From: an uncultured Chthonomonadaceae bacterium | GTDB taxonomy: Bacteria; Armatimonadota; Chthonomonadetes; Chthonomonadales; Chthonomonadaceae | Reading direction: 5' to 3' | DNA: 64,000 nucleotides | NCBI GenBank assembly: GCA_963817895.1 | Contig: CAWFQB010000003.1 | Coordinates: forward strand, 160,001-224,000 | Shown: positions 1-64,000 of the stretch, piece after piece | How positions within the stretch are numbered: position 1 is the first letter of the stretch | Layout of the letters: each line of letters starts with the position of its first letter | Position numbers and translations under genes: made by a program | Notes under the pieces: generated by a model | The model's input: only the letters and a program-made list of their open reading frames with translations | Told to the model about the DNA's origin: nothing | The model's database searches: none

Positions 1-30
1 CCGTTTCGGTTTATTCCTGCCGGCAGAATA

Positions 31-1170
31 TCACTGATCGAGAACCGTGTAAATCGCGCCGTCATAAACAAATAGCAGATTTTTACCGTCCGGCGTCCAT
101 TGCAAATTCTCCATGCGCTCTTTGGGGTCAAACCCGAGGTCATGTGTCATCGGATCGTTATTTTGCTCTACGCAACCCAGTTCGCGCATCTCACTGCCAT
201 CCAGACGGCTTGTATACATCCACAATTTGCTGTGCCGTTGTGGATTGAATACAGGATAGCGCAGCAATGCAGGCCATCGGTATCCAACGCGCCGAAGCAT
301 ACTGTTGTCTGATTGTTCCAGATTATCCGCTGTCACCCAGGCGACTCGTTTTCCGGTTGGGGAGAACGTTATTTCAGATGCGTAGTGATTGCGCGGCAAT
401 TTCACGTCCCACCTGCGCGCCGGTTTCGCCTGCCCGCTCGTATCTATCTCGTAAAAGCTTAGAGTTGTGGCGGCGGGCAAGGCATAGGAGAATATCAGCA
501 GGTGGTGCGCGTCTGTCCAGGCCAGCGGTTCAATATCGGGTGTTGCCATACCAAATCGCTTTTGATTCAACGGTTGTAAAAGCGGTGAACCTGCGGGAAT
601 GGGGGTTGTCGCGCAAACTGTTTTTGATGTGTCACATCGCTGCCATGTGATCTGAAACTGCTTACCATCACACTCGCTATGTATCAGCGCGTCGCTTTGT
701 GGCGTCCATATCCGGCGCGAGTACCCGGAGTGGAAAGAGTCATCCGGCCACTCCCAATATTGCGAACCGTCAAGCGCCATCACAATCTGAAAGCGGTCGT
801 GAGGAACCGTGTTGCGCGAACCCTCCCATTGCAGCCATCTCTTATCTGGCGAAAGATGTGCTACACAGGCCGGTACGCGGCGCATCGCCAGACTCAACGC
901 TGTCAGCCGAACAGAAGCGCCGGTTCGCATGTCTATGCGGAACGCTTCTTTATAAGGCGAAGGTAACACAAGAACTTCATGGTCGGACAGCAGAAATATG
1001 CTGTTATATCCGCGCGCATCGGCATAGCGCGTGGCGTGGCGCAGCAACGTATTTTGCGCCATTCGACGCGCCAACACAAATCCCGCGCACCCTGCAAGCA
1101 GCAGGCCGATCAAAACGTATGCGCTCCGGCTTCCAACTTTGTGTTTGTACTGTGGTCTGCGTCTCTTCAT
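31..1170 (-). CDS. Membrane-anchored hypothetical protein with TolB/WD40-like beta-propeller motifs
   Basis: Likely start MKRRRPQYKHK (ATG at 1170), then a hydrophobic segment. Contains LSPDKRWL, WTPQSD, FSPTGKRVAW and WTPDGKNLLF propeller-type motifs. Confidence 0.55.
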   Translation of the reverse strand: MKRRRPQYKHKVGSRSAYVLIGLLLAGCAGFVLARRMAQNTLLRHATRYADARGYNSIFLLSDHEVLVLPSPYKEAFRIDMRTGASVRLTALSLAMRRVPACVAHLSPDKRWLQWEGSRNTVPHDRFQIVMALDGSQYWEWPDDSFHSGYSRRIWTPQSDALIHSECDGKQFQITWQRCDTSKTVCATTPIPAGSPLLQPLNQKRFGMATPDIEPLAWTDAHHLLIFSYALPAATTLSFYEIDTSGQAKPARRWDVKLPRNHYASEITFSPTGKRVAWVTADNLEQSDNSMLRRVGYRWPALLRYPVFNPQRHSKLWMYTSRLDGSEMRELGCVEQNNDPMTHDLGFDPKERMENLQWTPDGKNLLFVYDGAIYTVLDQ

Positions 1171-1195
1171 TGCGTTGCCTCGTTGCTGTAAGCCG

Positions 1196-2296
1196 CTAAA
1201 ACACGGATACGGTCGGTATTGAGGAAGCGACAACGCGCCCGATAATGGCGTGGGCAAGCGTCTGCTGTTCGGCAAGGGCGTCGAGCAGGTCAGGCAACGC
1301 ATCTTCGCGGACGCAGATTGCCAGGCCGCCCGATGTTTGCGGGTCGAGCATCAGGCTGAGACGCCACGACAGTACCTCATTAGTAACGACGAGATGTTCG
1401 CCCAAATACGCGCGATTTTCCGTGTCGCCCCGCGTGACGTTTTTCGCCGCGATCAACGCCTCCACATCGGGCAGCATGGGCAGGGCGTTGCTGTCGAGTT
1501 CCAGTGCCACACCGCTGGCCTTCGCCAACTGGTATAAATGTCCGAGCAGACCGAAACCCGTAATGTCCGTTGCGGCGTGAACAGGCTGGTCTGGCCCGAT
1601 GCCGATTTGCCGCATGGCGTTTGCCGCCCCCGCGTTCAGGGTCGCCATGCTGCGAACGGCGGCGTTCAGGGTATCCGGGCTTGCCTCGTCGAATTTGGCG
1701 GCAGTGATGATAATGCCCGTGCCGAGCGGTTTGGTCAATACGATTACATCACCCGCCCGCGCCCCCGCGTTGGTAGTAATGTGGCGCGGGTCAATCAGGC
1801 CGGTCACGGACAGGCCGAACTTGGGTTCCGGGTCTTCCACACTATGCCCGCCCACAAGCGCGGCCTCCGACTCGGCTACCTTGTCCGCGCCGCCCTGCAA
1901 AATCAGCGCGAGTTCTGCCGGGTCGCGTTCCCGAATGGGAAAGCACACAATATTCATCACGGTGACGGGCTTGCCGCCCATCGCGTACACGTCCGAAAGC
2001 GAATTGGCGGCGGCAATCTGCCCGAACAGATACGGGTCGTCTACAATAGGCGTGAAAAAGTCCAGCGTCTGCACGAGGGCGAGTTCGTCCGTAAGACGGT
2101 ACACGCCCGCGTCGTCGCCGGTAATCAGGCCGACAAGGAGGTCGGGGTTTGTAGGAACTTTAAGTTCGCGCAGAACCTGCGCGAGTTGGGCCGGCCCAAT
2201 CTTGCCGGCTCAACCGGCGCCGCGCGCCAGATGCGTCAGGCGCGTGCGTTGATCTACAAGTTCCGTATTGGCGTTGTTCGTAGTCGCGTTCGTCAC
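1196..2296 (-). CDS. selD: Selenide, water dikinase (selenophosphate synthetase), selenocysteine-containing
   Basis: SelD motifs DDAGVY, TLDFFTPIVDDPY, ANSLSDVYAMGG, TDITGFGLLGH and DPQTSGGL. The frame continues upstream through an in-frame TGA (2212-2210) in RLTHLARGAG-U-AGKIGP to a GTG at 2296 preceded by the RBS AGGAGGT. Confidence 0.95.
2166..2184 (-). promoter_or_regulatory. Putative bacterial SECIS hairpin in selD
   Basis: mRNA-sense TCGCGCAG-GTT-CTGCGCGA is a perfect 8-bp stem whose G-starting loop lies about 33 nt 3' of the UGA. Confidence 0.75.
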
Positions 2297-2331
2297 GGGT
2301 TCTCACCTCCTTTCGACAATGATATTGGCGC

Positions 2332-4098
2332 TTACTCTTCGTTGTTACGGATGCCGGCGCGCAGCAGTTGCTCGGATTCGACGGGAGCGGTTTGGGCAGT
2401 AGCGGCGCGGAGGAGAATGTCCCCGGCTTCGGTCGGCACAGTGGAGGCGCGAAGCAGAGTTTGGGTTTGCCGCTGTTCGCCGACACGCGCTTCCAGATAC
2501 GGCAAACACTGCTCTGCGGCTTCCCGAACGCGCTTTTTCGCCGGGGATTTCGCCGTCATAGTCGCCAACTGCTGTACAAACGTTAAGGCGCGTTCATCCC
2601 CGACCTGTTCCCACGCTTTCAGAATGGCGATGTCAAAATTCGCCTGTCGTTCGGCGACCTGTTTCCCGGCCCAACCCTCCGACAGTTTGAAGGCGCTGCG
2701 CTGTAGTTCATGGTTAAGCCAGTTACGATGCGGTTCTGTAAGCAGATTCGCGTCACTGGCCCGCAGGCGGGGAAGCAGGTTTTGCAACGACGCGCGTAGC
2801 GTCCCGCGCATGGTTTCAACCATAATTGCCGTTGGCGGCGGTATATGATCCAGAATGGTTCCGATAAGCGCAACCTCTTCGAGGGCGGCAAGAACATCCA
2901 GCAGGCGTTTTTCGGGAAAGATACCGCCTGTACTGCCCAACAGTCGCGCCCGACGCCAATTACGACGCTTATAGTTTATGTTTAGCCCTTTGATATAAGC
3001 GACCCCTCCGCCAGCAAAAGCTCCGGCAAGGGCAACGGTACTCGCCATTTGCGCATCGAAGTAGGGCCAGCGTAGCGCCCAAAAATAGACAAGACTGCCG
3101 AGCAACGCGCCTCCTGTGCTGCACACAAGGACAATGGCGCGGCTGATAAACTTGTCCGCAGGCGGTTCCTGATCCAGCAACAGCAGGATTTGCTTCAAAT
3201 CTTCCGGCGGCATGGTTCGCAATGTCTTTTCGGCGGCTTGTCGTTCCCCCGTGTCACGGCTGCCCAGGCGCATCACGCAGGCGAGAATGGGCGCGATGTT
3301 AGCAGGCGCGGCATCGGCGTGTCGCGAAGGTTCCACCTCTATACGGTGGCGCGTGGTGACTTCATCGGGCGCGAATCGGCGTAAATAGTCGTTGGCGGTC
3401 TCTTGCAATTCCCAGTTGCGGGTTCGTTCTGCTATTTTGCGCACTCTGGGCAATATGGAAGCGTCTTCCAAAACCGTAAGAGCGTGAAGCGCCGCGCTTG
3501 CAACATCCGAGTTGCCAAAAGACACCATTCCGCGCAGGCGGCGCCGCTCTTTCGGCGTGAGAACAGGCATGTCCGTCGTGGATACCTGATTTAACGCCTT
3601 TACAAGAACCTTGTAGCGGGCGGCGACCAACTGCTGCGTATCATGCGAGGAGTTATTTTTGTAAGTGGAAGCGGGTGTGAGGCGCAGCAACAAACTGACC
3701 GATTGCGAGGGTGGATAGCAGGCAAGCGCATGAGACAGTCCGGCAGCAAGTTTCGTGGGGAGAAGTTTGCTTCCTGCCGCGAGGCCAGCAAAGAAGATTA
3801 TCATGCAGCCAAGCATGGCCCACGGAAACCAGGGAGGCATCGGAGGATTGGGTTGACGGGGCAGCGACAGCGCAAAACCGATCATGGCAGAATAAGACAC
3901 TGTCATTGTTCCCAGAATGACGCCATACCCTGTTCTATAACGCTGCTCTACGTATCGCGTGGCAGCAGCGAGTTCCGCCAGCGGGTGTGCGCAAAGCGAC
4001 TCCAGACGCGACAGGGAAACGGCGCGGGTTGCATCATCGGTGTCATCCCATTGCAGCAGGACTTGTTTGAGTTCATCGGAAATAGGGGTAGAGGTCAT
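2332..4098 (-). CDS. Membrane protein with two TM-pair + HEAT-like modules and a triple LLR tail (paralog 1)
   Basis: 588-aa ORF with two pairs of hydrophobic helices and motifs LLPRLRASDANLL, AILKAWEQVGDERAL and TLLRAS..ILLRAA..EQLLRAG. Confidence 0.75.
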   Translation of the reverse strand: MTSTPISDELKQVLLQWDDTDDATRAVSLSRLESLCAHPLAELAAATRYVEQRYRTGYGVILGTMTVSYSAMIGFALSLPRQPNPPMPPWFPWAMLGCMIIFFAGLAAGSKLLPTKLAAGLSHALACYPPSQSVSLLLRLTPASTYKNNSSHDTQQLVAARYKVLVKALNQVSTTDMPVLTPKERRRLRGMVSFGNSDVASAALHALTVLEDASILPRVRKIAERTRNWELQETANDYLRRFAPDEVTTRHRIEVEPSRHADAAPANIAPILACVMRLGSRDTGERQAAEKTLRTMPPEDLKQILLLLDQEPPADKFISRAIVLVCSTGGALLGSLVYFWALRWPYFDAQMASTVALAGAFAGGGVAYIKGLNINYKRRNWRRARLLGSTGGIFPEKRLLDVLAALEEVALIGTILDHIPPPTAIMVETMRGTLRASLQNLLPRLRASDANLLTEPHRNWLNHELQRSAFKLSEGWAGKQVAERQANFDIAILKAWEQVGDERALTFVQQLATMTAKSPAKKRVREAAEQCLPYLEARVGEQRQTQTLLRASTVPTEAGDILLRAATAQTAPVESEQLLRAGIRNNEE

Positions 4099-4156
4099 GG
4101 TGTTCGGTGTTCAGGTATTCGCTGTTCGGTTGTATCTCGTATCTCATACCTCGTAT

Positions 4157-5125
4157 CTATGTATCCCTTGCCGGGCGCAGCAGTTGCTCCGGGTGGGTAG
4201 CTTCAGAGGCTTGCGCGGGGCGGAGCAGGGTGTTCGGGGCGACAGCGTTTGCGCTTGCGCCGCGCAGCAGGGTCTGGCTGGCGCGCTGCTGCTCGACGCG
4301 AACGCGAAGGTAGGAGAGACAAGACTGCGCGGCTGCCGTGATATGCGCGGAAGGGGCCGCCTTTAGTTTTGCTCCTAACAACCCGGTGATAATTGACTCC
4401 GACATTCGGGAGTCCTGCGCAGAGGACAAAGTATCCGGTGTTTCGTTCGCCAGACTTTCTACACAGGGCAGCGCGGTTTCATCCCCGACCTGTTCATAAG
4501 CGCGAAGAATAGCGATAATCAAGTCCTCATTCCTGCCATTTAATGCCTTGTTCAGACAGACGCGCTGCTCACGGTTGAGCAAACCGGCGTCAGAGGCTTG
4601 CAGGCGGGGAAGCAGGCGAATCAAAGCCTCTTCCACCTGCGCGCGAACGGCTGTCGCCTCAATATCCAGCGACTCGGCAAGCGGCCCGACCGCGCGTAAA
4701 TCCTCAATCGCGGACAGTTCGCTTGCAGCGGTCTTGTAGGTACTGCTGGAACCCACTGCCGTACCGAGTACGCCCGTCAGACTCATCAGGCTCATCAGCA
4801 TGTCCCAATCCCATTTGCCGCGCAGGATTCCCTTTGCGATAAATATTCCAACGAACACCATCATGGAAGTAATCAGAGCAAGTGCGAGCCTGCGTATCAT
4901 CGTTCGACGCGCGCGAAACTTACGCGCTTCGGTTTGCACGGTCGCCATCAGGTTTTTGGCGTACCATTCCTGTTTATCAAAGCTTTGCCGCGCGGCTTCC
5001 TGCGCGTCGAGCGTTGCCATCAGGCGTTCGGTAGCCTCCGCCTGTGGCGTGGCTTTCGGGGCTAATGCGGTTGATTGATGTGGATATGGTTCTGTATGTT
5101 CTTCGGGTTGTTCGACTTTCAGCAT
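4157..5125 (-). CDS. Membrane HEAT-like protein with triple LLR tail (paralog 2)
   Basis: Two TM helices; LLPRLQASDAGLL, AILRAYEQVGDETAL and TLLRGA..TLLRPA..EQLLRPA; RBS GAGGA upstream. Confidence 0.8.
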   Translation of the reverse strand: MLKVEQPEEHTEPYPHQSTALAPKATPQAEATERLMATLDAQEAARQSFDKQEWYAKNLMATVQTEARKFRARRTMIRRLALALITSMMVFVGIFIAKGILRGKWDWDMLMSLMSLTGVLGTAVGSSSTYKTAASELSAIEDLRAVGPLAESLDIEATAVRAQVEEALIRLLPRLQASDAGLLNREQRVCLNKALNGRNEDLIIAILRAYEQVGDETALPCVESLANETPDTLSSAQDSRMSESIITGLLGAKLKAAPSAHITAAAQSCLSYLRVRVEQQRASQTLLRGASANAVAPNTLLRPAQASEATHPEQLLRPARDT

Positions 5126-5190
5126 GTCGCCTGTCCTCCTCTCCTGATAAGTGAACAGGACGCGGAAATGGCAGCGTGGCTACCATTAGA

Positions 5191-6183
5191 TCATGGTTCG
5201 GACAGATGTATGGTGATGCGGCGTTCGCTGGCGCGTAAGAGTTGTTCGGGCGTGGCGTCCGGGCGCTCGTCGGAGGGGCGCAGCAGAATGTCGGCGGGAA
5301 CCGCGTTGCCGCTGGAAGGGCGAAGCAGTTGCTCACTCGCGCGCTGTTCGCTGGTTCGCGCCTGTAAGGACGGCAAACATTCGTTCGCGGCCCGCTCTAT
5401 CTCCTCCGGCACTTTGGATGTGCTTTGCCAGTGTATTTGCCCTTTTGCCAGACGCTCCACCTGCTGTAGTTCTTTTGGCCCGCCGACCTGCTCATACGCT
5501 TTCAGTATCGCCACGCGCATATCTATCTCGCGCCGATAGGCCGAATGGGAAAACAGTTCCGTCAGATCGCGATAGCCTTTGTCGTTGGGCGAAATGGTCA
5601 GCAGGCTCAGGAGGCGGTCACGGTGCGCTTCCTTGAGCAAACTGGCATCGCTGGCTTTTAATTGCGGCAGTAACGTGGTCAGCGCGCGTTTGGACAGATT
5701 GCGCACCTGCGTATTTTCCACGCGCGTGGCTTCCACAAGATGACCGATGTTGTCCAGAGTAGGGGGTTTCGCCAGTTCGCGGGCAAGCGCGTTTTTGCGG
5801 CGATAGGCGCGGTAACACAATTGTCCCAACACGGCGAACAGCAACAGGCATATCAAAGCAAAGAACAGCAGCATACGGGACTCGACTTGCCCGCCGTCCC
5901 TCAGCGCGTAGTTGACAAGTCCGGCTATTCCCACCATGTATCCCGCAAGCATGAGACACATGTTACGTCCATCGCGCTTGCGTTGGCGACCCTCCGCTTG
6001 CAGGAGAGGCAGCAGGTACGAATCGGCCATGCTGATCTCCTGCGCCGTCCCTTCGGCTTCAAGCGGCGTGTCGGCTTCGAGCGTTTGCGCCGCGTTCTCC
6101 GTGTCCGGCAACAGCGGCGTAGAAAATGAAGACGCCTGAATTGTGGTGGAAGTCTCTTCGGCCTGAAATTGCTGCTGGTTCAT
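5191..6183 (-). CDS. Membrane HEAT-like protein with triple LLR tail (paralog 3)
   Basis: Likely start MNQQQFQ at 6183; two TM helices; LLPQLKASDASLL, AILKAYEQVGGPKEL and QLLRPS..ILLRPS..EQLLRAS. Confidence 0.8.
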   Translation of the reverse strand: MNQQQFQAEETSTTIQASSFSTPLLPDTENAAQTLEADTPLEAEGTAQEISMADSYLLPLLQAEGRQRKRDGRNMCLMLAGYMVGIAGLVNYALRDGGQVESRMLLFFALICLLLFAVLGQLCYRAYRRKNALARELAKPPTLDNIGHLVEATRVENTQVRNLSKRALTTLLPQLKASDASLLKEAHRDRLLSLLTISPNDKGYRDLTELFSHSAYRREIDMRVAILKAYEQVGGPKELQQVERLAKGQIHWQSTSKVPEEIERAANECLPSLQARTSEQRASEQLLRPSSGNAVPADILLRPSDERPDATPEQLLRASERRITIHLSEP

Positions 6184-6210
6184 CGCGCTATCGTTCCTAT
6201 CCTGAAAATA

Positions 6211-6259
6211 GCCCTCAACCCCCAACCCCTTCTCCCAAAAAAGCCTGGGAGAAGGGGAG
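6211..6259. repeat. Intergenic palindrome of the CCCTC..CCCCTTCTCCC-N-GGGAGAAGGGG family
   Basis: ccccttctccca-aaaaagcc-tgggagaagggg. Related copies at about 7963-8022, 18856-18896, 40317-40346, 45782-45826 and (reversed) 46866-46886. Confidence 0.7.
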
Positions 6260-6361
6260 TCGCTTATTTTAATGCTCGGCGGTGAACGGAGTTCACAGGA
6301 TTTGTACGGCAAGTGAATGTCTACCCTCAATCCATTCGCGTGTATTCGCGTTCATTCGCGG

Positions 6362-7837
6362 CTAACCCTGTATTATAGATCGGGCAGCTTCGGCGATAGT
6401 GACGAGTTCGACAGGGTCACAAGTGCGCGGGTCAAACAGAATGGCGTCGGATTTAATTCGCGCGAACACGGCGGGCGTGTGCAGGCGTAATCGGCGGGCC
6501 ATTTCATCCGCGTCGGGCAAACCGTCGAGGGCGCGTAACCGGACGCAGATTGTAGGCAGATTTTCACCCGGCAGCGAACCGCCGCCCACCTGCGATGACT
6601 CGGAAACCAGATCGAGCGCGAAACGTTCCGGGGGCAGAACCGCGCGCAGTTTGTGGCGTAATTGCTGCGCCATGCGCCGGAGTTCCGGCTCGGTTCGGGA
6701 CAGGTAGCGCAACGTGGGAATGGCCTGTACCGCCTTTGCCGGGTCGCGATACAGGCGCAGCGTGGCTTCAAGCGCGGTAAGGGTGAATTTGTCCACGCGC
6801 AGGGCGCGGGCGAGCGGATGAGCGGCAATGCGCTCGATATACTCTTTTTTGCCCAAAATCAAGCCCGCCTGTGGCCCGCCCATCAGTTTGTCGCCGCTCG
6901 CCATAACCACGTCACTGCCGGATGCAACGCTGTCGCGCAGGGTTCCCTTCAACCCGGGCAGAACCGGAAGCGCAAGGCCATCCCCATGCAGCATTGCCCC
7001 ACTGCCCTGATCGTCCAATACGGGAAACCCGCGCCTGCGTCCCAATGCGGCCAATTCCGCTGTGGGCGTTTCTTCCGTAAAGCCAACGAGCGCGAAGTTG
7101 GAAGGAGAACAGCGCAAAATCAGTCCGGTTCGTTCCGTAATGGCGTTTTCGTAATCGGATAGTCTGGTACGGTTGGTCGTTCCCACTTCCACAAGTGTTG
7201 CGCCACTGGCCCGTATAATGTCGGGCATCCGAAACGCGCCGCCGATTTCCACCAGTTCGCCGCGCGAAATAATCACCTCTTTGCCCATTGCCAGAGCGGT
7301 GACAGCCAGAAACACGGCCCCGGCGCAGTTGTTGACCACCGTAGCATCCTCCGCGCCGGTCAACTCGCAAAGCAGGCCGCGAACGTGATCTCGGCGCGAC
7401 CCGCGCTTACCGGTTTCGCGCTCAATTTCCACCATGCTGTGGTTGGCGGCGACTTCCATAATCGCCTGCCGCGCTTCCACTGCCAGCCGCGCCCGCCCCA
7501 GTCCTGTGTGCAGCACAATCCCGGTTGCATTTATGGCGGCTTGCAGAGTGGGCGCATGGCGGCGTATGGCTTCTTGCGCTACCCGATTTGCCAGAACATC
7601 CTCGGAAGGCAGTGACGGAGCATCCGCGCTTTTTACCGATTGCAGTTCGCGCCGCGTTTGTTCCAGCACCTGTCGCGCCGATTCTACAAGTAGCGCGGGA
7701 GGAACCGCGCCCTGCAAAGCGCGGACGGCTTCAGCGTCAAGCAGACGATTCACCGATGGCAGGCGGCGAAGCAGGCCGGAAAGGGAAACTTCGGCCTGAA
7801 TTGAATTCGTGTCGGACAAGGGAGATTTCTTTGTCAT
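6362..7837 (-). CDS. selA: L-seryl-tRNA(Sec) selenium transferase
   Basis: INATGIVLHTGLGRA, VVNNCAGAV, ISRGELVEIGGAFRMPDI, EVGTTNRT, SGDKLMGGPQAG and RALRVDK. Start placed at MTKKSP; the exact start is uncertain. Confidence 0.95.
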   Translation of the reverse strand: MTKKSPLSDTNSIQAEVSLSGLLRRLPSVNRLLDAEAVRALQGAVPPALLVESARQVLEQTRRELQSVKSADAPSLPSEDVLANRVAQEAIRRHAPTLQAAINATGIVLHTGLGRARLAVEARQAIMEVAANHSMVEIERETGKRGSRRDHVRGLLCELTGAEDATVVNNCAGAVFLAVTALAMGKEVIISRGELVEIGGAFRMPDIIRASGATLVEVGTTNRTRLSDYENAITERTGLILRCSPSNFALVGFTEETPTAELAALGRRRGFPVLDDQGSGAMLHGDGLALPVLPGLKGTLRDSVASGSDVVMASGDKLMGGPQAGLILGKKEYIERIAAHPLARALRVDKFTLTALEATLRLYRDPAKAVQAIPTLRYLSRTEPELRRMAQQLRHKLRAVLPPERFALDLVSESSQVGGGSLPGENLPTICVRLRALDGLPDADEMARRLRLHTPAVFARIKSDAILFDPRTCDPVELVTIAEAARSIIQG

Positions 7838-8038
7838 GTCACTGTTATTGTAGCGCATTGAGGAGGAATGGTTCAAATGCAGTTTCAATCGCGTATACAA
7901 ACGTAGACAACTGAGACAAAACCGTGTAGGGAAAACCGTGTGGATTGGCGAATAGGCAAGCGGCCCTCATCCCGGGCATCCACTCGTGGACATACCCTTT
8001 CCCAAGCTTGGGAGAAGGGGAGTTTATAAGGACAATCA

Positions 8039-8794
8039 ATGAAGATACTTGTGCCGATCAAGCGCGTCCCCGACCCGTATGGACGCGCGCGACTTACGCC
8101 CGACGGCCAGATGGATACCAGCAGTCTGTCGTGGGTTATCAACCCGTTTGATGAAATCGCTCTGGAAGAGGCCGTTCGCCTGCGCGAAGCGGGCAATCCG
8201 GTGGAAATCGTTGTCGTCAGCATTGGCGGTTCGGTGTGCGAGGAGCAGCTACGCGCCGCGCTTGCGGGGGGAGCGGATCGCGCCCTCATGGTTCTGGATG
8301 AGGCGCTGGAAACCGAGCCGTCCGATCCGAGCGTCATTAGTCATCTGCTTGCCGCCGTGTGCCGCCGCGAAAATCCCGATCTGGTGCTGATGGGCAAGCA
8401 GGCCATTGACGACGATTTCAGCCAGACGGGACAGCGGCTTGCTGCCCTGCTCAACTGGCCGCAAGCCACATTCGCTTCCGCCGTCGCGCTGTCCGGCAAG
8501 ACCGTTCGCGTCACCCGCGAAGTGGACGCCGGCCGCGAAATCCTCGAACTTACCCTGCCCGCCGTAATAACCACCGACCTGCGCCTGAATCAGCCGCGCT
8601 ACATCGCTCTGCCCGCCATCATCAAAGCGCGGAGCAAACCCTTGCAGCGTCTTGATGTTGGTGAACTCGGCCCCCGTCCCGCTTCCCGCCTGCGCATTGT
8701 CGCCCAAACCATGCCCCCGCCCCGCAAGGCCGGACGCAAAGTGGGCAGCGTAGACGAACTGATCGCCGCGCTCAAGCAGGAGGGGAAAGTATGA
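8039..8794 (+). CDS. etfB: Electron transfer flavoprotein beta subunit
   Basis: [32 protein letters not shown] and DLRLNQPRY. Confidence 0.93.
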
Positions 8795-9774
8795 CACACT
8801 TATTGGTTTTGGCGGAAACGGATGGCGCGCGCATATTGCCGGGATCAGGGGCCGCGATTGCACTTGCGCAGCAGATAGCAACGACAACGGGCGGCGATTT
8901 TACTTTGCTGATTGCCAGCGGCGCAGAGATAAATACGCAAGCGGAAGATTGGCGCGGCTTTGGAGCCGTTCAGGTATTGGTGGCAGCCCTGCCGGAACTG
9001 GCGCATCCAACGGCGGATCGCGTGGCGGCAGTGTGCGTTCAAGCGATGCGGCAAATTCAGGCCGATGTTCTGGCAGGCGTATCCTCGTCTTTCGGGCGTG
9101 ACGTATTGCCCCGCGTCGCCGCCCTGCTCGATCTGCCCATGCTGTCAGATGTGATTGGAGTAGGGAAAAGTGAGGAAACAGTACCCTTCTACCAATTAAC
9201 CTTTGAGCGGCCTATGTACGCGGGGAACATTGTCGCGACCGTGCAGATTGACGGGGAGAAAGCCGTATTGTCCGCGCGGGGAACGGCGTTTGGACAGCCG
9301 AATAGAGCCGAAACCGTCAGCGAACTACAGAATTTGGACGTAGACGTGGCTGCGCTGCCGACGGGCGTAACGTGGATCGGGTTGGAGGGCGGGGAACAGA
9401 CGCGCCCGGAACTCACGTCTGCGCCCGTTGTGGTTTCGGGCGGGCTTCCCCTGCGCGACGCGGCTACATTCGAGCAGCTTGTTGGCGGGTTGGCTGACAA
9501 GTTGGGCGGCGCGGTTGGCGCGACACGGGCGGCGGTAGATGGCGGCCTTGCGCCCAACGAGTTGCAGGTGGGGCAGACCGGCAAGGTTGTCGCGCCCAAT
9601 CTGTATATCGCGGTGGGGATTTCCGGCAGCGTCCAGCATTTGGCGGGCATGAAGGATTCCAAAACTATCGTCGCTATCAACACCAACCCGGACGCGCCCA
9701 TTTTCGAGGTCGCGGACTACGGCCTTGTCGCCGATCTGCACACGGCTCTTCCCGAACTGATTGCGAAACTGTAA
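8791..9774 (+). CDS. etfB-adjacent etfA: Electron transfer flavoprotein alpha subunit
   Basis: [42 protein letters not shown] and [15 protein letters not shown] overlap with etfB. Confidence 0.93.
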
Positions 9775-9780
9775 ATGCAA

Positions 9781-9897
9781 GGTTTTAGGGTTTTAGGGTT
9801 CTATGGTTTTAGGAAATAGGTTCCAGTTTGCGCCTTTTTCCCTAAAACCCTAAAACCCTAAAACCCTAAAACCCTAAAACCCTAAAACCCTAAAACC
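9781..9897. repeat. Inverted tandem octamer pair (GGTTTTAG)x4 ... (CCTAAAAC)x7
   Basis: Directly visible between etfA and the Fe-S oxidoreductase gene. Confidence 0.9.
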
Positions 9898-9903
9898 TGA
9901 CCT

Positions 9904-11946
9904 ATGCCAACAAGAACCATCTTTTTTCATATCTCCGGCGCGCAGCAGTCCGTGTTTTACACGCTGTCGGTTGTCGCGCTGGCGGTTTGCGTGTGGGGCG
10001 TATTGCGCCGGATTTTGTTGTGGCGGCAGGGGCAACCTGTTCCTAAAATGCAGGATTGGCCCGCCCGCCTGAAAACGCTGTTCGATCAGGCGGTTGCGCA
10101 CCGGAGGACGCGGCGGCGCAGAGTGGCGGGCTGGTTTCACGCGCTGATTTTCTTTGGCATGGGCGTATTGTTCATCGGCACGAATATCGTCAGCGTGGAA
10201 CACTATGGCGCGTTTTTCTTTGGCGAACACTGGCTGTACCGGGGCTGGTTTTATCTGCTATGCAAACTAACCATGGACGTGTTCGGATTGGGGCTGATTG
10301 TGGGAACGGCTATGGCGCTGATACGGCGGCACAGTCCCCATTCTCCCAATCTGAACCACTCGTGGAAGGACGACGCTTTTCTTCTGCTTCTGCTGGCGGC
10401 AACGATAAGCGGCTTCATGCTGGAAGGGGCGGGACTGGAAGCCGACCCGAAACGCGCTCCGTACATGGCGTTTTCTCCGGTTGGCGCACTTTTCGCCCGC
10501 TCGTACCACGCGCTACACTTCCTCACGCCCGCCAATTACATGCTGCTGTGGTGGCTTCACGCGCCGCTTGTGCTTGGCGTGATTGCCGCGCTTCCGTATG
10601 GACGCTGGCTGCATCTGTTTGTCGCGCCGCTCAGAATCGCGTTTCAGCCCGAACGTCCGATGGGCGCGCTGGAACCGGTGGCGATGGCAAAGGTCGAGGA
10701 GACGGGCCGTATCGGATTGGGCGCGATTGCCGATATGGACCGCTGGATGCTGATGAGTCTGGACGCCTGCATGGAGTGCGGGCGGTGTACGGACGTATGC
10801 CCGGCAAACGCGGTCGGCAAGGAACTCAACCCCAAACAGGTCGTGCTGGATTTGCGCCGATTGATGGGCGAAAAGTCTCCGGCGGCAACCGAAGCGGACG
10901 CGCAGGCGCAGGCAGACGGAGTTCCTATTGTCAACAGCCCGTCAACAGATGTGATTTCGGATGAGTTGCTATGGGCGTGTACCAATTGCCATGCCTGCGT
11001 GCGCGAATGTCCCGCGCTGATTCGGCATGTGGATATTCTGGACGGCATCCGGCGGTTCCGGGTGGCCGAAGGGCGTTTATCGGGAAGCGCGGCGACCATG
11101 CTGCGGCAATTGGGCAGCCGCGAAAACCCATGGGGCCTGCCCGGTTCGCAGCGTCTGGATTGGGCGAAAGACCTGAATATACAAACCGCCTCGCCAACGG
11201 ACGAGCGCGAGGTGTTGCTGTGGGTGGGGTGCGCGGGCGCGTTCGATGCGCGGGCGCAGAAAACCGTTCGCGCCCTTGCGCAACTGTTGCAGCAGGCGGG
11301 CGTCAAGTTTACGGTTCTTGGCCCGAAAGAGCGCTGCAACGGCGACCCGGCGCGGCGAACGGGCGACGAGTTTCTGTTTCAGCAACTTGCCGAAGCGAAT
11401 GTTGCCACGCTGGATGGCATTGCCGCGAAACAGGTAGTCACCTCCTGCCCGCACTGCTTCCACACACTGAAAAACGAGTACCCGCAGTTCGGCGGCAACT
11501 ACGACGTGATGCACCACACGCAGTTTTTGGAGCAGCTTGTCGAGGCCGGACGCCTGAAACTGCCCGCCACTTTCGCGAATACCGTCACGTACCACGACCC
11601 CTGTTTTCTGGCCCGCGTCAACGGCGAAACGTCCGCGCCCCGCAAACTGCTGAACGGCGCGTCCGTGATTCCGCTTGTGGAAATGGAACGGCGGGAAAGC
11701 AAAACCTTCTGCTGCGGCGCGGGCGGCGGGCGCATGTGGATGGAAGAGCCGCCCAATCAGCGTCCGGGCAAAAACCGCGCGGAAGAGATCGTGGCGACGG
11801 GCGCGAAAACGGTTGCCGTCGGCTGTCCCTTTTGCAAAGTGATGGTGGGCGACAGTCTCGCGCAGGTGGCCGGGGAAGCCGCGCCGCCGGTCATGGATGT
11901 GGCCGAAGTGATGCTTGCGGCGATACAGAATCAACCCGTTGTCTAA
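9904..11946 (+). CDS. Membrane Fe-S oxidoreductase (FadF/HdrD-like; NarI-like TM domain, two 4Fe-4S motifs, two CCG domains)
   Basis: N-terminal TM helices with His residues; CMECGRCTDVCP, CTNCHACVRECP, WVGC, CNGD, TSCPHC, YHDPC, CCGAGGG and GCPFC. Confidence 0.88.
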   Translation: MPTRTIFFHISGAQQSVFYTLSVVALAVCVWGVLRRILLWRQGQPVPKMQDWPARLKTLFDQAVAHRRTRRRRVAGWFHALIFFGMGVLFIGTNIVSVEHYGAFFFGEHWLYRGWFYLLCKLTMDVFGLGLIVGTAMALIRRHSPHSPNLNHSWKDDAFLLLLLAATISGFMLEGAGLEADPKRAPYMAFSPVGALFARSYHALHFLTPANYMLLWWLHAPLVLGVIAALPYGRWLHLFVAPLRIAFQPERPMGALEPVAMAKVEETGRIGLGAIADMDRWMLMSLDACMECGRCTDVCPANAVGKELNPKQVVLDLRRLMGEKSPAATEADAQAQADGVPIVNSPSTDVISDELLWACTNCHACVRECPALIRHVDILDGIRRFRVAEGRLSGSAATMLRQLGSRENPWGLPGSQRLDWAKDLNIQTASPTDEREVLLWVGCAGAFDARAQKTVRALAQLLQQAGVKFTVLGPKERCNGDPARRTGDEFLFQQLAEANVATLDGIAAKQVVTSCPHCFHTLKNEYPQFGGNYDVMHHTQFLEQLVEAGRLKLPATFANTVTYHDPCFLARVNGETSAPRKLLNGASVIPLVEMERRESKTFCCGAGGGRMWMEEPPNQRPGKNRAEEIVATGAKTVAVGCPFCKVMVGDSLAQVAGEAAPPVMDVAEVMLAAIQNQPVV

Positions 11947-11982
11947 ACCCTGATGTCTGTCCTTGCAGGAACACAAAGCGCT

Positions 11983-12180
11983 ATGCGAACAGAAGATAAT
12001 CCAATTGCCACTGATAAGCGCGTACTGAATGGTGAACGCATGTTCTGGATTGTGGCCGGGATACTGGGGCTGATCTTCCTGCTGTATTTTATCGGCGCGT
12101 ATCGTTTCTCGGAACCTGCCCGCCGTCAGATGAGGGAGGAACGCTCACGATATTTCGGGCGCGGACTGCAAAGTTTCTGA
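11983..12180 (+). CDS. Small single-TM hypothetical protein
   Basis: MRTEDN...FWIVAGILGLIFLLYFIGAY, 65 aa, directly after the oxidoreductase gene. Confidence 0.4.
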   Translation: MRTEDNPIATDKRVLNGERMFWIVAGILGLIFLLYFIGAYRFSEPARRQMREERSRYFGRGLQSF

Positions 12181-12198
12181 ACCGTCAAATGCCCATCT

Positions 12199-13218
12199 TT
12201 ATATCTTCTGTACCGCAAGCAGTTTGGGCGGTTTGGGCGCGATGCGGATCGGGTTGCGAAGGGGACGGCCATAACCTGCAAAGGTAACGGTCATATCGTC
12301 GCCGTCTTCCAATTTGATGCCGCTGCCGAAACTGAAGCCGCCCGTGCCAAAAAAGTGAACGTGCGCGTCACCGGGCTGTCGGTGCTGGTCGTACTTGAAG
12401 TGGTGATGTTCCAGATTTTCGAGCGTGTGTACCATGTTGTCTTCGCCGCTGACAATATTCTGTGACCAGAGCGTTTGCCCGGCGCGTTCCAGACTTGCCG
12501 TTCCGGGTACATCACCAAAATCACTGCTAAAGTTGTCGCTGATAACCAATTCCGGTCCCAGAGCGCAAGTTCGCAGTTTGGAGGGCGCGAGGTACAGATA
12601 GTTCTTCGCCTCCATTTCGTGATCGGAAAACTCGTTGCCCTGCGCGAACCCGATGCGCCGGGGCGTTCCGCTTGCATCTATAAGGTAAATCCCCGCGATC
12701 TCCGCCTCCTCGCCGCCGTCATCGGCAAAGTCCGGCACATCGAGCGGTTCGCCGTGCGCCCGCAAAATCGCCCCGCTTCCTTTGTAAAACCATTCCGGCT
12801 GCGCCCCGATTTCACCCCCTGCGGGACGCCCGCCTTCCAATCCCCATTCGTATATCCGCATACTGTCCGTGATTGGCGCGGCCTGTCCGGTTTGCGCGGC
12901 GTGCATCGCGTTGCGGTTGTCCGCGCTTTTGCGGTGTGTCAGGCCCGTGCCGCTGACCAGACAGCGGGCGGGTTCCTGCGGATGATCGAAGGCGGGCAGC
13001 AGTTTCCATTCGGATTGTCCCGCGTAAATGGCATCATAATCCAGCCTTGTCTTCGTAACGGCGCGTTCAATGATGGTAACAAGACGTTCGCCCTGATGCA
13101 GCGCGGCAAGGACGCAGGCGTACACTGAAGTATAGCCGTTGAGAAGGCGCAGTTGGCTGCCATCTACCTGCGCGACACGCCTCCCCTGCGCTTCCTGTTG
13201 TAGTTGTGCCAAACGCAT
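12199..13218 (-). CDS. AraD1/GguC-like fumarylacetoacetate-hydrolase-family protein
   Basis: VSGTGLTH, GAQPEWFYKG, DGGEEAEIAGIY, GNEFSDH, NYLYLAPSKLR and EHHHFKY. Confidence 0.8.
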   Translation of the reverse strand: MRLAQLQQEAQGRRVAQVDGSQLRLLNGYTSVYACVLAALHQGERLVTIIERAVTKTRLDYDAIYAGQSEWKLLPAFDHPQEPARCLVSGTGLTHRKSADNRNAMHAAQTGQAAPITDSMRIYEWGLEGGRPAGGEIGAQPEWFYKGSGAILRAHGEPLDVPDFADDGGEEAEIAGIYLIDASGTPRRIGFAQGNEFSDHEMEAKNYLYLAPSKLRTCALGPELVISDNFSSDFGDVPGTASLERAGQTLWSQNIVSGEDNMVHTLENLEHHHFKYDQHRQPGDAHVHFFGTGGFSFGSGIKLEDGDDMTVTFAGYGRPLRNPIRIAPKPPKLLAVQKI

Positions 13219-13329
13219 AGCGCGTATTCTCCTTTTTACATTTCACATTCAAAGCATTTTGCAGGTAAACTATTACTATCACCGACGATAATTTTACCGT
13301 TCCCGAACGCTTTTCAGGAGAACTTACGA

Positions 13330-14733
13330 ATGAAACACGCATTTTTACGTGTCGCCGCTGCCGGACTGCTCTGCTCGGCGGCAGGCGCGAACGTAGCGCA
13401 CGCGGCGCAGGACGACACTACGCCCACCGTCAAAGCCCCTGTGGTCAAAGCGCATTTAGGCAAAGCGCAGACGATCAAGCTGAAACTGGAACCGACCGGC
13501 GCTCCCGCCGGTGTCGGTTATATGCCGGTTGTTCTGGCCCTGAGCGCGGTCAAGCCTGCGACGATTACCAAAGAACCGACGTACAAAGGGACGCCCAAAT
13601 ACGGCGTGATTCATCTTGGCAGCGGCCCCAAAGCCGATATCCCATTCGCCGTAGACATGCCGACCGAGGGCGATTACAAGATTTATGTGGATAAGAACAA
13701 CAACGGCGACCTGACCGACGATGGCGATGGCGCGTGGAGCGCGAAACGCGAAGGACAACGGGCCATGTACGGCCTGAACCATTATGTGCTGCGCGCTTCT
13801 TACGGTACGCCCAAACGGGAAAAGGGTTCCGCGCCGTACGGCGTGGCGATGTACCAGTTTGCCGGTCAGGATCGCGTGATGATGTACCGGGAAGCCGGCG
13901 CGGTCGGCACAATCAAGCTGGATGGCAAGAAGCACAAGGTGGCCCTTGTGGAAAACGACGCCGACGCCCTGTTCGCCAAGCCGATTGACGACGAGGGCAA
14001 GCCCATTGCCGACAAGAAAAAGCCCGCCGAAACCGTGAAAGTGACCCGCCCCGTCTGGCTGTTCATTGACATGAACGATGACGGCAAATTCACCCGCGAT
14101 GAGATGATGGACGCCCGCGCCCCCTTCAAACTCGGCGACGCGGTTTACGAGCCGACCCTCACCGCCAATGGGACGCGGCTGAAATTGAAGCCCACAAACC
14201 GCGTGGCGTATGCGCCCAAACAGCCGGAAGCCCCCAAACTGCTGGCGGTGGGAAGTATGGCGCCCAACTTCACCGCGCAGGCTCCCGACGGGCATACCGT
14301 GCAGTTGTCCGATTACCGGGGCAAAGTAGTGATTCTGGACTTCTGGGCAACATGGTGCGGGCCGTGCCAACTCTCCATGCCGCATATTCAGCAGGTACAC
14401 CAGTTGGTCAAAGACAAGAATGTGGCCGTGCTGGGCTTGTGCGTGTGGGACACCAAAGCCGAATACGACAAGTGGATGCCGCTGCACAAGGAGCAGTACA
14501 CGTTTGAATTCGCCTTTGATCCCGCCGCTACCGACAACGCGAAAAGCATTGCCAGCAGCCTGTACAAAGTGAGCGGAATTCCCACGACGTACATCATTGA
14601 CAAAGACGGCAAAGTGGTAGACGCGATTGTCGGCTACGAAAAGGGCGACAAGCGCGTGGAAGTGGCGCTGAAAAAGACCGGGCTGGATATGGACACCCAA
14701 ACGGCTTCCATCAAAACCGCTTCCAGCAAGTAA
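13330..14733 (+). CDS. Secreted TlpA/ResA-like thiol-disulfide oxidoreductase with a long N-terminal domain
   Basis: Signal peptide (AHA-A) and a C-terminal thioredoxin fold, LDFWATWCGPC...GIPTTYIIDKDG. Confidence 0.85.
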   Translation: MKHAFLRVAAAGLLCSAAGANVAHAAQDDTTPTVKAPVVKAHLGKAQTIKLKLEPTGAPAGVGYMPVVLALSAVKPATITKEPTYKGTPKYGVIHLGSGPKADIPFAVDMPTEGDYKIYVDKNNNGDLTDDGDGAWSAKREGQRAMYGLNHYVLRASYGTPKREKGSAPYGVAMYQFAGQDRVMMYREAGAVGTIKLDGKKHKVALVENDADALFAKPIDDEGKPIADKKKPAETVKVTRPVWLFIDMNDDGKFTRDEMMDARAPFKLGDAVYEPTLTANGTRLKLKPTNRVAYAPKQPEAPKLLAVGSMAPNFTAQAPDGHTVQLSDYRGKVVILDFWATWCGPCQLSMPHIQQVHQLVKDKNVAVLGLCVWDTKAEYDKWMPLHKEQYTFEFAFDPAATDNAKSIASSLYKVSGIPTTYIIDKDGKVVDAIVGYEKGDKRVEVALKKTGLDMDTQTASIKTASSK

Positions 14734-14752
14734 TCCTCCTACGGAATGTGCC

Positions 14753-15061
14753 ATGCCCATTTATGAATTCGTCTGCGCCCAATGTCAGCGCAAATTTCGC
14801 AAACTGGTCGGCGTGGTCGCCAATGAGCGCCCACTGCAATGCCCCCGCTGTCAGTCCCCGGAGGCAAAGCGTCTTATCAGCCGCTTTTCCCGCGTTCGGG
14901 GCGAAGACGCATCGTTCGACGCCCTTGCCGACGAGATGGAGGGCATGGACGAGAACGATCCCAAAGCCATGCGGCGCATGATGCGCGAAATGGGCAAGGA
15001 GATGGGCGAAGACATGGAAGAAGACTTCGAGCAGATGATGGAGGAAGAGGAGAGGGGTTAG
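14753..15061 (+). CDS. FmdB-family zinc ribbon protein
   Basis: MPIYEFVCAQC...CPRC followed by an acidic Met/Glu-rich tail (DENDPKAMRRMMR). Confidence 0.8.
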   Translation: MPIYEFVCAQCQRKFRKLVGVVANERPLQCPRCQSPEAKRLISRFSRVRGEDASFDALADEMEGMDENDPKAMRRMMREMGKEMGEDMEEDFEQMMEEEERG

Positions 15062-15180
15062 TTGTTAGGTTGTAGGTTTTAGTTGTTAGATTCAGGTAGA
15101 CGCAAGAATATCTGTTTGATAGCGCCGTCTTCACTGAAACCTTACACCGCAAGTAAACTAGACGAGCCTGTCTGCTACTC

Positions 15181-16330
15181 TCAAACGGGCCCCGCTTGCA
15201 GAGGGCGAACACGCCCTGTAACTTTACCTGACGCTCTACTTCCCTTACGCATATACGACTCGGCAGGCGCGATTTCCAGCACCAGCCGCTCTACCGCGCG
15301 TCCGTCGCGGCGCAGGATGGCGAGCGGGGTTGTGACGCCGATGCGCTCTTCGGCCAGATGCCGCAGCAGATCATCCACGCTGCCAACGGGCTTGCTGTCC
15401 AGCGCGACAATCACATCGCCTTCGCGCAGCCCCGCCTTTTGCGCGGGGCTGTTCGGCTCAATGGTCTGTACCAGAACGCCACTGTCCACGAGCAGACTGA
15501 ACTGGCGGGTCGCAGCCGGGGCAGTTCCACGTTCATTCCACCCACGCCGATGTAACTGCGCCGAACACGCCCCTCTTTAATCAGTTTCATGGCGACGAAT
15601 TTGGCCGTGTTGATGGCAATGGCGAAACACAATCCCTGCGCGGGCAGAATTGTGGCCGTATTCACCCCAATCACTTCCCCGAACGAGTTTACCAGCGGCC
15701 CGCCCGAATTGCCCGGATTGAGCGCGGCATCCGTTTGAATAATGTTGTCCATCAGTCGCCCCGCATTGCCCCGCAATGACCGCCCCAACGCGCTGACCAC
15801 GCCCGCCGTGACCGTGTACTGGAAGCCGTAGGGGTTGCCAATCGCGATCGCGAGTTGCCCTACCCGCAGAGGCGGATGAGTTGCCCAACCGCGCGGGAAT
15901 CAGGTCGGGCGCGTCAATGCGAATCACGGCTAAATCCGTGTCCGGGTCGTCGCCGATGAGTTCCGCCACGATAATGCCGTCCGTCCGAAAACAAAACTTC
16001 GATTTTCTTCGCCTCATGGACAACATGACTGTTGGTTAAGATGTAGCCGTCCGGCGTGAACACAAACCCGGAACCGCTGCCCTTCACCTCCTGCCCACTA
16101 CGCGGGTCACGCCCATTCCCCCGATGTCCCGGCTGTCTGCCCTGCCGCGCCTGTTGCGTCACCTCAATGAACACAACAGACGGGCTGACCCGCTCCGAAG
16201 CATGAACAACAGCGCGGGAGTAAGCGTCCAGCAATATTCCGTCGTTTACGGCTTCCCCTGCCTGTTCAGGACGCGCGTTTTCAGCCGCCGCGCTGTTATT
16301 TCCACTCAAATATTCCACTGCGCCCTGCAT
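15181..16330 (-). CDS. HtrA/DegP-like trypsin protease with PDZ domain (frameshifted in this sequence)
   Basis: Consecutive frames give [46 protein letters not shown] and [18 protein letters not shown]. Confidence 0.85.
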
Positions 16331-16750
16331 GTTCGCGCTCGCTTTCTTTGGTCGTCACCGACATATCCAATAATTTAGAATTAGGACGAGACGGTACTAA
16401 TATCAGATGCTATATTCACTCATACGCGCAGAACGCAGGGATAAATGCTGCTCCAAAGGTTAGGCATCTTTACGAACGGTACGCGAACAGTTTATTTTGC
16501 AGCGATTAATTCATCGTGTAGGGGCTTGATTCATCAAGCCCGTGCCACAATGTTGAACTTGAAAACTATTTGTCCGTAAGTCTCTTGTTCGCCGCAAACC
16601 CAAAAAGTATTTAGCAGCCGCGCATAAAAATTGCGCGTGGTTGCGCAGGAATCTGCTTCGCAAAGCATAATATAGCCTTAACATCGTGCAGCGTTCTGCT
16701 GTATCGGCGTTAAGGCTTGTTTCTTTCTGTCTTGCGAGGAGAGTGAAACG

Positions 16751-18829
16751 ATGAAAAGCTATGGAATTGAGGCGCTCCGCAATGTCGGGCTATTCGGGCA
16801 TCAGGGGGCGGGCAAAACGTCGCTGGCGGAGGCGTTGCTGTACACCTCTGGCGCCCTCGACCGCCTGGGCCGTTCCGATGATGGGACGGCGACCACCGAC
16901 TTTGACCCGGAAGAACAAAAACGGCGCATCAGCATCAACGTCGCGCTGGCTCCGTGCGAATGGCACAACACGAAAATCAACATCGTGGACGTGCCGGGCT
17001 ATCTGGATTTTGCCTGCGAAGTGAAAAGCGCGCTGTGCGTGGTGGAAGCGGCGATTCTGGTCACGCCCGCGCAGGGGGAACCCGAAGTCGGGTTTGAGAT
17101 CGCGTGGGAACTGGCGTCCGCGCAGAATCTGCCCCGCGCCGTGTTCGTCAACAAAATGGATCGCGAAAACGCCGAATTTGCGCAGGTTCTGCAAGGGCTG
17201 CGGACGCGCTACGGCAACATCATCGCGCCCGTGCAGTTGCCCATCGGCAGCGCGGACAAATTTGTGGGCGTGATTGATCTGGTGGAGATGAAGGCGTTTG
17301 TGGGAACCGGCAAGGACGTCGAGTGTTCCGAAATTCCCGCCGAATGTCTGGAAGAGGCGCGGCGGTATCGCGAACTGCTGGTCGAATCCGCTGCGGAAGG
17401 CGACGACGAACTGATTGAAAAGTTTTTGAACGGCGAAACGCTGACACACGATGAGGTTGTGCGCGGTCTGCACGAGGGCATTGACGCGGGCAAAGTGGTT
17501 CCGGTTTTGTGCGGTTCGGCTTCCCGCGACATCGGCATGACCGACCTGCTGGACATCATCGTTCACGAATTCCCCAACCCCGTCGAAATCGAACACATTC
17601 ACGGTACACACCCGCAGACCGGCAGGGAAGAGACGCGCCACGCTACGGACAAAGACGCCGTATGCGCCCTCGTGTTCAAGACCATTGCCGACCCATTTTT
17701 GGGGACGCTCAACTATTTCCGGGTTATGTCCGGCGTTTTGAAAGGCGGCGCGAACCTGCTCAATTCGAGCCGGGGGCGGGAAGAGCGTATCGGGCAGATT
17801 TACTACGCGCGGGGCAAAAATCAGGAGGTCACGGCGGAAATTCACGCGGGCGACATTGGCGTGACCGCGAAACTGGCGGATACGCGCACGGGCGATACGC
17901 TGTGCGACCCGGCTCGCCCGATTGTCCTTGACGGACTGGAAATTCCCGAACCGCTGTTTGAGCAGGCGGTTGTGGCAAAATCCAAAGTGGATGAGGATAA
18001 AATGGGACCGGCTTTGCAGCGCGTGGCGGTTTCCGATCCCGCGTTTCAGTTCCATCGGGACGTGGAAACCGGACAGACGATTTTATGTGGCGCGGGCGAA
18101 ACCCATCTGGCGATTGTGATCGAGCGGCTGAAAAAGTTCGGTTCCAACGTGGAAGTAGTCGAGCGCAAAGTGCCGTACCGCGAAACCATTGCGGCGAAAG
18201 CGGAGGGGCAGGGGCGGCACAAAAAGCAAACGGGCGGCAGGGGACAGTTCGGCGACTGCTGGATACGCATGGAACCCAATCCGGCAGGCGGTATAGAGTT
18301 TGTAGACGCCATTGTCGGCGGTTCCATTCCGCGCCAGTACATTCCGGCTGTGGAAAAGGGCGTCCGGCAGGCGGCGCAAACGGGTATACAGGCGGGCTAT
18401 CCGACCGTTGATATAAAGATAACGGTGTACGACGGCTCGTACCATGATGTGGATTCGTCGGAAGCGGCATTTATCATGGCGGGTATACAGGCGTTCAACA
18501 GCGTCGCGCTGAAATCCAGCCCGGTTCTGAAAGAGCCGATCATGAATCTGGAAGTGACCATTCCCGACAACATGCTCGGCGGCGTCATGACCGACCTGAC
18601 GGGCAAACGGGGGCGCGTTGTCGGCACCGAAGACATTGGCGGGGGCAAAAAGCGCCTGAAAGCGACCGTGCCGCAGGCCGAAATGCTGCGCTACGCCATT
18701 GACCTGCGCTCCATCACGCGGGGACACGGCACATTCACCGCCTCGCTGTCACACTACGAGGAGGTGCCTTCACATCTGATGGCAGGCATTGTCGCCAGCC
18801 ACAAGAAGGAACACGCCGGGGAACACTAA
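16751..18829 (+). CDS. fusA: Elongation factor G paralog (EF-G2-like, stand-alone)
   Basis: GHQGAGKTS, RRISI, DVPG, NKMD, VPYRETI, HKKQTGGRGQFG and DGSYHDVDSS. It is not preceded by rpsL-rpsG. Confidence 0.88.
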   Translation: MKSYGIEALRNVGLFGHQGAGKTSLAEALLYTSGALDRLGRSDDGTATTDFDPEEQKRRISINVALAPCEWHNTKINIVDVPGYLDFACEVKSALCVVEAAILVTPAQGEPEVGFEIAWELASAQNLPRAVFVNKMDRENAEFAQVLQGLRTRYGNIIAPVQLPIGSADKFVGVIDLVEMKAFVGTGKDVECSEIPAECLEEARRYRELLVESAAEGDDELIEKFLNGETLTHDEVVRGLHEGIDAGKVVPVLCGSASRDIGMTDLLDIIVHEFPNPVEIEHIHGTHPQTGREETRHATDKDAVCALVFKTIADPFLGTLNYFRVMSGVLKGGANLLNSSRGREERIGQIYYARGKNQEVTAEIHAGDIGVTAKLADTRTGDTLCDPARPIVLDGLEIPEPLFEQAVVAKSKVDEDKMGPALQRVAVSDPAFQFHRDVETGQTILCGAGETHLAIVIERLKKFGSNVEVVERKVPYRETIAAKAEGQGRHKKQTGGRGQFGDCWIRMEPNPAGGIEFVDAIVGGSIPRQYIPAVEKGVRQAAQTGIQAGYPTVDIKITVYDGSYHDVDSSEAAFIMAGIQAFNSVALKSSPVLKEPIMNLEVTIPDNMLGGVMTDLTGKRGRVVGTEDIGGGKKRLKATVPQAEMLRYAIDLRSITRGHGTFTASLSHYEEVPSHLMAGIVASHKKEHAGEH

Positions 18830-18989
18830 TATGCGGGACTGAAAGCTGAAAGCAACCCTCATCCTCGCCCCTTCTCCCGGTATTGGGAGAAGGGGGCATT
18901 TTTTATGCTATCATTAAAACCACTATATGCAGGCAACAGTGTCAGGCAGTCGCAGGAAAGCAGAAAACGACAGGCAAAAGGCAGAAAAT

Positions 18990-20006
18990 ATGAGTGACGC
19001 GAATCTGAGTTCCAATATACCCGACATAGACCATGACCGTTTGTTCAAGCTGCTGCTGACGACGTTCTTTGTGGATTTCGTCGCCCTGTTCCTGCCGGAC
19101 GTGAGCGCGAAAATGGATGCGGGCAGCGTGGAGTTCCTCGAACAGGAAGTCTTCACCGACCTTCATTCAGGCGAAAAGCACATCGTAGACATTCTGGTGA
19201 AGGTGAGACTGGCAGGCGAAGAAACGTGTCTGCTGATCCATGTGGAGAACCAAGCGTCCTCCAAAGCGGAGTTCGCGTTGCGCATGTTCACCTACTTTGC
19301 GCGTTTGCACGAGAAGTATGGCTTGCCCATCCTGCCTGTCGCCCTGCTGTCCTTCGACACGCCCCAACGCGCCGAGACGAACAAGTATGTCGTTCAGGTT
19401 CCCGGCCTGCGCGTGCTGGACTTCCGCTTTCGCGCCATTCAACTCAACCGCCTGCCCTGGCGCAGATTTATGCGGCAGGCCAACCCGGTTGCCGTCGCGT
19501 TGATGAGCAAAATGAAGATCGCGCCGAGCGACCAGAAGCGGGTGAAGTTGCAATGCCTGCGCCTGCTGCTCACCTTGCAGCTTGATCCGGCGAAATCGGA
19601 CTTGATTTTCCTGTTTATGGAAACGTACCTGAGATTAAATACAACCGATGAGCAGTGGTATCAACAGCATGTCGCGGAACTAACGACAACGGAAAAGGAG
19701 AAAACCATGGAACTAATGAGCAGTGTGGGCCGCGAAGCCTGGCGCAAAGGCATGGAAGAGGGACGGCAAGTGGGACGTTTACAAGGACAGCAGGAGGGCC
19801 GGCAGGAGGGACGGCAAGAGGGCCGGCAGGAGGGAGTGACGGCGGTAATCTCTCTTTTGTTGCAGCGCAAGTTCGGCTCGGTTCCTCCTGCGTTGCAGCA
19901 GCGTATTCAGACGCTGACGCCTGCCAATGCTGAAGCGTTGGCGGCAGAACTGCTTGGCAACATCACGCTTGCCGATGTGGAGGCCTGGCTGAACCGCGTA
20001 GCCTGA
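18990..20006 (+). CDS. Rpn-family (PD-(D/E)XK) recombination-promoting nuclease / putative transposase with DUF4351-like tail
   Basis: DHDRLFKLLLTTFF, VDILVK...LIHVENQ, RMFTYF, NPVAVALM, QEGR repeats and LQRKFG...WL C-terminus. Confidence 0.85.
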   Translation: MSDANLSSNIPDIDHDRLFKLLLTTFFVDFVALFLPDVSAKMDAGSVEFLEQEVFTDLHSGEKHIVDILVKVRLAGEETCLLIHVENQASSKAEFALRMFTYFARLHEKYGLPILPVALLSFDTPQRAETNKYVVQVPGLRVLDFRFRAIQLNRLPWRRFMRQANPVAVALMSKMKIAPSDQKRVKLQCLRLLLTLQLDPAKSDLIFLFMETYLRLNTTDEQWYQQHVAELTTTEKEKTMELMSSVGREAWRKGMEEGRQVGRLQGQQEGRQEGRQEGRQEGVTAVISLLLQRKFGSVPPALQQRIQTLTPANAEALAAELLGNITLADVEAWLNRVA

Positions 20007-20057
20007 AACCAATCCGGCCCGGGTTGATTAGTAGACCCGCATTGAACATTTAACAAG

Positions 20058-20102
20058 AAGCAGCCCTTTCGACACCGCGTATACGTCGAGAGGGCTGCTT
20101 TT
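20058..20102 (+). terminator. Putative intrinsic terminator
   Basis: aagcagccctttcgac...gtcgagagggctgctt stem followed by a T run. Confidence 0.55.
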
Positions 20103-20103
20103 G

Positions 20104-20271
20104 GTTTCTATTCCCTACGGGAACCTGTCGTCGTGGCTATAAGTTGCCGCTAAATCCGGCATATAAAATGCCGGTTGAGGGAAGAGGTCGGGTTGCAACC
20201 GATGCCCAGGTTGCCGTCCTGCAAGCGAGGCTGCGTTTCAATCCCCTACGGGGAAGAGGTCCGGTTGCAAC
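20104..20271 (-). CRISPR. Orphan degenerate CRISPR mini-array (one intact 37-bp repeat, one 35-bp spacer, one split repeat)
   Basis: 20235-20271 reads GTTGCAACCGGACCTCTTCCCCGTAGGGGATTGAAAC on the minus strand, with the typical ATTGAAAC end. Partial copies lie at 20179-20199 and 20104-20123, an AT-richer leader-like region lies at 20272-20510, and no cas genes are in the window. Confidence 0.7.
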
Positions 20272-20561
20272 TCTGTTTCGCCTGTTTCCTGCAAGTTAGC
20301 GCTTATTGTTTGGGAACAAAAGAAACAATTAAAGAAAACAGGAAGCCGCCCGCCAGAGGAAATTTCGATTTCCCTATCCATAGGCCGATGAAGTGTGGTA
20401 TACTTCATCGGCCTCTCAAAATGGCTATGCCTTTTTTGCCGTCTACGTAGTGATACATCACTGTTGCGAGACGGCCTGAACCGTTTTCATGTATCGAACA
20501 GGGTCGCGAACCACAAGAAGGAGCGCGACGCAGGCGGATTGTATGGCCTGCATATTCTTGG

Positions 20562-20686
20562 CTGGTGGTTGGTGGTTGGTGGTTGGTGACTGGTTGATTT
20601 TGTCTGTAAGCTTCGCATTTCGATACGAACCTTTATTTGTACGAGAATTAACCAGTCACCAACCACCAACCACCAACCACCAAGCA
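20562..20686. repeat. Inverted tandem heptamer pair (TGGTGGT)n / (ACCACCA)n
   Basis: Directly visible upstream of rpsN. Confidence 0.9.
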
Positions 20687-20704
20687 TCAACGAAGGAGTT
20701 TGTA

Positions 20705-20890
20705 TTGGCAAAACAAGCATTGATTGAAAAATGCAAGCGCAAGCCCAAGTTCGCGGTGCGCGCGTACACGCGCTGCAACGTCTGCGGGCGTCCGCGAGGC
20801 GTGTTCCGCCGCTTCGGGTTGTGCCGCATCTGTTTCCGCGAAATGTCGCACAAGGGATTAATTCCCGGCGTCACCAAGTCGAGCTGGTAA
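20705..20890 (+). CDS. rpsN: 30S ribosomal protein S14, zinc-binding (type Z)
   Basis: TTG start after AAGGAG; 61 aa MAKQALIEK...RCNVCGRPR...LCRICFRE...GVTKSSW. Confidence 0.96.
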
Positions 20891-20909
20891 AGGAAAGGAT
20901 TAACCCAAC

Positions 20910-21311
20910 ATGGCTTACACAACCGATCCTGTCGCCGACCTGCTGACCCGTATTCGCAACGCGAATCGCGCCAACCACGACGCGCTGGAAATCTCCTCTT
21001 CTAATTTGAAGATCGAAATCGTCAAAATCCTGACCGCCGAAGGCTTTATCAAGGGTTACGATGTTATCAAGCAGGTTCCCCAGGACAAAATTAAAATCAC
21101 GCTTAAGTACGGCTCCAAGCGCGAGAAGGTGATTACCCAATTGAAGCGCATCAGCAAGCCCGGCCTGCGCGTGTACTGCAACAAGGACAATGTGCCTCGC
21201 GTTCTGCGCGGTTTGGGCATTGCCGTCCTGTCCACGTCGCACGGCGTGATGACCGACCGCGAAGCCCGCAGGCGCGGCGTCGGCGGCGAAGTTCTTTGCT
21301 ATGTGTATTAA
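20910..21311 (+). CDS. rpsH: 30S ribosomal protein S8
   Basis: [23 protein letters not shown] and GGEVLCYV. Confidence 0.97.
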
Positions 21312-21314
21312 GGA

Positions 21315-21444
21315 GGTAGACGGTAGACGGTAGACGGTAGACGGTAGAAAAAACTTCTTTGCTGCGCGCTGTTCTGTTTTGTAGCAAGCATGATTTCAGA
21401 GTGAGGCCTTTCTACCGTCTACCGTCTACCGTCTACCGTCTACC
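21315..21444. repeat. Inverted tandem heptamer pair (GGTAGAC)x5 / (GTCTACC)n
   Basis: Directly visible between rpsH and rplF. Confidence 0.9.
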
Positions 21445-21456
21445 CGGAGAGCATCC

Positions 21457-22032
21457 ATGTCTCGAATTGGAAAACGTCCCATTCCCGTGCCGGCTGGCGT
21501 GGCGATTACGCCAACCCCGGATGGGCTGGTAACAATTAAAGGCCCGAAAGGGACGCTGACGCGACAGTTCAGCCCCGACATTACCCTGCGCCAGGAAGAC
21601 GGCACTCTGCACGTTGAGCGGCCCACAGACGGCAAAGAGCATCGCGCTTTGCACGGTCTGACCCGCACTCTCGTTGCCAACATGATCGAAGGCGTCACCA
21701 CAGGCTACACCCGCCAGTTGGAAGTGCAGGGCGTCGGTTTCCGCGCCGCAGTCAATGGAGCGATTTTGACGCTCAACGTTGGCTTCTCCCACTCCATTGA
21801 AGTGCTGCCCCGCGAGGGCATTGCGTTCGCCGTCGCCAACGACCCGCAATCCCGTAACCCGGTCATCACAATTACGGGCATTGACAAAGAGCGCGTCGGC
21901 CAGACGGCTGCCGAAATCCGCAAACTTCGCAAACCCGAACCCTACAAGGGCAAAGGCATCCGCTACAAAGGCGAAGCCGTGCGCCGCAAACAGGGCAAGG
22001 CCAGCGGCAAGGGCGGCAAGGGTAAGAAGTAG
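21457..22032 (+). CDS. rplF: 50S ribosomal protein L6
   Basis: MSRIGKRPI, HGLTRTLVANM and PEPYKGKGIRY. Confidence 0.97.
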   Translation: MSRIGKRPIPVPAGVAITPTPDGLVTIKGPKGTLTRQFSPDITLRQEDGTLHVERPTDGKEHRALHGLTRTLVANMIEGVTTGYTRQLEVQGVGFRAAVNGAILTLNVGFSHSIEVLPREGIAFAVANDPQSRNPVITITGIDKERVGQTAAEIRKLRKPEPYKGKGIRYKGEAVRRKQGKASGKGGKGKK

Positions 22033-22121
22033 ATACGAGATACAAGATAAGAGATACGAGGAAAAGCTGTATTCGATAGGCGCATTGCCCTCGTATCTCA
22101 TATCTCTTATCTTGTATCTCC
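22030..22121. repeat. Inverted tandem heptamer pair (AGATACG)n / (CGTATCT)n
   Basis: Between rplF and rplR; the same unit recurs at 30799-30906. Confidence 0.85.
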
Positions 22122-22146
22122 TGAGCCAGAGGAAAACACAACCATT

Positions 22147-22512
22147 ATGAAACCTGATGAAAAGGAAGCGCTGCGGCGCAAGCGCCACAAGCGCCTGCGT
22201 TACAAAGTGGCCGGAACCGCCGAACGGCCCCGCCTCAATGTATCGCGCAGTCTACAGCATATCTATGCGCAGTTGATTGATGATGTCACCGGAACCACGC
22301 TTGCGACTGCTTCCACCGTAGATGCCGGTTTGCGCGTGTCCCTGAAGACCGGCGGGAATGTGGAAGCCGCGAAAGCCGTCGGCGCGCTGATCGCCGAACG
22401 CGCGCTGGCAAAAGGCGTCAATGCTGTCGTGTTTGATCGCGGCGGCTACAAATATCATGGCCGCGTCCAGGCGCTCGCGGACAGCGCGCGTGAAGGCGGA
22501 CTAAAATTCTAG
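22147..22512 (+). CDS. rplR: 50S ribosomal protein L18
   Basis: [10 protein letters not shown] and [12 protein letters not shown]. Confidence 0.97.
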
Positions 22513-22642
22513 GTAGATGAGTAGATGGGTAGTCGGTAGATAGGTAGAAAAGCCTGCTACATACAATGCCTCTTGTTAAGATGAAAGATGTAGAGTAGAG
22601 AAACTCTACCCATCTACCTGACTACCTATCTACTCATCTACC
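22512..22642. repeat. Inverted tandem octamer pair (GTAGATAG-like) / (CTATCTAC-like)
   Basis: Between rplR and rpsE; the same unit recurs at 42457-42571. Confidence 0.85.
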
Positions 22643-22659
22643 TTCTAAAGGAGTTTCCA

Positions 22660-23199
22660 TTGGCAAGAATCAATCCTGATAAACTGGGCGATCTGGAAGA
22701 GCGCGTGGTACGCACCAACAAATGCCAGAAAACCACCAAGGGTGGCCGCAATATGAGCTGGAGCGCTCTGGTCATTGTAGGCGACCGCAACGGTCACGTC
22801 GGCGCGGGTCTGGGCAAAGCGCGCGCTATTCCCGACGCGATCCGCAAGGGCGTGGAAGCGGCGAAAAAGAACATCATCGAAATTCCGACGATTGGCGGCA
22901 CGTTGCCGCACGAAATTTTCGAGACCGAAGGCGCGGCGGAAGTGATGCTTCGTCCGGCTTCGCCGGGAACCGGAATCGTGGCGGGCAGTTCCATGCGAAC
23001 CATTCTGGAACTGGGCGGCATCCATGATGTGCTTGGCAAATCGCTCGGCTCTTCCAACGCGACCAACATCTGCTGGGCCACCATGTCCGCGCTGAAGAAA
23101 CTGAAGCGCGTGGAAGACGTGGCGCGGCTGCGCTCGACTACTGTAGAAGCCTTGATGCCCTGGATTCACAAGGCGGAAGGGAACAACCATGTCGGCTAA
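22660..23199 (+). CDS. rpsE: 30S ribosomal protein S5
   Basis: [21 protein letters not shown] and [13 protein letters not shown]. Confidence 0.96.
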
Positions 23200-23380
23200 A
23201 TTGAAAATCACGCTCAAGCGCAGCCCCATCGGCTACAACAAAGATCAGGGCGCGACGGTCAAAGGGCTTGGCCTGAAGAAAATCAACCAGACTGTTGAAC
23301 AGGACGACAACGCCGTGATTCGCGGCATGGTCCACAAAGTTCAGCATCTGCTTGAAGTGGAATACGTCGCAAGCAACTAA
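23189..23380 (+). CDS. rpmD: 50S ribosomal protein L30
   Basis: [10 protein letters not shown]...LGLKK...[11 protein letters not shown]. Confidence 0.95.
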
Positions 23381-23501
23381 CCATTTTCACCTATTTTCTG
23401 AAACCGTTTGCGGATTAGCTTCGTTTTAGGTATACTTAGTCCTAATGCTGATCCGCAGGCATTTTCTTTTCTCTTTTACGGAAGAGACGCAGGAATCTAT
23501 T

Positions 23502-23966
23502 ATGCCTATCGGATTGCATACATTGAAACCCGCCGAAGGCTCCACGCACCGCCGCAAGCGCATCGGGCGCGGCATCGGTTCGGGACACGGCAAAACGTCC
23601 ACGCGCGGACACAAGGGAAACAAGGCGCGCGGACAGATCAATCCCAACTTTGAAGGCGGCCAGACACCGCTGCACCGCCGTCTGCCACAATTGCGCGGCT
23701 TCAAGCCCGTCAACAAGAAAGAGTACGCTCTTATCAATGTGGACGCGCTTCAGGAGCAGTTCGAGGACGGCGCGGAAGTGACGCCCGACATCCTGCTGGC
23801 GCGGGGAATTTTGCGCGACATTTACGACGGGCTGAAGATTCTGGGCAACGGCGAAGTGTCCCGAAAACTCACCGTCCGCGCGCACAAGTTCAGCCAATCC
23901 GCGCAGGATAAAATTACGGCGGCAGGCGGCACTGTGGTTGTTCTGGCGACTGAGAGGAAAAAGTAA
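23502..23966 (+). CDS. rplO: 50S ribosomal protein L15
   Basis: RIGRGIGSGHGKTSTRGHKG and FEGGQTPLHRRLP. Confidence 0.96.
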   Translation: MPIGLHTLKPAEGSTHRRKRIGRGIGSGHGKTSTRGHKGNKARGQINPNFEGGQTPLHRRLPQLRGFKPVNKKEYALINVDALQEQFEDGAEVTPDILLARGILRDIYDGLKILGNGEVSRKLTVRAHKFSQSAQDKITAAGGTVVVLATERKK

Positions 23967-23970
23967 GACC

Positions 23971-25287
23971 ATGTTACAGGCAATGCAGCGGGCGCTGGCG
24001 ATCCCGGAACTGAAACGTCGCATTCTATTCGTGTTGGGGATGCTGGCGCTGTTCGCGCTGGGAGCGCATATTCCCGCGCCCGGTATTCGCGACCCGGAGA
24101 AACTGGCGAGACTGCTGCAGGCCAACTCGAACAACCTGATTGGGCTGATTGACGTATTTTCGGGCGGCGCTCTGAAGCGCATGTCTGTCTTCGCGCTGGG
24201 ATTGCAGCCCTACATCAACAGTTCGATCATCATGCAGATGATGACCATTGCCATTCCGCAACTGGACGCCATGCAAAAAGAGGGCAAATCCGGGCGCAAG
24301 CAGATTGCGAAGATTACGCGCAACGTAACCGTCGTGCTGGCAATCGTACAGGCGTTCGGCCTGACGATTCTGTTCACGCGCCTGGGACATCCTTTCTCCC
24401 TCGGTGATCGTTTGATACTCGTGACCTCGCTGGTGGCGGGCGCGAGTTTCCTGCTGTGGCTGGGCGAACAGGTGACGCAGAAGGGCGTCGGAAACGGCAT
24501 TTCACTGCTGATTTTCGCGGGCATTCTGCTTAGTTTGCGCGGGCAGGCCAATCTGGTAATTGCTCAAATCACGTCACACAACGTTCCTTGGTTCAACCTG
24601 ATTTTCCTGTTCGCCGCCTTTTTCTTCACGGTATTGGCGGTTGTGTATGTGACGCAGGGGATACGGCGCGTTCCCATCCACCATACCAAGCGGGTCATCG
24701 GGATGCGGGCGTCGCAAACCGGCACTTCGTACCTGCCTATCAAGGTGAACTCGGCGGGCGTTATCCCGATCATTTTCGCGATTTCGCTGATGCTGTTCCC
24801 GGCCACGCTGGTCAACCTGCTGCCCGGCACGGCGGGCGATCCGGGCTTTTACGGGTCGCTGAAAGTGTGGATGCAGAACCTGAGTCCGGGGCAGACGTGG
24901 TACGCGACGGCTTTGTACGCGCTGCTGGTCATCGTGTTCACCTATTTCTACACGGCCATCGTGATGAACGTGCAGGAGATGGCGGACAATCTCAAAAAGT
25001 ACGGCAACTACATTCCGGGCATCCGTCCGGGTACGCCGACCTACGAGTATCTGGACAAAGTGATTTCGCGCATCACCCTTGCGGGAGCCGTCTTCCTCGC
25101 CCTGATCGCGTTGACGCAGTACATCATTCCAAGCGTGACCAAGTTCACCAGCGTAACGCTTGTGGGCGGAACGTCGCTGCTGATTATTGTCGGCGTGGCG
25201 ATTGAAACCATGCAGGCCATCGAAGCGCAACTGCTGATGCGCAACTACGAAGGCTTCATCAAGACAAAGGCGGAAGAGCAGTCGTAA
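23971..25287 (+). CDS. secY: Preprotein translocase SecY
   Basis: SVFALGLQPYINSSII, WLGEQVTQKGVGNGISL, AGVIPIIFA, IPGIRPG and GGTSLLIIVGVA. Confidence 0.97.
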   Translation: MLQAMQRALAIPELKRRILFVLGMLALFALGAHIPAPGIRDPEKLARLLQANSNNLIGLIDVFSGGALKRMSVFALGLQPYINSSIIMQMMTIAIPQLDAMQKEGKSGRKQIAKITRNVTVVLAIVQAFGLTILFTRLGHPFSLGDRLILVTSLVAGASFLLWLGEQVTQKGVGNGISLLIFAGILLSLRGQANLVIAQITSHNVPWFNLIFLFAAFFFTVLAVVYVTQGIRRVPIHHTKRVIGMRASQTGTSYLPIKVNSAGVIPIIFAISLMLFPATLVNLLPGTAGDPGFYGSLKVWMQNLSPGQTWYATALYALLVIVFTYFYTAIVMNVQEMADNLKKYGNYIPGIRPGTPTYEYLDKVISRITLAGAVFLALIALTQYIIPSVTKFTSVTLVGGTSLLIIVGVAIETMQAIEAQLLMRNYEGFIKTKAEEQS

Positions 25288-25438
25288 CAGGGAAAAAGGA
25301 GTAAAGAAAAAAGGAGAAAGCCTTCGCTATGATGCTGGCATCTTGGTTGGGAGAGAATATGCGTCCGTTTCAACAGGCTGGCTTTTTCCTTTTTCCTTTT
25401 TCCTTTTTTCTGCGGCGAAGCGATAGAGGCTCAGGCGC

Positions 25439-26095
25439 ATGATCGTGATACTGCTCGGACCGCCGGGGGTAGGCAAAGGCACGCAGGGTGGGCGGATTTC
25501 CGTTCACTACAGTGTGCCTACCATTTCTACGGGAGCCATGTTCCGCGATGCCGTTGCGCGGGGTACGGAACTGGGGCGCATCATTCAGCGGTATAAGATT
25601 GAGAAGGGCGAATACGTCCCGGATGATGTGGTGATACAGGCGGTCAAGGCGCGTACCGAAGAACCGGACTGCGCGGCGGGATTTCTGCTCGATGGCTTTC
25701 CGCGCACCATTCCACAGGCCGAAGCGCTGGAAACGATGCTGGCGACGCAGGAGCGCAGGCTGAACTGCGTTCTGGATTTTGAAGCGCCGATTGCCGATAT
25801 TGTGGGCCGGTTCAGCGGGCGGCGCGTGTGTCCGCGCGACGGCTCCACGTACCATATCGAATCGCAGCCTCCCCTCATTGCGGGATTGTGCGATTTGTGC
25901 GGGACGCCGCTGGAACGCCGTCCGGATGATGACCCGGATGTGGTGCAGCGCCGTCTGGAAGTTTATGCCGAAAAAACCGCGCCTTTAGTGACCTACTATC
26001 GCGAACGCAACATGCTGTACACTATAGATGCGGACGCCGCGCCGGAAACCGTATTCAGCGCGGTTGTCGCCATCTTGAACAAGCAGCGTAAATAG
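25439..26095 (+). CDS. adk: Adenylate kinase
   Basis: GPPGVGKGTQ, LLDGFPRT and a LID domain RRVCPRD...CDLC. Confidence 0.95.
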   Translation: MIVILLGPPGVGKGTQGGRISVHYSVPTISTGAMFRDAVARGTELGRIIQRYKIEKGEYVPDDVVIQAVKARTEEPDCAAGFLLDGFPRTIPQAEALETMLATQERRLNCVLDFEAPIADIVGRFSGRRVCPRDGSTYHIESQPPLIAGLCDLCGTPLERRPDDDPDVVQRRLEVYAEKTAPLVTYYRERNMLYTIDADAAPETVFSAVVAILNKQRK

Positions 26096-26113
26096 TTTTT
26101 GGAAACCAGTAAC

Positions 26114-26878
26114 ATGACTACTATTTTGAAGTCGCCGCAACAAATAGCCAAAATGCGGGCTGCAGGGCGCGTGGTACGAAAAGTGCTGAATGAAACCGGC
26201 GCGGCGGCAGTTCCCGGCATTACAACGGGCGAACTGGAAGATATGGCCGCACGTATCATTTCAGAGCATGGCGGCACATCGCCATTTTTGGGATACGCGC
26301 CCGGAGCGCATCCGCCCTTTCCCGCCTGGACGTGCATCTCAGTCAATGAAGAGGTGGTGCATGGCGTACCGGGACGGCGCGTATTGAAAGAGGGCGATAT
26401 TGTCACGATTGACTGCGGCGTAGAACTGGATGGCTGGATGGCGGACAGCGCGTGGACGTTTGGGGTGGGTAAAATTTCGCCGCAGGCCGAACGTTTGCTG
26501 AAGGTGACGGAAGAGGCGCTGTATAAAGGGATTGAAAAAGCGCGCAAAGGCAACCGCACAGGCGATATTGGTTACGCGGTGCAGAAGTACGCGGAAACGC
26601 ACGGTTTTTCAGTCGTGCGGGAACTGACCGGACACGGGGTAGGCACGGAACTACATGAAGAGCTTCAAGTGCCAAATCACGGATCGCGTGGGCGCGGCGA
26701 CTTGTTGCGCAGCGGAATGACGTTTGCTATCGAACCGATGCTCAATGCCGGCAAGCAGGACATCAAGTACCATGACGATGGCTGGACCATCGTGACCGCG
26801 GACGGCAAATTGTCCGCGCATTTCGAACACACGGTCGCCATCGTGGATGGTGGCGTCCAAATTCTTACGAAGGAATAG
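26114..26878 (+). CDS. map: Methionine aminopeptidase type I
   Basis: CISVNEEVVHGVP, GHGVG..LHE, FAIEPM and SAHFEHT. Confidence 0.96.
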   Translation: MTTILKSPQQIAKMRAAGRVVRKVLNETGAAAVPGITTGELEDMAARIISEHGGTSPFLGYAPGAHPPFPAWTCISVNEEVVHGVPGRRVLKEGDIVTIDCGVELDGWMADSAWTFGVGKISPQAERLLKVTEEALYKGIEKARKGNRTGDIGYAVQKYAETHGFSVVRELTGHGVGTELHEELQVPNHGSRGRGDLLRSGMTFAIEPMLNAGKQDIKYHDDGWTIVTADGKLSAHFEHTVAIVDGGVQILTKE

Positions 26879-26977
26879 GTATTCGGTGTTCGGTGTTCGG
26901 TGTTCGGTGTTCGGAAATGCTCACTAATAGAAGTATCCTCCGAATACCCAATACCGAACGCCGAATACCGAATACCT
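26878..26977. repeat. Inverted tandem heptamer pair (GTGTTCG)n / (CCGAATA)n
   Basis: Between map and infA. Confidence 0.85.
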
Positions 26978-26990
26978 ACACGGAGACTGA

Positions 26991-27374
26991 ATGCCACCAC
27001 CCAAAAGACCAACAGGACCCGCGCGACCCGGCGGCGCGAGTGGGAGCGGACCACAGCGACGCGGGTCGGGCGGCCCATCACGAGGCGGCGGAGGCGGCGG
27101 AGGCGGCGGGCCACGCAAACCACCGCCAACGACGGAAGACAACGGCGGCAAAGAACCCGGCATCGAAGTGGAGGGCTTGATTGTGGAAGCCCTTCCGAAC
27201 GCGATGTTTCGCGTGGAAATCCCTGTCGGCGAGCAGAAGAAAGTTGTGCTTGCGCACGTTTCCGGCAAAATGCGGCAAAACTACATCCGTATTCTGCCCG
27301 GGGATCGCGTGTTGGTAGAACTTTCCCCGTATGACCTTGAGCGTGGGCGTATCCGCTATCGCTACAAAGCATAA
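26991..27374 (+). CDS. infA: Translation initiation factor IF-1 with Gly/Pro/Arg-rich N-terminal extension
   Basis: Core [22 protein letters not shown]...[32 protein letters not shown] preceded by GGAG. Confidence 0.93.
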
Positions 27375-27384
27375 TGCTTCTCGC

Positions 27385-27546
27385 GTAGGGGTTCTGCTTG
27401 CTGAACCCTCCTGAAAAGGGCGCGAGCGCTTATGGAAGGGGCAGCAACCCGCCATTTAGAGCGCGGCAATCTGCCCTGTTGACGTGGTAAGCGCTCATAA
27501 AGGGGCGGCAAACGCTCATAGAGGGCGCGGCAAGCAGCGCCCCTAC
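27385..27546. repeat. GTAG-type REP doublet (REPIN-like)
   Basis: gtaggggttctgcttgctgaaccctc and an inverted gagggcgcggcaagcagcgcccctac, enclosing imperfect ~21-nt direct repeats. Confidence 0.6.
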
Positions 27547-27862
27547 ATGAACCTTTCCCTGAACACGGGATCAATCGGCAGATAATCGCTGGGAAGTGGA
27601 AGAAAAACCTCTTTTCCTCTTCCGAAACTGTTCAATAGCATACTAACGATTCCTGTGGAAATGGACAGTTGCACCCGGTCGGAAGGTCGGGTGAGGATTG
27701 AAACTACGTTTCGGCAAAATATAGGGTATACTGTAGCGCACTGTCTGGAAACGCTTTTGTTTGCCGGACGGGGTTTGTTGTGTCTGTCAGGCAAACTCAG
27801 GCGGCTGCGACAGTATTGCGCTTTCAAGTTGTGAAAGCGCAGGACAGAACGGAGGGTTTCTC

Positions 27863-27976
27863 ATGAAAGTCCGCGCGTCCGTAAAGAAAATTTGCGAGAA
27901 GTGCAAAGTCATCAAACGCGAAGGCGTTGTGCGCGTCATCTGCGTCAACCCCAAGCATAAGCAGAGGCAAGGTTAG
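27863..27976 (+). CDS. rpmJ: 50S ribosomal protein L36
   Basis: [37 protein letters not shown]. Confidence 0.97.
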
Positions 27977-28066
27977 GAAAAAGGGAAAAGGGAAAAGGGA
28001 AAAGTAGCATTGCAGTTACTTTCTTCTTTCGCCTTTCTCCTTTCTCCTCCTCACAGGGAGGGTAGT

Positions 28067-28444
28067 TTGGCACGTATTGCTGGCGTGGACCTGCCACGCG
28101 ACAAACGCATCGAGTATGCGCTTACCTACATCTACGGCATCGGCCTGACCAGCGCCCAGAAGATCGTAGCGCGGGCGGGCATCAACCCGGTCACGCGGGT
28201 ACGCGATCTGACGGAAGGCGAAACCAACAAGGTCCGCGAAATCCTTGAAAAAGACTTTCGAGTTGAGGGTGATTTGCGGCGCGAGTTTCAGTTGAGCATC
28301 CGCCGTCTGATTGAAATTGGCTGCTATCGCGGTCTGCGCCATCGGCGCGGCCTGCCGGTACGCGGTCAGCGCACCAAAACTAACGCTCGATTCCGCAAAG
28401 GGCCGAAGCGCGCGGTTGCCGGTAAGAAGAAACCGAAGAAGTAG
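28067..28444 (+). CDS. rpsM: 30S ribosomal protein S13
   Basis: TTG start; ARIAGVDLP and [22 protein letters not shown]. Confidence 0.97.
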
Positions 28445-28455
28445 GAGAGAATCGC

Positions 28456-28863
28456 ATGGCGAACAAACAAACGACGAAGGGCGCAGGCAAACCCAAGTCG
28501 AAAGAGAAAAAGAACGTGGTGGCCGGGATTGTGCATATCCAATCCACATTCAACAACACTCTGGTTACAATTACCGATATGCAGGGCGCAACCCTTTCGT
28601 GGGCCAGTGCGGGCAGCGTCGGAATGTTCAAAGGCACACGCAAAGGCACACCCTTCGCCGCGCAGATCGCTTCCGAGCGCGCGTCCCGCGCCGCAATGGA
28701 GCATGGCCTGCGTCGCGTGGAAGTGTATGTCAAGGGACCGGGCGCGGGTCGTGAAACGGCCATTCGTGCGCTGCAAACTGTCGGTTTGGAAGTCAGTCTC
28801 ATCAAGGACGTGACGCCCATTCCACACAACGGCTGCCGCCCGCCCAAGCGCCGCCGCGTATAA
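28456..28863 (+). CDS. rpsK: 30S ribosomal protein S11
   Basis: [17 protein letters not shown] and [18 protein letters not shown]. Confidence 0.97.
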
Positions 28864-29094
28864 ACACTAATTTACGGTTATCAATTATCAATGTGATGTG
28901 CGGGTGGAGGAAGCGCAGGCTCTATTCAGCCTCGTGTAAACACCCAGGAGAGAACTGATAGTCGGATGAACGCGGATTCAGAGAAGAGGAAGAACGGCTT
29001 TGCCCTTCATCCCTCATCCTTCATCCTTCATCCTTTTCTCCTGCTGTCACTTGGTGGCAACTGTCAACAGACCACAAGGAGCATCTGGTTCGTT

Positions 29095-29766
29095 ATGGCT
29101 AATAATCATGATCCCCGGTGTCGCCAGTGTCGTCGCGAGGGATTAAAACTGTACCTCAAAGGCGACAAGTGCTTCACCCACTGTACGCTCGATAAGCAAA
29201 GCAGGGACGGCAAAACCAAATGGCGCGATAAGCCGCCGGGAATGCACGGCGCCCCTGCCTTTTCACGGAAAATCACGGAATACGGGCAGCAGTTGCGCGA
29301 AAAGCAGAAATTACGCCGCGTGTACCGCGTTCTGGAAAAACAATTTCACAACTATCTTGACGAAGCCCTGCGCCTGCCGGGAGTTACGGGTGAGAACCTG
29401 TTGCGCCTGCTGGAATCGCGCTTCGACAATGTGGTATATCGTCTGGGTTTTGCGGCCAGCCGGGCGCAGGGCCGCCAGATGATCTCGCACCGTCTTTTCA
29501 CTATTAACGGTCAGCGCGTCAACATTCCTTCGTATATTTTGAAGCCGGGTGATGTTGTAGGCGTTCACGAAAGCGCAACGAAGAGCGGCGGTATCCGCGA
29601 AGCCCGCGACCGCGTGATGAAGCGCAGCCTTCCCATCTGGCTTCAGTTCAATACGAATGCGATGGAGGGCCGCGTCGTGGCAATTCCTACGCTCAACGAG
29701 ATGAAAGAAGCCGGCGACATCGCCCACATTCGCGAACAGCTTATCATTGAGTTCTATTCGCGGTAG
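29095..29766 (+). CDS. rpsD: 30S ribosomal protein S4
   Basis: CRQCRREG..LYLKGDKC, EYGQQLREKQK, LESRFDNVVYRLG and IIEFYSR. Confidence 0.96.
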   Translation: MANNHDPRCRQCRREGLKLYLKGDKCFTHCTLDKQSRDGKTKWRDKPPGMHGAPAFSRKITEYGQQLREKQKLRRVYRVLEKQFHNYLDEALRLPGVTGENLLRLLESRFDNVVYRLGFAASRAQGRQMISHRLFTINGQRVNIPSYILKPGDVVGVHESATKSGGIREARDRVMKRSLPIWLQFNTNAMEGRVVAIPTLNEMKEAGDIAHIREQLIIEFYSR

Positions 29767-29780
29767 TAGAGGAGAGAAAT

Positions 29781-30796
29781 ATGGACCTGACCCTGCCGAA
29801 CATCCAGAAACTCGACTCCGATGCGAACTACGGCAAGTTCATTGTGGAGCCGCTGGAGCGCGGGTACGGGGTGACGCTGGGAAACTCCCTGCGCCGCGTG
29901 CTGCTGTCCTCGATACCGGGGGCGGCGATTACCTACGTCAAAATTGATAAAGTGCTGCACGAGTTCTCCACCATTCCCGGCGTGAAAGAAGATACGACGG
30001 AACTGTTGTTGAACCTCAAAGATGTGTTTGTCAAAGTGCATCAGAACGGAACCGGCGAACGGCACGAACCTGTGACCATCACCATTGACCGCAAGGGCGA
30101 AGGCGTTGTTACGGGCGCGGATGTGCATTGCCCCTCCGAAGTGGAAGTCGTCAACCCGGAAGCGTACATCGCGACCATCTCGGACGAGGATGCTCACCTG
30201 TTCGTGGAAATGACGATTGAAACCAACAAGGGCTATGTCCTCCCGGATCGTCAGGAGCGGCGCAGTCAAATGGGCATCGGCGTGATTCCGATGGGAGCCG
30301 CGTTTACGCCCGTGCGCAAGGTGAACTACACGGTGGAAGCCACGCGACAGGGATCGAACACGAACCTGGAGCGGCTGATACTGGAAGTGTGGACGAACGG
30401 CACGATTACGCCCGAAACGGCGATCAGCGAGGCCGCCAAAATCCTGAGCCAGTATTTCGGATATGTTCGCCAATTTCCGTGGCGGCACAGCAAGCCTGAT
30501 GCCGACGGGAACCAAGGCGCTGGAGGAGGGTGGCCCCGAACCGCCGTATCTGCGCATCGAGGAACTGGACTTCTCGGTTCGCACCTACAATTGCCTGAAA
30601 AAAGCCAACATTCTGACCATCAACGAACTCGTGCAGTTCACCGAAACCGACCTGATGCAGATTCGCAACTTCGGAAAGAAAATCGCTGACGGAAGTGCGC
30701 GAAAAACTTGGACAACTCGGCCTGTCGCTCAAAGGCGGCACAACCGTCAATCTGGATGACGACGACGAAGCCGATAACGATACAGATGAGGGGTAG
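29781..30796 (+). CDS. rpoA: RNA polymerase alpha subunit (two apparent frameshifts, near 30465 and 30680)
   Basis: [22 protein letters not shown] and [12 protein letters not shown]; the [20 protein letters not shown]...IRNFGKK is in a second frame and an acidic tail ending at TAG 30796 follows a further shift. Confidence 0.93.
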
Positions 30797-30924
30797 GTAA
30801 GAGATACGAGATACGAGATACGAGTTCAGAACCTGAACTAAGTTATTCCTTCATCTTGAAGGTTATCGAGTAGTAACCGGTTCTACTCGTATCTCGTATC
30901 TCTTACCTTTCCGAAGGAAAACAC

Positions 30925-31489
30925 ATGCGTCACCGCAAAGCCTATCGAAAGCTTGGATTGCCAAGCGACCAGCGGCGCGCGCTGCTGAAAAGTTTGACGC
31001 GCAGCGCTGCTGCTCAATGACCGCATCGTCACAACGGAAACGCGCGCCAAAGAAGTGCGTCCTATTGTGGAGAAACTTGTCACCATTGCCCGCAAGGGCG
31101 GCACGGAAGCCCCTGTTGCTATGCGCCTGCACACGCGCCGTCTGGTGCGCCGTTGGGTGGACAGCAACATTGACGAGTTTGTCCGCGACCCCTCCAACAA
31201 AGGTCCGCGCGGGGGCGCGAAAATCGCGCGCAACCCGTATTACGTTGTGCCGCGCCTGTTTGAAGAGATCGCGCCGCGCTACATGGATCGTCCGGGCGGC
31301 TACACGCGAATCACCAAAATCGGTTTCCGACGCGGCGATGCCGCTCCGCTTGTGCTGCTGGAGTTTGTGGAAGGCAATGAAGTTCCCATTCCCGAACCCG
31401 ACGCCACGCCCGGTCAGCGCCACTGTCACAAGCGAAGGCCGCAGAGGGCTGTTCGGATTGGGACGACGGAGAGGTTAGGTGATAGTTGA
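30925..31489 (+). CDS. rplQ: 50S ribosomal protein L17 (frameshift near 31005; 3' end uncertain)
   Basis: MRHRKAYRKLG...QRRALLKSL, then RIVTTETRAKEVR...RPGGYTRITKIGFRRGDAAP in another frame. Confidence 0.9.
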
Positions 31490-31577
31490 TAGTTGATAGT
31501 ATAATGCCACCCTCCTCTGCCAAATACGCTGAGAAGAAAACAAAGCGCCTATCAACTATCAACTATTAACTATCAAC
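31478..31577. repeat. Inverted tandem heptamer pair (TGATAGT)n / (ACTATCA)n
   Basis: Between rplQ and truA. Confidence 0.85.
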
Positions 31578-31578
31578 C

Positions 31579-32355
31579 ATGCCACACTTCAAAGCCACTG
31601 TAGAATACGACGGCACGAACTTTTCGGGGTTTCAGTGGCAGCACAACATCCGAACGGTGCAGGGGACGCTGGAAGCCGCGCTGTACGAGCGGACGCGGCA
31701 GACGGTACGGATTACGGGCGCGGGACGGACGGATGCGGGCGTTCATGCGTTGGGACAGGTCATCAGTTTCGAGTGTGAAACGACCATTCCGTTTCCGCGC
31801 ATGGCGATTGCCCTGAACAGCGCGTTGCCTTCGGATGTCACCATCCGGCAGGTAGAGATTGTAGATAGCAGTTTTAATGCGCGGTTTTCCGCGTCCTCGC
31901 GACTGTATGCGTATCTGATCCTGAACCGGGGTACGCCGTCCGCAATTTGGAGCCGTTACAGCGCGTTGCGTCCCGGTCCGCTGGATGTGACTGCGATGCA
32001 GGCGGCAGCGCAATGGATGCTGGGCGAACAGGATTTCGCGTGTTTTACAAACGAGTTGGTGGAGGGGCAAACCACGATGCGCGACATCATGCGTTTGCAA
32101 ATCCGACGCCATCATTCGTTTGTGCTGGCGCGTATCGAGGCCAACGCCTTTCTGCGCGGCATGGTGCGCAACATCATGGGAACGCTGATTGAAGTGGGCG
32201 CAGGCAAGAGGCAGGCGGACGACATTCCCCGACTGATTGCCACGCGCGAACGCAAACAGGCCGGCCCCACCGCGCCCGCGCAGGGTTTATGCCTGCTCAA
32301 AGCGCGTTACGGGATCCGAAGAGACTACAAGAGCGAGATAAGGTTTAAGGGGTAA
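31579..32355 (+). CDS. truA: tRNA pseudouridine(38-40) synthase
   Basis: YDGTNFSGFQ, GAGRTDAGVHA, NAFLRGMVR and TAPAQGL. Confidence 0.95.
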   Translation: MPHFKATVEYDGTNFSGFQWQHNIRTVQGTLEAALYERTRQTVRITGAGRTDAGVHALGQVISFECETTIPFPRMAIALNSALPSDVTIRQVEIVDSSFNARFSASSRLYAYLILNRGTPSAIWSRYSALRPGPLDVTAMQAAAQWMLGEQDFACFTNELVEGQTTMRDIMRLQIRRHHSFVLARIEANAFLRGMVRNIMGTLIEVGAGKRQADDIPRLIATRERKQAGPTAPAQGLCLLKARYGIRRDYKSEIRFKG

Positions 32356-32363
32356 GGGATAAG

Positions 32364-32442
32364 TAGATACAAGATACGAGATACGAGATACGAGCCAATT
32401 CCTGAACACCTGAACACCTGAATACCTGAACACCTGAACACC
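32364..32442. repeat. Hybrid tandem repeat (AGATACG)n + (CCTGAACA)n
   Basis: Between truA and rplM; the same composite occurs reversed at 4099-4160. Confidence 0.8.
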
Positions 32443-32464
32443 GGGTGTCGGAGCGAAACTTACG

Positions 32465-32935
32465 ATGAAAACCACCAAATCGGCTCGCGCCGAGGACATG
32501 GAAGCGCAGCGCGTCTGGTACATCATGGACGCGACCAACAAGCCGCTTGGACGGCTGGCGGTAGATGCGGCCAAAGTTCTGCGCGGCAAGCATAAGCCCA
32601 TTTTTACTCCCCATGTGGATACGGGCGACCACGTTATCATTATCAACGCCGACAAGGTGATCCTGACCGGCGCGACCAAACCGGGCGAACCCGTGTACCA
32701 CCATACCGGCTGGCCGGGTGCGCTGAAAAGCATCAAGCGGGCGGACGAGTTGGCGAAGAAGCCCGAAGAGGCTGTTCGCCGCGTCGTGCGCGGCATGATT
32801 CCGCACAACAAACTGGGCGACGCCGTTATCAAGAAATTGAAAGTCTACAGCGGCCCGACCCATCCGCATGAGGCGCAGGCGCCTATCATGTACACGGGCG
32901 GCATACAGGCTGATCCGACGAACAAGGGAGAGTAA
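32465..32935 (+). CDS. rplM: 50S ribosomal protein L13
   Basis: [22 protein letters not shown] and HPHEAQ. Confidence 0.96.
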
Positions 32936-32937
32936 GC

Positions 32938-33333
32938 GTGGCAGACGGAAATCGCTTTTATGGAACCGGCAAGCGCAAAAACGCGATTGCCCGCGTGTGG
33001 ATTGCGCCCGGTTCAGGCACTGTGACCATCAACGACCGTCCGGCGGAAAAGTATCTCGGTCGGCGCGTCCTTGCGCAACTGATTCGGCAGCCGTTCACCG
33101 TCACAGAGACGGAAGGCCGCTTTGATGTGGTCGCGCATTGCAAGGGCGGCGGCATTTCCGGGCAGGCGGGAGCCGTCCGACATGGCATCTCCAAAGCCCT
33201 GTTGGAATCCGATCCCGAACTGCGCCCGCGCCTGCGCCGCACTGGTCTGCTGACCCGCGACCCCCGCGTAAAAGAGCGCAAAAAGTACGGTCGCAAACGC
33301 GCCCGCAGAGGCTTCCAGTTCAGCAAGCGGTAA
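32938..33333 (+). CDS. rpsI: 30S ribosomal protein S9
   Basis: [22 protein letters not shown] and [14 protein letters not shown]...QFSKR. Confidence 0.97.
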
Positions 33334-33340
33334 GGAATTT

Positions 33341-33519
33341 AGACAGGATTAACAGGATTTTCAGGATTAACAGGATAACGAAGAGGGAACAGACTCGTCC
33401 AATAAGCGAGTTGTCAAGAGTTGCAATAGCTGGGTGTGCTATTTACATGCCGCCAGATGTTGCCTCTACCCATTGATGAAAAATCTTGTTAATCCTGAAA
33501 ATCCTGTTAATCCTGTCTA
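33341..33519. repeat. Inverted tandem nonamer pair (CAGGATTAA)n / (TTAATCCTG)n
   Basis: Downstream of rpsI. Confidence 0.85.
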
Positions 33520-33734
33520 TTTCTGTCCTTTTCCGTATGCGCCTCCGCACTTTGGCGGCTGGTCGTGTCGTCTTGATTGTATGCTGCAAAATCGGTCCAC
33601 TCCTGCCGATAATGAACCCTGTCGTTCTGTGTGTTTTACCGTACTCCGTCCCCTGTAGCTGTTTCCCGTAACTCGCTTCACATCGGCCTGCCTGCGCGTA
33701 TTTGCGTTTGGCAAGGCGCAGAGGAGGTTCCGCT

Positions 33735-34727
33735 TTGCCCCATTGCGTTCTCATGCCGCGAAATGGCCGTTCGCCGCAAATCAACCGCATTTTCCTGCTT
33801 GCGCTTTTGTTGGGCGCAATGTGTTGTCATACCGCTCACGCCGACCAATCCCTGACGCTGGAGTTGCCGCCGTCAAAGGAGGCGCAGGAGGCGCGGACGC
33901 TGGAAAAAGCGCGGCAGCGGGCGCAGACCGCGCATACCATAGTGACGCCGCGTTCCGGCGACGCGGGTTTACGCAGTCAGGGACGCTATCATCCTGAGCG
34001 GGGCGCGTTATCGTCGCGCGGGCAATCGGGCGGTGAGCGAGTAGTAGGACGATTGGGGCAGATGGATCGCGCCACCCCGATTCATCGCGGACGCAGTGAC
34101 AGCAGCGCGCAACTGACGACGGCAAGCGCGGGAACCTATCTTGCGGTGGAATCCGAGCAGGGCGACTGGTACGGTATCCTGATGGCGGACGGCTCTATGG
34201 GCTGGATACACAAGTCGAGTCTCCGCATGTTGGATTATCAGGTGGTTTCCAACGGGCAGTTGCCGACGCAGGAGGCTCCACAGTGGGGAACCGGCAGCAC
34301 GCCGGAGGGTATCGGGGGCGCGGATGTTTACCCGCGCAGTGACCGTCCCTATTTTACGGGCAGCCCGCAGGCGTTTTTGAGCGAAGCCTACAAATATCTT
34401 GGCGTTCCCTACGTGTGGGGCGGCAACACGTATGGCGGCATTGACTGTTCCGGGTTTGTCAAGAACGTATATGGCGCACTCGGTTTTCCCCTGCCCCGAC
34501 TCGGCTCCGACCAGATGGCGTATGGCGTGCCAGTTCCCGTAGATCAGTTGCAGCCGGGCGACCGACTGTATTTCACGCCGCGCACCGAGCGTTTAGGCGT
34601 CCACCACACGGGCTTTTACGTCGGCAACGGCTATTTCATCCATGCGTCTTCCGGCAAGCATCAGGTGACGGTAAGCAGCCTGAGCGAATCGTACTACCGC
34701 AAAAATTTCGTCTGCGCCCGCCGCTAA
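33735..34727 (+). CDS. Secreted SH3b + NlpC/P60 cell-wall peptidase
   Basis: TTG after GAGGAGG; signal peptide; SH3-like GDWYGI...GWI; YLGVPYVWGG..GIDCSGF and HHTGFYVGNGYFIHASS. Confidence 0.88.
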   Translation: MPHCVLMPRNGRSPQINRIFLLALLLGAMCCHTAHADQSLTLELPPSKEAQEARTLEKARQRAQTAHTIVTPRSGDAGLRSQGRYHPERGALSSRGQSGGERVVGRLGQMDRATPIHRGRSDSSAQLTTASAGTYLAVESEQGDWYGILMADGSMGWIHKSSLRMLDYQVVSNGQLPTQEAPQWGTGSTPEGIGGADVYPRSDRPYFTGSPQAFLSEAYKYLGVPYVWGGNTYGGIDCSGFVKNVYGALGFPLPRLGSDQMAYGVPVPVDQLQPGDRLYFTPRTERLGVHHTGFYVGNGYFIHASSGKHQVTVSSLSESYYRKNFVCARR

Positions 34728-34747
34728 TCTTCCTTACCCTTTAATCC

Positions 34748-34784
34748 AAAGCGTCACGTCTACATAGACGTGACGCTTTATTTT
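34748..34784 (+). terminator. Intrinsic terminator
   Basis: aaagcgtcacgtcta-ca-tagacgtgacgcttt followed by a T run. Confidence 0.7.
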
Positions 34785-35310
34785 GCCTGCGCACTTATCT
34801 CTGCAAATCTGATATCTGTCCCGCGATACAAACAAATTACCGGTCTGCATCGCTAATACAAGGAGGAATTATTTTTTGTGCGTGGAACAATCATTGTGTT
34901 AGAATGACACTTGCCGCATATTTGTAGAATTTTTCACGAAGAACTCTGCTGTTGCGGCAAATTCTTACTTATGCTTCTGCGCCATACGCTATAAAGCGCA
35001 AGGTGCAACAGTAATAGACAGGAGGGATATTGAGATGAAGCCGGATCGTTTTATGAAGGTTCTTATCGCGCTGCTCGCCATTGGGGTTTGGGGGCTGCTT
35101 CTGTCACCGTCCCGGGGAATAAATTCCTCGGCTGTGGTAACAAAGTCCGCCTGCGCGGACTACACCGTAAGATGGCGAGTTACACCGCATTGAGTCCGCG
35201 CAGGCGGACTTTGTTACCACAGCCGCGAGATTCATCTCACGGCGTTTCGTGGACTGGTATTGCGTCTATAAGAACTACATTGGGTTTGATCGGAAATGAG
35301 GCTGTAACAC

Positions 35311-35529
35311 ATGAGCGATACTTTAACTCCTCCCCACACAACATACAAAGCAGTCGTCCATACCGAAGAGGAGGGCGGTTACTGGGCGGAAGTGCCTGAA
35401 TTGCCCGGATGCTTCACGCAGGGCGATACGCTGGATGAACTGTACGACAACTTGCTTGAGGCAATTGCGTGTCATCTGGATGCCGCAAAAGACCGGGTTC
35501 GTGTAGGATTTTTGGAGATGGCGGCTTGA
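35311..35529 (+). CDS. hicB: HicB-family antitoxin (short)
   Basis: EEEGGYWAEVPELPGCFTQGDTLDEL..NLLEAI. Confidence 0.85.
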   Translation: MSDTLTPPHTTYKAVVHTEEEGGYWAEVPELPGCFTQGDTLDELYDNLLEAIACHLDAAKDRVRVGFLEMAA

Positions 35530-35729
35530 AAGCAGTTACGGGAACGCGCTTTTGCAAAGCGTTGCATCGCAACGGATGGACCTATCTGCGAACAAGTGGC
35601 AGCCATGAAACGTGGCATAAGGCAGGTTATGGCAATGTTACTGTGCCGGTTCACGCGGGCAAAGATATCAAGCCCGGTTTGCTGGCGAAACTGCTCAGAC
35701 AAACCGGCCTGACGCAGGCGGATTTGTGA
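35526..35729 (+). CDS. hicA: HicA-family toxin
   Basis: TTG overlapping the hicB stop; GW...RTSGSH...VTVPVH.GKDIKPGLL..LLRQTGL. Confidence 0.85.
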   Translation: MKAVTGTRFCKALHRNGWTYLRTSGSHETWHKAGYGNVTVPVHAGKDIKPGLLAKLLRQTGLTQADL

Positions 35730-35738
35730 AGAGTAGTT

Positions 35739-36398
35739 TCAGCGCGGCATTTGTTGTTTGGCCTGACGCTTCACTTTGTTTAATGACGACTCGATGCGCT
35801 CGATCTCTTTTAGCACATCCTGCGGGCGGAGGTCGGCTTCCAGTTCCCGCAGTTCAGCATCGGCTTCGTTGCTGATACCTAAATGGTTTTCAATGGCGTC
35901 CAGCATCTTGATAACGCGGGTAATTTCGTGTTCTGAGAGCAGGCCGACGTGTAAATCCAGTTCCGCGCGTTTGTCCGACTGCGCTCCCATGCGGTTCTGG
36001 CTGATAAGCACGAAGGTTGACAGGAAAATGGCTTCCAGCGACACAATCAGTGTCAGCAGTTGATAAGGGTAGGGATCGAAGGGCTTGAAGCCGAAGATGC
36101 TGCGCGGACTGCCCACGTTCATTACAATCCAGACGGTGAAAAATACGGCATGGATATATACAAACCACATGTTGCCGGAGAAATCCGTAATCACATCCGC
36201 GATACGATCCTGCCCGGTGCGGCTGTGGCGCTCCCGATAGCGCAACGCGGAGAGGGTTTGGATGTTGTTTTCAATGGACGCGCCCAACAGCGGGTTATCG
36301 GGCTGCTGATCCTGTATGATCTTCTCAAAGTCCGTATCCGCTTCCTCTTTGTGTACGCCCGCTTTACCGCCACGATCCCCATCGGAAAGAATAGCCAT
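35739..36398 (-). CDS. DUF1003-family membrane protein
   Basis: RIADVITDFSG, FDPYPYQLLTLIVSLEAIFLSTFVLISQNR and AELDLHVGLLSEHE. Confidence 0.85.
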   Translation of the reverse strand: MAILSDGDRGGKAGVHKEEADTDFEKIIQDQQPDNPLLGASIENNIQTLSALRYRERHSRTGQDRIADVITDFSGNMWFVYIHAVFFTVWIVMNVGSPRSIFGFKPFDPYPYQLLTLIVSLEAIFLSTFVLISQNRMGAQSDKRAELDLHVGLLSEHEITRVIKMLDAIENHLGISNEADAELRELEADLRPQDVLKEIERIESSLNKVKRQAKQQMPR

Positions 36399-36509
36399 GT
36401 CGTTCTTTCTCAACTGTCGCAAACCACACGCCAGTCTTCATTGACAAACTTCAGTAGATACATCTTCGTTCTCTGATTGTGCTGGCGGCAGCAAATAGAG
36501 GAAAACAGA

Positions 36510-37067
36510 TTATTCCCGTATACCGGCAATTGGCAAGTCTGTGTCCGCATGTCGGGCGGCGCTATTCGTAGATAGGAAGGTAGCGTCGTCCGCGCCGGAA
36601 TGAGATGTGGTATTCGCGTCAAGGATGCGCTGTACATTCGTCTCATCGCCCGGATGCGCGGCAACCGCAAGGACAATACCGCCTTCATGCAGGCCGCGTT
36701 CGTAATCGGAAGCTGTGTCTTCGGGAATGCCCGCGCCCACAAGCCAGCCTACGACGGAACCCGTGACGCCACCGCCACCCACGAACAGAGCCGCCAAAGC
36801 GCCCGCAGCGATCAGGCCTATTCCGGGTATGGCTACCGCGCTGATGGCGAGCAATCCCCCCAGTAACGCGCCCACGCCTCCGCCGATGGCAGCCGTTGAC
36901 GTTTCCTGTGCGCGTATGTTCGTCGCCTCGCTCAATTCCCGCGCTTCGTGGGCTTCCTTCATAATCACGCTGATTTCGTCAGACGTATACCCGTGTTGCT
37001 TTAATTCGGTAATGGCGTGTTCCGCCGCTGCCCGCGTGTCGAAAAGTCTGGTAATCAAGTGGGACAT
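36510..37067 (-). CDS. General stress protein (17M-like) with glycine-zipper TM segment
   Basis: LFDTRAAAEHAITEL...ISVI; GGGVGALLGGL..IPGIG...GAGIPED...YERGL. Confidence 0.7.
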   Translation of the reverse strand: MSHLITRLFDTRAAAEHAITELKQHGYTSDEISVIMKEAHEARELSEATNIRAQETSTAAIGGGVGALLGGLLAISAVAIPGIGLIAAGALAALFVGGGGVTGSVVGWLVGAGIPEDTASDYERGLHEGGIVLAVAAHPGDETNVQRILDANTTSHSGADDATFLSTNSAARHADTDLPIAGIRE

Positions 37068-37494
37068 GGATAAGCCTCGTTCCGCAATACTTCCGGTTGA
37101 GTATTCTTCCTGTACGAATACTGTTTTCAGCGCCCAATGGGACAATATCTCCTATGACGGCCTGCTCCTGCCCCTTTGTTCCCTTTCCTCAATACAAGAC
37201 TTGATTATTCGTCTATATCCTGCGTAAGAGAACAATCTATACCAAAATGGCGGTTTGGTTGTAAAGCTGAAAACCGGTTAAACAACCGGGAACAAAGCAA
37301 TTTCGACAATCGTTCTGACACTGTTCAACCTGAGCGAACGGCGATACCTGTCTGCCGGGTCTGTACCGTAGTTGTATGTGTTGACGGGCCTGTTGCGCCG
37401 TCCTGACTCTAATCCGGTTTCATATTTTTGCAGTTGTCGCGTTCGCGCAGGCACATCACCATCATCTCGCCATGTTGCGAGCAAGGAGTTTACC

Positions 37495-38199
37495 ATGTCT
37501 GACAGCCAGTTGGGGGATGCCCCCGCCATGCCGCAAGACTCGTATGACGATTACAACAAGCCTGATCCCGGTCCTGCCGAGAGCGCGGCGGAAGCCGCCG
37601 CGATCATGGGTATGACAGCGGATGGCGATGCCACTGCTACCTTTAATACGTCTACCGCCGCTGATAGCGCGGCGAGTAGCGTGGCAAGCAGTGTCGCCAG
37701 TGTGGCCGCGCCCATTGTGGATCAGGCGAAACAGCAGGCGCAAAAGGTTGTGGAACACACGCAGCGCAGGGCCGGGGAAGCCATTGATCAGGCGCGCGTT
37801 CGCACCAAAGGCTGGATTGAAACGCAGCTGGATGCCGCCGCCGATGGGCTGGACGGCATTGCCGGAGCGGTCAAGGATACCGGTGAGCAACTGCGGGCGC
37901 ACGATCCCAACAACATGGGACAGGTGGCGGATGTGGCAGCAAGCACGGCGGAAACCGTTCGCAATGTGTCTTCCCGCCTGCGCGACGCAACGGTAGACGA
38001 CATTATACGCGATACGGAACAGTTCGCGCGCCGTCAGCCCGGACTGTTCATTGGAGGCGTGTTCGTACTCGGCTTCATGCTGGCCCGCTTCCTGAAGAGT
38101 ACCGGCGGAGCGACGGGAGGTTCCGGGTACGCGCCCTCAACGGATCGCCTGCTGCCCGTTCCCATCCAACCGGATACGCAGCCGTACACAGGAGTTTAA
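37495..38199 (+). CDS. Helical stress-type protein with C-terminal TM anchor
   Basis: RBS AAGGAG; FARRQPGLFIGGVFVLGFMLARFLKS; first gene of a three-gene cluster. Confidence 0.7.
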   Translation: MSDSQLGDAPAMPQDSYDDYNKPDPGPAESAAEAAAIMGMTADGDATATFNTSTAADSAASSVASSVASVAAPIVDQAKQQAQKVVEHTQRRAGEAIDQARVRTKGWIETQLDAAADGLDGIAGAVKDTGEQLRAHDPNNMGQVADVAASTAETVRNVSSRLRDATVDDIIRDTEQFARRQPGLFIGGVFVLGFMLARFLKSTGGATGGSGYAPSTDRLLPVPIQPDTQPYTGV

Positions 38200-38208
38200 T
38201 AGCAAGCC

Positions 38209-38604
38209 ATGACGATGTATCAAGCTCCCCAACAAAAAGAGGATCGCTCTTTGGGCGAACTGCTGGGGCAATTGTCGCAGGACACGTTGACCCTTGTGCG
38301 GCAGGAATTGACGCTCGCCAAAACCGAGATGAGCCAGAAGCTGGCGAACGTCACCAAAAACATTGGCCTGTTGGTGGCGGGCGGCGCGTTGGCGTATGCG
38401 GGCGTCCTGATGCTCGTCGCCTCCCTTGCTCTGTTGCTGTATGAAGTATTTCATTTGCCCGGATGGGTGTCCGCTCTGCTTGTGGGCGCAATCGTGACGG
38501 GTATCGGCGGCGCGATGGTCATGAAGGGCATTAGCGCCATGCGCAGCGCCGACCTGACGCCGCATCAAACGCTGGATTCGCTGAAGGAGTTGAAACATGG
38601 CTGA
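38209..38604 (+). CDS. Phage-holin-family (YqjE/DUF1469-like) membrane protein
   Basis: DRSLGELLGQLSQD..TLVRQELTLAKTE, two TM helices and PHQTLDSLKE. Confidence 0.8.
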   Translation: MTMYQAPQQKEDRSLGELLGQLSQDTLTLVRQELTLAKTEMSQKLANVTKNIGLLVAGGALAYAGVLMLVASLALLLYEVFHLPGWVSALLVGAIVTGIGGAMVMKGISAMRSADLTPHQTLDSLKELKHG

Positions 38605-40285
38605 TCTTCCCACTGGAATAGACCAGGCCTCTACTGATCGGGCGGAAATCAATGCGATAGGGGAGCATCATGGCGGCGAGGACGAAACCGTCGAGATCGT
38701 TGCTATCCGCTCTGACATTGAGCATACCCGGCACGATATTGAGGAGACGCTGGAAGCGATTAAGGAAAAACTGAACCCGCAGGTGGTGCTGGAACAGGCG
38801 AAAGAACATGCCCGCGATGTGGCTGTAGATGCGCTTGACGCGGCGCGCGACAACGTAAAGGAGAGCATCAGCGCCACTGTGGAGAATGTGAAAGACACGG
38901 TTGGCGATGCGATGCACAATGCGGCGGATAGTGTTAGCAACGCGGTTCAGAACGTTTCCGATACGGTCAGCAATGCGGTGCAATCCGCCAAAGACAAAGT
39001 GGGCGATATGTTCGGGGGCAAGGACAAGGGCGAACACACGGTGGATACAGCCATTGATGCCATGCGGGGCGCTTCACCTCCCAAACCTGCCGTTACCGTC
39101 AACAAGAGAATAGGAGGCGTTATGTCAGGAATGAGTGGCGCAGGCACAAACGCGCTGGATACGGTCAAGCGCAATCCCGTGCCGACCGCGCTGATTGCCG
39201 TTGGCGCGACATATCTGTATCTGAAACACCGCGACGATAACAAGGTTCCGAGCTACACAACGCGAGATTACGACTACACGGACTACGAGCCGGTATTTCC
39301 CACCTCGCAGCCGATTGACAGCCTGACGGGCGATGAAGAGATAATCATCATCGAAACCGTATCGGATGTGGACGGACGGGGAAGCCTAACGAGCGGCAGT
39401 GGCAGTTCCGGCGCGTCTGTCGGCTCCTCGCTGCTCAACACCGTCAGCCAGAATCCGCTTCCGATTGCCGCCGCCGTGTTGGGCGCGACATGGCTGATAA
39501 TGCGCAGCCGCGATAATGGGGGAGACGCTTCCTATCGCCGCGACAATTACGCGGATTACCTCCCGCCAGATACGTCCGGGCCGAATATCGGCAGCAGGAT
39601 CGGCGACGCGGTGGACGCTGTAAAGGGCAAAGCCGGAGATGTTAGTGATACGGTCAGCGGCGCGGTTGGCAGCGCGAAAGATAAAGTATCCGATGCCGTC
39701 AGCGGCGCGAAGGATAAGGTCACGGATGTAGTGGGCAGCGCGAAAGACAAAGTGACAGACGCCGTTGGAACCGCTAAAGACAAAGTGACCGATGTGGTCG
39801 GGAGTACAAAAGATAAAGTTGGCGATGTCGTGGACAGCGCCAAAGATAAGGTGAGCAGCGCAATGGATACAGCCAAAGACAAAGCGGGTCAGGCGAGCAG
39901 CGCGGTCAGCAGCGCGATGAGCGCGGCGAAAGACAAAGCGACGCAGGTGACGGGGCAGGCGCGGGACAAAGCCAGCCAGCTGGGATCGTCCGCGATGGAG
40001 CAAACACGGAAAGCGCAGGGCGCGGTTTCGGACACGTTTCATGACAACCCGATGGCCTACGGATTGGTGGCATTGGGCATCGGCGCGGCAGTGGGCCTGC
40101 TGATTCCGGCAACCGAGCCTGAAAACCGCTTCATGGGCCAGAAGCGCGACGAGTTGTTCAACCGGGCGCAGACTGCCGCTTCCGATATCGCGACGAAAGT
40201 GCAGACGGTTGCCGAAAACACCCTTGATGTGGCGAAAACCACCGCCGCGTATGAAGCCAAACATGCGGGTCTGACAACCGAGTAA
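38597..40285 (+). CDS. DUF3618-domain protein with LEA-like 11-mer repeats
   Basis: IRSDIEHTRHDIEETLEAIKEKLNP; three NP-hydrophobic segments; tandem xxAKDKVxDxV repeats; LIPATEPENRFMG. Confidence 0.8.
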   Translation: MADLPTGIDQASTDRAEINAIGEHHGGEDETVEIVAIRSDIEHTRHDIEETLEAIKEKLNPQVVLEQAKEHARDVAVDALDAARDNVKESISATVENVKDTVGDAMHNAADSVSNAVQNVSDTVSNAVQSAKDKVGDMFGGKDKGEHTVDTAIDAMRGASPPKPAVTVNKRIGGVMSGMSGAGTNALDTVKRNPVPTALIAVGATYLYLKHRDDNKVPSYTTRDYDYTDYEPVFPTSQPIDSLTGDEEIIIIETVSDVDGRGSLTSGSGSSGASVGSSLLNTVSQNPLPIAAAVLGATWLIMRSRDNGGDASYRRDNYADYLPPDTSGPNIGSRIGDAVDAVKGKAGDVSDTVSGAVGSAKDKVSDAVSGAKDKVTDVVGSAKDKVTDAVGTAKDKVTDVVGSTKDKVGDVVDSAKDKVSSAMDTAKDKAGQASSAVSSAMSAAKDKATQVTGQARDKASQLGSSAMEQTRKAQGAVSDTFHDNPMAYGLVALGIGAAVGLLIPATEPENRFMGQKRDELFNRAQTAASDIATKVQTVAENTLDVAKTTAAYEAKHAGLTTE

Positions 40286-40369
40286 CCCTCAATGTATGGC
40301 GTCCACTGATACAAATACCCCTTCTTCCAATATCTGGGCAAGGGGTATTTTGTTTTTATACAGTCGGCT

Positions 40370-40594
40370 TTATGCTGCTAAAACCGGGTAGTCAACTTCT
40401 CGCGCCGCGTACTCCAAAGCCGCTTGCAAATCTTCCTTCTCCAAATCCGGCATTTCTTCTAAAATTTGTTCGGCGCTCAAGTTTGATGCAAACAAGTTTA
40501 GAACATCTACAACACGGATTCTCATTCCCCGGATACAGGGGCGGCCTCCACATTGTTTTGGATTTATAGTAATTCGGTTGCGCCATGTCTGCAT
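40370..40594 (-). CDS. DUF433-family protein (putative antitoxin)
   Basis: RITINPKQCGGRPCIRGMRIRV...ILEEMPDLEKEDLQAALEYA. Confidence 0.85.
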   Translation of the reverse strand: MQTWRNRITINPKQCGGRPCIRGMRIRVVDVLNLFASNLSAEQILEEMPDLEKEDLQAALEYAAREVDYPVLAA

Positions 40595-40673
40595 CTGGCT
40601 GACTCCTGCTTCCAAGTGTGAAACGTTTTTGATATTTAGCGTACCCAAAATTTCGTAAATCACGCTTACAAGA

Positions 40674-42451
40674 TTAGCGCGGAACGATGACGCTGGCGGT
40701 AATGCTTTTGCCGTCAGGTTCATTTTCAAGGGTGAAGGTTCCGTACAGGTCGCCGCGCACGAGGGTTTCCACAATGGATAAGCCCAGGCTGTCACTGCTT
40801 TTGGGCGTGAAATTGGGGGGCAGGGGTTCGCCGTCGTTGGTGACGAAAACGCGCAGTTCGGTCGGGGTTTCGCCGAGAAAGATGTGGATGCGCCCGTCGT
40901 TGAGCGTTTTGAAGCCGTGTTCAACGGCGTTTTGCACCAGTTCATTGAGGACAAGCGCCATACTTGTGGCTTTGGCGAGCGGCAGAATAAAGTCGTCGCC
41001 CTCCACTGTGGTATAAATGGTTTTACCGGGCGGCACGACGGATTGCTGCGTGGCGTGAACGATGCTTTCCGCCACTTTTTTGATGCTCACCGTATCCAGA
41101 TCGTCGCGGGTCAGCAGTTCATGGACGCTGGAAATCGCCAGAATACGGTTCAGGGTGTCATTCAGCGCGTCTTCTACGGTGGTGTATTTGGAGTAGCGCA
41201 TTTCCAATCGCACCAGGCTGACGATCTGCTGCAAATTGTTCTTCACGCGGTGGTGCATCTCCGGAAATCACGGCGGATTTCACCATCAGCTTGGCGTGGT
41301 CCACGGCAAGCGCGGCCTGCGTCGCGAGCGCCTGCAAAATGGCAAGCTCTTCCATCGTGAACGTATGAATTTTTTCCGTGTAGCAGTTGAGCGCGCCAAT
41401 GGCCTGGCCCTTCATCATCAGGGGAATACTGGCAAGCGAATGGACGCCCGCCCGCTGCGCGATGTCGGGGAAATTGTAGTCCGGGGCTTTCTGCACGTCG
41501 GGCAGGGTAATAATGCGCTTTTCCGCCACCGCGCTACCCGCAACGCTTTCGCCCACTTTGAGATTGGGCTTTTTCGCGTATTCGTTGCTGGCGGCCTGCG
41601 TCGCCTTGATAATCAGTTCTTTCGATGTTTTCATCCACCAGCATCACGGTACAGATTTTGTACTGCATCGTGCGGGCGATCATCTGCACGAAAAGCGACA
41701 GCAGTTCCTCCAGATACATGTTGGAGGTAATCGCCTGACTGACTTCCGAAAGCGAATGAAGCTGCGTGGCGTGGCGTTCCAATTGCCGGAATCGGCGCGA
41801 TTTTTCGATTGCGCCCGCCACCTGATTGGCGATTCCCGACAGCAGCCGAACCTGATTTTGCGTGTATTCGCGGGGACGGCGCGTTCGCACATTGATAACG
41901 CCCAGAATCTCGCCCCGCGTGACAAGCGGAACCGACAGCATGGACTCGTATTCGCCCTCGTGCATTTCGGGGAAAGATTTGAAGCGGTGATCTTTATACG
42001 CTTTCTGGCTGACCAGAACCGGCTTGCGCTCGCGGGCCACCCAGCCCGTAATGCCTTCGCCCATCTTCAGGCGTATTTTGCCGACCATGTGCGCGAAGCT
42101 GGCATCCGCCGCCCGCAGCACCAGTTCATGCCGCGCTTTGTCAATCAGATACACCTGACAGGAATCGGTTTCCGTGATGCGAATGGCGATGTCGGCGGTG
42201 ACTTTGAGCATCTCCTCGGTATCGAAGGCCGATCCGGTCGCTTCCCCGACGCGCCGCAGTGCTTCGGATTCGCCGCGCTTTTCTTCCAGCTCGGCGCGTA
42301 ACTGCTGCTCGGTCAGCGTCAATTCGCGTATCAGGCGGTCACGGGCATCAAGTTCCTGTTGCAGCCGCGCCGCGTCCGGGTTGTCGCTGCGGCGCATTTC
42401 GGCAATCATTCGGCGGGCGCGCCAGGGGGCGCGAAGAGGGGGAGGTTTCAT
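40674..42451 (-). CDS. Cytoplasmic GAF-GAF sensor histidine kinase of the EutW/PdtaS type (frameshifted)
   Basis: Two GAF domains (GEGITGWVA; GESVAGSAV), H-box EMHHRVKNNLQ, LVLNELVQNAVEHG and SLGLSIV. Confidence 0.85.
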
Positions 42452-42574
42452 GGTGAGTAGATAGGTAGATAGGTAGATAGGTAGATAAGTAGATAGATAG
42501 GTAGATTACTCTGCTTGCCGGTCATTCATTGCATGAGGAATCCTACCTATCTACTTATCTACCTATCTACTTCC

Positions 42575-43156
42575 TCAAACATTGTGCGCAATGATAATGG
42601 CTTCGGCGATTTCGCGCATGGATTTGCGCGTGTTCATGCTTTGCACCTGAATGCGGCGGAAGGCTTCCTGCTCTTTGAGGCCGTATTGATCCATGAGAAT
42701 GCCCTTGGCGCGGTCTACGGATTTGCGGGTTTCCAGTTTGTCTTCCAGATCGGCGGCCTGCTCCTCGATGCGCTGAAACGCGCCCCATCGGGCAACGGCC
42801 ACTTCGATTTGCGGCATCAGGTCGGCCTCTTTGAACGGCTTGACCAGATAGGAAAAGACGCCCGCTTCTTTGGCGCGGTTGACCAGATCAAGCTGGCTGT
42901 ACGCCGTCAGCAGCAGAACGGGCGCGATTTTCTCTTCCGTGATGATTTTGGCGGCGTCAATCCCGTCCATTTCCGGCATTTTGATGTCCAGAATAATCAC
43001 GTCCGGCTTGAGGGTGCGGGCGGCTTCCAGAGCGCGCGCGCCGTCGCCGGCCTCGCCAACCACGTCGTACCCGCAGTCTTCCAGCATTTTTTTCAAATCC
43101 AGGCGTATAATAGGTTCGTCATCTGCAATTACAATGCGTAACCGTGTCTCGTTCAC
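42575..43156 (-). CDS. ANTAR-domain response regulator (EutV/PdtaR-like)
   Basis: REC domain ADDEPIIRLDL..ILDIKMP..YLVKPF and ANTAR RKSVDRAKGILM...EQEAFRRIQVQSMNTRKSMREIAE. Confidence 0.92.
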   Translation of the reverse strand: MNETRLRIVIADDEPIIRLDLKKMLEDCGYDVVGEAGDGARALEAARTLKPDVIILDIKMPEMDGIDAAKIITEEKIAPVLLLTAYSQLDLVNRAKEAGVFSYLVKPFKEADLMPQIEVAVARWGAFQRIEEQAADLEDKLETRKSVDRAKGILMDQYGLKEQEAFRRIQVQSMNTRKSMREIAEAIIIAHNV

Positions 43157-43753
43157 GATGATTCTCCGGGTGAGGTCGGTGTTCAGGGTTTCAGTGTTCG
43201 GGTGTTGCGTATCTTATGTATAAGCGTTGACGGCGGGAACGTGAACATCGGAAAAGGTTCAAACCTGCCTCCGCAGCCGGAACGCCAATGCTTAGAGCAT
43301 TATGAAGGAATGTGACAACAGGGAGGGGCGGGGGCGCAGAGGACAGCAATGTCCCTGTCATCTACCATCGCGCATTTGCCGTAAACAGGCGGAACATGCG
43401 CAGATGTATGGCAGGAATTAGGCCGTCAAGAGAAAGAGCGGCTTCAGCATTGAAACCACGCGAATTGTGCGGAAAAAGGCTGCTATCCACGTTTAAACGC
43501 AGACAGGCAGATAAGAGTCAGTTCATAGTCGCAAAAACATCACTTGACGCTGACACGCAGTTATTATATAATATCCGAACCCGTTTTGTCAAAGTTCTGA
43601 CGCAGTTTTGTTGCCACTACACGCGAAAAACTCACAAGATCGCATAAATATCAGGTAATAGCCACTATCTGATTCAGTTGCGCTACGTTAAAGACTGAAC
43701 GCCCCACCAATACGAAAACAGAATTCAATCAATTCTTGGATGAATCAAAGCCG

Positions 43754-44803
43754 ATGGACAATTTACCTGCCGAGTCAAGCGACATCACGCCGAAAGCGTC
43801 TCATGCGGTTTCCCCCGAAGAGGCCGCAGCGCTGTATGCGCCCACCGCTCCCGAAAATAAAATAAACGAGGATCAAAATGCGGGTGGGGGCGAGGAATGG
43901 ATCGCGCCGAATCGCCTGCTGTCCAAACCCGGCATGGAGGGCTGGTACGCTATTGCCACCGCGCTGCTGTATCTGGTGTTTTTTCGAGTGTCTACTCTCC
44001 TGCCGTTTACCGTCACCTCTACAATTTTCGTGACGCTTGCGGCAATGGTGCTGATGCTCGTGTTTACGGTTCGCGTCGCCCGCGCTCTGATTGCCCCTCG
44101 CGTTCTGGAATGGAACTTTGCGCTGGCGGGCGTGTTCGCGTTCCCGCTGATTGGCGTTCCCATTCTGTTCATGCTGATACCGTTTTGGAGTGGCTGGCCG
44201 CTAGTGGGGCCAATGTACAAGCAGTATGTGAGTTTGCTGGCGCACGTAATGGGCTTGAAAGAATTACTGGTGATGTGGCTTGCGGCCTGCGTGGGCGTAG
44301 GCATTTCGCGTATCGTGAAAGAGATGAAATTGCTGTTGCCCGCCGGCGTGGTATTGGGTCTGGTGGATATGTTGGCGGTGTTCAGCAATGTGGGCGTGGT
44401 CAATCAGGCAATGACCGGCAAATCGCAATTAGCGCAGGTTGCCATGACTGCGCTGACCGTGAAAATGCCGGCTACTCATGCCACAAGCGGTTCGCCGCCC
44501 CTGCAACTGCAAATCGGCTTTGCGGACTTCCTGTTTATCGCGCTGTTCTTCGCCTGCTTCAAGCGGTTCCGCGTACCGGCCTGGAACACGTTCGTCGTTC
44601 TGTGCGCCGTGTTGTCGCTGTACATGCTGATTGTGGCGTTCACGGCGACCGCGCTGCCCGCCCTCGTTCCCATCGGAGTTGTCGTCATCGGCATGAACCT
44701 GCGCCAGTTCCGCTACGACCGCAGCGAAGCGTTCGCCCTGCTCTACGCCGCCCTGATTGTGGGCGCAGCGGTCGGCGCGTTCTGGCTCATCAAGCATAAG
44801 TAG
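43754..44803 (+). CDS. Multi-pass membrane hypothetical protein (possible GxGD-type aspartyl peptidase relative)
   Basis: About 9 hydrophobic segments; VD, IGFADF and PALVP motifs resemble signal-peptide-peptidase YD/GxGD/PAL motifs (weak). Confidence 0.5.
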   Translation: MDNLPAESSDITPKASHAVSPEEAAALYAPTAPENKINEDQNAGGGEEWIAPNRLLSKPGMEGWYAIATALLYLVFFRVSTLLPFTVTSTIFVTLAAMVLMLVFTVRVARALIAPRVLEWNFALAGVFAFPLIGVPILFMLIPFWSGWPLVGPMYKQYVSLLAHVMGLKELLVMWLAACVGVGISRIVKEMKLLLPAGVVLGLVDMLAVFSNVGVVNQAMTGKSQLAQVAMTALTVKMPATHATSGSPPLQLQIGFADFLFIALFFACFKRFRVPAWNTFVVLCAVLSLYMLIVAFTATALPALVPIGVVVIGMNLRQFRYDRSEAFALLYAALIVGAAVGAFWLIKHK

Positions 44804-44833
44804 ACAGGGAATAACATGGTGAAGTGAACGGCT

Positions 44834-45752
44834 TCACGCGGCAGGCGTTTCTCCCACGCTGTCCAACCGCTTTTTGGCTTCGGCATAAACATCCGGGGAT
44901 AACGGCCCACGCGCGGCAATGGCAATGTTCTCCTGCAAGTGTTCGGGGATCAGCGTGCCGACAATCGTGGTGTGGATGTCGGGGTGCGACGAGCAGGAAG
45001 CGCAGCAGGAAACCGCTGCGGCTTTCGCCCTCTTCGCGCAGTTCGTCCATTTTGGCGTCCTCGAACTTCTTCCAGCGGTCCTGATTGCCCAGGCCCGACG
45101 CCGGGTTCGCCCCGCGCCACGCCGCCCCGGTCAATGATGCCCGCGCCCGCCTGCGCCGCGTGGGTGATCACGTTTTCGTGCTGCCGCTCCAGGCCGGAAT
45201 AGGGAATCTGGAACACGTCGAATACGCCCTGCTCGATGTAGGTCGTGATGTGCGGCAGGGTGGAGGAGCAGCCGATCCAGCGCACTTTGCCCTGCTGCTT
45301 CATCTCCTGCAAAACCGCGACGAGATCGCCCTGCTCCACCTGCTCCACGCTCGGATTGTGCAGTTGCATCACGTCCACATAGTCCGTTTTCATCCGTTCC
45401 AGGCTCTCGTGCAGGCCGCGAAACAGGTTTTCGCGCGTCCAGACGTGGGGCGTCTCGTCCGTGTTCTCGTCCTTGTGAACGACCGTACAGCCGCATTTGC
45501 GTGGCGAGGTAAAACTCGCTGCGCCGCTTGCTGATGATATTTGCCGATAAACTCCTCGCTGCGCCCGTAGTCGTTGGCCGTATCAATGAAGTTGATGCCC
45601 GCGTCCAGCACGGCGTTCAGAATCGTATCAGCCTGCTCTTCCGTGACCGGGCGCCCGCCCCAGATGCGCGAGCCGCGCACTTCCATCGCGCCATAGCCCA
45701 GCGCAGTCACTTCCAGCCCCGTGCGTCCCAATGTTCGTTTTTCCAGTGCCAT
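44834..45752 (-). CDS. Aldo/keto reductase (frameshifted)
   Basis: RTLGRTGLEVTALGYGA, GINFIDTANDYG.SE, KTDYVDVMQLH and GKVRWIGCS. Confidence 0.85.
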
Positions 45753-45863
45753 TGTTTGAAACTCCTTTGTTGTGTTGAAAAGCCCTCATCCCGGCCCTAT
45801 CTCCCCAGTTATGGCAGAAGGGCGGAGTATCGTTGCTTTATGGTTCAATCTATTCGGCAGTCG

Positions 45864-46743
45864 TCAGGATGCGACGGATAGATCGGAGGGCGTCCAGAGC
45901 GCGCGCACATCTTCGCCGCGCGTCGTTCGCGCCTGTAAGTCGTGCAGGAACTCCACAAACCCGTATTTCGGCTCCCAGCCCGTCAGCGTCTTTCGCTTCC
46001 GAAAGGTCGTGCTGCTCCACGCTTTCGGGCAGGGAAATGTCGTACTGCTGTCAGCAACTGCGCCGCGCCGGGAACCTGCGTTTCGCACCAGTCCGGGCCA
46101 TGCCGCCGGAAATCGGCGCGGACCGCTTCGGGCACCCGTGATTGGTATGCACGATGGTGCGAAACAGTCCGATACCGCTTTTCCACCGCCGCCTGCAGAG
46201 CGGCAACCGTCGCGTCCGCCACATCGCGCCGATCCACGCCGTTGCGCAGCAGTTTCGCGCCGAACGCCAGATAGGGTTTGGGAACGAAGTCGTGATAGCG
46301 CAGCATGGCGACGGACGCTCCGGTCATTTCGTGGTACATGCGGCACAGGTCTTCCCCGATCACTTTGGTGACGCCGTACACGCCGCCCCAGCCGATACGC
46401 CATCGACGAGGCATACACGACCGCCTGAATTTTCTGCTCCCGGCAGGCTTCAAACAGGTTGAACGTGCCGTCCACATTCACGGCGAAAATCGTCGCGTCG
46501 CTGACGGGCGGCATGATGGGCGCAGTGCCAGGCCGCCAGATGAATCACGGCATCCATGCCCTGCACCGCCTGCCGCGCATCGTCCGGCGTGCGCGTGTCA
46601 CAGCGGACAAACTCGCCCAACCCGCGATACTCTGCCGGTGGCGGCATCACATCCGCCATGCGAATCTCCGCGCCCGTTGCCGCCAATGCGCGGCAGGTCG
46701 CCTGCCCCGCATTGCCTGCCGCGCCCGTTACCAGCACTTTCAT
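45864..46743 (-). CDS. NAD-dependent epimerase/dehydratase (frameshifted)
   Basis: MKVLVTGAAGNAG, DAVIHLAA, NVDGTFNLFEA and YGVTK. Confidence 0.8.
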
Positions 46744-46889
46744 AATTGTTTTGTCCTTTGTTCTGCCGTTCCGAAGAAGCTCTGAATGTCATGCACGGGC
46801 ATTGACAATAAGGCAAGCAAGTGACTTCCCTCGCTTAAGAACATTGTTCATCTCCAGGCTCTTTAGGAGAGGGATTGGGGTGAGGCTGT

Positions 46890-47724
46890 CTACTTCGCCT
46901 CTTCCGGGCTGTGTTCGCGCAGCCAGACGCGCAGCGGAACGTCTTCATCGGTGGGCGAGTAAAAGCCGTTGGCGTTGACGCCCCAGCCGAGCATCTGCCG
47001 CCGTATCGGGTCGCTTTGCTCCCACAGGCTTTGCACGGTCATGTCGTCTTTGGTGCGAATCCAGCGATAGCCGTAGCCATAAAACAGCACTTTGCGCGTG
47101 ACATCCGACCAGTTGGGACTGGCCGAATGCCACAGACGGCGGTCGAAGAACACCGCTGTTCCCGGTTTGGCGAGAACCGGAACCGCGCCCTTCGGCTGCC
47201 CGATGCCGTCGGGTGAGCGCGTTTGCGTGTCGTCCAGATGGCTGCCCGGAACGACCCAGAAGTTGCCGCGCCCCGGTTCGCTCGTGTCGGAAAGGAAGAA
47301 CGCCACTTTCAGCGACAGGCGCGGGCGCGGATGGCTTTCGATCTCCTGATTGACGCGCCCGCTGTCCTGATGCCAGCCGAACGTTTTGTCGTCCCGTTCC
47401 TGCCCGGAAGGCGGCGTGACGATGAGGTGCGCGTGGTACAGATAGATGTTCCAGCCGAGCAGTCCCCACACTTTGGGCAGCGTTTTGGGATAATCCACCA
47501 GATCGGCAAACAGCGGGATCGTCGGGAATGAAGTTGGGGTAAAACAGCGATTTGCGCGGGTCGTGTCCCTGTTCCAGTTTCTGCGCGAAAATGCGGTCGG
47601 AGGCGTTTGTCAGAGCGGCGACTTGCGCGGGCGACAGGGCGTTTTCCACCATCAGCAGGCCGGTTTCATTGAAGGCGCGTTTCTCCTCGTCGGTGAGGCG
47701 ATATTGCAGGCAATCTGGCTGCAC
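46890..47724 (-). CDS. Phytanoyl-CoA dioxygenase (PhyH) family protein (one frameshift)
   Basis: GTG start after AAGGAG; WHQDSG, VVPGSH and GTAVFFDRRLWHSA.PN. Confidence 0.85.
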
Positions 47725-47912
47725 GGCGTTCTCCTTTACGTGGCGGAACCACACGGCTCTCGATATTCCTGTGGATGGAGTTCACCTTTACGCTTTGGTT
47801 TTCCTGCTAACTCTTATCCGCATCACGCGCCATTACGTCAACACATCGCCAATGGAGAAGCGCATGAGGCAACTTTTTTGCCACATTTTTGTCTTTTGAG
47901 CGTCAAAGCGAT

Positions 47913-50300
47913 TATGTTATTCAGTAAATTGACGCGCCGCGCGTTGGAATGGCGGCGGCTCCTGCTATCTTAATAGGGCTTGCGTGGACACTGCCTGCCG
48001 ATGCGGGACAGGGCAAAACGTCTGCGCCTGTCAGCGGCGAAAAGGTATATCAATTGCGCTGCGCGTCCTGTCATGGCGCGAAGGGCGAGGGCGCGAAGGC
48101 GTATCCGAAACCGCTTGCCGGCAGTCGCTCCGTAAACGAACTGTCGCGCTTTATCGCGCAGTCCATGCCGCCCGGTCCGCGCAAATGCCCCGCGCCCGAA
48201 GCGCAGAAAGTGGCGGCGTATGTCTACGACGCGTTTTATTCCCCGCTGGCGCAGGCGCGGAACAAGCCCGCCCGCGTTGCCCTGTCCCGCCTGACCGTGC
48301 CGCAATTCCGCAACGCCGTCGCTGATCTGATTGGCGCGTATCACGCCGCGATTCCTGCCGAAACAAAGCGCGGACTTGCAGGGCGCGTATTTCAAGGCGC
48401 AGCGATTCGACAACGGGGATCGCCTGTTACAGCGCGTTGACAATGAAGTCAAATTCGATTTCGGAACGTCCGGCCCGGTTGCCGAACAGTTCGATCCGCA
48501 CCATTTTTCCATTCGCTGGGAGGGCAGCGTACTGGCCCCGGATACGGGCGAGTACGAGTTTGTTGTCCAGTTCCGACCATGCGGTTCGCCTGTGGGTCAA
48601 CGGCAACGCGCAGCCGCTGATTGACGCCTGGGTGAAATCCGGCAAAGACAACGAGTTTCACGGCGTCGTTTACCCTGCTCGGCGGACGCGCGTATCCCCT
48701 GCGCCTGGAATTTTCCAAATCCACGCAGGGCGTAGACGACTCGGAAAAGAAAAAGGGCAAGCCCGCGCCGCCCGCGTTCGGTTGAATTGCTGTGGAAGCG
48801 CCCGAAGCAGGCGATGGAAACCGTTCCGCACGCGCTGTTTGTTCCCGGCTCTCACGCCCGAAACCTTTGTCGTGTTCACGCGCTTTCCGCCGGATGACCG
48901 CAGCATCGGCTACGAGCGCGGCACGTCCGTTTCCAAAGCGTGGGAGGAAGCGACAACCGCTGCCGCGCTGGAAACCGCCGCGTATGTAAATGAGCATCTT
49001 GCTGAACTTTCCGGCGTGAAGAGCGGACGCGCCGGATCGCAAAGCGAAATTGCAGGCGTTTTGTCGTCAGTTTGTGGAACGCGCCCTGCGCCGACCCGCT
49101 GACGGACGATGTCGCGCAGTTTTATATGGAGAAACAGTTCCGAACCGCGCCCGATGTGGAAACCGCTGTCAAGCGCGTGGTTATCCTGACCCTGCTTTCG
49201 CCCCGGTTCCTGTACCGGGAAAGCGAGGCGCGTCCCAACGATGCTTACGATACGGCGTCCCGGCTGTCGTTCGGACTGTGGGACACGTTGCCCGATGCGG
49301 AACTGCTGAAAGCGGCAAGCGAGAACCGCCTTGTCACGCGGGAACAGATCGCGCGACAGGCCGAGCGCATGGCTGCCGACCCGCGCGCCTGGAACAAACT
49401 GCGCGCGTTTCTGCTGTTCTGGCTGAAAGTGGATCAGGTTCCCGACTTAGCCAAAAACCCGAAAAAGTATCCCGACTTCGATCCCGCCGTCGCTTCCGAC
49501 CTGCGCGCGTCGCTGGAACTGTTTCTGGAAAATACGGCCTGGGGCGACAAGTCGGATTACCGGGAACTGATGACGGCGCGAACCGTGTTCCTGAACGGGC
49601 GACTGGCAAAACTTTACGGCGTCAACCTTCCCGCCGACGCGCCGTTTCAGCCCGTGACGCTGGATGCAGCGGAGCGTTCCGGCGTGCTGACCCAGCCCTA
49701 TCTGCTGTCGAGTTTCGCGTATTTGGATACCAGTTCTCCCATTCACCGGGGCGTTCTCGTGGCGCGAAACCTGCTCGGCCGCGACTCTCAGCCCGCCGCC
49801 CGCCGCGTTCGCGCCGCTTGCCGCCGACCTGCACCCGGACATGACGACCCGGCAGCGCGTGGAACTGCAAACCAAACCCGCCGCCTGCAGCGGCTGTCAC
49901 AACCTGATCAACCCGCTCGGCTTCACGCTGGAAAAGTTCGATGCCATCGGGCGCTTGCGGGACAAAGAGAACGGGCAGGCCGTAGACGCGACCGGCAGTT
50001 ACCGGTCGCGGAGTGGCAGACTGGTAAAGTTCGCTTCCGCAATGCAGTTGGGCCGGTATCTCGCCGACAGCGACGAAGCCCACGCCGCGTTTGTGGAAAA
50101 ATTGTTTCAGCATCTGGTGAAGCAGCCCGATTTGGCGTATGGCCCGCAATACGCTGCCCACTTTGGAGCGCAATTTCGCCGCAAATCAGTATAATATTCG
50201 TAAGCTGATGGCTGATATTATGGTGAACTCCATAGCCGCGCCAACTACGCCGCCGAAAGAACAACCAAAAACCAAACAATCGCAGGATAATCACCTGTCG
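47913..50300 (+). CDS. Planctomycete-type cytochrome c / PA14 / DUF1592-DUF1588-DUF1585 protein (several frameshifts; ends approximate)
   Basis: [23 protein letters not shown]14-like [62 protein letters not shown]. Confidence 0.75.
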
Positions 50301-50321
50301 CTCAATAGTGGAGAGAAACAA

Positions 50322-51655
50322 TTGAATCATTCCAATAGCCGACGCGCGTTTTTGCGCGACATGGGACTCAGCGCGGCGGCATTGCCGTTTCTGACCAATC
50401 TGCCGTGCCTTGCCGCGCCGGGGAGTGGCGGCAAAACGCGGCGCAAGCAGCGCATCGTCATCATGTTCAGCCCGGACGGGATTGTTCCCAATACGTTCTG
50501 GCCGGACGAGGAGGGCGAAGCCTTCACGCTCAAAGAGAGCCTGAAGCCGCTGGAACCCTTCAAAAACAAAACGCTGACCCTGAAGGGCATTGGGGACCGG
50601 ATTCGCGGCGATGGCGACGGCCACATGCGCGGCATCGGCTGCCTGCTCACGGGCATTGAACTGTTTCCCGGCAACGTGCAGGGCGGTTCGGACACGCCTG
50701 CCGGCTGGTCGAGCGGCATCTCCATTGATCAGGAGATCAAGAACTATTTGCAGGCGGACGCGGCCACGCGTACGCGCTTCGGCTCGCTGGAATTCGGCGT
50801 GATGGTTCCCGACCGGGCGGATACCTGGACGCGCATGTCCTACGCCGGCCCGAACAAGCCCATCGCGCCCATTGACGACCCGTACCAGATGTTCGGCAAA
50901 CTGTACGGGCAGGTGAAAGATCAGGAAACGCTGAAAAGCGTTCTGGACGATCTAGGGGCGGATTTGGCGAAGGTGCGGGCGCGAGTGGGCGCGCAGGATC
51001 GGCAGATTCTGGACGAACACACCACCCTCGTGCGCGAAATGGAGCAGGAGATTCGCGCCGCCAAAGTCCGGCAGCGTGGGCCATGCGGTTCCGGTTCTGG
51101 AGCCGGGCGTTCGGCGGGACAACGACAACATTCCGCAGATCAGCAAGCTGCAAATTGATCTGCTGGTGAACAACTTCGCGGCGGATTTTTCCCGCGTCGC
51201 CACGCTGCAATACACCAATTCGGTCGGGCAGGCGCGTATGCGCTGGCTCGGCATCAACGAGGGGCAGCACGACCTGTCGCATCAGCCGGACAGCGACGCG
51301 AGCGCGCAGGAGAAATTGACCCGCATCAACCAGTGGTATTGCGAGCCAACTGGCGTATCTGGCCAAACGGCTGGCCGAAACGCCGGAACCGGGCGGAACC
51401 GGCAGCCTGCTGGACAACACGCTGCTCATCTGGACAAACGAACTGGGCAAGGGCAATTCGCACACGCTGGACGATATTCCGTTCGTGCTCGTCGGCAACG
51501 GCCTGGACTTCAAGATGGGGCGTTCGCTCAAATACGCGCATGTGCCGCACAACCGCCTGCTGCTGTCCCTCGCGCATGGCTTCGGGCATCGCATAGAGCG
51601 CTTCGGCAACCCCGACTACTGCGCCGACGGCCCGCTTTCCAATCTCACGGGGTAA
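50322..51655 (+). CDS. DUF1552-family protein (Tat-like RR signal; frameshifted)
   Basis: [34 protein letters not shown] and [18 protein letters not shown]. Confidence 0.8.
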
Positions 51656-51926
51656 ACCTGCGAATAGATTCTTTTTATCTTTCTCAGTAACAGAAGCCTT
51701 TCCAAACGAGGAAAACCATACTTGTTCGGAAAGGCTATTGTTTGGCCTTATTCCTTCAGCCTACTCTACGCGGTAAGTAAGGCCACCGTCTGTAAGGAAC
51801 TGACAAACTTTGCGGATGATTTCTTGTTTCTGTGCCTGGCTGATTGTTTGATTATCATAACCCAAGTTGCTACCCTGATTTCTCAATCTCGAAGGTTTGG
51901 CGCAAAATGCCACTTTCAGAACGCTG

Positions 51927-52172
51927 CTATCTCAAAAACGGTTTAAGGTAGCAACTTGGGTTATCATACGGCGGCTGCCAATGCTCAATGATGCTGGCAT
52001 AGAAGACCACATTGGGTTGCCCACTTTGCAGTTCCACCTGCACAAACAAAACGTGATCTCCTTCTCGATACTCATAGCTATCACGACCATTGCGGCCAAT
52101 AGACGAATTAGCATCCAGGCGGGTAAAAGTTTGTGTGTCAAACCAGTTCTTCAGTCTATTGAAAAGTGACAT
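51927..52172 (-). pseudogene. Short low-GC ORF, possibly a fragment of an Imm74-like immunity protein
   Basis: GR..YEYREG...VQVE...VVFYAS.IEHWQPP pattern recalled from that family; appears truncated. Confidence 0.3.
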
Positions 52173-52872
52173 GGTGTTGTGAACTCGTATTTAATAAACA
52201 TCCATTGCTCCACAGCATTCTTTCATTTATTTCACCCCGTAGCTTTCCAGCAAGCGTTGAGCGCCTGAACCAAATAGCCTTTCATCAAGCTGAGTTCCTT
52301 CCATGAGGGTTCGGAATTGCTGAACCATTCCTTATTTCTCCCATTGTAAGTATATACTTTCAGAGTTCTAAACTCGTGTTGTTTTGAAAAAAGCCGGAGA
52401 AGTTTGTTGTGCCGGTAAAATCCCCGGTGTACTTCCTGGCAATGCGCCAATACAAATCGGGCTGTTGGGCCAAGCAAGCGCGAAATGAGCCAATGCAGAG
52501 CGCAATCAGGCAGCAGAGGAACACAGCAAGTCGGCGCAAGCGGTGGCTAGTAAATGGAGAAACAAGGCAGGTCAACATGGGAACGGTTCTTCTGAAACAG
52601 CAATACCAAAAGCAAGTGAAAAACACAGGTAGGCAATCGTGCCGGACTGAAAGCAGCCATTGGGATAAGCAACAGGACAACAAAACGAAAACAACAGTAT
52701 CTACAAAGCGCTACGCGCGGCTATCTGATTCAGGAAAAACAAATCGAACGAGAAAACAAACGTTGAAAGGGGAACGTTCATCAGGCAGAAGCCGCCTGAT
52801 AAGTGACAGTCAAGCGGCATTGCGCTGCTATTTACAACAGCGTTTCAAATATTTAGCAACTTTACAATAAGC

Positions 52873-52970
52873 GCCTATCCCAACAGGCGATTGCATCTGC
52901 GTCCGAAGGACGCCTGACCGCAGGCCACTCAGACGGGTACGTTCTTTGTACCCGGCCTGTTGGGATAGGC
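52873..52970. mobile_element. 98-bp MITE-like element
   Basis: Perfect 16-bp terminal inverted repeats (GCCTATCCCAACAGGC at 52873-52888 and 52955-52970) enclosing small hairpins. Confidence 0.5.
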
Positions 52971-52993
52971 TCTAAGGTTGTGGTTTGTTCCGC

Positions 52994-54082
52994 TTAATTG
53001 CTGGAAGAGGGGGTGACAGGTTGAGAACGCCGCTCTTTTTTCAGGCGGCGGGTGACGCACAGGCCACCTACGGTCATGCAGGCCAGTGTTAGCAGTGTGC
53101 CGGTTTCCGGAACGACAGCGATACGGGAGAACACATCTACGCGATTGTTAAGGGTATCCGCCACGTAGATGTTGCCTAGGGCGTCAACCGTAACGCCTTC
53201 CGCCTGACCGATTTGCCCGGCTCCCATGCCTTTGGTGCCGAACTGGTCCTGGTACTGGCCGACGCTGTTGAATCGAGCGACGAAGTCATTGCTATGATCC
53301 GTTACAAAAATATTGCCGTTCGCGTCAATGGCAATGTCGTGTGGCTGAAAAAGTCGATTAGATCCGACCGGGGCGCTGAACGTCCGGACAAAACCGCCCG
53401 AACTGTCGAATTCCTCGACGCGGTTGTTGAAGGAATCAACAACGAAAATGTTGTTGTTGCGGTCAATGGCAACCCCATACGGAACGTTCAACTCACCATT
53501 ACCGGTTCCTGGAGATCCAATCGGGGCTACCTGCGTAAACGTGTTGCCCGACACTGTAAACTTGCGAACGCTGTCGAATCCGAAGGCAGCTTCCGAGACA
53601 TAAACGCTGCCGCTGCTATCGAACGCCACACCAACAGGCAATTGTAAAGGGTTGTCGTCGGTTCTGCCGAACTCCGTCTGAAAGACGCCGCTATTGCTGA
53701 ACTTTTCCACACGGCCAAAGTCACTGTTGGAGTCGGACACAAAAATGTTATTGCCGCTGTCTATGGCAAGGCCCAGAGAGTTGGTAAACTGTCCGTCCCC
53801 CGTTCCAGAGGAGCCAAACTGGTTCAGATAGCTGACCCCAAGCGCCGTAAATTCCTGAACGCGGTGATTGCCGTTATCCAGTACAAAAACATTGCCGTTC
53901 GAATCAATTTTGATGTCTGAGGGATTCGTGAATTGCCCGTTTCCCGATCCCGACGAGCCGAAAGAGCGGAGGAACGTATACTGCGCGCGGGCGGGCAGGG
54001 AAGCAGCGCACGAAAGTCCCAACGCGGCGAACGTTGTCAGCAGCAGAAAAGGCGCCTTACGGACACGAGCGACGATGTTCAA
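52994..54082 (-). CDS. NHL-repeat beta-propeller protein with PEP-CTERM sorting signal
   Basis: Signal peptide (ARA-Q); about six GSxGxGxGQF..P..IAIDxxGNIFVxD repeats; VPETGT-TM-RRLKK tail. Confidence 0.88.
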   Translation of the reverse strand: MNIVARVRKAPFLLLTTFAALGLSCAASLPARAQYTFLRSFGSSGSGNGQFTNPSDIKIDSNGNVFVLDNGNHRVQEFTALGVSYLNQFGSSGTGDGQFTNSLGLAIDSGNNIFVSDSNSDFGRVEKFSNSGVFQTEFGRTDDNPLQLPVGVAFDSSGSVYVSEAAFGFDSVRKFTVSGNTFTQVAPIGSPGTGNGELNVPYGVAIDRNNNIFVVDSFNNRVEEFDSSGGFVRTFSAPVGSNRLFQPHDIAIDANGNIFVTDHSNDFVARFNSVGQYQDQFGTKGMGAGQIGQAEGVTVDALGNIYVADTLNNRVDVFSRIAVVPETGTLLTLACMTVGGLCVTRRLKKERRSQPVTPSSSN

Positions 54083-54476
54083 AATGGTTTCCTTGATATT
54101 CGAGTCGTTTGCAGTCTGACAGCGCCGAAGAGCAAACAACACAGGCCGGCGAGAAGCGCGCAAACCCCGCGCCCTACTCTATCAGTATAGCATAACCCAT
54201 GCGGCGGCTTCAACGCGCAATCAAGTATAAACGTAAAATATTTTCATGAAAATGAGATTTTAAGTCGTCCCGCGTGTCAAATCCGATTGTGATGCAAGTC
54301 CCCGCAGGGATTCTCTATGCCAAACGGGGAATAAAAACAGGTATTTTGTCATAAATAAGTTGTGTAGGCAGGGGAATACCTGTGGTATAATCGAATTGAT
54401 TAGACCCTGCCATGCCGGACAGCGTCATGATCTTCTCTCTGCCTTTCCCTGCCTGCTATCGCCAGAAATCGTAATT

Positions 54477-56726
54477 ATGCAAGAAGAAAGCGCCAAAACA
54501 TCCGATATTTCTCTCCGCGAGTACCTCGACCTCCTACAGCGCCGCAAAGGAATTCTGATTCAAACGTTTGTCTCGGTGTTCGTTGTCGGCATTGTCATTA
54601 CCTTTATGACCAAGCCGATGTATCGCACCAACGCGCGCGTCCTGGTCGAAGGCAAATCCTACTACGTGCAGCAGTTTGACCCCTCCAACCCGATGGGCAA
54701 TCTGTTCAGCGCGGACGCCGGACATGAGGTAGACACGCAACTGGAAGTGATTCAGGGCGATAAAGTGGTTTCCGACACTTACAAAGCGGCCGACATTCCT
54801 GTTGGAACGGTAAAGCTGATGGCAAAGCAGTCCGGCACTACCGATGTCATTGATGTTATGACCGAATCACGTTCGCCCCTTTACGCGCAAAAGTTCGCCA
54901 ATGAACTGCCGAAAGTGTATCTCAAGTACGTTACAGGCAATCGCCGCGAGGAGATTTCCAAAGCGCTGAAATTCGCGCAGGGTCGGCTGGCTTCCGAAAA
55001 CCTCGCGCTGCAAACGGCGGAAAACGGATTACAGCATTTTCGCGAACATTCCCATGTATCCGAGGTGAATACGGAGCGCGAGGCGCGCATCAAGACCAAG
55101 GTGACCGCGGAAGACGAAATGCAGAAGTCCTCCGCGCAGATTGCCGCTTTGCAGGCGCGACTGGGGCTGCTGAAAAAGGCCGACGTTGCGATGCCGCGCT
55201 ACCTGGAAACCTCCGCGTCGGCAACCAACGCGCAGATTGACGCGCTGAAAGAGCAGATAGCCACGCTGGAAACACAACGGCAGGGATTGTTAGTTGGGTT
55301 CAAGCCGGCCAAGCTGGAAATACAAACCCTGGACGCGCAGCTCGCCCATTTGCGAGAACGACTGGCGGCTGCGCCGGATATGAAAACCACAACGCAGCGC
55401 GTTGCCAACCCGGCTATTGCCCTCAACGCGGAAAAGATAGCCTCCACGCAGTCCGAACTGGATGAAACGCAGGCGCATCTGGCAAATGTGCGGAAGTACG
55501 CCAATCTGGATGCCAGCGGGCTGGACAAATACGGCGCGCTGGAGCGCCAGCAGGGGCGGATGCAGCACGAAATCGAGCGTCATCAGGTTGCTGTCAACAC
55601 CCTTACAAAAAGTGTGGACGACCTGAGCCTGCGGCAGACCGCTACGCATGATCCCGTTTTACTGATTTCCCCGGCAGCGCTCGGCGCACAGGTCGCGCCC
55701 AAACCGATGAACAATTTGTTGGCCGCGACGCTGATTGGCCTGACCCTCGGCCTGTGCTTTGCCCTGCTGCAGGAGTTTCTGGATGACCGCATCAATACGC
55801 CCGAAGAGGCCAAGCGTATTTTTGGGGCGTCCGCGCTGGGCTACATTCCTCTGGTGGAGGATGCGGATGCGCGCCTGCTGGGCAGATCGCGCAATGGCAA
55901 TCTGCTGGAAACGTATCGCGTTCTGCGCTCCAATGTGATGTTTTCCGCCGTGGACGCGCCCATACGCTCCATTATGATTACCAGCACGGTTCCGGGCGAA
56001 GGCAAGTCCATGACGGCCTACAACCTGGCGGTTGCCATGGCTCTGGATGGGCGGCGCGTGATTCTGGTGGACGCCGACCTCCGGCGTCCGACCGCGCACA
56101 AACTTGTCGGGCTGGAGCGGCGTCCCGGCCTGACCAATGTGCTGGTGGGCGAACTGGCGCTGGATGAGGCTCTGCAGGAGGGCGGCGTACGCAACCTGCG
56201 CGTCCTGACCGCCGGCCCGTTGCCTCCCAATCCCGCCGAAATTTTAAACTCGCAGGCCATGCGGCAGGTTCATGCTACCCTGCGCGAACGCGCCGACGTG
56301 GTGATCTACGATACGCCGCCCTGCCTCGCGACGGCAGATGCGCAGGTGGTTTCGGCGGATGTGGATGGCGTTCTGTACGTGGCGCAGTTCGGGGAAACCA
56401 AAAAATCGGCTATGCGTCGCTCTGCGGAGCTTCTCAGTCAGGCTCATGCCCGGATTCTAGGCGTGGTGTTCAACAAGATCGACATCAGCGGCAGGCGCGA
56501 CGACTACTACTATGGCTACTATCGCTACTACAACTACTATCAGCAGGAGGGCGAAAGCGAGGAAACAGGCCGGCGGCGGCTTTCCACGTCCGAGTTCGAT
56601 CTGATGCAGGAGCGCCAGGCATCGCTTGGGGATTCAGAGCATGACGGGGAAGAGAATGGTTCCGCAGTCGCCATGCTCCGCAATGATCCGTTGCCCGCAA
56701 CGCCCAACCGGGAGGAAAACGAATGA
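54477..56726 (+). CDS. wzc: Polysaccharide co-polymerase / BY-kinase (Wzc-like)
   Basis: Wzz-type N-terminus with two TMs; ITSTVPGEGKS, ILVDADLRRP, IYDTPP and Tyr cluster DDYYYGYYRYYNYY. Confidence 0.9.
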   Translation: MQEESAKTSDISLREYLDLLQRRKGILIQTFVSVFVVGIVITFMTKPMYRTNARVLVEGKSYYVQQFDPSNPMGNLFSADAGHEVDTQLEVIQGDKVVSDTYKAADIPVGTVKLMAKQSGTTDVIDVMTESRSPLYAQKFANELPKVYLKYVTGNRREEISKALKFAQGRLASENLALQTAENGLQHFREHSHVSEVNTEREARIKTKVTAEDEMQKSSAQIAALQARLGLLKKADVAMPRYLETSASATNAQIDALKEQIATLETQRQGLLVGFKPAKLEIQTLDAQLAHLRERLAAAPDMKTTTQRVANPAIALNAEKIASTQSELDETQAHLANVRKYANLDASGLDKYGALERQQGRMQHEIERHQVAVNTLTKSVDDLSLRQTATHDPVLLISPAALGAQVAPKPMNNLLAATLIGLTLGLCFALLQEFLDDRINTPEEAKRIFGASALGYIPLVEDADARLLGRSRNGNLLETYRVLRSNVMFSAVDAPIRSIMITSTVPGEGKSMTAYNLAVAMALDGRRVILVDADLRRPTAHKLVGLERRPGLTNVLVGELALDEALQEGGVRNLRVLTAGPLPPNPAEILNSQAMRQVHATLRERADVVIYDTPPCLATADAQVVSADVDGVLYVAQFGETKKSAMRRSAELLSQAHARILGVVFNKIDISGRRDDYYYGYYRYYNYYQQEGESEETGRRRLSTSEFDLMQERQASLGDSEHDGEENGSAVAMLRNDPLPATPNREENE

Positions 56727-57925
56727 CATCCTTTCTCCGATTTGCCGCTTTGAGCGGCGCGCTTCTGCTGATACCCTGCGCAGGGGTTCTCAAGGCGCGG
56801 GCGCAGGCTCCGATCCCTCCCGTTGTTGCCGAAGCGGCTGCCGATGTGTTCACAATCGGCGCGGACGATGTGATTGAAGTGACGGTTCGCGACCATTCTG
56901 AACTGGATCATGTTCTGACTGTCCTGCCGGATGGCAAAATCGCGTACCCGACTATCGGCGAATTGCAGGCGGGCGGTAAAACGCCACGCGCCCTTGCCGC
57001 CGAGATACAGAGGGAACTGGAGACTACGCTCAACAATATTCGCGTGACCGTGACGATGAAAGAGGTTCATTCCCGGCGGGCGCGCGTTGTGGGCGCGGTT
57101 CGGCTGCCGGGGGGGTTCGACTTGAAACGCGATTGGCATGTGTTTGATCTGGTTACGGCAGCCGGTGGCCTGAGCGTGAAGCCGGAACAGGTCACGGCCC
57201 GCATCATTCGCAAGGGAGCGCTCCTGCCCATCAACGTCAATCTGGCCGAAGCCCTGCGCGCGCCGCAGGGGAGCGCCAACATCGCCCTCGAACGCGATGA
57301 TCTGTTGCTTCTGGATGAGCAAACCTCCGCGCGTCGGCAGGTGCAGGTGTACGGGCAGGTTGGCAAACCCGGCGTATATGATATCGAACCAGATTCCACG
57401 CTGATGCAGGCGCTTGCCCAGGCGGGCAACGCGACGGAAAAAGCGGCGTTGACGCGCGTTAATGTGCTGCGCGATGGCGCGCAAATTCCCATCAACCTGT
57501 ATCCGTTCCTCATCGAAGGCAAAGCGGACGACAGTGTGGCAAAGTTTCGTATGCAGGCTGGCGACGTAGTGTATGTTCCCCTCCAGGAGGCGCGGTTCAG
57601 CGTTCAGGGGCAGGTTGGCAAGCCCGCCTTTTACACATATCCGGAAAAAGGCAAAATCACGGTTCTGGACGCGCTCAACGAGGCTGGCGGCGCAACCGGG
57701 GGTGATCTGAGTAAAGCAAGTATCATACGCCAGGCGGACGGCAAGTATATGATGATTCCCATCAATGTGGACCAGATGCTCAAAAAGGGAGATTTAGCCA
57801 AAAACGTGACGCTTCAGCCGGGCGATATGCTGTATGTGCCGGCAAAAACGTCCCGGCATGGGGTTGGAATTCAGGATGTGCTGACCCCATTGTCCCTGTT
57901 AGGAATATTGGGCATCCACTTTTAA
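56723..57925 (+). CDS. wza: Polysaccharide export protein with SLBB domains (Wza-like)
   Basis: IGADDVIEV...VLPDGKIAYPTIG and three VxGxVxxPG..L..AGG repeats; ATGA overlap with wzc. Confidence 0.88.
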   Translation: MTSFLRFAALSGALLLIPCAGVLKARAQAPIPPVVAEAAADVFTIGADDVIEVTVRDHSELDHVLTVLPDGKIAYPTIGELQAGGKTPRALAAEIQRELETTLNNIRVTVTMKEVHSRRARVVGAVRLPGGFDLKRDWHVFDLVTAAGGLSVKPEQVTARIIRKGALLPINVNLAEALRAPQGSANIALERDDLLLLDEQTSARRQVQVYGQVGKPGVYDIEPDSTLMQALAQAGNATEKAALTRVNVLRDGAQIPINLYPFLIEGKADDSVAKFRMQAGDVVYVPLQEARFSVQGQVGKPAFYTYPEKGKITVLDALNEAGGATGGDLSKASIIRQADGKYMMIPINVDQMLKKGDLAKNVTLQPGDMLYVPAKTSRHGVGIQDVLTPLSLLGILGIHF

Positions 57926-58306
57926 CGTGAATTCGCAAATCGCAGGAATGGCCTGCGCGGCGGTTTACACCCTGAATATGTTAAATATTTCAAAATTATG
58001 CAAGAAATGCGCGGTTTGGCATGAATCTTGCAATATGTAATATGTGCCGGTCATTCAGACGAATTCTATAAATTCGATTGTGGCCTTCTGACTCGTGTGA
58101 TATTTCTCCGACAGACAGGATTGGCGCCTCCTGCCGGGGTATCTAAAGCGTCTTCGGAGCCGACTGAGGACGCGCATTGTCCGAATTCGGCAACTTTCAT
58201 TTTGTCGGCAGATGTGTCAGGCACTGTCGGCGCGTTTCTTCTGCAAGGGTTTGGCCGGATGTGTCAGGCACCGACTCAACCAGGCAGGAAACAGAAAGGC
58301 TTTAAC

Positions 58307-60050
58307 ATGCCAAAATCAAACTCATGGTGGGAGCAGGCGGTACAAAACCGACTTGTAGCCGCAGTGCTGGCTATGGTCGCGCTTATGCCCCTGGTAGCCC
58401 TTCCGGCCGAAATGCGGCGTCCGGGCGCGGCGGCGCTGGTTTTCGAGACGTTCGCCATTCTGCTGATGGCGACGTTGCTATGGCGCTCCCAGTGGAATCT
58501 GCAAAAAGACCGCGTGATCGCGTTCCTGAAAACCGGCGTGAACCTGCCCGTCCTGCTGCTGTTGGGACTGGCGGTTGTCTCTTGCGCCGTTTCACCGCAG
58601 AAAGCCTACAGCGCGCAGGAGACACTGCGCCTGGGCGCGGGCGTACTGCTGTATTTCGTGGTTACTTATCAGTTTCGGCGTTCCGAGTACCTTGCCAAAC
58701 TGGTGGATGTGCTGGTGTTTCTCGCCCTTGTCACTTCGCTGTTGGGTTTCGCGCAATTCGCAAGCAGTTCCACCAAATATGCGACGGGCATGTTTGGCGA
58801 CCATCAGCTTTTTGGCTCGTTTTTGATGCTGCTGCTGCCCATCGTGGGTATTACGGCTATTACGGAAACAAAGACAAACCGGCAGCTTACCGCACAGGTG
58901 GCGACGATTATGACGGCGGCCTGTCTGCTGTTGACTCACACGCGCAGCGCGTGGATCGGCGGCGCGGCGGGCCTGTTGGCGTTGGGCCTGCTGACCACTT
59001 ACGCGCTGTCTCGACATTCGCGCATTGGCGCGCGCAAGCATGAGTGGGCGATACCGGTTATGTTGCTGTTTGTGGGGGCGGGCTTTTTTCTGACCGTTTC
59101 GCCGGATACCGGCTCGATTCTTGAGCGCGCAGACACGCTGACGCAGGCGGGGAAAGAGACCGGCTGGCAGTACCGCGCAGACAAGGCGCGCGGGTCGCTC
59201 GCAATGATTCGAGAGCGTCCACTGACGGGCTGGGGAATTGGATTATACCCCTACTACCAACGCCAATTCACGGGTTCGGGCGCGGCGCTGGCGGGCGGCT
59301 ATGTCAAACCCTTCCTCAATGAGGAGGCGCACAACCTGTATCTGCAAACTGCGGCAGAACTGGGAATACCCGGCCTGGTGTTGCTGTGCGGCATTGTAGT
59401 CATGTTTCTGGGCATGGGACTGGCGCGACTGCGCGGGATGGAAGCGGGGTTGCGCCGCAATCTGCTGCTGGGTTCCATGGCTTCGATGGTTGCCTTTGCC
59501 ATAGACGCTGCCGGCAGTCCTGCCTGGCAGTTGGGACAGAACTCGATGTTTCTGTGGCTGATTTTAGGCATCGGCGTGTCGTGCCTGCGTCCCAAGCCCA
59601 AAACAAGCGAGGAAACAACCCATGCGCCCGTACCACAAATGGTTTCGCGTCCTGTGATTGTCTTTGCCTCCCTGGGGTTGCTGGCGGTTCTGGTTCCCAC
59701 CATTGCAGTCGCAAGCGTGGGCAACTATACTCAGCTGGAACAACTGATACTCAGCCCGAAACAGGCAAACCTGCGCGGCGGTTATCAGAACCAGACGTTC
59801 AAGGCGACGGCGCTGTTTCTAAATCCTAATACGGGCGATCGAGACGACGCAGGACGTGACGACGCAGTGTACTTATACGCAAACGGGTGGGGCGGGTAAG
59901 ATGGTCAAGCCGAACGGTCAGCCAGGTGTCGTCGGAGCCAACACCTATAAAACCGTTTCCCGCGAACGCGACCTGTTGACCGTAACAGCTACCTACACGG
60001 AAAACGGCGACTCTCAATTCGATCAGGCGCAATTGCGAGTATCGCCTTAA
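58307..60050 (+). CDS. O-antigen ligase/Wzy-like membrane protein with a C-terminal soluble extension (frameshift near 59850)
   Basis: LTHTRSAWIG, MIRERPLTGWGIG and EAHNLYLQTAAELGIPG; a beta-rich tail continues in ORF 59856-60050. Confidence 0.8.
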
Positions 60051-60546
60051 TCTTGAAGCGAGGGCGGAAGGCCGACGAAATGACGGCAGAGCCTTGCCGA
60101 CGGGCAATCGGCGCCAAATTGGCGAGGCTGCTTGAATTCTCCGCCCTGAGGTTATTCGACAAATGTAATCGCAAAAAATATTGAGATGTTTTTGCGATTA
60201 AGATTAGAAAAAAATGTTTGACAGCAACGCATTACATTCGGTATACTGACAGTAATAGTTTTCCTCGCATGAAATATTTGCCTTCGACTGCCAAGCATCG
60301 AATGCCACAGGGTTTATGGTAATGTAGGGTAAACTACTTTTCAGTTGTTCCGGCATACCTCATAATAGTTTGATTCGCAATAGCTTCGCGAAATTCATAA
60401 GACTTTCCAGCATTGCAATGCTGTTTTCGCGTTCACTCATGTCCGCGGCACATTTTCGCGAACATAAAAAACATTCAGGCCATGTTTCGCTTTCTCAGAA
60501 TTTCTCCTCACAGTTCATTTTCACAGCAGGTAATCGGATAGCGATA

Positions 60547-61705
60547 ATGAAAATTGCCATTGTACACGACTTTTTGATGCAGATGGGCGGCGCGGAAAAG
60601 GTCGTCGAGGTTCTGCATGATATGTATCCGGATGCGCCTGTGTATACGTCGGCGTATGACGCGGAAGCGATGCCTGCCGCGTATCGGAGTTGGGACATTC
60701 GCACCAGTTTTCTGCAAAACCTGCTGATGAAGCGGCATACCCATCGCATGGCGCTGCTGCTGTATCCCATCGCCTTTGAAGGCTTTGATTTATCGATTAT
60801 GATGTGGTGCTCAGCTCCTCGTCTCGGCGTTTGCCAAGGGCGTGATCACGCAGCCGCACACGCAGCATATCTGCTACACGCATACGCCCATGCGCTATGC
60901 CTGGACGACGCGCTCCTATATGCAAGAACGAGCGGATGTCTCGAACCCTGCGCGGCCTGCTACAGCCGGGAACGCACTATCTGCGCATGTGGGACTCGCT
61001 GGCGACGCAGCCGCGTGGATCAACTGGTCGCCAATTCCAGCGCGGTGGCGAAGCGCATCCGCAAGTTTTATCGCCGGGACAGCGTGACCATTCATCCGCC
61101 TGTAAACACGCAACGTTTTCAGTTGTCGGAAGACCGTGGAGACTACTATATTATCGTGTCGCGCTTCGTGCCCTACAAGCGCCTGGATCTGGCCGTAGAA
61201 GCGTTTACGCGCATGAACCGGCCTTTGAAGGTGGTGGGTACGGGGCGGCAGATGCAGCTCCTTGCAGCAGCAGTCGGGCAGTAGTGTGGAGTTTATGGGG
61301 CATGTGGGCGATCAGGAGTTGCCGACGCTGGTGGCGCAGGCGCGGGGCTTCCTCATGCCGGGTGAGGAAGACTTCGGGATCGCGCCTGTCGAGGCCAATG
61401 CCTGCGGCGTCCCCGTCATCGCGTATGCGGCGGGCGGCGCGCTGGACACGCAGCGCAACGGCGAAACGGGCGTACTGTTTGCGGAGCAGAGCGTCGAGTC
61501 GCTGTGCAACGCGGTCGAGACTGCCGAGCGGACACACTTCGATCCGCTTGCCATTCGCAACCATGCGCGGCGTTTCGATACAAGCGTGTTCCGCCGTGAA
61601 ATTTCGCGCCTGGTCAACGCCTCGGTGGGTAAAACCGAATCCGATATTGATATGGAAAAAGCGGTGGCTTTCGTTGGCGGCGAGTCTATTAAGCGCGGCG
61701 TGTAG
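60547..61705 (+). CDS. Glycosyltransferase family 4 (frameshifted)
   Basis: MKIAIVHDFL.QMGGAEKV, CYTHTPMRYAW, SRFVPYKRLDLA and EEDFGIAPVEANACGVPVIA. Confidence 0.88.
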
Positions 61706-61735
61706 GCTGTTACAGGAAGATGTGGGCAAGGCGTT

Positions 61736-62587
61736 TTGGAATCTGCTGTGGACGTTTCGGAAGCGGAAAAACCTTTTTTGCTGATTACGCCGAGCAAAGG
61801 GTGGGCGGCCCTGAACCTGCGCGAGTTGTGGCAGTTCCGGGATTTGCTGACGACACTGGCGGGCCGGGACGTAAAGTTGCGCTACCGGCAAACGGCGTTA
61901 GGCGCAATATGGGTGATTTTGCAGCCTCTGATGGCGGCGGGCATCTTTTCGGTGGTGTTCGGCAAAGTCGCCAAGCTACCCAGTGACGGCTTACCCTATT
62001 TCCTGTTCGCGTATGCGGGGTTATTAGGCTGGAATATCTTCAGCAGCACGTTGGGCAAGGTGAGCGGATGTCTGGTGGGCAACGCGCATCTGGTTTCTAA
62101 AGTATTTTTTCCGCGCCTGGTGCTGCCGCTTTCGACGGTGTTTTCCACGCTGGTAGACTTCGGAGTCGCGCTGGCAATGCTGGCGGTACTGATGGCGGTG
62201 TACCATGTGGTTCCAGGCATCGGGCTGCTGCTGCTCCCCGTCTGGGTACTGCTGACGCTGCTGCTGGCGATGGGCATTGGCCTGTGCGCGTCGGCCCTGA
62301 TGGTGACGTACCGGGATGTACAATACGTGCTGCCGGTCGTGACGCAGTTTTTGCTGTATGGCAGTCCCGTCGCGTATGCGCTATCGGCGGTTCCGAAGGA
62401 TTGGAAGGCCATTTATTTGCTAAATCCGCTGTCCGTGTTGCTGGAAGGTTTTCGCTGGTCGCTGCTGAACCGGGGCGCGCTGAATATGGGGAGCGTGGCC
62501 TATGCGGCAACCATGTCTATTCTGGTGTTTACAGGCGGCGCGTTCGCGTTCAAGCGCATGGAGCGGAAGTTCGCGGATGTCATCTAA
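61736..62587 (+). CDS. wzm: ABC-2 polysaccharide transporter permease (Wzm-like)
   Basis: ELWQFRDLL..LAGRDVKLRYRQTALGAIWVILQP, LVSKVFFPR, YRDV and ERKFADVI. Confidence 0.9.
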   Translation: MESAVDVSEAEKPFLLITPSKGWAALNLRELWQFRDLLTTLAGRDVKLRYRQTALGAIWVILQPLMAAGIFSVVFGKVAKLPSDGLPYFLFAYAGLLGWNIFSSTLGKVSGCLVGNAHLVSKVFFPRLVLPLSTVFSTLVDFGVALAMLAVLMAVYHVVPGIGLLLLPVWVLLTLLLAMGIGLCASALMVTYRDVQYVLPVVTQFLLYGSPVAYALSAVPKDWKAIYLLNPLSVLLEGFRWSLLNRGALNMGSVAYAATMSILVFTGGAFAFKRMERKFADVI

Positions 62588-63027
62588 TGTTCCGCCAGTT
62601 GAAAGCGCCCCTGAGATAGACGCGCGCTCTTTTGAGCCAGACGCTTTGACACATGCTGTTGTGCCTACGGGTACTCCACGACTTCATCTTGCGTTTTTGG
62701 ATGGTTTGCGCGGGTTGGCGGCATTGAGTATTGTGTGCTACCACATCTTTTTGGGAGAGCAGGCCGGAAATTTCCCCGGGTATTTCGGGCCGTCTTGAAC
62801 GTTACTCGTCTCGGACATTCAGCCTGTACTTGATTCATGCCCCCATATTGTACCTGGTGGGTATCGGGATGCTGCATCGGCAAGTGTCCGGCGTGGTTCA
62901 TGCGCTGATGGTATATGCGGTGGGAGTACCTGTTACCCTGGTAGTGGCGTACGGTTTTCATCTGCTCTTTGAGCGCCGATTTATGAACGGCGCGCCAAAG
63001 TCTGTTCGTCACAGCCAAGCGCATTGA
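62587..63027 (+). pseudogene. Internally deleted acyltransferase-3 (OafA-like) remnant
   Basis: The N-terminal motif FLDGLRGLAALSIVCYH is followed within about 60 nt by the C-terminal motifs FSLYLIHAP...FHLLFERRF. Confidence 0.65.
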
Positions 63028-63077
63028 GTAGAACTCTGCCGATGTTACCTGAACTCCCTGTACAATCTATTCAAGCC

Positions 63078-64000
63078 ATGCTGCCCCTGGTTGAAGGAGA
63101 TACGGAACTTTCTCAGGCCGTTGTCGCCACCCCGGACGCTTTGCGCGAGGAGAACACGCAACCCGAAGAAGCAGGCAAGGAGTCCAACGCGCGCTATGTA
63201 CTGATTGACGCTTTGCGCGGTATCGCGGCGATAGGAGTCTTGCTGCACCACTTGCTGCATACTACAGTCATGGAGGGTCCGCTCAGTGTCGCGCTTCCGC
63301 AAGTTTTGCTGCGAACCTGCACGTATGGCGCGCATGGCGTTCAGATTTTCTTTGTTCTGAGCGGGTTTGTCATCGCGCACTCGTTGCGCAACAACGCGCT
63401 TTCCCGGGCGGCTATCAAAAACTTTATCCTGCGTCGCCAGATTCGCCTTGACCCGCCCTATTGGGCTACCATTATCTTTGTGTCAGGCATGTCTCGACTG
63501 GAAAAGGCGCTGCCCTCGTTGACAAGAACAGGTTCCTTCCATCCTGCCGAAGTTTTCCTGAACTTTGTCTATTTGCAAAACATAGCGGGTGTCAAACAGG
63601 TGGTTGGCGTTGCCTGGACGCTCTGCATTGAAGTGCAGTTTTACCTGATATTTATTCTGCTGTTGAAAATAGGCCAGAAGAAACTGAATGTGCCGACATC
63701 TGTGAAGATCGCAATGCCAACTGTCTGGCTGGTCTTTACGGTGGGTATTTGTTCGCTGGTTTTCAATCTTTGGACGGTGGCGCATCAGCCAATCACCGCA
63801 TGGTTTATCCAGTATTGGTTCAACTTCGCGGCAGGGGTGTTGTGTTACTGGTCTGTCAGGAGGGAAGTAAATCCCGCGTTTTTCACTGCTTTCCTGGCGC
63901 TGATTGCCCTGAGCATCATACCGGCGCATGTTGTCACAAGCGGCTATCATGGAACGGCGTTGCTGACGCATCAAAGTTTACCGGCGCTGATGGCAGGCGC
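63078..64000 (+). CDS. Acyltransferase-3 family protein (partial, runs off the window; absent from the ORF track)
   Basis: IDALRGIAAIGVLLHH, GVQIFFVLSGFVI, FILRRQIRLDPPYW and AWTLCIEVQFYL. Confidence 0.88.
   Translation, partial: MLPLVEGDTELSQAVVATPDALREENTQPEEAGKESNARYVLIDALRGIAAIGVLLHHLLHTTVMEGPLSVALPQVLLRTCTYGAHGVQIFFVLSGFVIAHSLRNNALSRAAIKNFILRRQIRLDPPYWATIIFVSGMSRLEKALPSLTRTGSFHPAEVFLNFVYLQNIAGVKQVVGVAWTLCIEVQFYLIFILLLKIGQKKLNVPTSVKIAMPTVWLVFTVGICSLVFNLWTVAHQPITAWFIQYWFNFAAGVLCYWSVRREVNPAFFTAFLALIALSIIPAHVVTSGYHGTALLTHQSLPALMAG

Follow-up and report, generated by a model that had tools for sequence, protein, structure and literature searches.

The window analysed here, a stretch of 64,000 nucleotides (nt), holds the ribosomal-protein operon of an uncultured Chthonomonadaceae bacterium (genome G000, assembly 81% complete), in which many gaps between genes are occupied by inverted pairs of tandem-repeat arms. 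The original prediction had described about a dozen such cassettes, each running from a stop codon through a G-rich arm, a unique spacer and a C-rich reverse-complement arm to the next ribosome-binding site, and we found every one of them where it had been placed. Because the assembly carries indel errors at rplQ and rpoA, exact copy numbers and gene calls are approximate. Rfam yielded no match within the window. The elements (window coordinates, no strand assigned) are listed below, with the element found at the same place in a relative (L001 where so marked) if there is one.

4099..4158: chimeric element, G arm GGTGTTC, then a C arm, GTATCTC, that does not match it.
6333..6360: solo C-rich arm belonging to the 10-nt CATTCGCG family.
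9781..9897: inverted element, unit GGTTTTAG, spacer of 26 nt; flanked by etfA and the gene for an Fe-S oxidoreductase.
15057..15089: solo G-rich arm belonging to the GGTTGTTA family.
20559..20691: inverted element, unit TGGTGGT; upstream of rpsN; AGTAGTC element in L001.
21315..21444: inverted element, unit GGTAGAC; rpsH-rplF gap; AGTAGTC element in L001.
22028..22122: inverted element, unit AGATACG; rplF-rplR gap, beginning within the rplF stop codon; TAGGCAT element in L001.
22510..22643: inverted element, unit GTAGATAG/GTAGATGG; rplR-rpsE gap; AGTAGTC element in L001.
25290..25409: inverted element, unit GGAAAAA/GGGAAAA; secY-adk gap; unit kept and spacer partly homologous in a relative.
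26876..26978: inverted element, unit GTGTTCG; map-infA gap; AGGCATC element in L001.
27975..28049: inverted element, unit GGGAAAA; rpmJ-rpsM gap; AGGCATC element in L001.
29004..29035: solo C-rich arm, unit CCTTCAT; within the conserved rpsD leader; TCATTCA arm in L001.
30795..30908: inverted element, unit AGATACG; rpoA-rplQ gap; homologous spacer with variant unit AGATAAG in L001.
31476..31577: inverted element, unit TGATAGT; rplQ-truA gap; unit kept, spacer unrelated in a relative.
32337..32442: chimeric element, G arms GATAAGG and AGATACG, then a C arm, CCTGAACA, that does not match them; truA-rplM gap.
33340..33519: inverted element with the 9-nt unit CAGGATTAA and a spacer of 106 nt; downstream of rpsI.
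42456..42571: inverted element, unit GTAGATAG; flanked by minus-strand genes for an ANTAR response regulator and a GAF protein.

The mismatched pairs at 4099-4158 and 32337-32442 and the solo arms at 6333-6360 and 15057-15089 were absent from the earlier description. When 11 inverted elements of the window were folded as RNA, they gave z values of -3.6 to -14.0, and for each of them none of 200 shuffles was as stable; the chimeric element at 32337..32442 does not fold (z = +0.5).

The same architecture recurs throughout G000, where we counted about 500 repeat-armed hairpins built from 83 different repeat units. The inverted pairs with spacers of at most 200 nt number 497, 472 of them intergenic, and their arms are tandem arrays of 6-10-nt units with a median length of 31 nt, many of the units lacking G runs. 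Such arrays and their pairing exceed chance: contig C4 holds 229 strong arrays against 2 in shuffled sequence, and of 975 adjacent array pairs 495 match in inverted orientation, compared with 48 when partners are shuffled. The predicted order, G-rich arm first, holds genome-wide (488 G-first against 17 C-first pairs with spacers of at most 150 nt) and is retained even by non-matching neighbouring arms (211 against 11). Clustering within the operon was likewise borne out, since under a strict caller 7/21 operon gaps are occupied against 362/4773 other co-directional gaps (p = 7e-4); by gap type, elements occupy 369/4794 co-directional, 60/815 convergent and 29/815 divergent gaps. Gene-less elements are present, too, in the rRNA genes found in the genome, in the two 16S as well as the two 23S copies, as stem-loop inserts of the kind known as rRNA intervening sequences, whereas the elements of the window are intergenic.

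Other parts of the original prediction held only in part. There are indeed many different units, but they are not peculiar to single loci, as they recur across the genome in families that reach 59 copies. Spacers had been called unique, which fails for 98/318 of them, with homologues elsewhere in the genome; these homologous spacers lie at unrelated loci in both orientations and are flanked by different arms in 97/178 pairs. At the element predicted to begin at 33341, where the arms are 97% complementary over 37 nt, the mirroring of variant units is real, but it is a family trait that is also found around a gene-filled cassette, and in general an element's own arms match barely better than do the arms of other copies (0.84 against 0.80). 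No target duplication of the DDE-type MITE kind was seen, the longest word common to both flanks averaging 3.06 for an element's own flanks and 3.06 for those of other copies (n = 393), and no fixed junction motif was found alongside. Nor was there an element-specific extension of the stem into the spacer (4.10 against 4.04), or erosion of upstream gene ends at occupied gaps, where the conservation of the last five codons was 0.61 against 0.57 elsewhere. Capture of spacers from genes was rejected, since only 15/462 matches of simple spacers fall in called genes, several of them via nested arms.

Genes for two families of small proteins (120-150 residues) lie between arms of this type. All six four-helix-bundle (PF05635) and GxxExxY nuclease (PF13366) genes of G000 sit between G-first inverted arms, and three of them share units with elements of the window: the GGTTTTAG unit of 9781..9897 also brackets a bundle gene on contig C2 (C2:440314), the GTAGATAG/GTAGATGG family of 22510..22643 a bundle gene on C1 (C1:1459284), and the CAGGATTAA unit of 33340..33519, together with its variant pattern, a GxxExxY gene (C1:43927). 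The 10-nt CATTCGCG family of the solo arm at 6333..6360 brackets another GxxExxY gene (C8:26422). The two filled PF05635 cassettes, on C1 and C2, are both outside rRNA, and the elements of the window contain no PF05635 reading frame. Across the order, inverted flanks were found at 29/33 bundle genes and 35/39 nuclease genes for which full flanks were available. The repeat period follows the protein family while the letters are free: periods detected at bundle genes are 7 (53) and 8 (9), those at nuclease genes 9 (21), 8 (6), 10 (2) and 6 (1), and the units found with bundle proteins of 70-73% identity are unrelated. The unit of a bundle gene is present in the operon of its own genome in 10/15 cases against 8/60 in other repeat-rich genomes, and of 120 permutations of the labels only the true labelling reaches 10. 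The filled versions that had been foreseen, with four-helix-bundle and GxxExxY genes, exist inside arms whose units are common to empty elements; DUF559, the third candidate, did not hold up, two of its three matches having a different, non-periodic repeat on their flanks and the third showing none that we could see.

For the nuclease, an alignment-based model (pLDDT 92.9, against 41.7 from a single sequence) predicts a PD-(D/E)XK fold, and residues D78, E88 and K90 are invariant in 39/39 proteins. A fold search with this model returned SSO0001 (Z 8.8), two restriction-like folds (8.3 and 8.0) and Hjc resolvase (7.7), top scores that lie within about 1 of each other, so that the predicted fold does not single out a function. 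G000 has only six bundle and nuclease genes for its 83 units, 17/37 genomes carry a gene while their operon stretch is free of elements, and in L002, whose elements include 7-nt units, the genome has no PF05635 match. Across the 37 genomes, gene presence and operon elements were not significantly associated (Fisher p = 0.065), and the rank correlation (rho 0.55) takes no account of kinship.

Comparison of orthologous gaps revealed sites that persist while what they contain is exchanged, which had not been foreseen. Between G000 and a genome of the same genus, 65/373 orthologous gaps hold an element in both (21.6 expected), and of 62 such gaps, the unit is retained at 10 and changed at 52. Spacers are unrelated in 31/38 different-unit pairs, so whole elements are replaced; in the other 7/38 the spacer score falls within the top 5%, which implies that some arms change around a kept spacer. 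A smaller first test had looked cleaner (homologous spacers in 3/4 same-unit and 0/14 different-unit pairs), and we prefer the larger one (2/5 and 7/38). Filled and empty alleles occur at orthologous sites: one site is gene-filled, empty with another unit, solo-armed or element-free, depending on the genome. Neither excision nor fresh insertion was seen within one population.

Taken together, these observations support the earlier suggestion of footprints left by a mobile single-gene cassette at gene boundaries. We consider it probable that the hairpins are gene-less copies of small selfish cassettes, which likely move as DNA hairpins, overwrite earlier copies and are tolerated by folding out of the transcript. 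In a full cassette, inverted tandem-repeat arms of the same kind would enclose the gene for a four-helix-bundle protein or a GxxExxY nuclease. The element would be copied as a DNA hairpin, and what the proteins recognise may be its fold and the period of its repeats, not the letters, with putative roles in cutting for the nuclease and in binding or annealing for the ring-forming bundle protein. A new copy would replace the stretch from the stop codon to the next ribosome-binding site, preferably where an older element sits, and would thereby leave nested, chimeric or solo arms. Paired arms would loop the insert out and return the stop codon to the side of the next start, and because of this the elements could persist in essential operons and in rRNA. 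Counting against this explanation are the few cassette genes of G000 for so many units, the genomes with a gene but an element-free operon stretch, the elements of L002, the arms that change around a kept spacer, the failure to find target duplication, a fixed junction motif, excision or fresh insertion, and the fact that PF05635 has no known catalytic role.

It is unlikely, in our judgement, that the arms are instead substrates for host recombination, by gene conversion or DNA uptake from relatives, and that the bundle and nuclease genes are passengers, like integron cassettes without a recombinase of their own. Such recombination would account for the few genes and many units per genome, and for the further cargo that these sites hold next to the arms or enclosed by them (a 212-aa ORF and a toxin-antitoxin pair). 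In G002, three AGTAGTC elements follow a nearly identical gene end, as conversion between paralogous junctions predicts; new units resemble the old ones at their sites slightly more than by chance (3.56 against 3.32 letters in common, p = 0.04), and the genes flanking occupied gaps are slightly more conserved (83% against 80% identity). It leaves unexplained, however, why the period follows the protein family (7-8 against mostly 9) and why a gene's unit is that of its own genome's empty elements, and it requires homology, yet most replacements change the unit.

We also think it improbable that the host maintains the elements as RNA hairpins, to serve as RNase III sites, as stabilisers or in translational coupling, and that they are born locally by slippage and arm-to-arm copying. 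Their very stable folds would fit, as would the enrichment in the ribosomal operon, the preference for 3' gene ends, sites conserved between species and the slightly better match of an element's own arms. The genome encodes RNase III and Rho, in Coxiella RNase III cleaves rRNA inserts that contain heptamer repeats (PMC4990558), and a GGAG site is commoner in genes that follow an element (111/240 against 934/5193). But there is no preference for G·U pairs on the mRNA strand (168 against 210 in the mirror class, p = 0.035 in the wrong direction), in 211 adjacent G-then-C pairs the two arms are mismatched, and 31/37 relatives have no detected element in the operon stretch; gaps of 10-14 nt are seen in relatives where an element stands here. 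Units and spacers common to unrelated loci require copying between loci rather than local slippage. The predicted selection for mRNA processing or stability thus found no positive support.

REPINs mobilised by a Y1 (RAYT-like) transposase resemble these elements in their hundreds of non-autonomous, extragenic inverted doublets, variable spacers and rare cognate gene flanked by the repeat (PMC3337134), and the genome has three PF01797 matches. We regard this origin as very unlikely, since none of the three Y1 genes has periodic arms in its examined flanks, which largely refutes them as cognate genes, and the one at C2:68237 carries a different palindrome that matches window positions 35112-35242 and 24 loci. 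Here, in addition, the arms are tandem arrays of 6-10-nt units without internal palindrome rather than palindromic REPs, the cognate genes are not HUH/Y1, many unrelated units coexist and sites are reused. Assembly artefact is scarcely credible: the indel errors point that way, and no public run of the source strain was found (public runs gave relatives only, with at most 0.13 of words, and a metagenome scan with TruA distant relatives only, at 39-52% identity), but independent assemblies of relatives carry elements at the same sites, some with homologous spacers, and an independent contig bridges the secY-adk element (25290..25409) with 69 differing letters in 970.

Several known systems share part of this plan. 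Repeats of Xanthomonas (GGGAATC) and Nostoc (GGGGA(C/T)T), read as G-quadruplex formers, are likewise G-rich heptamer arrays, mostly intergenic and near the upstream stop codon; they are 83% conserved between two species, and two Xanthomonas genomes have 70 and 75 inverted pairs (PMC4692102). In that study each genome examined has one unit, whereas 83 coexist here and are swapped at orthologous sites, and its main text, where the word 'helix' is absent, draws no tie to bundle genes (PMC4692102). The S23p rRNA intervening sequence is a stem-loop insert with a PF05635-type ORF and heptamer repeats before the start codon; as described, it is confined to rRNA and is a substrate of RNase III (PMC4990558). 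Here, elements of this build occupy hundreds of gaps between genes, most of them lacking an ORF, and a second family, GxxExxY, follows the same plan with another period. Ssn, with its NTS/SRM repeats, is a small single-domain nuclease gene between hairpin repeats that have also spread genome-wide, which its authors liken to IS200/REP domestication; Ssn is, however, a GIY-YIG enzyme specific for 20-50-nt hairpin sequences (PMC11893778), while the proteins here are PD-(D/E)XK (PF13366) or PF05635, the latter without a known nuclease site, and bundle similarity does not predict the unit. The TAACTGA repeats of Beggiatoaceae are also unexplained intergenic heptamer arrays just before start codons, those of ribosomal-protein genes included, but there one unit is repeated directly, with a single inverted case, and the arrays are proposed to act in translation control (PMC4679880). 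With regard to MITEs of the DDE type, empty elements here share arms with gene-bearing cassettes, whose genes are PF05635 and PF13366 and not known transposases. A diversity-generating retroelement (Avd relatives) was rejected, as homologous spacers show no adenine excess (710 A/G and 693 C/T changes) and the single RVT_1 match lies on contig C6, the bundle genes on C1 and C2.

Inverted heptamer pairs and rRNA inserts with a four-helix-bundle protein are already published; our literature search found neither a link of bundle or nuclease genes to gene-less hairpins nor overwriting. In many prokaryotes, heptamer arrays are the commonest kind of long simple repeat, and no explanation of their origin is accepted (PMC4679880), and PF05635 has a solved pentameric ring structure and no known function (PMC4990558). 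The present results tie the PF05635 and GxxExxY families to repeats of this kind, whose period follows the family, at sites that are reused while their contents turn over. More tentatively, and with considerable doubt, the cassettes may represent a transposase-free class of mobile DNA. Either the bundle protein, which forms rings (7-8-nt period), or a minimal PD-(D/E)XK nuclease (about 9 nt) would read the period and fold of the inverted array, not its sequence, and install copies that overwrite older ones between stop codon and next ribosome-binding site; such DNA could be the source of both the heptamer excess of bacterial genomes and the ORF-bearing rRNA intervening sequences. If true, this reading would describe a new, transposase-free movement of DNA that enters essential operons harmlessly.

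All of the cassettes listed in the original prediction are present in the window, where folding gives long stems for 11 elements, with z from -3.6 down to -14.0. The same design of a G-rich tandem-repeat arm, a spacer and a reverse-complement C-rich arm recurs across the assembly, G000 (7.48 Mb, 14 contigs, 57% GC, 81% complete; window at C3:160001-224000), which SecY places in the Chthonomonadaceae, Armatimonadota. After merging, arrays with units of 6-11 nt number 2821, and inverted pairs that begin with the G arm number 525; adjacent arrays formed inverted matches in 495/975 pairs, and in 48 after partner shuffling. The rule that the G-rich arm comes first held genome-wide, with 488 G-first elements against 17 C-first and 2 direct (spacers of up to 150 nt). 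Arms are typically 31 nt long and the spacer 48 nt; the period is 7 in 278 of 500 elements (8 in 165, 6 in 21, 9 in 21, 10 in 15), and 83 distinct units occur. The 497 short elements lie in co-directional (381), convergent (61) and divergent (30) gaps and within called genes (25). Across the 381 co-directional gaps, the G arm starts -30 to +10 nt from the stop in 287, and in 208 the C arm stops 3-30 nt short of the start, a distance that is approximate because genes were called with a custom codon model. The stop at the G arm is TAG in 223/386 cases, against 26% over all genes. Unpaired or mismatched arms are many: adjacent strong arrays comprise 387 matched and 211 unmatched G-then-C pairs, 118 one-side stacks and 13 C-then-G pairs, and nesting is common.

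Enrichment within the ribosomal operon was also borne out (elements in 7/21 gaps with a strict caller, against 7.6%).

Features of the operon region (window coordinates)
18990-20006: gene for a DUF4351 / Rpn-like protein; separates fusA from the ribosomal operon
20.7-33.3 kb: rpsN-to-rpsI ribosomal-protein operon
28890-29095: rpsD leader, motifs kept across Chthonomonadales, candidate S4 autoregulatory RNA
30640-30700 and 31000-31020: rpoA/rplQ frame breaks, most likely assembly sequencing errors

The interval just upstream of rpsN (20010-20558) showed no rplE reading frame and holds a leader motif common to G000 and to L001, the operon locus of a relative; the operon begins at rpsN, and the spc operon appears to be split in the genus. 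The rpsD leader has no Rfam match, and its variable part holds a repeat arm in both G000 and L001.

At L001 (SecY 94% identical) the operon gaps carry elements built on different units, chiefly AGTAGTC and TAGGCAT; in more distant relatives the gaps are often 10-14 nt. Orthologous gaps were also compared with those of G002, a genome of the same genus (1.2 Mb compared out of 8 Mb; median protein identity 84%). Among 373 orthologous gaps, elements occupy 79 in G000, 102 in G002 and 65 in both (21.6 expected), and the unit is retained in 10/62 same-position pairs (2.1 on shuffling). Spacer scores reach the top 5% in 2/5 same-unit and 7/38 different-unit pairs, so most changes exchange the element entirely, and in some the arms are rewritten while the spacer stays. 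Within G000, 98/318 simple spacers have homologues (median identity 67%); homologous pairs share the unit in 81/178 cases, against 5% expected, and both orientations occur, as the orientation is the same in 75/112 co-directional pairs. Contigs of closer relatives concur with this turnover: one has ~100 extra bases at adk-map, and another, from an RNA library, spans rplQ-truA-rplM with non-matching gap contents, such contigs revealing neither strand nor processing.

The four-helix-bundle (PF05635) and GxxExxY nuclease (PF13366) genes proposed as cargo were found: each of the six in G000 (2 PF05635, 4 PF13366) is enclosed by inverted arms in G-first order, and the units of three of these filled cassettes also occur in window elements (GGTTTTAG, GTAGATAG/GTAGATGG and CAGGATTAA). 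An order-wide survey covered 38 loci of bundle genes and 41 of nuclease genes. Four bundle loci were lost for want of a tblastn hit, and short flanks excluded one further bundle locus and two nuclease loci; the remainder had inverted flanks at 29/33 and 35/39 loci, respectively, and detected periods were only 7 or 8 around bundle genes and mostly 9 around nuclease genes. Filled and empty alleles also exist. In 11 comparisons, the sites of filled cassettes carried, in the other genomes, an empty element with another unit, a nested element, no element, a lone arm plus a remnant of the gene end, one arm adjoining a toxin-antitoxin pair, or the retained gene with changed arms. One such pair (L231, G002:C24:82671-83578), which we take to be PemK/MazF-like, sits where G000 has a bundle cassette and adjoins one arm of another unit. 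AGTAGTC, the commonest G002 unit (12/65), flanks a G002 bundle gene on both sides. Three G002 AGTAGTC elements (L122, L255:8627, L283:7091), of which one is filled, come after gene ends that are nearly identical; two of them have an identical tail up to the start codon, a pattern that suggests that the whole stop-to-start gap was transferred between paralogous junctions.

The nuclease keeps D78, E88 and K90 in 39/39 sequences; its model (pLDDT 92.9) lies nearest to SSO0001 (4IC1; a Cas4 protein), restriction-like folds and Hjc, none of which stands out. For the bundle protein the match is PDB 2GSC (E = 1e-22), a pentameric ring (excerpts of PMC4990558) that resembles Avd (excerpts of PMC10053308). 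Two DUF559 genes (G000:C1:437988 and C5:310841; L084, L085), which have a non-periodic repeat family of their own on their flanks, are a separate small-gene-plus-repeat system.

What we observe is the architecture with its polarity, an association with two gene families, a period for each family, units shared within a genome and replacement at conserved sites. We consider the elements to be, probably, copies of selfish cassettes that lack the gene and that are propagated as DNA hairpins, aided by the bundle or nuclease proteins. These would recognise fold and period, and a new copy would overwrite the stop-to-start interval, with occupied sites preferred. The G-first order may keep the C-rich arm paired during transcription, and may provide a purine-rich leader for the cargo gene.

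Identity between bundle proteins from separate loci is no guide to the unit (rho 0.10, Mantel p = 0.14), and unrelated units surround proteins 70-73% identical; among nucleases a weak link exists (rho 0.21, p = 0.001). In five repeat-rich genomes, a bundle-gene unit is present in its own genome's operon stretch in 10/15 cases against 8/60 in other genomes', and only the true labelling (1/120) attains 10. Over 37 genomes, gene count correlates positively with element density in the operon stretch (rho 0.55; related genomes are not independent points); a gene is carried by 6/6 genomes with elements, another 17 have one but no element, and 14 lack both (Fisher p = 0.065).

Host recombination with both genes as passengers we judge unlikely, and selection by the host for RNA hairpins is likewise improbable. 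A GGAG site is commoner in genes downstream of an element, and RNase III and Rho genes are present. Arm mismatches on the mRNA strand carry no RNA wobble signature, because G·U-type (168) do not exceed A·C-type (210) changes. The match between the two arms of one element is slightly closer than that with arms of other copies (252/405), compatible with copying or with selection for pairing. Target duplication at G000 elements, and adenine bias in changes between homologous G000 spacers, were both absent. Of the rRNA genes found in G000, the two 16S and the two 23S copies each carry an element as well.

Repeat-armed hairpins in G000 rRNA genes
C4:153478-153552
C4:874972-875046
C4:878977-879036
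C14:269488-269547

We read the elements as moving at the DNA level and being tolerated at the RNA level.

It is very improbable that the elements are REPINs. They work like the REPIN-RAYT (PMC3337134) and NTS-Ssn (PMC11893778) systems, yet lack the defining features of each as given in excerpts of these papers. The window does hold a 50-nt non-periodic REP-type inverted repeat pair (35112-35242; 24 matching G000 loci, among them the flank of a Y1 transposase gene at C2:68237), adjoined by a HicAB pair (35311-35729); it is likely an ordinary REPIN-RAYT system. That the repeats are an assembly artefact is scarcely credible. Indel errors are seen in rplQ and rpoA.

Excerpts of earlier papers already describe inverted heptamer pairs close to stop codons in Xanthomonas (PMC4692102), heptamer arrays ahead of start codons in Beggiatoaceae (PMC4679880), heptamers in a Coxiella rRNA insert with S23p (PMC4990558), PF05635 genes within cas loci (PMC3936711) and a GxxExxY gene adjoining a reverse transcriptase (10.1101/2021.01.26.428298). 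The link of either gene to genome-wide inverted arrays, and unit swapping, were not found there or in a wider search, which was confined to main texts and lacked most subscription journals. The element family is real and genome-wide and, with strong support from sequence comparison, would be best filed with small-gene-plus-hairpin selfish DNA; that it represents a new mode of DNA movement is possible, if doubtful.
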